This document shows, piece by piece, positions 1 through 26,505 of a stretch of 26,505 nucleotides of DNA. How positions within the stretch are numbered: position 1 is the first letter of the stretch; every line of letters starts with the position of its first letter. Position numbers and translations under genes: made by a program. Source of the stretch: Promethearchaeota archaeon (GTDB taxonomy: Archaea > Asgardarchaeota > Lokiarchaeia > Sigyniarchaeales > SOKP01); assembly GCA_048938855.1 (NCBI GenBank), contig JBHLLT010000033.1:1-26505 (forward strand), written 5' to 3'. A model generated the notes under the pieces. The model worked only from the letters and a program-made list of their open reading frames with translations. It was not told where the DNA came from and searched no databases.

Positions 1-1535
1 AAGACAAATTCCTTAAGTAATACAACTCTAATATCGGGATTTTGAACTGATTTTATACGATGACCTATACCTGGAATATTAATCTTAACGACATCTTTCA
101 TATATTTCACGAATTCATGTGGTTTCATTTCCTTTTGTAGGGCTTCTCTTATATATTTTGCTGCATCTGATATTGCTCCTCCAAATCTTGGACCAATTGT
201 TAATATCCCACTGGCTAAAGCGGACATAAGGTCTTTCCCGGCACGAGCAGTAATAATAGCATTATGAGCTCCAGAAACTGCAGGTCCATGATCGGCGGTT
301 AATTTAATTACCATTTCGATAAATTGTTGAGCAAACTCTGGTAACTCTCGCTTAAACCATAAAAGCCCAATAACATATCCAATTGATCGATTATTTCTGA
401 TAATTTCATCTAATCCAACCCCAGCGAACGTAGGAACATCTCCTCGATCATCACTAATAGTGACAACAACATCAGAGTGTCTTCTAACTAATCCTGTTCT
501 TACAGCTTCGTTAAAATCGGTGGGAATTTTTGGAGGTTCTACTTCTTTAGCTGGAATTAATTTTCCTTCCTGTACTAGTTTCTCATAGACTTTTTTAATT
601 ACTTTATCAAAATCTTCATAAGATTCAGGGACAAAAGCGCCAACCTCCCTCAGTGCTTCATTTTTTGCCTCCGCGGTTTCTCTATCACTTCCAGCCATCG
701 CTCCGGCGTGACCAAACTGAAGATTCTGTGGTAATATCCTAGCAGCTGTACCTGTGACCCAAATGGCAAGAGGTTTTCTAATTTTCCCATTTTTTAAAGC
801 TTCAACAATTTCATATTCTTCTGTACCCCCTATTTCTCCCAAACAAACAAGCATTTTAATATTAGGGTTAGCTTCATATCTAAGAAGATGATCAATTAAT
901 CTTGAACCAGGATAGCGGTCTCCTCCAATCGCGATTGACTCATAAACACCATCAGTGGATTGTGCAATCATGAAATTCATTTCATTACTCAAACCACCAG
1001 ATTTTGATACAAAACCTACTGAACCAGGGCGGTATAATTTTGAGAGAATAATATTTTCAAGAGTTCCTGCTGTATTAGCGATTTTAAATGAACCTGCTTT
1101 TATCCCCCCTACTGTGGCAGGACCAATGATAATTTTATTTTTCTCGTCTGCTATCTTTATTAAATTTTTGCTTTGTCTTTCCGGGACTCCCTCTGCAATA
1201 ATTACTACTACTCGAATTGTATCTGCTTCAAGAGCCTCTTTACTCGTATCATAGGCTGATCTAAAAGAGGCAAAATTTATCATTACATCAGCTTTAGGAT
1301 GTTTTTTAACTGCCATTGCAAGGCTTTTATAAACTGGGATAACAATTTCTTTACTTCCCCAAAAAGCTTTATGGTAAGCGATTGCTGCTTCTTGAGTATT
1401 TTGAATCATTGCAGCAACTGAAGGTGTTTTTCTTCTACATACATAATCGAAATCTAACATTCTTTGCACAGGTGCCGCTTGAAGTCCATATATTATAGCC
1501 TGTGTATCTTCATTAAATAATTCATAACTATCCAT
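1..1535 (-). CDS. aclA: ATP citrate lyase alpha (large) subunit, 3'-truncated by the window edge; absent from the ORF track
   Basis: Manual translation from ATG at 1535 gives MDSYELFNEDTQAIIYGLQAAPVQRMLDFDYVCRRKTPSVAA...INFASFRSA...IAEGVPE...GPATVGGIKAG...SKSGGLSNE...AIGGDRYPGS...QFGHAGA (phospho-His)...ADHGPAVSGAHN...IGPRFGGA...IPGIGHRIKS (citrate-synthase-like lyase domain). It abuts the aclB stop (TAA-ATG), with AGGAGTGA upstream. Confidence 0.96.
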   Translation of the reverse strand, partial: MDSYELFNEDTQAIIYGLQAAPVQRMLDFDYVCRRKTPSVAAMIQNTQEAAIAYHKAFWGSKEIVIPVYKSLAMAVKKHPKADVMINFASFRSAYDTSKEALEADTIRVVVIIAEGVPERQSKNLIKIADEKNKIIIGPATVGGIKAGSFKIANTAGTLENIILSKLYRPGSVGFVSKSGGLSNEMNFMIAQSTDGVYESIAIGGDRYPGSRLIDHLLRYEANPNIKMLVCLGEIGGTEEYEIVEALKNGKIRKPLAIWVTGTAARILPQNLQFGHAGAMAGSDRETAEAKNEALREVGAFVPESYEDFDKVIKKVYEKLVQEGKLIPAKEVEPPKIPTDFNEAVRTGLVRRHSDVVVTISDDRGDVPTFAGVGLDEIIRNNRSIGYVIGLLWFKRELPEFAQQFIEMVIKLTADHGPAVSGAHNAIITARAGKDLMSALASGILTIGPRFGGAISDAAKYIREALQKEMKPHEFVKYMKDVVKINIPGIGHRIKSVQNPDIRVVLLKEFV

Positions 1536-2828
1536 TTACTTATCACTCCTCATTTTTTCAATCATTCTAGCTACTGGACGTGTCATACTACTATATCGAT
1601 CATAAATATCAATAGGAATACCTGTTTCCTCTCCAACTTGTCTCATTAACTCTAAGCCTTGTTTCTCATTTGGGCCACCCCGACGAACTAATATTTCAAC
1701 ATTTGCTTTCTTCAATTTATCTACTGATTTTTTAATTGCGTTTACGATACCTCCAAATGTAGCTTTTACATCAGTAAAGTTCGCAATTCCACCACCTATG
1801 ATCAAATATTTTTCTTTTCCTTTAGGATCTGGATTTTCAGTAATGAGATCTATTATGGTTTGGGCATAAATCTGGGTATGTTCTTGACTTGGATTACCAC
1901 TATATTCCCCATAATTACCTAATTCTTCTGAGAATCCAAGGTCGGCAATAGTGTCTGTATATATAACGGAAGCTCCTCCTCCAGCAACCATTGTCCAAAC
2001 ATGTCCCTCTCTGTTTAAAATGGTTAGTTTTAATGAAGCGCCTGTTTTTTCATCCAGTTGCTTTATTTTTAATTCTTCAGAACTCATCTCTTGACCGAAT
2101 CCTGCTGGAAATTCAATTGGATTATTTGGATTTCCCCATGTATCTGTATGAAGAAATGCTGCTGTATCGTCCAAACGAGCTTTAACATCTAATGGAACTA
2201 TTATTTTATCTTTTGTTACAGCAAATGGATTAATTTCAAGGAAAGCAAAATCTTGATCAAAATAAACATGGAATAATCCTTTAATAAAAGGAATTAAAAC
2301 ATCTTTTAAATTACCTAGATCTGGTAATTTGCTTTCCAAATCAAAATCACTTATATCTGTATCAAGAGGAACGGGGATATGGGTCACTTTATCCCAATTC
2401 TCCTCAATAAAAATCCCACCTTCAAAACTAAAATGAATAATATCATTATCTCTATCAGACGTAATTGATACATAATACTCTTTATCATGAGGAATAAAAG
2501 GTTCAACTATCAGACGTTTAAGTTCACCCCTAACATTACCAATCTCGAAAACTTTATCTAAATTATTATTACAAAATTTTTTCATCTCATCAAAATTAGC
2601 ATCAAGTAAAAGTAAGTTGGCTTTTCCTCTCTTTCCAAATAGTTGATCAGGTTTGACGGCTAGTTTTTCTGATTTAATCCATGGTTCTGTAGATATTAAT
2701 TGATTGAAATCAGTTTCACTTGAAACAATAGCTAGTTTATTATGATATTTAAACTCTGGATAATACTTCGGTAATTGGCTTGCTAATAACTTTTTTGCGT
2801 CATATTCATATATATTTTTTTGCGCCAA
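1536..2828 (-). CDS. aclB: ATP citrate lyase beta (ATP-grasp/citrate-binding) subunit, TTG start
   Basis: Motifs VKPDQLFGKRGK, EINP, DVKARLDDTA, ASLKLTILN, WTMVAGGGASV, NYGEYSGNP, GGGIANFTDV (citrate binding) and VRRGGPN; directly upstream of aclA. Confidence 0.96.
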   Translation of the reverse strand: MAQKNIYEYDAKKLLASQLPKYYPEFKYHNKLAIVSSETDFNQLISTEPWIKSEKLAVKPDQLFGKRGKANLLLLDANFDEMKKFCNNNLDKVFEIGNVRGELKRLIVEPFIPHDKEYYVSITSDRDNDIIHFSFEGGIFIEENWDKVTHIPVPLDTDISDFDLESKLPDLGNLKDVLIPFIKGLFHVYFDQDFAFLEINPFAVTKDKIIVPLDVKARLDDTAAFLHTDTWGNPNNPIEFPAGFGQEMSSEELKIKQLDEKTGASLKLTILNREGHVWTMVAGGGASVIYTDTIADLGFSEELGNYGEYSGNPSQEHTQIYAQTIIDLITENPDPKGKEKYLIIGGGIANFTDVKATFGGIVNAIKKSVDKLKKANVEILVRRGGPNEKQGLELMRQVGEETGIPIDIYDRYSSMTRPVARMIEKMRSDK

Positions 2829-2896
2829 AATTATCTAACTCAATAATCTCTTTTAATAATTTGTATAAAACTGATAATTTATGTAGAATCTGTTTT

Positions 2897-2910
2897 CTAA
2901 TAAATTTTTC
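2897..2910 (-). promoter_or_regulatory. Putative BRE/TATA promoter of aclBA
   Basis: Minus strand reads GAAAAA-TTTATTAG about 70 nt upstream of the aclB start. Confidence 0.4.
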
Positions 2911-2922
2911 TTACATGGTTAA

Positions 2923-2942
2923 TATGGGAATTATGTCCCATA
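2923..2942. promoter_or_regulatory. Perfect inverted repeat TATGGGA-N6-TCCCATA, candidate transcription-factor site
   Basis: 7-bp perfect arms, GC-rich against an AT-rich background, extendable by 3 bp after one mismatch; just upstream of the putative acl BRE/TATA. Confidence 0.5.
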
Positions 2943-3102
2943 GTAATGAGTGATCTCTGAAGATTTCGAGTGATTTTAAGATTTGGAAAGATTTTTTCTC
3001 AAAAAATTACTAAAAATGCACACATTGAGAATACTACCTAATTTCTAATTAGGAGTTTAATCGATCAACTGATTTTTATAATGAATAAGCATTTAATTCC
3101 CT

Positions 3103-3240
3103 TTATACTTCTATAAATAGAGCTTGAAAAAGTTCTTTCGTAAAAGTAGGACCTTCAATATAGACACTTATTCCCTTTTGAATGTTAAGAGAATAATTTA
3201 CAACAACTTCAGCGAGTTTTTCATAAAAAGGATTAATCAT
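3103..3240 (-). pseudogene. N-terminal remnant (45 aa) of an M29 (AmpS/aminopeptidase T-type) aminopeptidase
   Basis: Manual translation MINPFYEKLAEVVVNYSLNIQKGISVYIEGPTFTKELFQALFIEV* matches the typical M29 N-terminus (EKLA-x3-VNYSL-x-[IV]QKG-x2-V-x-I-x-G). There is no room for the remaining ~320+ aa before aclB. Confidence 0.7.
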
Positions 3241-3282
3241 GATAATAATCAAAATTTATAATTAATTATAAATCTTTTATGG

Positions 3283-3891
3283 TTAAGTCTTTTTCTTCAA
3301 AATATAATCTAAGACACACGTCCTTCCAGTATTGAAATATCTCCCCTTAAGAATATGTCTTTTTTCCTTATATATGATGTCAAAGTTATGAAAAAAACCA
3401 TCAGCTTCATCATCATCATAATAACTATGAATTAGTTCTTCATTATCGCTAAAAATTTCTCCTGATTTAGTCGCTTCGTTTTCATCATACCATTTGTCAT
3501 CTTTTGAGAGGAAGTTTAGATAACAGAGTCCTCCTGGTACCAACACACGATGAATCTCATTAATGGCTTGAGATGTCTGATTTTTACTCAGATGCACCAT
3601 GGAAAGATAAGAATAAACATAACCAAAATATTTGGAGTCAAAAGGGATATTTCTCATATCTCCTTTTATAATATTTAACTTAACATTATGATCTTTACAA
3701 TAATTTTTTGCTTCCTTTATTTGATCCTCAGAAATATCAATCCCGTAGGACTCAAATCCATTTTCATGGAAAAAAGTTAGTTTTGGATCTGGACCACCAG
3801 CTCCACAATCAAGTATTCTATTATTAACTGGATTGGATTGAATAAATCTAAGAAAATTATATAATGAGGATGGATAGAACTTTTTAATCAT
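3283..3891 (-). CDS. Class I SAM-dependent methyltransferase
   Basis: ILDCGAGG motif I, GIDIS, GDMRNIPF, EIHRVLVPGG. ATG at 3891 (MIKKFYP) is preferred over the track TTG at 3942. Confidence 0.85.
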   Translation of the reverse strand: MIKKFYPSSLYNFLRFIQSNPVNNRILDCGAGGPDPKLTFFHENGFESYGIDISEDQIKEAKNYCKDHNVKLNIIKGDMRNIPFDSKYFGYVYSYLSMVHLSKNQTSQAINEIHRVLVPGGLCYLNFLSKDDKWYDENEATKSGEIFSDNEELIHSYYDDDEADGFFHNFDIIYKEKRHILKGRYFNTGRTCVLDYILKKKT

Positions 3892-3973
3892 TGATAAAGA
3901 AATTTTGTGTGATTTAAAAAATTTTTTTAGAAAATAAGGCAAACTTGGAGAATTATATATATTTTAAAATCTT

Positions 3974-5410
3974 CTATAAATGGTTTTCAAGGTTTTTTAT
4001 CAGTTTTATTGCTTTTTTATAATCATTTTTTATGTTTAATGAATTTGTGCACGCTTCTGATGATTTCTCAAAATTCTTTTGTTTATAATATAATTTTGCT
4101 AGAAAATACCATGCATAATAATTTGAGCTTCTAAATTTCTCAACATCTAAAATTGTTCTACATAATTTTACTGCTTCCTTATTCTCTTTTTTTAGCTTTA
4201 AACAGATTATTATTGCTTCAAGAGATTCATCATAATCTTCCTCTATAAAATAAACCTTAGCTATTATATACCAAGTATTGAAATCCTTTGGTTCTAACTC
4301 AATTGAATAATAAAGTGCTTTAAGAGCGAATTTATATTGACCTAATGAATAGTATAATAGCCCAAGATTCCTCCAAGCATCACTATAGTATGGTGCATAT
4401 TTTATAGATTTATATATAGACTCAAATGCATCATTGAACTCTCCTCTATTATAATATGCAAACCCAAGATTGTTCCAAAAATGTGCAAAGCTAGGATCAC
4501 AACCGAGGGCTCTGTTTGAAGCCTCTAATGCGAGTTCATAATCACCTATTATATTATAAACATGTGCAATGTTTCCCCAGGTTAATTTATCATTAGAATT
4601 GATTTTGATCGCTTCCAAGCAGGATTTTGTTGCCTTTTCTTTATTTTCAATTAATGCATATGTTATGCCCTCGTATGATTTTACAACTGAATTATTGGGA
4701 TCTATTTGAAAAGCATTTCTAAATGCTTTTAATGCTTTTGAATATTTACCTAATTTGTTTAACGTGATTCCAAGGTAAATATGAATTATTAATTCATCTG
4801 GATTTACTATAAGATAATTTTTGTAAGCTTTTGTCGCTTTTTGATAATTACCTTTATTATAATAAAGAGAAGCTAAATCTGCCCAGGAGTAATAATCTTC
4901 TAAGTTTTTTTTTAGACTTGTTTTAAGTAATTTTATTATCTCGTCGTAATCATCTATTCCTCTAAAAACAATAAGTTTCTGTCCACACCTTTTACAAAAT
5001 TTAGCAGACACAGAACTTACTGAATGACCACATATAGGGCAGCGCATTAAATCTTTTTTTTTTTCTAATTTTAGTAGTTTTTTTCGGTTCTTCGGCTCAA
5101 GTTTAGGAAGTTTAGGTTTAATTTTAAATGGAAATTTTGTATTATAATCTAAAGTCATAATATAACTTTCTTGAACCTTCTCTTTTCTCCTTTTTTCTCT
5201 ATTTATTTGTTTGATCTTTTTCTCTAAATCCGAAAAATCAAGATCTTTTGTTTTATCATATAAATCTTCAATAATTTTGGTTGGATCTCTGTATTCATTT
5301 ATTTTAGAGTAAAATTTATCTTTCATATCTTGAAAATCTTCAATATTTCCTTTAAAATCCTCAATTTTTTTTAATCCACGTTTAATTTTATCTTCTGTCT
5401 CCTTTTTCAG
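3974..5410 (-). CDS. Zinc-ribbon plus tetratricopeptide-repeat protein (start at CTG 5410 or ATG 5326)
   Basis: CPICG-x9-FCKRCG zinc ribbon followed by about 8-9 TPRs (WADLASLYY, YLGITL, WGNIAHVY, WNNLGFAYY, WRNLGLLYY, WYIIAKVY, WYFLAKLYY). The frame stays open upstream to a CTG with GGAGG 10 nt before it. Confidence 0.85.
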   Translation of the reverse strand: MKKETEDKIKRGLKKIEDFKGNIEDFQDMKDKFYSKINEYRDPTKIIEDLYDKTKDLDFSDLEKKIKQINREKRRKEKVQESYIMTLDYNTKFPFKIKPKLPKLEPKNRKKLLKLEKKKDLMRCPICGHSVSSVSAKFCKRCGQKLIVFRGIDDYDEIIKLLKTSLKKNLEDYYSWADLASLYYNKGNYQKATKAYKNYLIVNPDELIIHIYLGITLNKLGKYSKALKAFRNAFQIDPNNSVVKSYEGITYALIENKEKATKSCLEAIKINSNDKLTWGNIAHVYNIIGDYELALEASNRALGCDPSFAHFWNNLGFAYYNRGEFNDAFESIYKSIKYAPYYSDAWRNLGLLYYSLGQYKFALKALYYSIELEPKDFNTWYIIAKVYFIEEDYDESLEAIIICLKLKKENKEAVKLCRTILDVEKFRSSNYYAWYFLAKLYYKQKNFEKSSEACTNSLNIKNDYKKAIKLIKNLENHL

Positions 5411-5592
5411 ATTAAATCTCCCTCCAAATAATAAACAAGATTTTAAATAGTTTTGCCAGATTTTTCGGATTTTGGTTATTCTATCTATATGTTAAATTAC
5501 TATAAAAGAATTTTGGTAAATTGATTTAACATATATTAGAACAACAATTTAAAAATATAAAATTCAGACTCTTTTTTTAGCAATTAACTAGA

Positions 5593-6453
5593 TTATAAAA
5601 ATCTTTTAATTACATGAGGAATATCCCATGGAAGATCTGCAATATGGACTCCCGCCATTGAGAGTGCTTTTATTTTTCCTTGAGCTGTACCAAAATCTCC
5701 AGAAATAATTGCTCCTGCATGACCCATTCTTTTTCCTTGAGGGGCACTTTTTCCAGCTATATATGCAATTACAGGCTTTGAAACATGATTTTTTATATAT
5801 TCTGCAGTTTTTTCTTCTTCATCACTTCCAATCTCCCCGATGAGAACAATTACTTTTGTATTATCATCTTGAGCATAATATTTGACAGCTTCCTTCATAG
5901 TTTTACCCCTAACAGAATCCCCTCCAATTCCTATATATGCAGAAACTCCAATTCCCGCATTACCTATTGTTTTTGTAATTTCATAAGAAAGAGTTCCACT
6001 TTTTGAAATAACTGCTACATTGCCAAAATGACACAAATCACCTGGCATAATTCCCAACTTGATTTTATCGGGAATTAACATTCCTGGACAATTCGGACCT
6101 ATTAAATGCAATCCTCTTTCCTTTGCTATTTCAACAAGTCTTAACATATCATGAACAGGAACATTTTCTGTTATAATGCACGTAATCTTTATCCCTGCAT
6201 ATAATGCTTCTTTTACTGCTCCAAATGTGAATCGGGCGGGGACAAAAACAATACTAGTATTACAATGTGTTTCATTTATTGCATCTTTTACTGTATTAAA
6301 AACAGGTACATCATGGACTTTTTGACCTCCTTTCTTGGGGGTTACTCCAGCAACTATATTAGTCCCATAATCTAACATAAGTCTAGTATGAAACATTCCT
6401 TGATTTCCTGTAATACCTTGAACAACAACCTTAGAATTTTCATTAATATACAT
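5593..6453 (-). CDS. sucD: Succinyl-CoA synthetase alpha subunit
   Basis: VVVQGITG, AGVTPKKGG, GPNCPG, SKSGTLSYE, GIGGD, IGEIG, GKRMGHAGA (phospho-His); starts 1 nt after the sucC stop. Confidence 0.92.
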   Translation of the reverse strand: MYINENSKVVVQGITGNQGMFHTRLMLDYGTNIVAGVTPKKGGQKVHDVPVFNTVKDAINETHCNTSIVFVPARFTFGAVKEALYAGIKITCIITENVPVHDMLRLVEIAKERGLHLIGPNCPGMLIPDKIKLGIMPGDLCHFGNVAVISKSGTLSYEITKTIGNAGIGVSAYIGIGGDSVRGKTMKEAVKYYAQDDNTKVIVLIGEIGSDEEEKTAEYIKNHVSKPVIAYIAGKSAPQGKRMGHAGAIISGDFGTAQGKIKALSMAGVHIADLPWDIPHVIKRFL

Positions 6454-6454
6454 C

Positions 6455-7579
6455 TTAGTGCTCCACCACTTCTTTAACTTTTTTAACTGCTTCCATTACA
6501 TCTTTATAAGCAATAATTCCTTCTTTTTGTAATAATGCGATTCCTTCTGCTTCATTAGTACCAGTTAATCGAATTACTAAAGGAGGAGTGTCTTTAAAAT
6601 TATTTAAAGCTTGAATAATTGCTTCTGCTACAATATCACATCGAGTAATTCCCCCATATATATTTATTAGAATACATTTTGGTTGTAATTTGAATATTAA
6701 TTCGAGTGCTTTATATACGCGTTCTTTACTCGCACCACCCCCTACATCCAAGAAATTTGCAGGTTTTAATTCTAACTCAGAAAGTACATCTAAAAGAGCC
6801 ATTGTTAAACCTGCTCCGTTTGCTAATATCCCAACATCTCCTTCAAGTTCAACAAATGAAAAACCTGCACCTTTTGCTAATTTTTCTAAATCACTGAGCT
6901 TTTTTTCTTGAAAATCTCGGATTATAGTTTGCTTAAAGGCAGCAGCATCATCGACAATCATTTTTCCATCTAGGGCGATCAAACCTAAGGGGGTAAGAAC
7001 CAAAGGGTTAATTTCTACTAACTGTGCTTCAAGCTCTAACGTAATTTCCCATAATTTTTGGAAAATTTCTATTGCTGAATTTAAGAGGTTTTCTGAAAAA
7101 TCTAGCTGTTGTGCAATTTTTTGTGAAATTTCTTCACTTAAGCCTTCATGAATCGAAAAATTTACCTTAATAATTGCTTCTGGATTGGATTTTGCTACCT
7201 CTTCTATATCAATTCCTCCTTCTTTACTCGCTATAATAAAAAACTGTCTTCCTGAAGCATCCAATGCTATTGAACAATAATATTCATGTATTATCTCTGT
7301 TAATTGCTCTATCAAAATAGCTTCTACTTGGAATCCGGCAACTTTTTTCTGAAAAAATTCTTTACATAGAGATAATGCTTCTTCTGAGCTTTGAGCAATT
7401 TTTATTAATCCTGCTTTTTTTCTACTCCCGATAGCAATTTGGGATTTAACAATAGCAGGAAATATGAATTTTTTTACTTCTTCTTCAATATTGTCCTTTT
7501 TATCAATTACTATACTTTTGAGGAGGGGAATGCCAAATCTGCTAAAGATCATCTTGCTTTCATATTCAAGTAGTCGAAT
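6455..7579 (-). CDS. sucC: Succinyl-CoA synthetase beta subunit (likely ATT start at 7579)
   Basis: GGIDIEEV, EINPL, NGAGLTMA, NFLDVGGGA, NIYGGITRCD, RLTGTN. The conserved N-terminus (M)RLLEYESK lies upstream of the track ATG at 7552 and begins at ATT with GGAGG 8 nt upstream. Confidence 0.92.
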   Translation of the reverse strand: MRLLEYESKMIFSRFGIPLLKSIVIDKKDNIEEEVKKFIFPAIVKSQIAIGSRKKAGLIKIAQSSEEALSLCKEFFQKKVAGFQVEAILIEQLTEIIHEYYCSIALDASGRQFFIIASKEGGIDIEEVAKSNPEAIIKVNFSIHEGLSEEISQKIAQQLDFSENLLNSAIEIFQKLWEITLELEAQLVEINPLVLTPLGLIALDGKMIVDDAAAFKQTIIRDFQEKKLSDLEKLAKGAGFSFVELEGDVGILANGAGLTMALLDVLSELELKPANFLDVGGGASKERVYKALELIFKLQPKCILINIYGGITRCDIVAEAIIQALNNFKDTPPLVIRLTGTNEAEGIALLQKEGIIAYKDVMEAVKKVKEVVEH

Positions 7580-7735
7580 AAATTATCCCTCCATGTTTTA
7601 ATAGCCAATAGTATACTATAGATTGTCCTAATTTCAGTTTAATAATCAATTTGCTTATTTAATTAATAAACCTTTTTTTAATAGTCTATAAAACAATTAG
7701 TCAATTTTATTGGAGAAAATTGATTTTTATTAAAA

Positions 7736-8200
7736 ATGGAAAGAATTAACTTTAATTTTGGAACTCTTAAAGTTGATCAACTTGGATATATATATAAAGA
7801 TATTGAAGAACAAGCTAAATTATTGGAAAATATTTATGGTCTTCCAAAGTTCGCGTTTCTTGAGAGATTTGATACTCCTTGCAAATATAGGGGAAAAGAT
7901 TCCATAATATCAACCAAGTTAGCTTTTAGCAGGATATTTAATGTTCAAATTGAATTAATTCAATATATTAAAGGCGAATGTGTATATAAAGAATTTTTAG
8001 ACTCGGGAAGAAAAGGTTTACACCATTTTGCAATTATGGTGGATGATCTAGAGACCATTGTCAAGGAATTTACAGATAAAGGTTATGAAATTCTTCACCA
8101 GACTCAAATAGGAAACCAAAAAATCGCATTTTTGGACACAGAGAAGGACTTAGGAATATTACTAGAATTTCAAGAAACAATCAAAAGAAAAAAAAGATAA
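7736..8200 (+). CDS. VOC family protein (glyoxalase/methylmalonyl-CoA epimerase-like)
   Basis: DQLGYIYKDIEE, IELIQ, GLHHFA and LLEFQE supply the Q/E/H/E metal-ligand pattern of VOC proteins. Confidence 0.8.
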   Translation: MERINFNFGTLKVDQLGYIYKDIEEQAKLLENIYGLPKFAFLERFDTPCKYRGKDSIISTKLAFSRIFNVQIELIQYIKGECVYKEFLDSGRKGLHHFAIMVDDLETIVKEFTDKGYEILHQTQIGNQKIAFLDTEKDLGILLEFQETIKRKKR

Positions 8201-8466
8201 AGAATTTATTAAGATTGAACTTTCTTCTTCTCTACTTCTTTTTTAACTACTCAGATTACAAAGTTTATAATCTATAAAAAAAGGATTTTTAATCCCATAC
8301 TTCCCAAACTAATTTAACTTTAAGTTTATGTTTAAGCACTTTAACTATATGCTAAAAATAATTTTATATTGAAGAGAATTGGTTTGAAATAAATTTAATG
8401 AGTTCTTAGATTCATTTCGATAATAGGATTTTAAAGTTTTAGAATAACTAACTAAAAGTTGATTGA

Positions 8467-17648: not shown

Positions 17649-18668
17649 TTATAAATTTTTTAATCTAGGGTCTAAAGCATCTCTTAAGCCATCACCAAGA
17701 AGCATAAAACCTAATACTGTAAGCAATATCATGAATCCAGGCCACAGAGAGGCCCATGGTGCAGAGTATAGATTAGTTCTGGCAAAATTAATATCATTTC
17801 CCCATTCTATCATATTGGGGTCACTAAACCCTAGATATGCAAGTGCTGCTAGGCTTAAAATCCATGCTCCAATATTGAAGGTAACTGAAATAATTATTGG
17901 TTGAATTACATTAGGTAGTATATGTCGAAACATTATTCTCCCATTTCCTGCCCCTGCAACTTTAGCTGCTTGAATATATGGTAATTCTCTTGCTTGCAAC
18001 ACATTACCCCTAATCAATCTAGCATAAAATGGAATACCTAAAATACCCCATACAATCAATATATATTGAATTTGTTGTCCAACAATTGAGATCATCACCA
18101 AAGCAAGAATTAATCCCGGAAAGGCTAATAAAATATCACACAATCTCATTAAAATTGAATCAACCCATCCACGATAATAGGCTGCTATAATTCCAATAAT
18201 TACTCCACCAACTACACTCACCCCTATTGATGGCAAAGCCGCTGATAATGAAGAACGTGCTCCAAACATTAATCTTGATAACACATCATACCCTAATTCT
18301 GATTGTCCTAGTGGATGCGCTGGTGATGGGAAACTCCATGCTCCAGGATGACTAACGGTTACATACTCTATAGGATAAGGTGAAAGCCAGTGACAGAAAA
18401 CCGCTATAGATACAACAGTAAACACGATAACAATACCTGTGACTGTCAAAATTGATTTAAATCGTCGAATAAATTTTCTCTTACCTCTTATTCTTTCAAA
18501 TTCAATTTCTCGTTGTGTTAAATCATCTAATCTAGATCCTGGGAAAAACAAGAATTTTAGGTTTTTAAAAGCCCATGAAATCACATTTGCTGATACTTTT
18601 TCTTCTTCTGGAATTCCTTCTGTTACTAATTCTAATTCCATTTCATAAGGTTTTTCCAAATTTCTCAT
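17649..18668 (-). CDS. dppC: Peptide/nickel ABC transporter permease, DppC/OppC type, with N-terminal extension
   Basis: HPLGQSELGYDVLSRLMFGARSSL, EAA loop YIQAAKVAGA...RHILPN, LLGDGLRDALDPR. Confidence 0.9.
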   Translation of the reverse strand: MRNLEKPYEMELELVTEGIPEEEKVSANVISWAFKNLKFLFFPGSRLDDLTQREIEFERIRGKRKFIRRFKSILTVTGIVIVFTVVSIAVFCHWLSPYPIEYVTVSHPGAWSFPSPAHPLGQSELGYDVLSRLMFGARSSLSAALPSIGVSVVGGVIIGIIAAYYRGWVDSILMRLCDILLAFPGLILALVMISIVGQQIQYILIVWGILGIPFYARLIRGNVLQARELPYIQAAKVAGAGNGRIMFRHILPNVIQPIIISVTFNIGAWILSLAALAYLGFSDPNMIEWGNDINFARTNLYSAPWASLWPGFMILLTVLGFMLLGDGLRDALDPRLKNL

Positions 18669-18701
18669 CTCATTATTATTTTTCTGTTTCTTAAATTTAT
18701 A

Positions 18702-19730
18702 TTAGAATCTAATTCGTGGATCTAATATCGCATATAATAGATCTGTTATTAGAGTAGCCATTACAAATATAATTGTTATAATAAATACAACTGCGTTTAT
18801 CAACCAGTAATCTATCAAATTGATCGCCTGTACAAGTAATGAACCCATTCCATTTAATCCAAATGTTGTTTCCGTAAGTACTGCTCCTGCTAACAATCCT
18901 GCCACATTTAACCCAATAACGGTCACCGTGGGTATCATTGAATTTTTAAGGGCATGCTTATGTATTACCGCCTTTTCCTTACACCCTTTTGCTCTCGCAG
19001 TCCTCACATAATCTTGCTGTAACACTTCTAGCATACTTGATCGTGTTTGTCTCACAATTCCCGCAAGTGTGACAAATGCAAGACAGAATACTGGTAGAAT
19101 TAAGTGATAGAGATAATCCGGTATTTTGTATAATTGCCCTGATATAAGAGCATCAATCATATAAAATCCTGAAATCATTGGTGGATCTTCAAAATCGATG
19201 TTTTTATAGTAAGTACCCGGAAAAATGGGCACTAAATAGGCAAGCGTGTATTGGAGGATCATTCCAAGAAAGAATATTGGGACCGCAACTCCGATAAGTG
19301 CCATACCTCTAAAGGCAGTGTCTCGTAATTTATTTCTATGGGTTGCTGAAATAACTCCGATCTTAATTCCTAAATATGAGGCTATTATCATTGAGAAAAT
19401 CGTCAAATCTATTGTCCTAGGTAATCTTAGCATAATAAGGGTCCACACAGGGGTTTGCCTCGCAACAGAAACTGATATACCCCAGTTTCCTGTAAATAAA
19501 TCACCCAAATATCTAAAATATTGAACAACAATGGGGAGATCGAGACCATATAATCTCCTATACTGAGCAACAATTTGAGGTAATGGATCGGATATACCCA
19601 TTGCTTCTAATAATGCGTAGATTGGATCGCCGGGCATCAATCGAGAAAGAATAAATGTTAAAGTCAACACTCCAAATATAACTGGTATTGCTGCTAATAA
19701 TCTTCGTACTATATATTTTAGCATACTCAT
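18702..19730 (-). CDS. dppB: Peptide/nickel ABC transporter permease, DppB/OppB type
   Basis: YIVRRLL, MPGDP, GLDLPIVVQY, TRSSMLEVLQQDYVRTARAKG, HALKN, TETTFGLNGMG, LYAILDPRI. Start is ATG 19730 (alternative 19739). Confidence 0.92.
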   Translation of the reverse strand: MSMLKYIVRRLLAAIPVIFGVLTLTFILSRLMPGDPIYALLEAMGISDPLPQIVAQYRRLYGLDLPIVVQYFRYLGDLFTGNWGISVSVARQTPVWTLIMLRLPRTIDLTIFSMIIASYLGIKIGVISATHRNKLRDTAFRGMALIGVAVPIFFLGMILQYTLAYLVPIFPGTYYKNIDFEDPPMISGFYMIDALISGQLYKIPDYLYHLILPVFCLAFVTLAGIVRQTRSSMLEVLQQDYVRTARAKGCKEKAVIHKHALKNSMIPTVTVIGLNVAGLLAGAVLTETTFGLNGMGSLLVQAINLIDYWLINAVVFIITIIFVMATLITDLLYAILDPRIRF

Positions 19731-19895
19731 TAAAACCATCCTAGTCCTTTTCTTTTTTTAAATTTTTACTCAAAAAATATCCTTAAATCATTTCTTTTGA
19801 CATATTTACTTTTCTTGACATATCATAATTTTTAGACTTGAAAATATTCATAGTCTTCACAAATAGATATAAATTCTAGCGTTAAATACATTTAT

Positions 19896-19915
19896 TTGTT
19901 CAAACATTCGAACAA
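19896..19915. promoter_or_regulatory. Imperfect palindrome TTGTTCAAA-CA-TTCGAACAA, candidate operator
   Basis: 9-bp arms with one mismatched pair, in the divergent region between dppB and the winged-helix gene. Confidence 0.45.
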
Positions 19916-20004
19916 TCTTAATAAATCATAAAATTTAATTTATTATTTTCAATAATATATAAAAATTGTAAATCTTTCAACCATATTGAAAAAATGAATA
20001 ATAT

Positions 20005-20790
20005 ATGAAGAGATTTGAAGAAAATAATGATATTAAAGAAAAAAATGAATATATTTATAGAATTAAATCAAGAAAAATTCGCATAAAACCTTTAGTAAGT
20101 TTTTATCTCAAAAGGGTGATTAATTCTCTAACGATCCTTCAGGGGATAATGACAATCTGTTTTTTATTTTTCTATTTTCAAAAAGTAATAACACTTGAGA
20201 TTATTATTTTCTATCTATATTTCTCAATAATAATTTTCATTACTTATGGTTTTTTGATTTTTAGTATTCATTTTTTAGAAAGACCTGATATTGAAAAAGT
20301 TATACCTGAATCTACGCAAATCTTAGAAGAGTTAACCGAAGTCAAACCTGAACTTACTGAAGAATTCTTACAAGGCAAAACTCTTCAAGTTTATTGGTAT
20401 TTTTTTACAAAAAGACAGGCTGGAGTTAGGGAGATTCAGAAGGCATTGAATATTTCATCCTCTGGAACAGTTTCTTATCAAATAACAAAGTTGTTAAAAG
20501 CAGGAATTATATCAAAGGATGATGAAGAAGGAAAGTATTCTATTAAACAAGATCTCAAAATAGGAATATTGAAATTGTTTGTTCGGATTGGTAATAGAAC
20601 TATGCCCCGAATTTCATTATATCTTTTAATTTATTCATTTGGTTTTATTACTTTCTTAATTCTCGCTATAATTCAAGGGATTGATTTCTTCTCAGACCCA
20701 ATAAATCTAACATTATTATGTTTTTTAATTATAGGTACAATAATTTTTATTATAGAATCATTTAAAATTAGGAAATTGAAACCATTATGA
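20005..20790 (+). CDS. Membrane-anchored winged-helix transcription regulator (2 TM - wHTH - 2 TM)
   Basis: GKTLQVYWYF...GVREIQKALNISSSGTVSYQITKLLKAGIISK...GKY is an ArsR-like wHTH, flanked by two N-terminal and two C-terminal hydrophobic helices. Confidence 0.8.
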   Translation: MKRFEENNDIKEKNEYIYRIKSRKIRIKPLVSFYLKRVINSLTILQGIMTICFLFFYFQKVITLEIIIFYLYFSIIIFITYGFLIFSIHFLERPDIEKVIPESTQILEELTEVKPELTEEFLQGKTLQVYWYFFTKRQAGVREIQKALNISSSGTVSYQITKLLKAGIISKDDEEGKYSIKQDLKIGILKLFVRIGNRTMPRISLYLLIYSFGFITFLILAIIQGIDFFSDPINLTLLCFLIIGTIIFIIESFKIRKLKPL

Positions 20791-20981
20791 TAAATATATA
20801 GAATTTTGTTAAGAAAAAAAGAAAATAGTATTAAGAATTGACTTAATCTTTTAATAAGTGATTTTAATTATCCCCTTTCCTATTGTATATAAAGTTAAAG
20901 GTATTTATTACCTTTATAATCGCAAATGTTTAAAAACAAATTCTTTAACTATTTTATTACATGGTTTAAGGATGAGAATAA

Positions 20982-22235
20982 ATGGCTGAAAATAACATAA
21001 AAACATTCAAACTTAATTTTGATGGAACTTTCGATGAGATATCTTATGAAAACATAAAAGAAGTCTTTACAATTGTAAATATATTAGCAATTTATATCAA
21101 AAAAATAAAAACGATGTACATATGGATTGGGAGAAATGCCACTCAAGCCTTAAAAAACCATATTTCTCAAATCCGTGTATTATTGAAAGATGAATTCCCT
21201 GATTTTCGAATTATCAGGAATATCACTTTTGATATGGGAACAGAACCATTTGAATTTTTTAATAATCTAAATATGGAAAAAGAAGAACTTTATGAAATCA
21301 TTAATTATCAAGAAAAAACAATTCTACCTATTTTAGAAAAAGTTGAAGGGTTAAAAGAAAACTCAGAGAAATTAATGCAATCTGAGCAATATAAAGATGC
21401 TATTGAATTATTAAAAAAAATAATCAAATTAGCTAAAAAGATAGAAGATGATGCTCTGATAGCTGAGCAAACAAGATTGATTTCTCAGTTAACAGAGAAA
21501 TATGAAAATAAAGAAATTGTTAATGAAATTGATGTAGAGACAAAAGAAATTGAAAAAGAATATAATTACTTAGTAAATAATAATAATCTATTAGAAGCCC
21601 ATAATTTAATCCAAAATTTTAAAAAAAAGTATGAAGGAAAATATAATTTATCATTAATCCCCCATACAAAAGAGCTAATTTTGAAAGAAAAAAGAATATG
21701 GTCTTCAGAGCAAGAGAGATTAACAAACATTCTAAGTAAACTTGAAAAAGAATTAAATTTCTCATTAGAAAGCCGTGATGTAAATAAAGCAACTGATATT
21801 TTCGAAGAAGGATTAAGATTCTTTGCTAATTTAATAGATGACAACATCAAGATCAAATGGAATGGGTTAGAAAAAAAAATACAAGAGACTAATGAAAAAA
21901 TAGAAAGAAAAAAATTCGAAGAAAAACAAGCTGAACTTAAGACTGAACTTTCGAAACTGGAAGAAAAATTCTTTGCATCTATAAAGATATTTGAATTTGA
22001 GGAAATGAACAATATTTTCAAAAGTAGTTCAAATTTTCTCTCTGAGGTTGTAGACGATAATATCAAGCAAAAATGGCAGGAATTTAGAGATAAATATAAA
22101 AATGCCACCCAACTTTTAGATATCATAGAATATCTGAGCAAAAATGCCATTAATGCTTTAAATAATCGTTCTTTTTCAGAATCTTTAGATTCTTTCACAC
22201 AAATTATAACCCATTTACAAGAGTACAAGAAATAA
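20982..22235 (+). CDS. Gelsolin-like domain protein with C-terminal helical repeats
   Basis: The N-terminal ~105 aa carry ILAIY...MYIWIGRNATQALK...ITFDMGTEPFEFF, matching the gelsolin pattern [IV]xxWxG..S/T...K...GxExxxF. The rest is E/K-rich and helical, with two repeats 72 aa apart ending DDNIKxKW. Confidence 0.7.
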   Translation: MAENNIKTFKLNFDGTFDEISYENIKEVFTIVNILAIYIKKIKTMYIWIGRNATQALKNHISQIRVLLKDEFPDFRIIRNITFDMGTEPFEFFNNLNMEKEELYEIINYQEKTILPILEKVEGLKENSEKLMQSEQYKDAIELLKKIIKLAKKIEDDALIAEQTRLISQLTEKYENKEIVNEIDVETKEIEKEYNYLVNNNNLLEAHNLIQNFKKKYEGKYNLSLIPHTKELILKEKRIWSSEQERLTNILSKLEKELNFSLESRDVNKATDIFEEGLRFFANLIDDNIKIKWNGLEKKIQETNEKIERKKFEEKQAELKTELSKLEEKFFASIKIFEFEEMNNIFKSSSNFLSEVVDDNIKQKWQEFRDKYKNATQLLDIIEYLSKNAINALNNRSFSESLDSFTQIITHLQEYKK

Positions 22236-22254
22236 AGATCTCAGGTGAAAAGAT

Positions 22255-23262
22255 TTGACTGAAGATAAAACAGAACCTATTGAAGAAGTAATGGAAAAAG
22301 AAGAAAAAAGAAAAATTAGAGTTGTTGAACAAATTGATAATCGACTCGCTATTCAAGGTCAGGCATATATAAAAGGAAAACTAAAAGAAGCTTTATCAGT
22401 TGCATATGAAATAATAGATTTAGCAAAACCAGAGAAATTGAATTCATTTGTTAAAGATCAAGAAGATTTAATTGCTCGAATTAAAAATCTTTTGAAAGAA
22501 AAAGAAGAAAGCGAACTTGAACAGCTGCATGCTGAACAAGAAAGAAAGAACCTCGAGAAGATAAATAAATTAAAAAATGACATAAGCAATTTAGAATATA
22601 GTTATAAAGCAGGAATGGATGCTGAAGATCTCTCAAAAACTAAAGAATCGATAGAAAAAGCAAAAACTTTACTTTCACAACTTGATAATGAAATGGATCT
22701 CAAGAAAAAATGGAAAGAATTTGAAATAAAATATTTAGATAACAAACTGAAGAGAGAACTTATTGATAAAGCTCAAAAATTAATTGAAGAGAGTATTACT
22801 CTAAAACAGAAATTTCAATTTAATGAACTTAAACCAAAGCTAGCAGATATTATAGAAAAATTTAAGGAAAATAATATAAAAGAACATATAGATGAATTAG
22901 AGTTTATTCAAAATGATATCTTAAATGATGAAAAAACTTACCTAAATACTTTAGAAAATATTGAAAATTTAACCAAAGAGATTAAAAATCTCCAAAATAA
23001 ACAAGATTTTAGAAATGCTATTACACAATGCGAAAAACTCTTGAAACTTGCAGAATCTATAGAAAAACTAGACGTGATTAAAGAATGTTCAGAGATTTTA
23101 GCAAATCTGCAAAAAGCTTCAGAATTTGAAGAATTGAAAGATTCAGTAAACAAACTAAATAATGAAGGATTAGATTTATTAAAAAAAGGAGATATCTCCT
23201 CTTCTCTTAAAAAATTTGAAATAATAAAAGGAGCTATAGTATTTTATTTAGAACAACAATAA
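22255..23262 (+). CDS. Helical-repeat/coiled-coil protein related to the C-terminal part of the upstream gelsolin-like protein
   Basis: TTG start with SD AGGTGA and a 19-nt gap; all-alpha E/K/L-rich sequence; shares repeat types with the upstream protein (ISNLE...DLKKKWKEFEIKY; DFRNAITQCEKLLKLAE). Confidence 0.75.
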   Translation: MTEDKTEPIEEVMEKEEKRKIRVVEQIDNRLAIQGQAYIKGKLKEALSVAYEIIDLAKPEKLNSFVKDQEDLIARIKNLLKEKEESELEQLHAEQERKNLEKINKLKNDISNLEYSYKAGMDAEDLSKTKESIEKAKTLLSQLDNEMDLKKKWKEFEIKYLDNKLKRELIDKAQKLIEESITLKQKFQFNELKPKLADIIEKFKENNIKEHIDELEFIQNDILNDEKTYLNTLENIENLTKEIKNLQNKQDFRNAITQCEKLLKLAESIEKLDVIKECSEILANLQKASEFEELKDSVNKLNNEGLDLLKKGDISSSLKKFEIIKGAIVFYLEQQ

Positions 23263-23271
23263 AGTTCTATT

Positions 23272-24057
23272 TTAACTTTTCATTTGCCCATATATAATCA
23301 CAGTATCATACTCAAACCTAATAAATCCATCTTTTTGAAATTTTTCAAATAATTGCTTTAAATCAAGCAACATATCATTATACTTAGGGTTATCATCTAA
23401 GGGGATATATGAAGTAGAAAGTAATCTACCTTCTAAGCCATCGTAATCAAATATTTGAACATTATCATAATTTACCTTATAATAATTGTTTTTTGATTCA
23501 GAACCGCCGAAGAATTTATTAAATTCAAGTTTGCGCTTCTCAATGGCTTTATAATCTGTCCCATATTTTAAAAGAAATTTTTCATATTCTTTCAAGAATT
23601 CATTAGTATGCTTTTTTCGGCGGTTCCAAATTAAAACAACCCATCCATCAGTTCTAAGAATACGAGAGAATTCTATTCTGGTTTTTTCTAAATCAAACCA
23701 ATGAAATGCTTGGCCAGCTGTAATAATATCAATACTATTTGTTTCTAAGTTAATTTTTTCAGCAGATCCATCCATACTAATAAACTTTGAATATTTTCCA
23801 AGTAATTTTTCTGCAGCTGTTCTCATATCACTATTTGGTTCAATTCCATAGACTTCATTGCCTTCCTTAAGAAATAATTCACTTAATATACCAGTACCTG
23901 AGCCAATATCTGCAATTCTAGAATTAGATGATAAAATTTTTTTTTCTTTTAAAAAATTGATTATTTCTTGGGGATATCTGGGTCTATATTTGATATATCT
24001 ATCCACTCTTGAAGAAAACCGCTTTTTCGGATCTTGCTTGAATTTTTTATCAAACAT
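23272..24057 (-). CDS. Class I SAM methyltransferase, Tmt1/Crg1-like small-molecule type
   Basis: YIKYRPRYP, ADIGSGTG, GIEPN, DIITAGQAFHWFDLEK, ILRTDGWVVLIWN. Confidence 0.85.
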   Translation of the reverse strand: MFDKKFKQDPKKRFSSRVDRYIKYRPRYPQEIINFLKEKKILSSNSRIADIGSGTGILSELFLKEGNEVYGIEPNSDMRTAAEKLLGKYSKFISMDGSAEKINLETNSIDIITAGQAFHWFDLEKTRIEFSRILRTDGWVVLIWNRRKKHTNEFLKEYEKFLLKYGTDYKAIEKRKLEFNKFFGGSESKNNYYKVNYDNVQIFDYDGLEGRLLSTSYIPLDDNPKYNDMLLDLKQLFEKFQKDGFIRFEYDTVIIYGQMKS

Positions 24058-24107
24058 TAAAATAATAAATATAAAAAGAATAAAAAAAATTGTTATTGGT
24101 TTTTATT

Positions 24108-26033
24108 TTAATTATGCTTCTGTTTGATTAAGGTTAATTTCCCACCAGCCATTAACTCTTCTAAATCTTGCTTACTTAAAGAATGAGTTAATGGTATTTC
24201 TAAATTTTTAGTAAGGATTTTTAAAGAGACTTTACCGGATTTTATTGTTGATAAATCTACTTCAAATTGGTCTCCTTGGTCTATTTTATTATAGTCTTCT
24301 TTATTTTCAAAGGTCAATGGAACAATTCCAAAATTGACTAGATTAGCTAGATGGATACGAGCAAAGCTTTTAACTATAACAGCTTTAATTCCAAGATATT
24401 TAGGGGCGATGGCTGCATGTTCACGGCTTGAACCTTGTCCATAGTTATCTCCTCCTACAATAAATCCTCCAGATTTTGCAAGTGATCTATCATGAAAAGA
24501 CTCATCAATTACATTGAAAACAAATTTACTAATCTCAGGGATGTTACTTCTTAAAGGTAAAATTTTAGCCCCAGCTGGCATAATATGATCAGTTGTAATA
24601 TCATCCTCTACTTTTAAAAGTACCTCTCCCTCTAGTTTATCTGGTAAGGGATTAAATTCTGGTAACGGTTTAATATTAGGTCCTCTGATAATTTCTACAT
24701 TCTTAGCTTCATCGGGAGGTAATGGTGGAATTATCATATTATCATTAACTATAAATTTCTTTGGCATCGTATACTTTGGAAGCTTACCAAACTTTCGAGG
24801 ATCAGTTATTTTACCTTGTATAGCTGCCATAGCCGCTGTTTCTGGACTTACTAAGTAAGCATTAGCACTTTTTGTACCTGTTCTTCCCAAAAAGTTTCTA
24901 TTAAATGTTCTTAGGGAAACAGCATTACTTTTAGGAGCTAAACCCATTCCTATACATGGTCCACATGCATTTTCCAATATTCTTGCACCTGCTTTTACCA
25001 AATAACCCATTTCACCTGAATCAATCATATGATTTACAACTTGTCGTGACCCTGGTGATACTGTTAAAACAGTATTTAGAGCTATAGTTTTATCCTTTAA
25101 CATATTTGCACTTACTTTAAGATCTCTTAAAGAAGAGTTAGTGCAACTACCAATACATACTTGGTCTACATTCAATCCTTCTAATTCTTTTACAGTCTTA
25201 ACATTACCAGGGCTATGAGGTTCAGCAATTAAAGGTTCTAATTCACTTAAGTTTATTTCGATTGTTTCATCGTAGACAGCATCATTGTCTGGTTCTAATT
25301 GAATCCACTGATCTCCTCTTTCTTGTGCCTCTAAAAATTCTTTTGTAATTTCATCAGAAGGAAAGACCGATGTAGTTGCTCCAGTTTCTGTTCCCATATT
25401 AGTAATTGTGCCTCTTTCAGGAACTGATAATGTTTTTATTCCAGGTCCACTATATTCTAATATTTTATTTACTGCTCCTTTAACACCAATCCTCCTTAAT
25501 ACTTCTAAGATTACATCTTTGGCAGAAACGAAATCAGGTAGTTTTCCTGTAAGATAAACCTGTACAACATTTGGCATTTTTAATCTAAATGGTTCTCCTG
25601 CCATGGCAGCAGCTACGTCAAGTCCACCAGCTCCAATTGCTAATGATCCTACACCCCCTCCAGTTGGGGTATGACTATCACTCCCAAGTAAAGTTCTCCC
25701 TGGGCGCGCAAATCTTTCTAGATGTAACTGATGACATATACCATTTCCAGGTCTAGAAAAATATAATCCATATTTAGCTGCTATACTTTGAAGATATCGA
25801 TGATCATCTGGATTTTTAAAATCAGTTTGTAAAGTATTATGGTCAACATAACTCACAGATAATTCAGTTTGTACTCGGGAAATTCCCATGGCTTCAAATT
25901 GCAGATATGCCATTGTTCCAGTAGCATCTTGGGTTAATGTCTGGTCTATTTTTATTGCTATATCAGTACTTTTTTCTAATTCTCCTTCAACTAAATGCTG
26001 TTCTAAGATTTTTTCAGTTAACGTTTTTCCCAT
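24108..26033 (-). CDS. Aconitate hydratase (short, Aquifex-type putative aconitase family)
   Basis: DQTLTQDATGTMA, DHN, GICHQ, DSHT, GSCTNSS and CGPCIGMG ([4Fe-4S] Cys), TFNRNF, ITTDHI, NYGQGSSREHA, SFARIH. ATG 26033 is preferred over TTG 26045. Confidence 0.92.
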   Translation of the reverse strand: MGKTLTEKILEQHLVEGELEKSTDIAIKIDQTLTQDATGTMAYLQFEAMGISRVQTELSVSYVDHNTLQTDFKNPDDHRYLQSIAAKYGLYFSRPGNGICHQLHLERFARPGRTLLGSDSHTPTGGGVGSLAIGAGGLDVAAAMAGEPFRLKMPNVVQVYLTGKLPDFVSAKDVILEVLRRIGVKGAVNKILEYSGPGIKTLSVPERGTITNMGTETGATTSVFPSDEITKEFLEAQERGDQWIQLEPDNDAVYDETIEINLSELEPLIAEPHSPGNVKTVKELEGLNVDQVCIGSCTNSSLRDLKVSANMLKDKTIALNTVLTVSPGSRQVVNHMIDSGEMGYLVKAGARILENACGPCIGMGLAPKSNAVSLRTFNRNFLGRTGTKSANAYLVSPETAAMAAIQGKITDPRKFGKLPKYTMPKKFIVNDNMIIPPLPPDEAKNVEIIRGPNIKPLPEFNPLPDKLEGEVLLKVEDDITTDHIMPAGAKILPLRSNIPEISKFVFNVIDESFHDRSLAKSGGFIVGGDNYGQGSSREHAAIAPKYLGIKAVIVKSFARIHLANLVNFGIVPLTFENKEDYNKIDQGDQFEVDLSTIKSGKVSLKILTKNLEIPLTHSLSKQDLEELMAGGKLTLIKQKHN

Positions 26034-26057
26034 TTTCTTCCACAAAATTCAATAATT

Positions 26058-26087
26058 TTTAGCATTTCAGTACTTTTAGATGCTAAA
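26058..26087. promoter_or_regulatory. Inverted repeat TTTAGCAT-N14-ATGCTAAA upstream of aconitase
   Basis: Perfect 8-bp arms between a TATA-like TTTAATAG (minus strand, 26106-26113) and the ATG. Confidence 0.45.
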
Positions 26088-26120
26088 GTAATTAAAATTA
26101 AAATCCTATTAAATTTTACT

Positions 26121-26438
26121 TTTAATATTTCTTAAAATGGTGGTATTCCCGCGTTGATCGAAGCTCTAAAACATAGAGTTTATGCTAACATCAACAACCA
26201 GGAAGTTATTGAAGTTTCAGATAATATATGTGTATTTAGAATGAATGATTGTTGTATTCGATCTGCTAGAAAGCGTAGAGGTTTCTCAAGCATTCCATGT
26301 AAAGAAGTAGGAATACAAGAATATAGTTTATTTGCTAAGACTATAGATCCTCGAATTAAAACAGAATGTATTGCATGTCCTCCAGGTAACCATCCAGATA
26401 AATATTGGTGTGCATGAAAATTTACTATAACAAAATAA
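26121..26438 (+). pseudogene. Degenerate C-terminal remnant of a DUF6125-like (Cys-rich, V4R/ATC-hydrolase-like) gene
   Basis: The frame reads FNIS*NGGIPALIEALKHR...FRMNDC...ARKRRG...PCKEVG..EY..FAKTIDPRIKTECIACPP..HP..YWCA*KFTITK*. In-frame stops fall where the family (from memory) has E in ENGG and W in CAWxF, and the N-terminal part is missing. Confidence 0.65.
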
Positions 26439-26505
26439 AAGATAATGTAAAAGGACTTCTGGTCTCCTTTATATCATATTATAAAAACTTTAAAAGCGAC
26501 ATATC

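What the first reader, a model, noticed from the sequence alone, without database searches (positions are those of the whole stretch)
1..26033. ATP-citrate-lyase-containing citric acid cycle gene cluster in a probable Asgard archaeon
Seen: aclBA, sucCD, sdh/frdAB, fumC and aconitase lie within 26 kb, in five transcription units on both strands. Known: heteromeric ACL is the key enzyme of the reverse TCA cycle in Chlorobi and Campylobacterota and the cytosolic acetyl-CoA source in eukaryotes; it is uncommon in archaea. Inference: this is a citrate-cleaving (reductive or reversible) TCA cycle or branch, in a lineage usually described as peptide-fermenting or Wood-Ljungdahl based. IDH, 2-oxoglutarate:ferredoxin oxidoreductase, MDH and citrate synthase are not in this window, so autotrophy cannot be claimed.
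Basis: partly seen in the sequence, partly recalled or inferred. Interest (0 to 1): 0.75.

Follow-up and report, generated by a model that had tools for sequence, protein, structure and literature searches.

The report
Asgard ATP-citrate-lyase TCA gene cluster
A Lokiarchaeia-type Asgard archaeon keeps its citric-acid-cycle genes, built around ATP-citrate lyase, in one loose neighbourhood; the cluster is real, but it has been published for these archaea since 2018, and this genome holds a cut-down version that cannot close the cycle.

Summary
aclBA, sucCD, sdhAB, fumC and an aconitase all lie on this 26.5-kb contig. Exact 77-bp end overlaps join it to a 195-kb contig and a 24-kb contig. AclA then completes to 611 aa, followed by the genome's only isocitrate dehydrogenase gene.

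The taxonomy is confirmed as Asgard. Named relatives are Promethearchaeota MAGs, and the genome shares an order with Promethearchaeum syntrophicum MK-D1 and Lokiarchaeum ossiferum, which also carry acn-aclBA. The synteny is conserved: aclB-aclA-icd recurs in most of 57 related loci.

A same-genus genome is collinear with the window but carries korAB and a citrate synthase-aconitase pair at sites where this genome has other genes. No korAB-type oxidoreductase is found anywhere in this assembly, and the only citrate synthase sits on a 67% GC contaminant contig. This genome therefore encodes two open arms, not a cycle, and reverse-TCA autotrophy is unlikely here. The direction of flux cannot be read from the DNA.

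It is not novel. Bulzu et al. (bioRxiv 385732, 2018) proposed an ACL-based reverse TCA cycle for Lokiarchaeia, and later papers report ACL across Asgard archaea. This scan has noted the same cluster in at least 13 other genomes.

The parts
3..1535 (-). aclA, ATP-citrate lyase alpha subunit. The window holds the first 511 of 611 aa; the last 100 aa lie on contig C62, reached through a 77-bp overlap.
   Evidence: CoA_binding, Ligase_CoA and Citrate_synt domains. 659 bits to Methanothrix concilii ACL chain B (6HXI/6ZNW) and 615 bits to human ACLY, with the FGHAGA, DHGPAVSGAHN and GIGHRIK motifs kept. The frame continues on C62 and includes LILNVDG.
1536..2828 (-). aclB, ATP-citrate lyase beta subunit (ATP-grasp plus citrate-binding domain)
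   Evidence: PF24948 at 231 bits and PF16114 at 252 bits. 445 bits to M. concilii 6HXI_A, 339 bits to human ACLY and 179 bits to Chlorobium 6HXJ_A.
5593..6453 (-). sucD, succinyl-CoA synthetase alpha subunit
   Evidence: NF004230 scores 386.8 bits against a cut-off of 336.
6455..7579 (-). sucC, succinyl-CoA synthetase beta subunit. The first ATG is at 7552, but the gene probably starts at an ATT at 7579.
   Evidence: NF001913 scores 360 bits, just under the 370 cut-off because the model's first 10 positions are missing from the ATG-started ORF. The conserved RLLEYESK lies in frame upstream of that ATG.
7736..8200 (+). Glyoxalase-fold protein, weakly like methylmalonyl-CoA epimerase. It occupies the site where relatives carry korAB.
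   Evidence: PF13669. TIGR03081 scores 47.8 bits, below its 115 cut-off. Site comparison with G229, L079 and L082.
8467..10179 (+). sdhA/frdA, flavoprotein subunit of succinate dehydrogenase or fumarate reductase
   Evidence: TIGR01812 scores 727.6 bits against a cut-off of 567.
10179..10940 (+). sdhB/frdB, iron-sulfur subunit. No membrane-anchor gene follows it.
   Evidence: TIGR00384 scores 204 bits against a cut-off of 88. The next gene is an S41 peptidase on the other strand.
12451..13836 (+). fumC, class II fumarate hydratase
   Evidence: Lyase_1 plus FumaraseC_C domains. The best solved relatives are fumarases at 458 bits, against 370 bits for aspartases.
13853..14908 (+). FMN-dependent 2-hydroxyacid dehydrogenase-like gene, 17 nt after fumC; substrate unknown
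   Evidence: PF01070 at 210 bits. The SNHGGR motif is kept, but only the C-terminal half aligns to lactate or glycolate oxidases. The fumC-FMN_dh pair recurs in L058, L059, L061, L079 and G229.
24108..26045 (-). acn, 645-aa aconitate hydratase (PRK07229 type)
   Evidence: NF005558 scores 982.5 bits against a cut-off of 612. In many relatives, including MK-D1 and L. ossiferum, this gene lies directly upstream of aclB.
10987..12261 (-). S41 peptidase (context gene, conserved at this place in relatives)
   Evidence: PF03572. Found in L044, L046, L053 and L070.
15613..19739 (.). M28 peptidase (15613..17592, +) and two peptide-type ABC permeases (17649..19739, -). The permeases occupy the site where G229 has citrate synthase plus a second aconitase.
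   Evidence: Pfam; collinear comparison with G229:C21.

Best explanation
This is a genuine, vertically inherited ATP-citrate-lyase-centred TCA gene neighbourhood of a Lokiarchaeia (Promethearchaeia) Asgard archaeon, in a reduced form. More complete relatives carry korAB-sdhAB-fumC-FMN_dh facing sucCD-aclBA-icd, with acn nearby, and some also have a citrate synthase-acnA pair. This genome has lost korAB. It also lacks the citrate synthase-acnA pair, though whether that is a loss here or a gain in relatives is open. What remains is two open arms that meet at oxaloacetate, not a cycle. Arm 1 is aconitase, AclBA and Icd, with glutamate dehydrogenase about 5.2 kb (5,105 bp) past the window end. It interconverts glutamate/2-oxoglutarate with acetyl-CoA plus oxaloacetate. 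Arm 2 is an Ldh_2-type malate dehydrogenase candidate, FumC, anchor-less SdhAB, SucCD and methylmalonyl-CoA mutases. It connects oxaloacetate with succinyl-CoA and propionyl-CoA. GTP-PEPCK links oxaloacetate to PEP. The gene content and the losses are shown. The roles are inferred. My bet, about 55:45, is that arm 1 runs mainly in the cleavage direction during peptide fermentation: glutamate to 2-oxoglutarate, reductive carboxylation, citrate, then acetyl-CoA plus oxaloacetate. Arm 2 would then serve as an electron sink or as a propionyl-CoA route. The direction cannot be read from the DNA.
For: The contig joins, the full-length AclA and the adjacent icd come. Synteny: aclB-aclA-icd or acn-aclB-aclA recurs in most of 57 loci, and the compact korAB-sdhAB-fumC-FMN_dh / sucCD-aclBA-icd form is seen in L079 and L082. 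The same-genus contig G229:C21 is collinear with the window but has korAB and gltA-acnA where the window has a glyoxalase-fold gene and ABC permeases. No KorA or KorB homologue is found in the whole assembly. TIGR03710 is present in 118 of 134 family genomes but not in G000 or the single-contig same-genus genome G189, which NCBI titles a chromosome. The only citrate synthase is on the 66.6% GC contig C37, and G189 also has only the AclA domain. Elsewhere in the genome there are two Ldh_2 genes, GTP-PEPCK, three MM-CoA mutase family genes, GDH and CdhC. No malic enzyme, PYC or archaeal PEPC is found. Peptidase and peptide-transporter genes are interleaved with the TCA genes.
Against: The assembly is a MAG (97% complete, 7% contaminated), so absence is not proof. 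Three POR/VOR-like oxidoreductases of unknown specificity exist, and one of them could accept 2-oxoglutarate. Nothing in the sequence fixes the direction of flux. No expression or labelling data are available. The bacterial-type PEP carboxylase family (PF00311) was not searched. GDH proximity could not be assessed in relatives, because the 10-kb flanks do not reach that far.
Confidence: 0.55

Rival explanations
1. ACL runs backwards as an ATP-conserving citrate synthase. This would head the oxidative arm of a biosynthetic horseshoe TCA that makes 2-oxoglutarate and glutamate in an energy-starved anaerobe that has no citrate synthase.
For: Most ACL-bearing genomes of the genus lack citrate synthase. 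The aclBA-icd operon encodes, with aconitase, the steps from acetyl-CoA plus oxaloacetate to 2-oxoglutarate. No korAB is available to make 2-oxoglutarate reductively. From my own knowledge, not checked in the library: the ACL reaction is close to equilibrium, and Desulfobacter postgatei uses it in this direction.
Against: At least 12 relatives carry both citrate synthase (paired with its own acnA) and ACL (paired with acn and icd). That suggests opposite roles for the two, with ACL as the cleaving enzyme. These archaea are described as amino-acid consumers with few biosynthetic pathways (PMC7015854), so the demand for de novo glutamate may be low. Low oxaloacetate levels disfavour a near-equilibrium synthase.
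Confidence: 0.25
2. The genes form a complete reverse TCA cycle for autotrophic CO2 fixation, as proposed for Lokiarchaeia by Bulzu et al. One of the POR/VOR-like oxidoreductases would serve as 2-oxoglutarate synthase, and PEPCK would serve as the carboxylase.
For: ACL, Icd, aconitase, SdhAB, FumC, SucCD and POR-type enzymes are all present. The published reconstruction for Lokiarchaeia is bioRxiv 10.1101/385732. Relatives do carry korAB inside the cluster.
Against: korAB is missing at its syntenic site and genome-wide here. None of the three OFOR alpha subunits scores best as KorA, and their 2-oxoglutarate synthase matches are 86-98 bits or absent, against a cut-off of 579. No PYC or archaeal PEPC is found. 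SdhAB has no anchor and no evident low-potential donor. The genome already has the CODH/ACS route.
Confidence: 0.1
3. The picture is a binning or assembly artefact. Either the contig is foreign or chimeric, or the missing genes are merely unassembled.
For: The bin has 7% contamination and contains about 65% GC contigs.
Against: The contig's GC is 31%, against about 30% for the bin. Exact 77-bp overlaps tie it to C62 (195 kb) and C58. AclA reads through the junction to the same length as its relatives. The gene order, including non-TCA genes, is collinear with same-genus genomes. The syntenic sites of korAB and gltA are contiguous sequence without Ns. The single-contig genome G189 shows the same absences.
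Confidence: 0.05

Closest known systems
Lokiarchaeia 'reverse TCA' reconstruction of Bulzu et al. (bioRxiv 10.1101/385732, 2018)
   Same: The lineage and the gene set match: ATP-citrate lyase, isocitrate dehydrogenase, SdhAB without sdhCD anchors, and a malate dehydrogenase found only as COG2055 (Ldh_2 type) (here).
   Different: They report 2-oxoglutarate:ferredoxin oxidoreductase and a complete cycle used for autotrophy. This genome lacks korAB and citrate synthase, so the cycle is open.
Reports of ACL across Asgard archaea: bioRxiv 10.1101/2022.10.25.513756 and Santana-Molina et al. 2025 (PMC11976288)
   Same: Both state that ACLA/B occur in multiple Asgard clades. My count is 122 of 400 genomes in the phylum.
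   Different: Those papers address enzyme phylogeny and find that the eukaryotic clades do not branch with Asgard. In the passages I read (term searches, not the full texts), they do not describe the gene neighbourhood or its reduced variants.
Heteromeric ACL of Methanothrix (Methanosaeta) concilii, PDB 6HXI/6ZNW
   Same: It is the closest solved relative, with the same two-subunit architecture (445 bits for AclB, 659 bits for AclA) and the same catalytic motifs.
   Different: It comes from a different archaeal phylum, and its genomic context was not compared here.
AclBA of Chlorobium limicola, the classic rTCA enzyme (PDB 6HXJ)
   Same: It is a two-subunit ACL with the same reaction chemistry.
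   Different: It is much more distant (179 and 359 bits). From textbook knowledge, it works in a complete cycle with 2-oxoglutarate synthase.
Human ACLY with cytosolic aconitase and IDH1 (reductive carboxylation route to acetyl-CoA)
   Same: The three activities are those of the acn-aclBA-icd module, and ACLY is the second-closest solved relative (339 and 615 bits).
   Different: ACLY is a fused single chain. Published trees do not place eukaryotic ACL with Asgard sequences. The analogy of use is my inference.

Membership tests
Heteromeric ATP-citrate lyase (AclA/AclB) | Beta subunit with an ATP-grasp domain and an ACL-specific citrate-binding domain | tested here: met
   PF24948 scores 230.7 bits (cut-off 83) and PF16114 scores 251.9 bits.
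Heteromeric ATP-citrate lyase (AclA/AclB) | Alpha subunit with CoA-binding, CoA-ligase and C-terminal citrate-synthase-like (citryl-CoA lyase) domains | tested here: met
   The full 611-aa protein is obtained after joining C62 and C53.
Heteromeric ATP-citrate lyase (AclA/AclB) | Catalytic phosphohistidine (GHAG) plus the His/His/Asp of the lyase domain | tested here: met
   FGHAGA, DHGPAVSGAHN and GIGHRIK align with the M. concilii enzyme, and LILNVDG is present on the C62 part. Which residue is catalytic rests on my memory of ACLY and citrate synthase.
Heteromeric ATP-citrate lyase (AclA/AclB) | ATP- and CoA-dependent citrate cleavage activity | not testable with these tools
   This needs an assay of the recombinant enzyme.
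ACL-dependent reverse TCA cycle | 2-oxoglutarate:ferredoxin oxidoreductase | tested here: not met
   The five POR_N proteins are all POR/VOR-like or have only weak POR_N matches (44-46 bits, 652-678 aa, not classified further). tblastn with the cluster-type KorA and KorB of L079 finds nothing. TIGR03710 is absent. The syntenic site is occupied by another gene.
ACL-dependent reverse TCA cycle | Fumarate reductase with a suitable electron donor | tested here: inconclusive
   SdhAB is present without anchor genes. The direction and the redox partner are unknown.
ACL-dependent reverse TCA cycle | Isocitrate dehydrogenase and aconitase | tested here: met
   A single Iso_dh gene lies after aclA, and its closest solved relatives are NAD-IDHs.
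ACL-dependent reverse TCA cycle | Anaplerotic carboxylase (pyruvate carboxylase or PEP carboxylase) | tested here: not met
   PYC_OADA and the archaeal PEPcase_2 family are not found. Only GTP-PEPCK is present. PF00311 was not searched.
Oxidative TCA cycle | Citrate synthase | tested here: not met
   The only true match is on the 66.6% GC contaminant contig C37. The syntenic gltA-acnA site is occupied by ABC permeases.
Asgard archaea (Promethearchaeota), class Lokiarchaeia/Promethearchaeia | Genome-level placement, with nearest relatives named as such | tested here: met
   The genome is placed in the same order as G143 and G138. Their coordinates match the MK-D1 (NZ_CP042905) and L. ossiferum (CP104013) loci. 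The nearest AclB sequences (64-89% identity) are all from Promethearchaeota or other Asgard MAGs. Marker-gene phylogeny was not run.

The most novel reading that the evidence does not exclude
In Lokiarchaeia without citrate synthase or KorAB, such as this one, the acn-aclBA-icd module together with glutamate dehydrogenase could be a catabolic 'reductive glutaminolysis' route. It would turn peptide-derived glutamate into acetyl-CoA plus oxaloacetate, the same wiring that hypoxic eukaryotic cells use with IDH1, ACO1 and ACLY. The anchor-less SdhAB with FumC and the linked FMN-dependent 2-hydroxyacid dehydrogenase would form a quinone-free fumarate electron sink.
Probability: 0.2. Interest if true: 0.55.

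Novelty: already known. Interest (0 to 1): 0.2.

Why it matters
ACL supplies cytosolic acetyl-CoA in eukaryotes, so its presence in Asgard archaea bears on host metabolism at eukaryogenesis and on whether these sediment archaea fix CO2. Both points have been raised in print already, and published trees do not link eukaryotic ACL to Asgard sequences. This window adds one modest caution. Within a single genus the cluster occurs in a complete form and in reduced forms. ACL presence alone should therefore not be scored as a reverse TCA cycle in metabolic reconstructions of Asgard MAGs.

Tried and rejected
1. I asked whether the truncated aclA meant a broken gene. It does not: the frame continues across a 77-bp contig overlap.

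2. I asked whether the citrate synthase hit in the genome was native. It lies on a 66.6% GC contig and is a contaminant.

3. I asked whether fumC is really aspartase. NCBIfam is ambiguous, but solved fumarases score clearly higher.

4. I checked whether the split AclA and SucC matches in L054, L065 and L076 are mini-introns, which earlier notes report for this lineage. The missing stretches are far longer than the roughly 100-nt gaps, so these look like deletions or assembly/scaffolding gaps. I did not inspect the gap sequences.

5. I looked for strict ACL versus citrate synthase mutual exclusion. It does not hold, because at least 12 genomes of the family carry both.

6. I tested whether GDH and pyroglutamyl peptidase proximity is conserved. 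The relatives' loci are too short to show this.

7. PHROG and Pfam searches of the three low-GC ORFs at 20005-23262 gave nothing.

8. I did not build an ACL tree with eukaryotes. The homologue search returned only Asgard sequences at 78% identity or above among its best 120 hits, and the question is already answered in PMC11976288.
Full report
**What is in the window.** The window is the whole 26,505-bp contig C53 of a 3.95-Mb MAG with 93 contigs. The MAG has about 30% GC, is 97% complete and 7% contaminated, and several small contigs of about 65% GC are obvious contaminants.

- aclA, 3..1535(-), running off the contig end
- aclB, 1536..2828(-)
- sucD, 5593..6453(-), and sucC, 6455..7552(-)
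- sdhA, 8467..10179(+), and sdhB, 10179..10940(+)
- a class II fumarase, 12451..13836(+)
- a 645-aa aconitase, 24108..26045(-)

Between them lie three methyltransferase genes, a TPR/zinc-ribbon protein, S41 and M28 peptidases, two peptide-type ABC permeases, a glyoxalase-fold gene, an FMN-dependent dehydrogenase and three ORFs with no family match. The fumarase call is supported by solved structures: fumarases score 458 bits and aspartases 370 bits.

**The cluster extends beyond the window.** The last 77 bases of contig C62 (194.8 kb) are identical to the first 77 of C53, and the last 77 of C53 are identical to the first 77 of C58. Across the first junction AclA reads on without interruption to 611 aa, the same length as in relatives. 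103 nt downstream on the same strand lies the only Iso_dh-family gene of the genome, at C62:193125-194318. Its best curated and solved matches are isocitrate dehydrogenases. On C58, glutamate dehydrogenase starts about 5.2 kb (5,105 bp) past the window end, alongside a pyroglutamyl peptidase and an oligopeptide-binding protein.

**Is the ACL real?** AclB has the ACL-specific ATP-grasp and citrate-binding domains. AclA has CoA-binding, CoA-ligase and citrate-synthase-like domains. The closest solved enzyme is the heteromeric ACL of Methanothrix concilii (445 and 659 bits), then human ACLY (339 and 615 bits), and far behind it Chlorobium limicola (179 and 359 bits). The phosphohistidine motif FGHAGA and the lyase-domain motifs DHGPAVSGAHN, GIGHRIK and NVDG are all present. 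The enzyme looks intact.

**Taxonomy and chimerism.** The genome sits in a phylum of which 400 genomes were searched. It shares an order with G143 and G138, whose hit coordinates match the Promethearchaeum syntrophicum MK-D1 and Lokiarchaeum ossiferum chromosomes. All 57 related loci come from Promethearchaeota or other Asgard MAGs, or from MAGs titled only 'uncultured archaeon', with AclB identity of 64-89% (96% in one fragment). The best 120 database homologues, all at least 78% identical, are likewise Asgard wherever named, with one exception labelled Candidatus Nanopelagicaceae, and NCBI annotates them as ATP citrate lyase proteins. The contig's GC, the two exact overlaps and its collinearity with relatives, non-TCA genes included, argue against a foreign or chimeric contig.

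**Conservation.** The ACL citrate-binding domain is found in 122 of 400 genomes of the phylum, 80 of 134 of the family and 39 of 53 other genomes of the genus. ACL is therefore common in this lineage. A tblastn of the window's proteins against the 57 loci shows aclB-aclA-icd in most. It shows acn-aclB-aclA in the MK-D1 and L. ossiferum clade. It also shows sucCD, sdhAB, fumC and the FMN_dh gene close by in many loci. The most compact form, in L079 and L082, is korA-korB-sdhA-sdhB-fumC-FMN_dh on one strand facing sucC-sucD-aclB-aclA-icd on the other. The first two of those genes are a two-subunit 2-oxoacid:ferredoxin oxidoreductase (TIGR03710 at 581 bits, over its cut-off).

**What this genome lacks.** Contig C21 of the same-genus genome G229 is collinear with the window from aclA to acn. 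It differs at two sites:
- It carries korAB between sdhA and sucC, where the window has only the glyoxalase-fold gene.
- It carries a citrate synthase (415 aa) plus an 893-aa aconitase between the M28 peptidase and the unknown ORFs, where the window has the two ABC permeases.

Both window sites are uninterrupted sequence. Genome-wide, tblastn with the L079 KorA and KorB finds nothing. TIGR03710 is present in 118 of 134 family genomes but not in G000 or in the single-contig same-genus genome G189, which NCBI titles a chromosome. The five POR_N proteins are three POR/VOR-like enzymes and two 652-678-aa proteins with only weak POR_N matches, possibly indolepyruvate-type. None scores best as KorA. 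The only true citrate synthase lies on the 66.6% GC contig C37, and G189 also has none. Because korAB sits at the same position in distant relatives, its absence here is a loss.

Across the family, the 20 genomes with the cluster-type KorA (about 570-620 bits) mostly also have citrate synthase (17 of 20), and 14 of the 20 have ACL. Most ACL-bearing genomes have neither citrate synthase nor that KorA (read from the tables). These genomes are related, so no statistical test is offered.

**Rest of the pathway.** The genome has:
- two Ldh_2-family dehydrogenases, the class in which Bulzu et al. found the Loki malate dehydrogenase
- one L-LDH-like protein
- GTP-PEPCK
- three methylmalonyl-CoA mutase family genes
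- GDH
- CdhC of the Wood-Ljungdahl route

It lacks malic enzyme, the pyruvate carboxylase B domain and archaeal PEP carboxylase. No anchor gene accompanies SdhAB, as already reported for these archaea.

**How it most likely works.** This genome encodes two arms joined at oxaloacetate, not a cycle. Arm 1 (acn, aclBA, icd, with gdh nearby) connects glutamate/2-oxoglutarate with acetyl-CoA plus oxaloacetate. Arm 2 (MDH candidate, fumC, sdhAB, sucCD, mutases) connects oxaloacetate with succinyl-CoA and propionyl-CoA. That fits the propionate-type metabolism Imachi et al. inferred for Asgard archaea.

The direction is inferred, not shown. I lean slightly toward citrate cleavage. In relatives that have both enzymes, citrate synthase is paired with its own aconitase and ACL is paired with acn and icd, which suggests opposite jobs. 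The neighbourhood is also interleaved with peptidase and peptide-uptake genes.

The main rival is ACL working backwards as an ATP-conserving citrate synthase for glutamate synthesis. A full autotrophic reverse cycle is unlikely in this genome, and an assembly artefact is very unlikely.

**Novelty.** Bulzu et al. (bioRxiv 10.1101/385732, 2018) already described ACL, IDH and 2-oxoglutarate:ferredoxin oxidoreductase in Lokiarchaeia as a reverse TCA cycle. They also noted the missing sdhCD and the COG2055-type MDH. A 2022 preprint and Santana-Molina et al. 2025 report ACL across Asgard clades and find that eukaryotic ACL does not branch with them. Earlier notes of this scan record the same cluster in at least 13 genomes, with the same verdict. 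I reached that verdict independently before reading them.

The finding is real but already known. The small addition is that this genome documents a reduced, open variant.

Noticed in passing
window 13853-14908 (+); also L058, L059, L061, L079 and G229:C21 13865-14920: An FMN-dependent 2-hydroxyacid dehydrogenase-like gene follows fumC by 17 nt. The pair is conserved, and in compact relatives it is the last gene of korAB-sdhAB-fumC-FMN_dh. Only its C-terminal half aligns to lactate or glycolate oxidases, though SNHGGR is kept. Look-alike clusters occur in strict anaerobes, and in methanogens they are fused to rubredoxin. It may be a quinone-free malate or lactate dehydrogenase that works with the anchor-less SdhAB. 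The substrate is unknown.
   Followed up: partly
window 7553-7585 (-): The conserved N-terminus of SucC (RLLEYESK) lies in frame upstream of the first ATG and directly after a TAA stop. The only plausible start is an ATT at 7579, 7 nt after GGAGGG. The closest relative, L044, has the same arrangement, so this is a probable non-canonical ATT start codon.
   Followed up: partly
window 20005-23262 (+): Three ORFs (261, 417 and 335 aa) in a 25% GC stretch have no credible Pfam match (only a borderline DUF621 hit on the 261-aa ORF) and no PHROG match. Homologues of two of them (the 417- and 335-aa ORFs) lie at the same site in the same-genus genome G229.
   Followed up: partly
G000 contigs C62 end, C53 and C58 start: Exact 77-bp overlaps chain three contigs into about 245 kb. 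The assembly graph was probably broken at strain-level branches. Other contig ends in this bin may join in the same way.
   Followed up: partly
G000 contig C37 (2.7 kb, 66.6% GC), and also C11, C19, C29 and C30: High-GC contaminant contigs are present in the bin. C37 carries a genuine citrate synthase fragment, which would wrongly complete the TCA cycle in an automated reconstruction.
   Followed up: yes
window 26154-26417 (+): A short ORF matches only positions 74-159 of the 164-position DUF6125 profile. No room is left upstream before the aconitase start, so it is a truncated or short variant.
   Followed up: no
L080 6853-8259 (-) (Hermodarchaeota-labelled MAG): This more distant Asgard cluster has a different SdhAB with small anchor-like ORFs, a two-subunit class I fumarase, and a LarA-family gene that scores best as nickel-dependent malate racemase, all beside aclBA-icd-acn.
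   Followed up: no

What the first reader, a model, noticed from the sequence alone, without database searches (positions are those of the whole stretch)
20982..23262. Two-gene unit: gelsolin-like domain on a helical rod plus a related rod-only partner, a candidate Asgard actin-organising system
Seen: gene 1 has one divergent gelsolin-like domain followed by about 310 aa of helical repeats. Gene 2 (19-nt gap, SD AGGTGA) uses the same repeat types without the gelsolin domain. Repeat A: QSEQYKDAIELLKKIIKLAKKIE versus NKQDFRNAITQCEKLLKLAESIE and IKGKLKEALSVAYEIIDLAKPEK. Repeat B: LSKLE...IKxKW versus ISNLE...LKKKW. Their C-terminal hairpins also match (NRSFSESLDSFTQII versus KGDISSSLKKFEII). Known: gelsolin-family actin regulators are eukaryotic signature proteins of Asgard archaea. 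Inference: a heteromeric elongated scaffold with an actin-binding head, conceptually like actinin/spectrin crosslinkers. The acidic residue usual in the gelsolin ILD strand is absent, so Ca2+ regulation may differ.
Basis: partly seen in the sequence, partly recalled or inferred. Interest (0 to 1): 0.75.

Follow-up and report, generated by a model that had tools for sequence, protein, structure and literature searches.

The report
Gelsolin-headed rod with headless partner
Two neighbouring genes of a Loki-type Asgard archaeon encode a helical-repeat protein tipped by a true but divergent gelsolin (actin-regulator) domain and a headless copy of its tail; the pair is conserved across one archaeal order and probably forms an actin-linked scaffold, but neither actin binding nor pairing has been shown.

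Summary
Gene 1 (20982-22235, 417 aa) and gene 2 (22255-23262, TTG start, 335 aa) lie 19 nt apart, with AGGTGA 6 nt before the TTG.

- **Head:** residues 1-98 of gene 1 are a gelsolin-homology fold. A family profile hits villin (E 3.8e-8) and Thorarchaeota ProGel (E 1.9e-7). The AF2 model (pLDDT 88) matches ProGel at Z 11.8, rmsd 1.9 Å over 88/88 residues. It lacks the two acidic Ca2+ ligands and misses Pfam Gelsolin.
- **Tail:** gene 2 is a collinear headless paralog of gene 1's helical tail (hhalign 99.9%, E 6e-36).
- **This window's copy:** gene 1 is an in-frame deletion variant, 122 codons shorter than the usual 540-aa form.
- **Distribution:** the head-plus-tail then headless-tail cassette recurs in several genera of one order and was not found in about 200-250 other Asgard genomes. 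About half of the congeners have lost both genes together.
- **Pairing:** complex prediction gives only weak support (ipSAE 0.59, best control 0.00).
- **Actin binding:** not tested here.

The closest known kind is Asgard 1DGelX. I rate this a new variant of a known kind. This scan had already noted the same pair in at least six other genomes.

The parts
20791..20981 (+). AT-rich intergenic region upstream of gene 1. This is the presumed promoter region, with a TATA-like TTTATAA at 20913-20919.
   Evidence: Read directly from the sequence. GC here is about 0.25, so a TATA-like word is expected by chance. Not verified.
20982..22235 (+). Gene 1, 417 aa: gelsolin-homology head plus helical-repeat tail. 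It is a deletion variant of a 540-aa family.
   Evidence: ORF. More than 120 homologues were found, almost all 540 aa. Residues 1-308 match canonical 1-308 at 82% identity, and 309-417 match canonical 431-540.
20982..21275 (+). Gelsolin-homology (GH) head, residues 1-98. It has the W48-x-G50 signature and E88-P-x-x-F92. The type-II Ca2+ ligand positions are I39 and T54.
   Evidence: Profile against PDB: villin 3.8e-8, ProGel 7c2f_B 1.9e-7. AF2 model pLDDT 88.2. All top-50 Foldseek hits are gelsolin domains. VIA-align gives Z 11.8, rmsd 1.9 Å, 88/88 residues. Mean pairwise identity is 78% in the family.
21294..21521 (+).
   Evidence: hhalign to gene-2 A2 97.1% and to gene-2 A1 94.8%. There is only a sub-threshold TPR_2 hit, E 0.057.
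21522..21710 (+). Tail module x (residues 181-243), which has no counterpart in gene 2.
   Evidence: It falls in a gap of the profile-profile alignment.
21711..21905 (+). Tail module B1 (residues 244-308), 'repeat B' ending in IKIKW. The deletion junction lies at its 3' end (nt 21905/21906).
   Evidence: B1~B2 99.4%. The deletion is exactly 366 nt (122 codons) relative to the closest canonical gene, with A-rich microhomology at the junction.
21906..22112 (+). Tail module B2 (residues 309-377, canonical 432-500), ending in IKQKW.
22113..22232 (+). C-terminal hairpin module C (residues 378-417).
   Evidence: hhalign to gene-2 module C 96.1%.
22243..22248 (+). Shine-Dalgarno-like AGGTGA, 6 nt before the TTG start of gene 2.
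   Evidence: Read directly from the sequence. That it complements the conserved 3' end of archaeal 16S rRNA is established knowledge, not tested here.
22255..23262 (+). Gene 2, 335 aa: headless paralog of the gene-1 tail, with modules A1-B-y-A2-C.
   Evidence: ORF. 84 homologues of 310-337 aa. Collinear profile alignment with gene-1 family positions 99-542. NCBI locus tags are adjacent to gene-1 homologues in at least 10 MAGs.
22297..22509 (+). Gene-2 module A1 (residues 15-85), the most conserved part of gene 2.
   Evidence: 71% mean pairwise identity, against 44-53% for the other gene-2 modules.
22750..23130 (+). Gene-2 modules y and A2 (residues 166-292), the counterparts of the segment deleted from this window's gene 1.
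   Evidence: y~y 98.7% and A2~A2 98.4%. See also the alignment.

Best explanation
This is a two-gene transcription unit restricted to one order of Loki-type Asgard archaea. Gene 1 encodes a single, divergent gelsolin-homology head that lacks a Ca2+ site, followed by a tail of helical modules (GH-A1-x-B1-[y-A2]-B2-C). Gene 2 arose by tandem duplication of the tail and loss of the head (A1-B-y-A2-C). Shown here: the fold of the head, the paralogy of the tails, the operon-like arrangement, its conservation and the joint loss of both genes. Inferred: the two proteins associate through their homologous tails into a hetero-oligomer. The very slowly evolving head docks that scaffold on Lokiactin, at the site used by ProGel and gelsolin G1 or on the filament side, independently of Ca2+. 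The headless subunit would set how many heads, and so how many actin contacts, each particle carries. Tail length varies by gain and loss of whole modules (345, 417 and 540 aa within the genus; 300-1400 aa in the wider family), which would vary the reach of the scaffold. In this window gene 1 lacks modules y-A2, which gene 2 still has.
For: Head: the profile of 74 diverse family members hits only gelsolin-family chains at the top of PDB (villin 3.8e-8, Thor ProGel 1.9e-7 over 6-100 vs 4-93 of 94, adseverin 6e-5, Loki 2DGel 9e-4). The AF2 model has pLDDT 88.2. Foldseek gives 105 hits at E<=1e-3, the top 50 all gelsolin domains, with ProGel/actin first. VIA-align gives Z 11.8, rmsd 1.9 Å, 88/88 residues. 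The Atlas's independent ESM model also neighbours gelsolin clusters. W48 is the only invariant column in 74 sequences. The head is 78% identical on average against 39-60% for the tail, as expected for a domain that binds a very conserved partner. The genome encodes a Lokiactin-type actin (441 bits to PF00022). Tails: hhalign 99.9%, E 6.4e-36; module matches. Linkage: 19-nt gap with an SD, a 4-nt overlap in L010 and a 22-nt gap in L008. The head-tail gene is followed by a headless tail gene in genera g1, g12, g11, g5, g6 and g13. In the genus, every genome with gene 2 has gene 1 next to it, and the genomes that lack one lack both, with remnants at the syntenic site. Pairing: ipSAE 0.59/0.59/0.58 against a best control of 0.00, and partner pLDDT at least 79. 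The tool's verdict is 'weak support': 58 of 80 solved complexes and 2 of 110 mismatched pairs reached the mark, but at 0.60 or under only 7 of the 80 solved ones did, as did both mismatches that passed. Precedent: Thor 1DGelX, a GH domain plus a helical domain X, binds rabbit actin (Kd 7.7 uM) and severs and nucleates without Ca2+ (PMC7444086).
Against: No actin interaction was tested. The gelsolin fold also occurs in proteins not known to bind actin; Sec23a is cited as such in PMC7444086. The head shares only 20% identity with ProGel and misses Pfam Gelsolin. Read as an i/i+3/i+4 pattern on the A1 alignment, the conserved residues expected on the exposed face of the long helix are polar or basic (Q55, K58, R65, K69), not the apolar patch that gelsolin G1 inserts into the actin cleft. 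That is my own reading, not a structural test, but it agrees with an earlier follow-up of this scan, which called the actin-contact motif worn away. The complex score is a weak pass, and paralogous helical proteins may be laid side by side by the model. The shape of the tail is unknown: there is no full-length model of my own, and Atlas neighbours have TM <= 0.39. The module is dispensable, being absent from five 99-100% complete congeners.
Confidence: 0.55

Rival explanations
1. The head has a gelsolin fold but is not an actin binder. The pair is a helical-repeat (TPR-like) scaffold in which the head recognises another conserved partner or an acidic membrane surface, much as the gelsolin-like domain of Sec23/24 does not bind actin.
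For: The head is only 20% identical to ProGel and misses Pfam Gelsolin. The conserved residues expected on the exposed helix face are basic or polar (my reading). There are weak TPR-type signals in the tails. In the sister family f3 the GH-tail gene is followed by a conserved TPR_12 protein of 684-693 aa. Sec23a is cited as a non-actin-binding GH fold.
Against: The nearest structures by sequence and by fold are actin-bound Asgard and eukaryotic gelsolins. The W-x-G and E-P-x-x-F signatures are kept. Asgard proteins with one GH domain plus an extension that have been assayed do act on actin.
Confidence: 0.27
2. The two proteins act separately. Gene 2 is simply a retained tandem duplicate, for example a competitor or a homo-oligomer of its own, and adjacency reflects the duplication history rather than an obligate complex.
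For: A tandem duplication explains adjacency by itself. The complex prediction is only a weak pass. Partner tail lengths do not track each other across genera: 540+335, 350+385, 770+660-700, 305+830-960.
Against: The order head-tail then headless tail is kept across at least six genera despite 40-60% sequence divergence, with short gaps or overlaps. Presence and absence coincide exactly in the genus where contig ends allow a judgement. Module A1 of gene 2 is under strong constraint, at 71% identity.
Confidence: 0.13
3. In this genome the module is decaying. The 122-codon deletion in gene 1 is a first step towards the loss seen in about half of the congeners, so the locus may have no function here.
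For: The deletion removes modules y-A2. Congeners show complete loss with short remnants.
Against: The deletion is exactly in frame and both ORFs are intact. An even shorter intact 345-aa variant sits beside an intact partner in a close relative. Open frames of 347 aa occur in two congeners, so module loss looks like tolerated length variation. The head is unchanged: 82% identity over residues 1-308 with the closest canonical homologue.
Confidence: 0.05

Closest known systems
Asgard 1DGelX / GelX (Thorarchaeota SMTZ1-83 1DGelX, Akil et al. 2020, PMC7444086; counted in Lokiarchaeota genomes in Akil et al. 2022, PMC9433394; B35_GelX of L. ossiferum, bioRxiv 10.1101/2025.11.30.690169)
   Same: Both have one N-terminal gelsolin-homology domain followed by a non-gelsolin, predicted helical extension of no known family. 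Both lack Ca2+ ligands (1DGelX activity is Ca2+-independent). Both are restricted to Asgard archaea.
   Different: The head here is much more divergent: 20% identity to ProGel against the 35% reported for 1DGelX, and no Pfam Gelsolin hit. The tail is a modular helical-repeat family found only in one order (0 of 203 other Asgard genomes), whereas B35_GelX is described as having disordered domains. A headless paralog is encoded immediately downstream, which is not described for 1DGelX. This genome has separate canonical proteins with one GH domain plus an extension (293 and 193 aa) that look more like the published type. Whether any published '1DGelX' count includes this family could not be determined.
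Thorarchaeota ProGel (PDB 7C2F) and gelsolin/villin/adseverin domains
   Same: The fold is the same (Z 11.8, rmsd 1.9 Å, 88/88 residues). W-x-G and E-P-x-x-F signatures are kept. Like ProGel, it has no Ca2+ sites.
   Different: ProGel is a stand-alone 94-aa domain. Eukaryotic family members are arrays of 3-6 GH domains regulated by Ca2+. Here a single head sits on a 300-440-aa helical tail.
Alpha-actinin / spectrin-type crosslinkers
   Same: The resemblance is conceptual only: an actin-binding head on a repeat-built helical spacer that oligomerises.
   Different: There is no CH domain, no spectrin repeat and no EF hand. No sequence or structural match was found. This is an analogy, not membership.
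TPR / helical-hairpin repeat scaffolds
   Same: There are weak TPR_2 hits in module A of both proteins (E 0.06-0.08). Atlas structural neighbours are BamD/TPR-like (TM 0.3-0.39). The partner gene in the sister family f3 is a TPR_12 protein.
   Different: No Pfam TPR model reaches its threshold. No PDB relative was found by profile (best E 0.026, a designed helical protein).

Membership tests
Gelsolin-homology (GH) domain superfamily | Fold: a central beta-sheet packed between a long helix and a short helix | tested here: met
   AF2 model pLDDT 88.2, pTM 0.80, with elements E6-11, E17-20, H22-28, E34-39, E44-49, H55-71, E79-84, H90-96. All top-50 Foldseek hits are GH domains. VIA-align gives Z 11.8, rmsd 1.9 Å, 88/88 residues to 7c2f_B.
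Gelsolin-homology (GH) domain superfamily | Significant sequence-profile similarity to known GH domains | tested here: met
   Profile A2 against PDB: villin 3.8e-8, ProGel 1.9e-7, adseverin 6e-5, Loki 2DGel 9.4e-4. The narrower profile A1 and the single sequence gave only E 0.23-0.45.
Gelsolin-homology (GH) domain superfamily | W-x-G signature before the long helix and E-P-x-x-F after the last strand | tested here: met
   W48 is invariant. G50, E88 and F92 are conserved in at least 90% of 74 diverse members.
Gelsolin-homology (GH) domain superfamily | Pfam PF00626 (Gelsolin) at its gathering score | tested here: not met
   P0001 has no PF00626 hit. The window is not among the genome's four PF00626 matches. 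Only 6 of 74 family heads match, best E 1e-3.
Ca2+-regulated gelsolins (gelsolin, villin, Asgard 2DGel) | Acidic type-II Ca2+ ligands (Asp in the strand before the W-x-G strand, Glu at the start of the long helix) | tested here: not met
   The positions aligned to ProGel's D and E are I39 and T54. Position 39 is I, L, V, A or M in all 34 close homologues. D occurs in 5 of 74 at each position in the wider family.
Gelsolin-homology (GH) domain superfamily | Binding to actin | not tested
A biochemical assay is needed.
Asgard 1DGelX | Architecture: one N-terminal GH domain plus a C-terminal non-GH helical extension | tested here: met
   The tail has no Pfam or PDB relative.
Asgard 1DGelX | Head closely related to ProGel (35% identity reported) and domain X homologous to that of Thor 1DGelX | tested here: inconclusive
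   The head is 20% identical to ProGel. The tail profile finds nothing in 203 Asgard genomes outside the order and the head profile A1 nothing in 250. The Thor 1DGelX sequence itself was not available for comparison.
Asgard 1DGelX | Ca2+-independent severing and nucleation of actin filaments | not testable with these tools
   This needs pyrene-actin or TIRF assays like those in PMC7444086.
Spectrin / alpha-actinin crosslinkers | CH-domain actin-binding head and spectrin repeats | tested here: not met
   No Pfam hit. No PDB hit by sequence or by profile. The head is a GH fold, not a CH domain.
TPR repeat proteins | Pfam TPR models at gathering score | tested here: not met
   TPR_2 scores 14.0 and 13.6 bits against a cut-off of 27.

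The most novel reading that the evidence does not exclude
The pair is an archaeal-specific, Ca2+-independent actin-organising machine. A hetero-oligomer of headed and headless helical-repeat subunits would have its head number, and so its capping, side-binding or crosslinking behaviour, set by the ratio of the two paralogs. Its reach would be set by modular tail length. That would make it an independently evolved functional analogue of eukaryotic spacer and crosslinker proteins, and it would have diversified into many cassettes within the order that contains the cultured Asgard archaea.
Probability: 0.25. Interest if true: 0.8.

Novelty: new variant of a known kind. Interest (0 to 1): 0.55.

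Why it matters
Asgard archaea are the only prokaryotes with a regulated, eukaryote-like actin cytoskeleton. So far only profilins and small gelsolins have been tied to it, and recent work on L. ossiferum names gelsolins and profilins as the main candidate regulators (PMC13716822).

A conserved two-gene module would add a scaffold or crosslinker-type component to that short list. It puts a gelsolin head on a long modular tail and pairs it with a headless twin. It would also show how an actin-binding domain acquires new functions by fusion and by subunit duplication.

Relatives of the head (E about 1e-38 to 1e-39) occur in two closed genomes of the sister family. One of these has a size that fits the cultured L. 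ossiferum, so the hypothesis may be testable in culture. Because the module is lost in about half of the congeners, natural presence/absence comparisons are also possible.

Tried and rejected
- **Shallow alignment for the head:** the first structure job used only close homologues (A1). It gave pLDDT 46 and was discarded. The diverse alignment A2 fixed this.
- **Single-sequence and narrow-profile searches:** these gave only sub-threshold gelsolin hits (Pfam E 0.12; PDB E 0.23-0.45).
- **Known fold for the tail:** there are no significant Pfam, PDB-sequence or PDB-profile matches. Atlas neighbours of gene 2 have TM <= 0.39 and feature scores < 0.9.
- **Spectrin, actinin and MIT:** nothing supports membership. 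KATNA1_MIT scored E 1.2.
- **Assembly artefact for the 417-aa length:** rejected. The B1 and B2 modules are too different in DNA to collapse, and the junction is an exact 366-nt in-frame deletion.
- **Literature:** no paper mentions Lokiarch_48210, the family member in Lokiarchaeum GC14_75. The supplements that list 1DGelX or GH-protein accessions are not held. I therefore could not tell whether the published counts of 1DGelX or 'nine GH proteins' include this family.
- **Sister family f3:** the gene after the GH-tail gene is a conserved TPR protein, not a detectable tail paralog. The headless-paralog arrangement is therefore shown for family f1 only.
- **Complex prediction of gene 1 with gene 2:** the verdict was 'weak support'. 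It is reported as such and is not taken as proof.
Full report
**What is there.**
- The window has about 30% G+C and lies on contig C53 of a 3.95-Mb, 97%-complete genome.
- Gene 1 is 20982-22235 (+), 417 aa. Gene 2 is 22255-23262 (+), 335 aa, with a TTG start.
- The gap is 19 nt, with AGGTGA at 22243-22248, 6 nt before the TTG. Homologues of gene 2 begin at the same residue.
- Downstream, on the other strand, lie a methyltransferase gene and an aconitase gene. Upstream is a 191-nt AT-rich spacer.

**The head is a gelsolin-homology domain.**
- On its own, the protein gives only sub-threshold hits: Pfam MPK1_gelsolin_C E 0.12 and PDB 7c2f_B E 0.45.
- An exhaustive profile search found 82 representatives. 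The domain is N-terminal, within the first 36 residues, in those that carry it whole, in proteins of about 300 to 1417 aa.
- A profile of 74 diverse heads (A2) hits villin (3.8e-8), Thorarchaeota ProGel over nearly its whole length (1.9e-7), adseverin (6e-5) and Lokiarchaeota 2DGel (9e-4).
- A first model from close homologues failed (pLDDT 46). The model from A2 is good (pLDDT 88.2, pTM 0.80).
- All 50 best Foldseek matches in PDB are gelsolin domains, led by the ProGel/actin complex (TM 0.82 by target). VIA-align gives Z 11.8, rmsd 1.9 Å over 88 of 88 residues.
- The ESM Atlas's own model of this protein also neighbours Asgard and eukaryotic gelsolin clusters.
- W48 is the only invariant column of the 74 sequences. 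G50, E88 and F92 are nearly invariant.
- The positions aligned with ProGel's acidic pair are I39 and T54. Acidic residues there are rare in the family, so Ca2+ regulation of the gelsolin type is not expected.
- The domain does not reach Pfam Gelsolin. That model finds four other sites in three proteins of this genome: a 341-aa two-domain gelsolin with a zinc ribbon, and 293-aa and 193-aa proteins with one GH domain plus an extension.

**The tails are paralogous, module by module.**
- Family profiles of gene 1 (A4) and gene 2 (A3) align collinearly over 322 columns (99.9%, E 6.4e-36). Gene-1 positions 99-542 match gene-2 positions 11-341.
- I cut the alignments into modules and compared them:

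| Comparison | hhalign probability |
|---|---|
| B1 ~ B2 within gene 1 | 99.4% |
| B2 ~ gene-2 B | 99.1% |
| y ~ y | 98.7% |
| A2 ~ A2 | 98.4% |
| gene-1 A1 ~ gene-2 A2 | 97.1% |
| C ~ C | 96.1% |
| A1 ~ A1 | 94.8% |

- The canonical gene 1 is therefore GH-A1-x-B1-y-A2-B2-C, and gene 2 is A1-B-y-A2-C.
- The tail has no significant Pfam or PDB relative. Atlas neighbours of gene 2's model (pLDDT 0.85, pTM 0.54) are BamD/TPR-like at TM <= 0.39.
- It is helical and probably built of hairpins. An extended rod is assumed, not shown.

**This window carries a deletion variant.**
- Nearly all of the more than 120 homologues are 540 aa, including Lokiarch_48210 of Lokiarchaeum GC14_75.
- Here residues 1-308 match canonical 1-308 at 82% identity, and 309-417 match canonical 431-540.
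- At the DNA level the difference from the closest canonical gene is exactly 366 nt (122 codons), with A-rich microhomology at the junction. This removes modules y-A2, which gene 2 keeps.
- A close relative has an intact 345-aa form in which B1 and B2 are fused. Frames of 347 aa occur in two congeners.
- Module loss therefore looks like tolerated length variation.

**Conservation, range and loss.**
- NCBI locus tags of gene-1 and gene-2 homologues are consecutive in at least ten MAGs.
- In Lokiarchaeum GC14_75 the order is 540 aa, 317 aa, then aconitase. In another MAG the two genes overlap by 4 nt and are followed by the methyltransferase and aconitase genes.
- Across 400 genomes of the phylum, the head profile matched only in the window's order: f1 86/134, f2 1/1, f3 9/14, and 0 of 250 elsewhere.
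- The tail profile matched f1 78/117, f3 7/11, and 0 of 203 elsewhere.
- In these searches only some first-look candidates were scored per genome, so absences are soft.
- Coordinates show a headed gene followed directly by a headless tail gene in several genera:

| Genus | Headed gene (aa) | Headless gene (aa) |
|---|---|---|
| g1 | 540 | 335 |
| g12 | about 350 | 329-389 |
| g11 | about 770 | 656-704 |
| g5 | 750 | 392 |
| g6 | 648 | 686 |
| g13 | 305-323 | 828-962 |

- Within the genus, 25 other genomes have both genes side by side. Two more have gene 1 at a contig end. No genome has gene 2 alone.
- About half of the congeners have neither gene. For five that are 99-100% complete this held with every candidate scored.
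- Three congeners keep only fragments of 21-57 codons next to the methyltransferase gene.
- In the sister family f3, orthologous 847- and 914-aa GH-tail proteins are followed by a conserved 684-693-aa TPR_12 protein, not by a detectable tail paralog.

**Do the two proteins bind each other?**
- One complex job (gene 1 with A4, gene 2 with A3) scored ipSAE 0.59, 0.59 and 0.58, against 0.00 for the best of three controls. Partner pLDDT was at least 79 and the runs agreed fully on contacts.
- The tool's verdict is 'weak support'. The mark was reached by 58 of 80 solved complexes and 2 of 110 mismatched pairs. At 0.60 or below, only 7 of those 80 solved complexes reached it, as did both mismatches that passed.
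- Together with the genetic linkage I consider a heteromer more likely than not, but it is not shown.

**How it most likely works.**
- Shown: the fold of the head, the paralogy of the tails, the operon-like arrangement, and co-conservation and co-loss.
- Inferred: the tails associate, and the head docks the particle on Lokiactin without Ca2+ control. This genome encodes Lokiactin at 441 bits to Pfam Actin. The headless subunit would set the number of heads per particle, and modular tail length would set its reach.
- The head evolves far more slowly than the tail: 78% against 39-60% mean pairwise identity. Module A1 of gene 2 is also strongly constrained, at 71%. Both fit conserved interaction surfaces.
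- Against actin binding:
  - The head is only 20% identical to ProGel.
  - The gelsolin fold also exists in proteins not known to bind actin, with Sec23a cited in PMC7444086.
  - The conserved residues expected on the exposed helix face look basic or polar (Q55, K58, R65, K69). This is my reading, not a structural test.

**Comparison with what is known.**
- The closest known kind is Asgard 1DGelX, a GH domain plus a predicted helical 'domain X'. The Thorarchaeota protein binds rabbit actin (Kd 7.7 uM) and nucleates and severs filaments without Ca2+.
- Lokiarchaeota genomes were reported to hold two or three 1DGelXs. L. ossiferum has nine GH proteins, five of them enriched with Lokiactin.
- I could not establish whether those counts include this family, because no accession lists are held.
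- The differences are a much more divergent head, an order-restricted modular tail family, and the headless paralog encoded next door.
- I therefore file it as a new variant of a known kind.
- This scan had already noted the same pair in at least six other genomes. One of those was followed up with the same closest-known family.

Noticed in passing
L025 (G214:C180) 1213-1440; L026 (G203:C92) 1417-1488; L027 (G225:C181) 1350-1489: Three congeneric genomes keep only short fragments of gene 1 directly beside the orthologous methyltransferase-aconitase genes. One of them also keeps codons 265-321 of gene 2. These are remnants of a deleted cassette at the syntenic site.
   Followed up: partly
L037:3008-5062 (+) and L040:1100-3181 (-): In two closed genomes of the sister family, the 847- and 914-aa gelsolin-headed proteins are each followed by a conserved 684-693-aa protein. 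The two are 30% identical over their full length and carry TPR_12 repeats and an unassigned N-terminal domain. This is a different conserved partner from the headless paralog.
   Followed up: partly
G228:C9:11436-11621, G208:C22:21286-21681, G189:C1:2158910-2159242: Open frames of about 1765 aa in congeners carry a stretch that matches the A2-C end of the gene-2 tail profile (E 5e-12 to 8e-10). The terminal tail modules therefore also occur in a giant protein.
   Followed up: no
L007:862-1743 (-), L005:1159-1740 (-), L004:1429-2454 (+): This genome has other gelsolin proteins. Two have one canonical GH domain plus an extension (293 and 193 aa) and share a C-terminal S-S-x-T-Y-[DE]-E-[LV]-C-W-L motif. 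The third is a 341-aa two-domain gelsolin that ends in a Cys-rich, zinc-ribbon-like segment.
   Followed up: partly
window 20005-20790 (+): The upstream neighbour is a 261-aa protein whose hydrophobic N- and C-terminal stretches look like membrane segments (by eye). They flank a winged-helix (MarR/ArsR-like, sub-threshold) segment. It is not conserved next to the pair in other genomes.
   Followed up: no
L034:595-1857 (-) (G000:C6): A further GH-headed protein of 420 aa in this genome matches the head profile A2 at E 1.2e-10. Its tail is low-complexity and not homologous to the one studied here. The frame is interrupted by a run of withheld or unknown bases.
   Followed up: no
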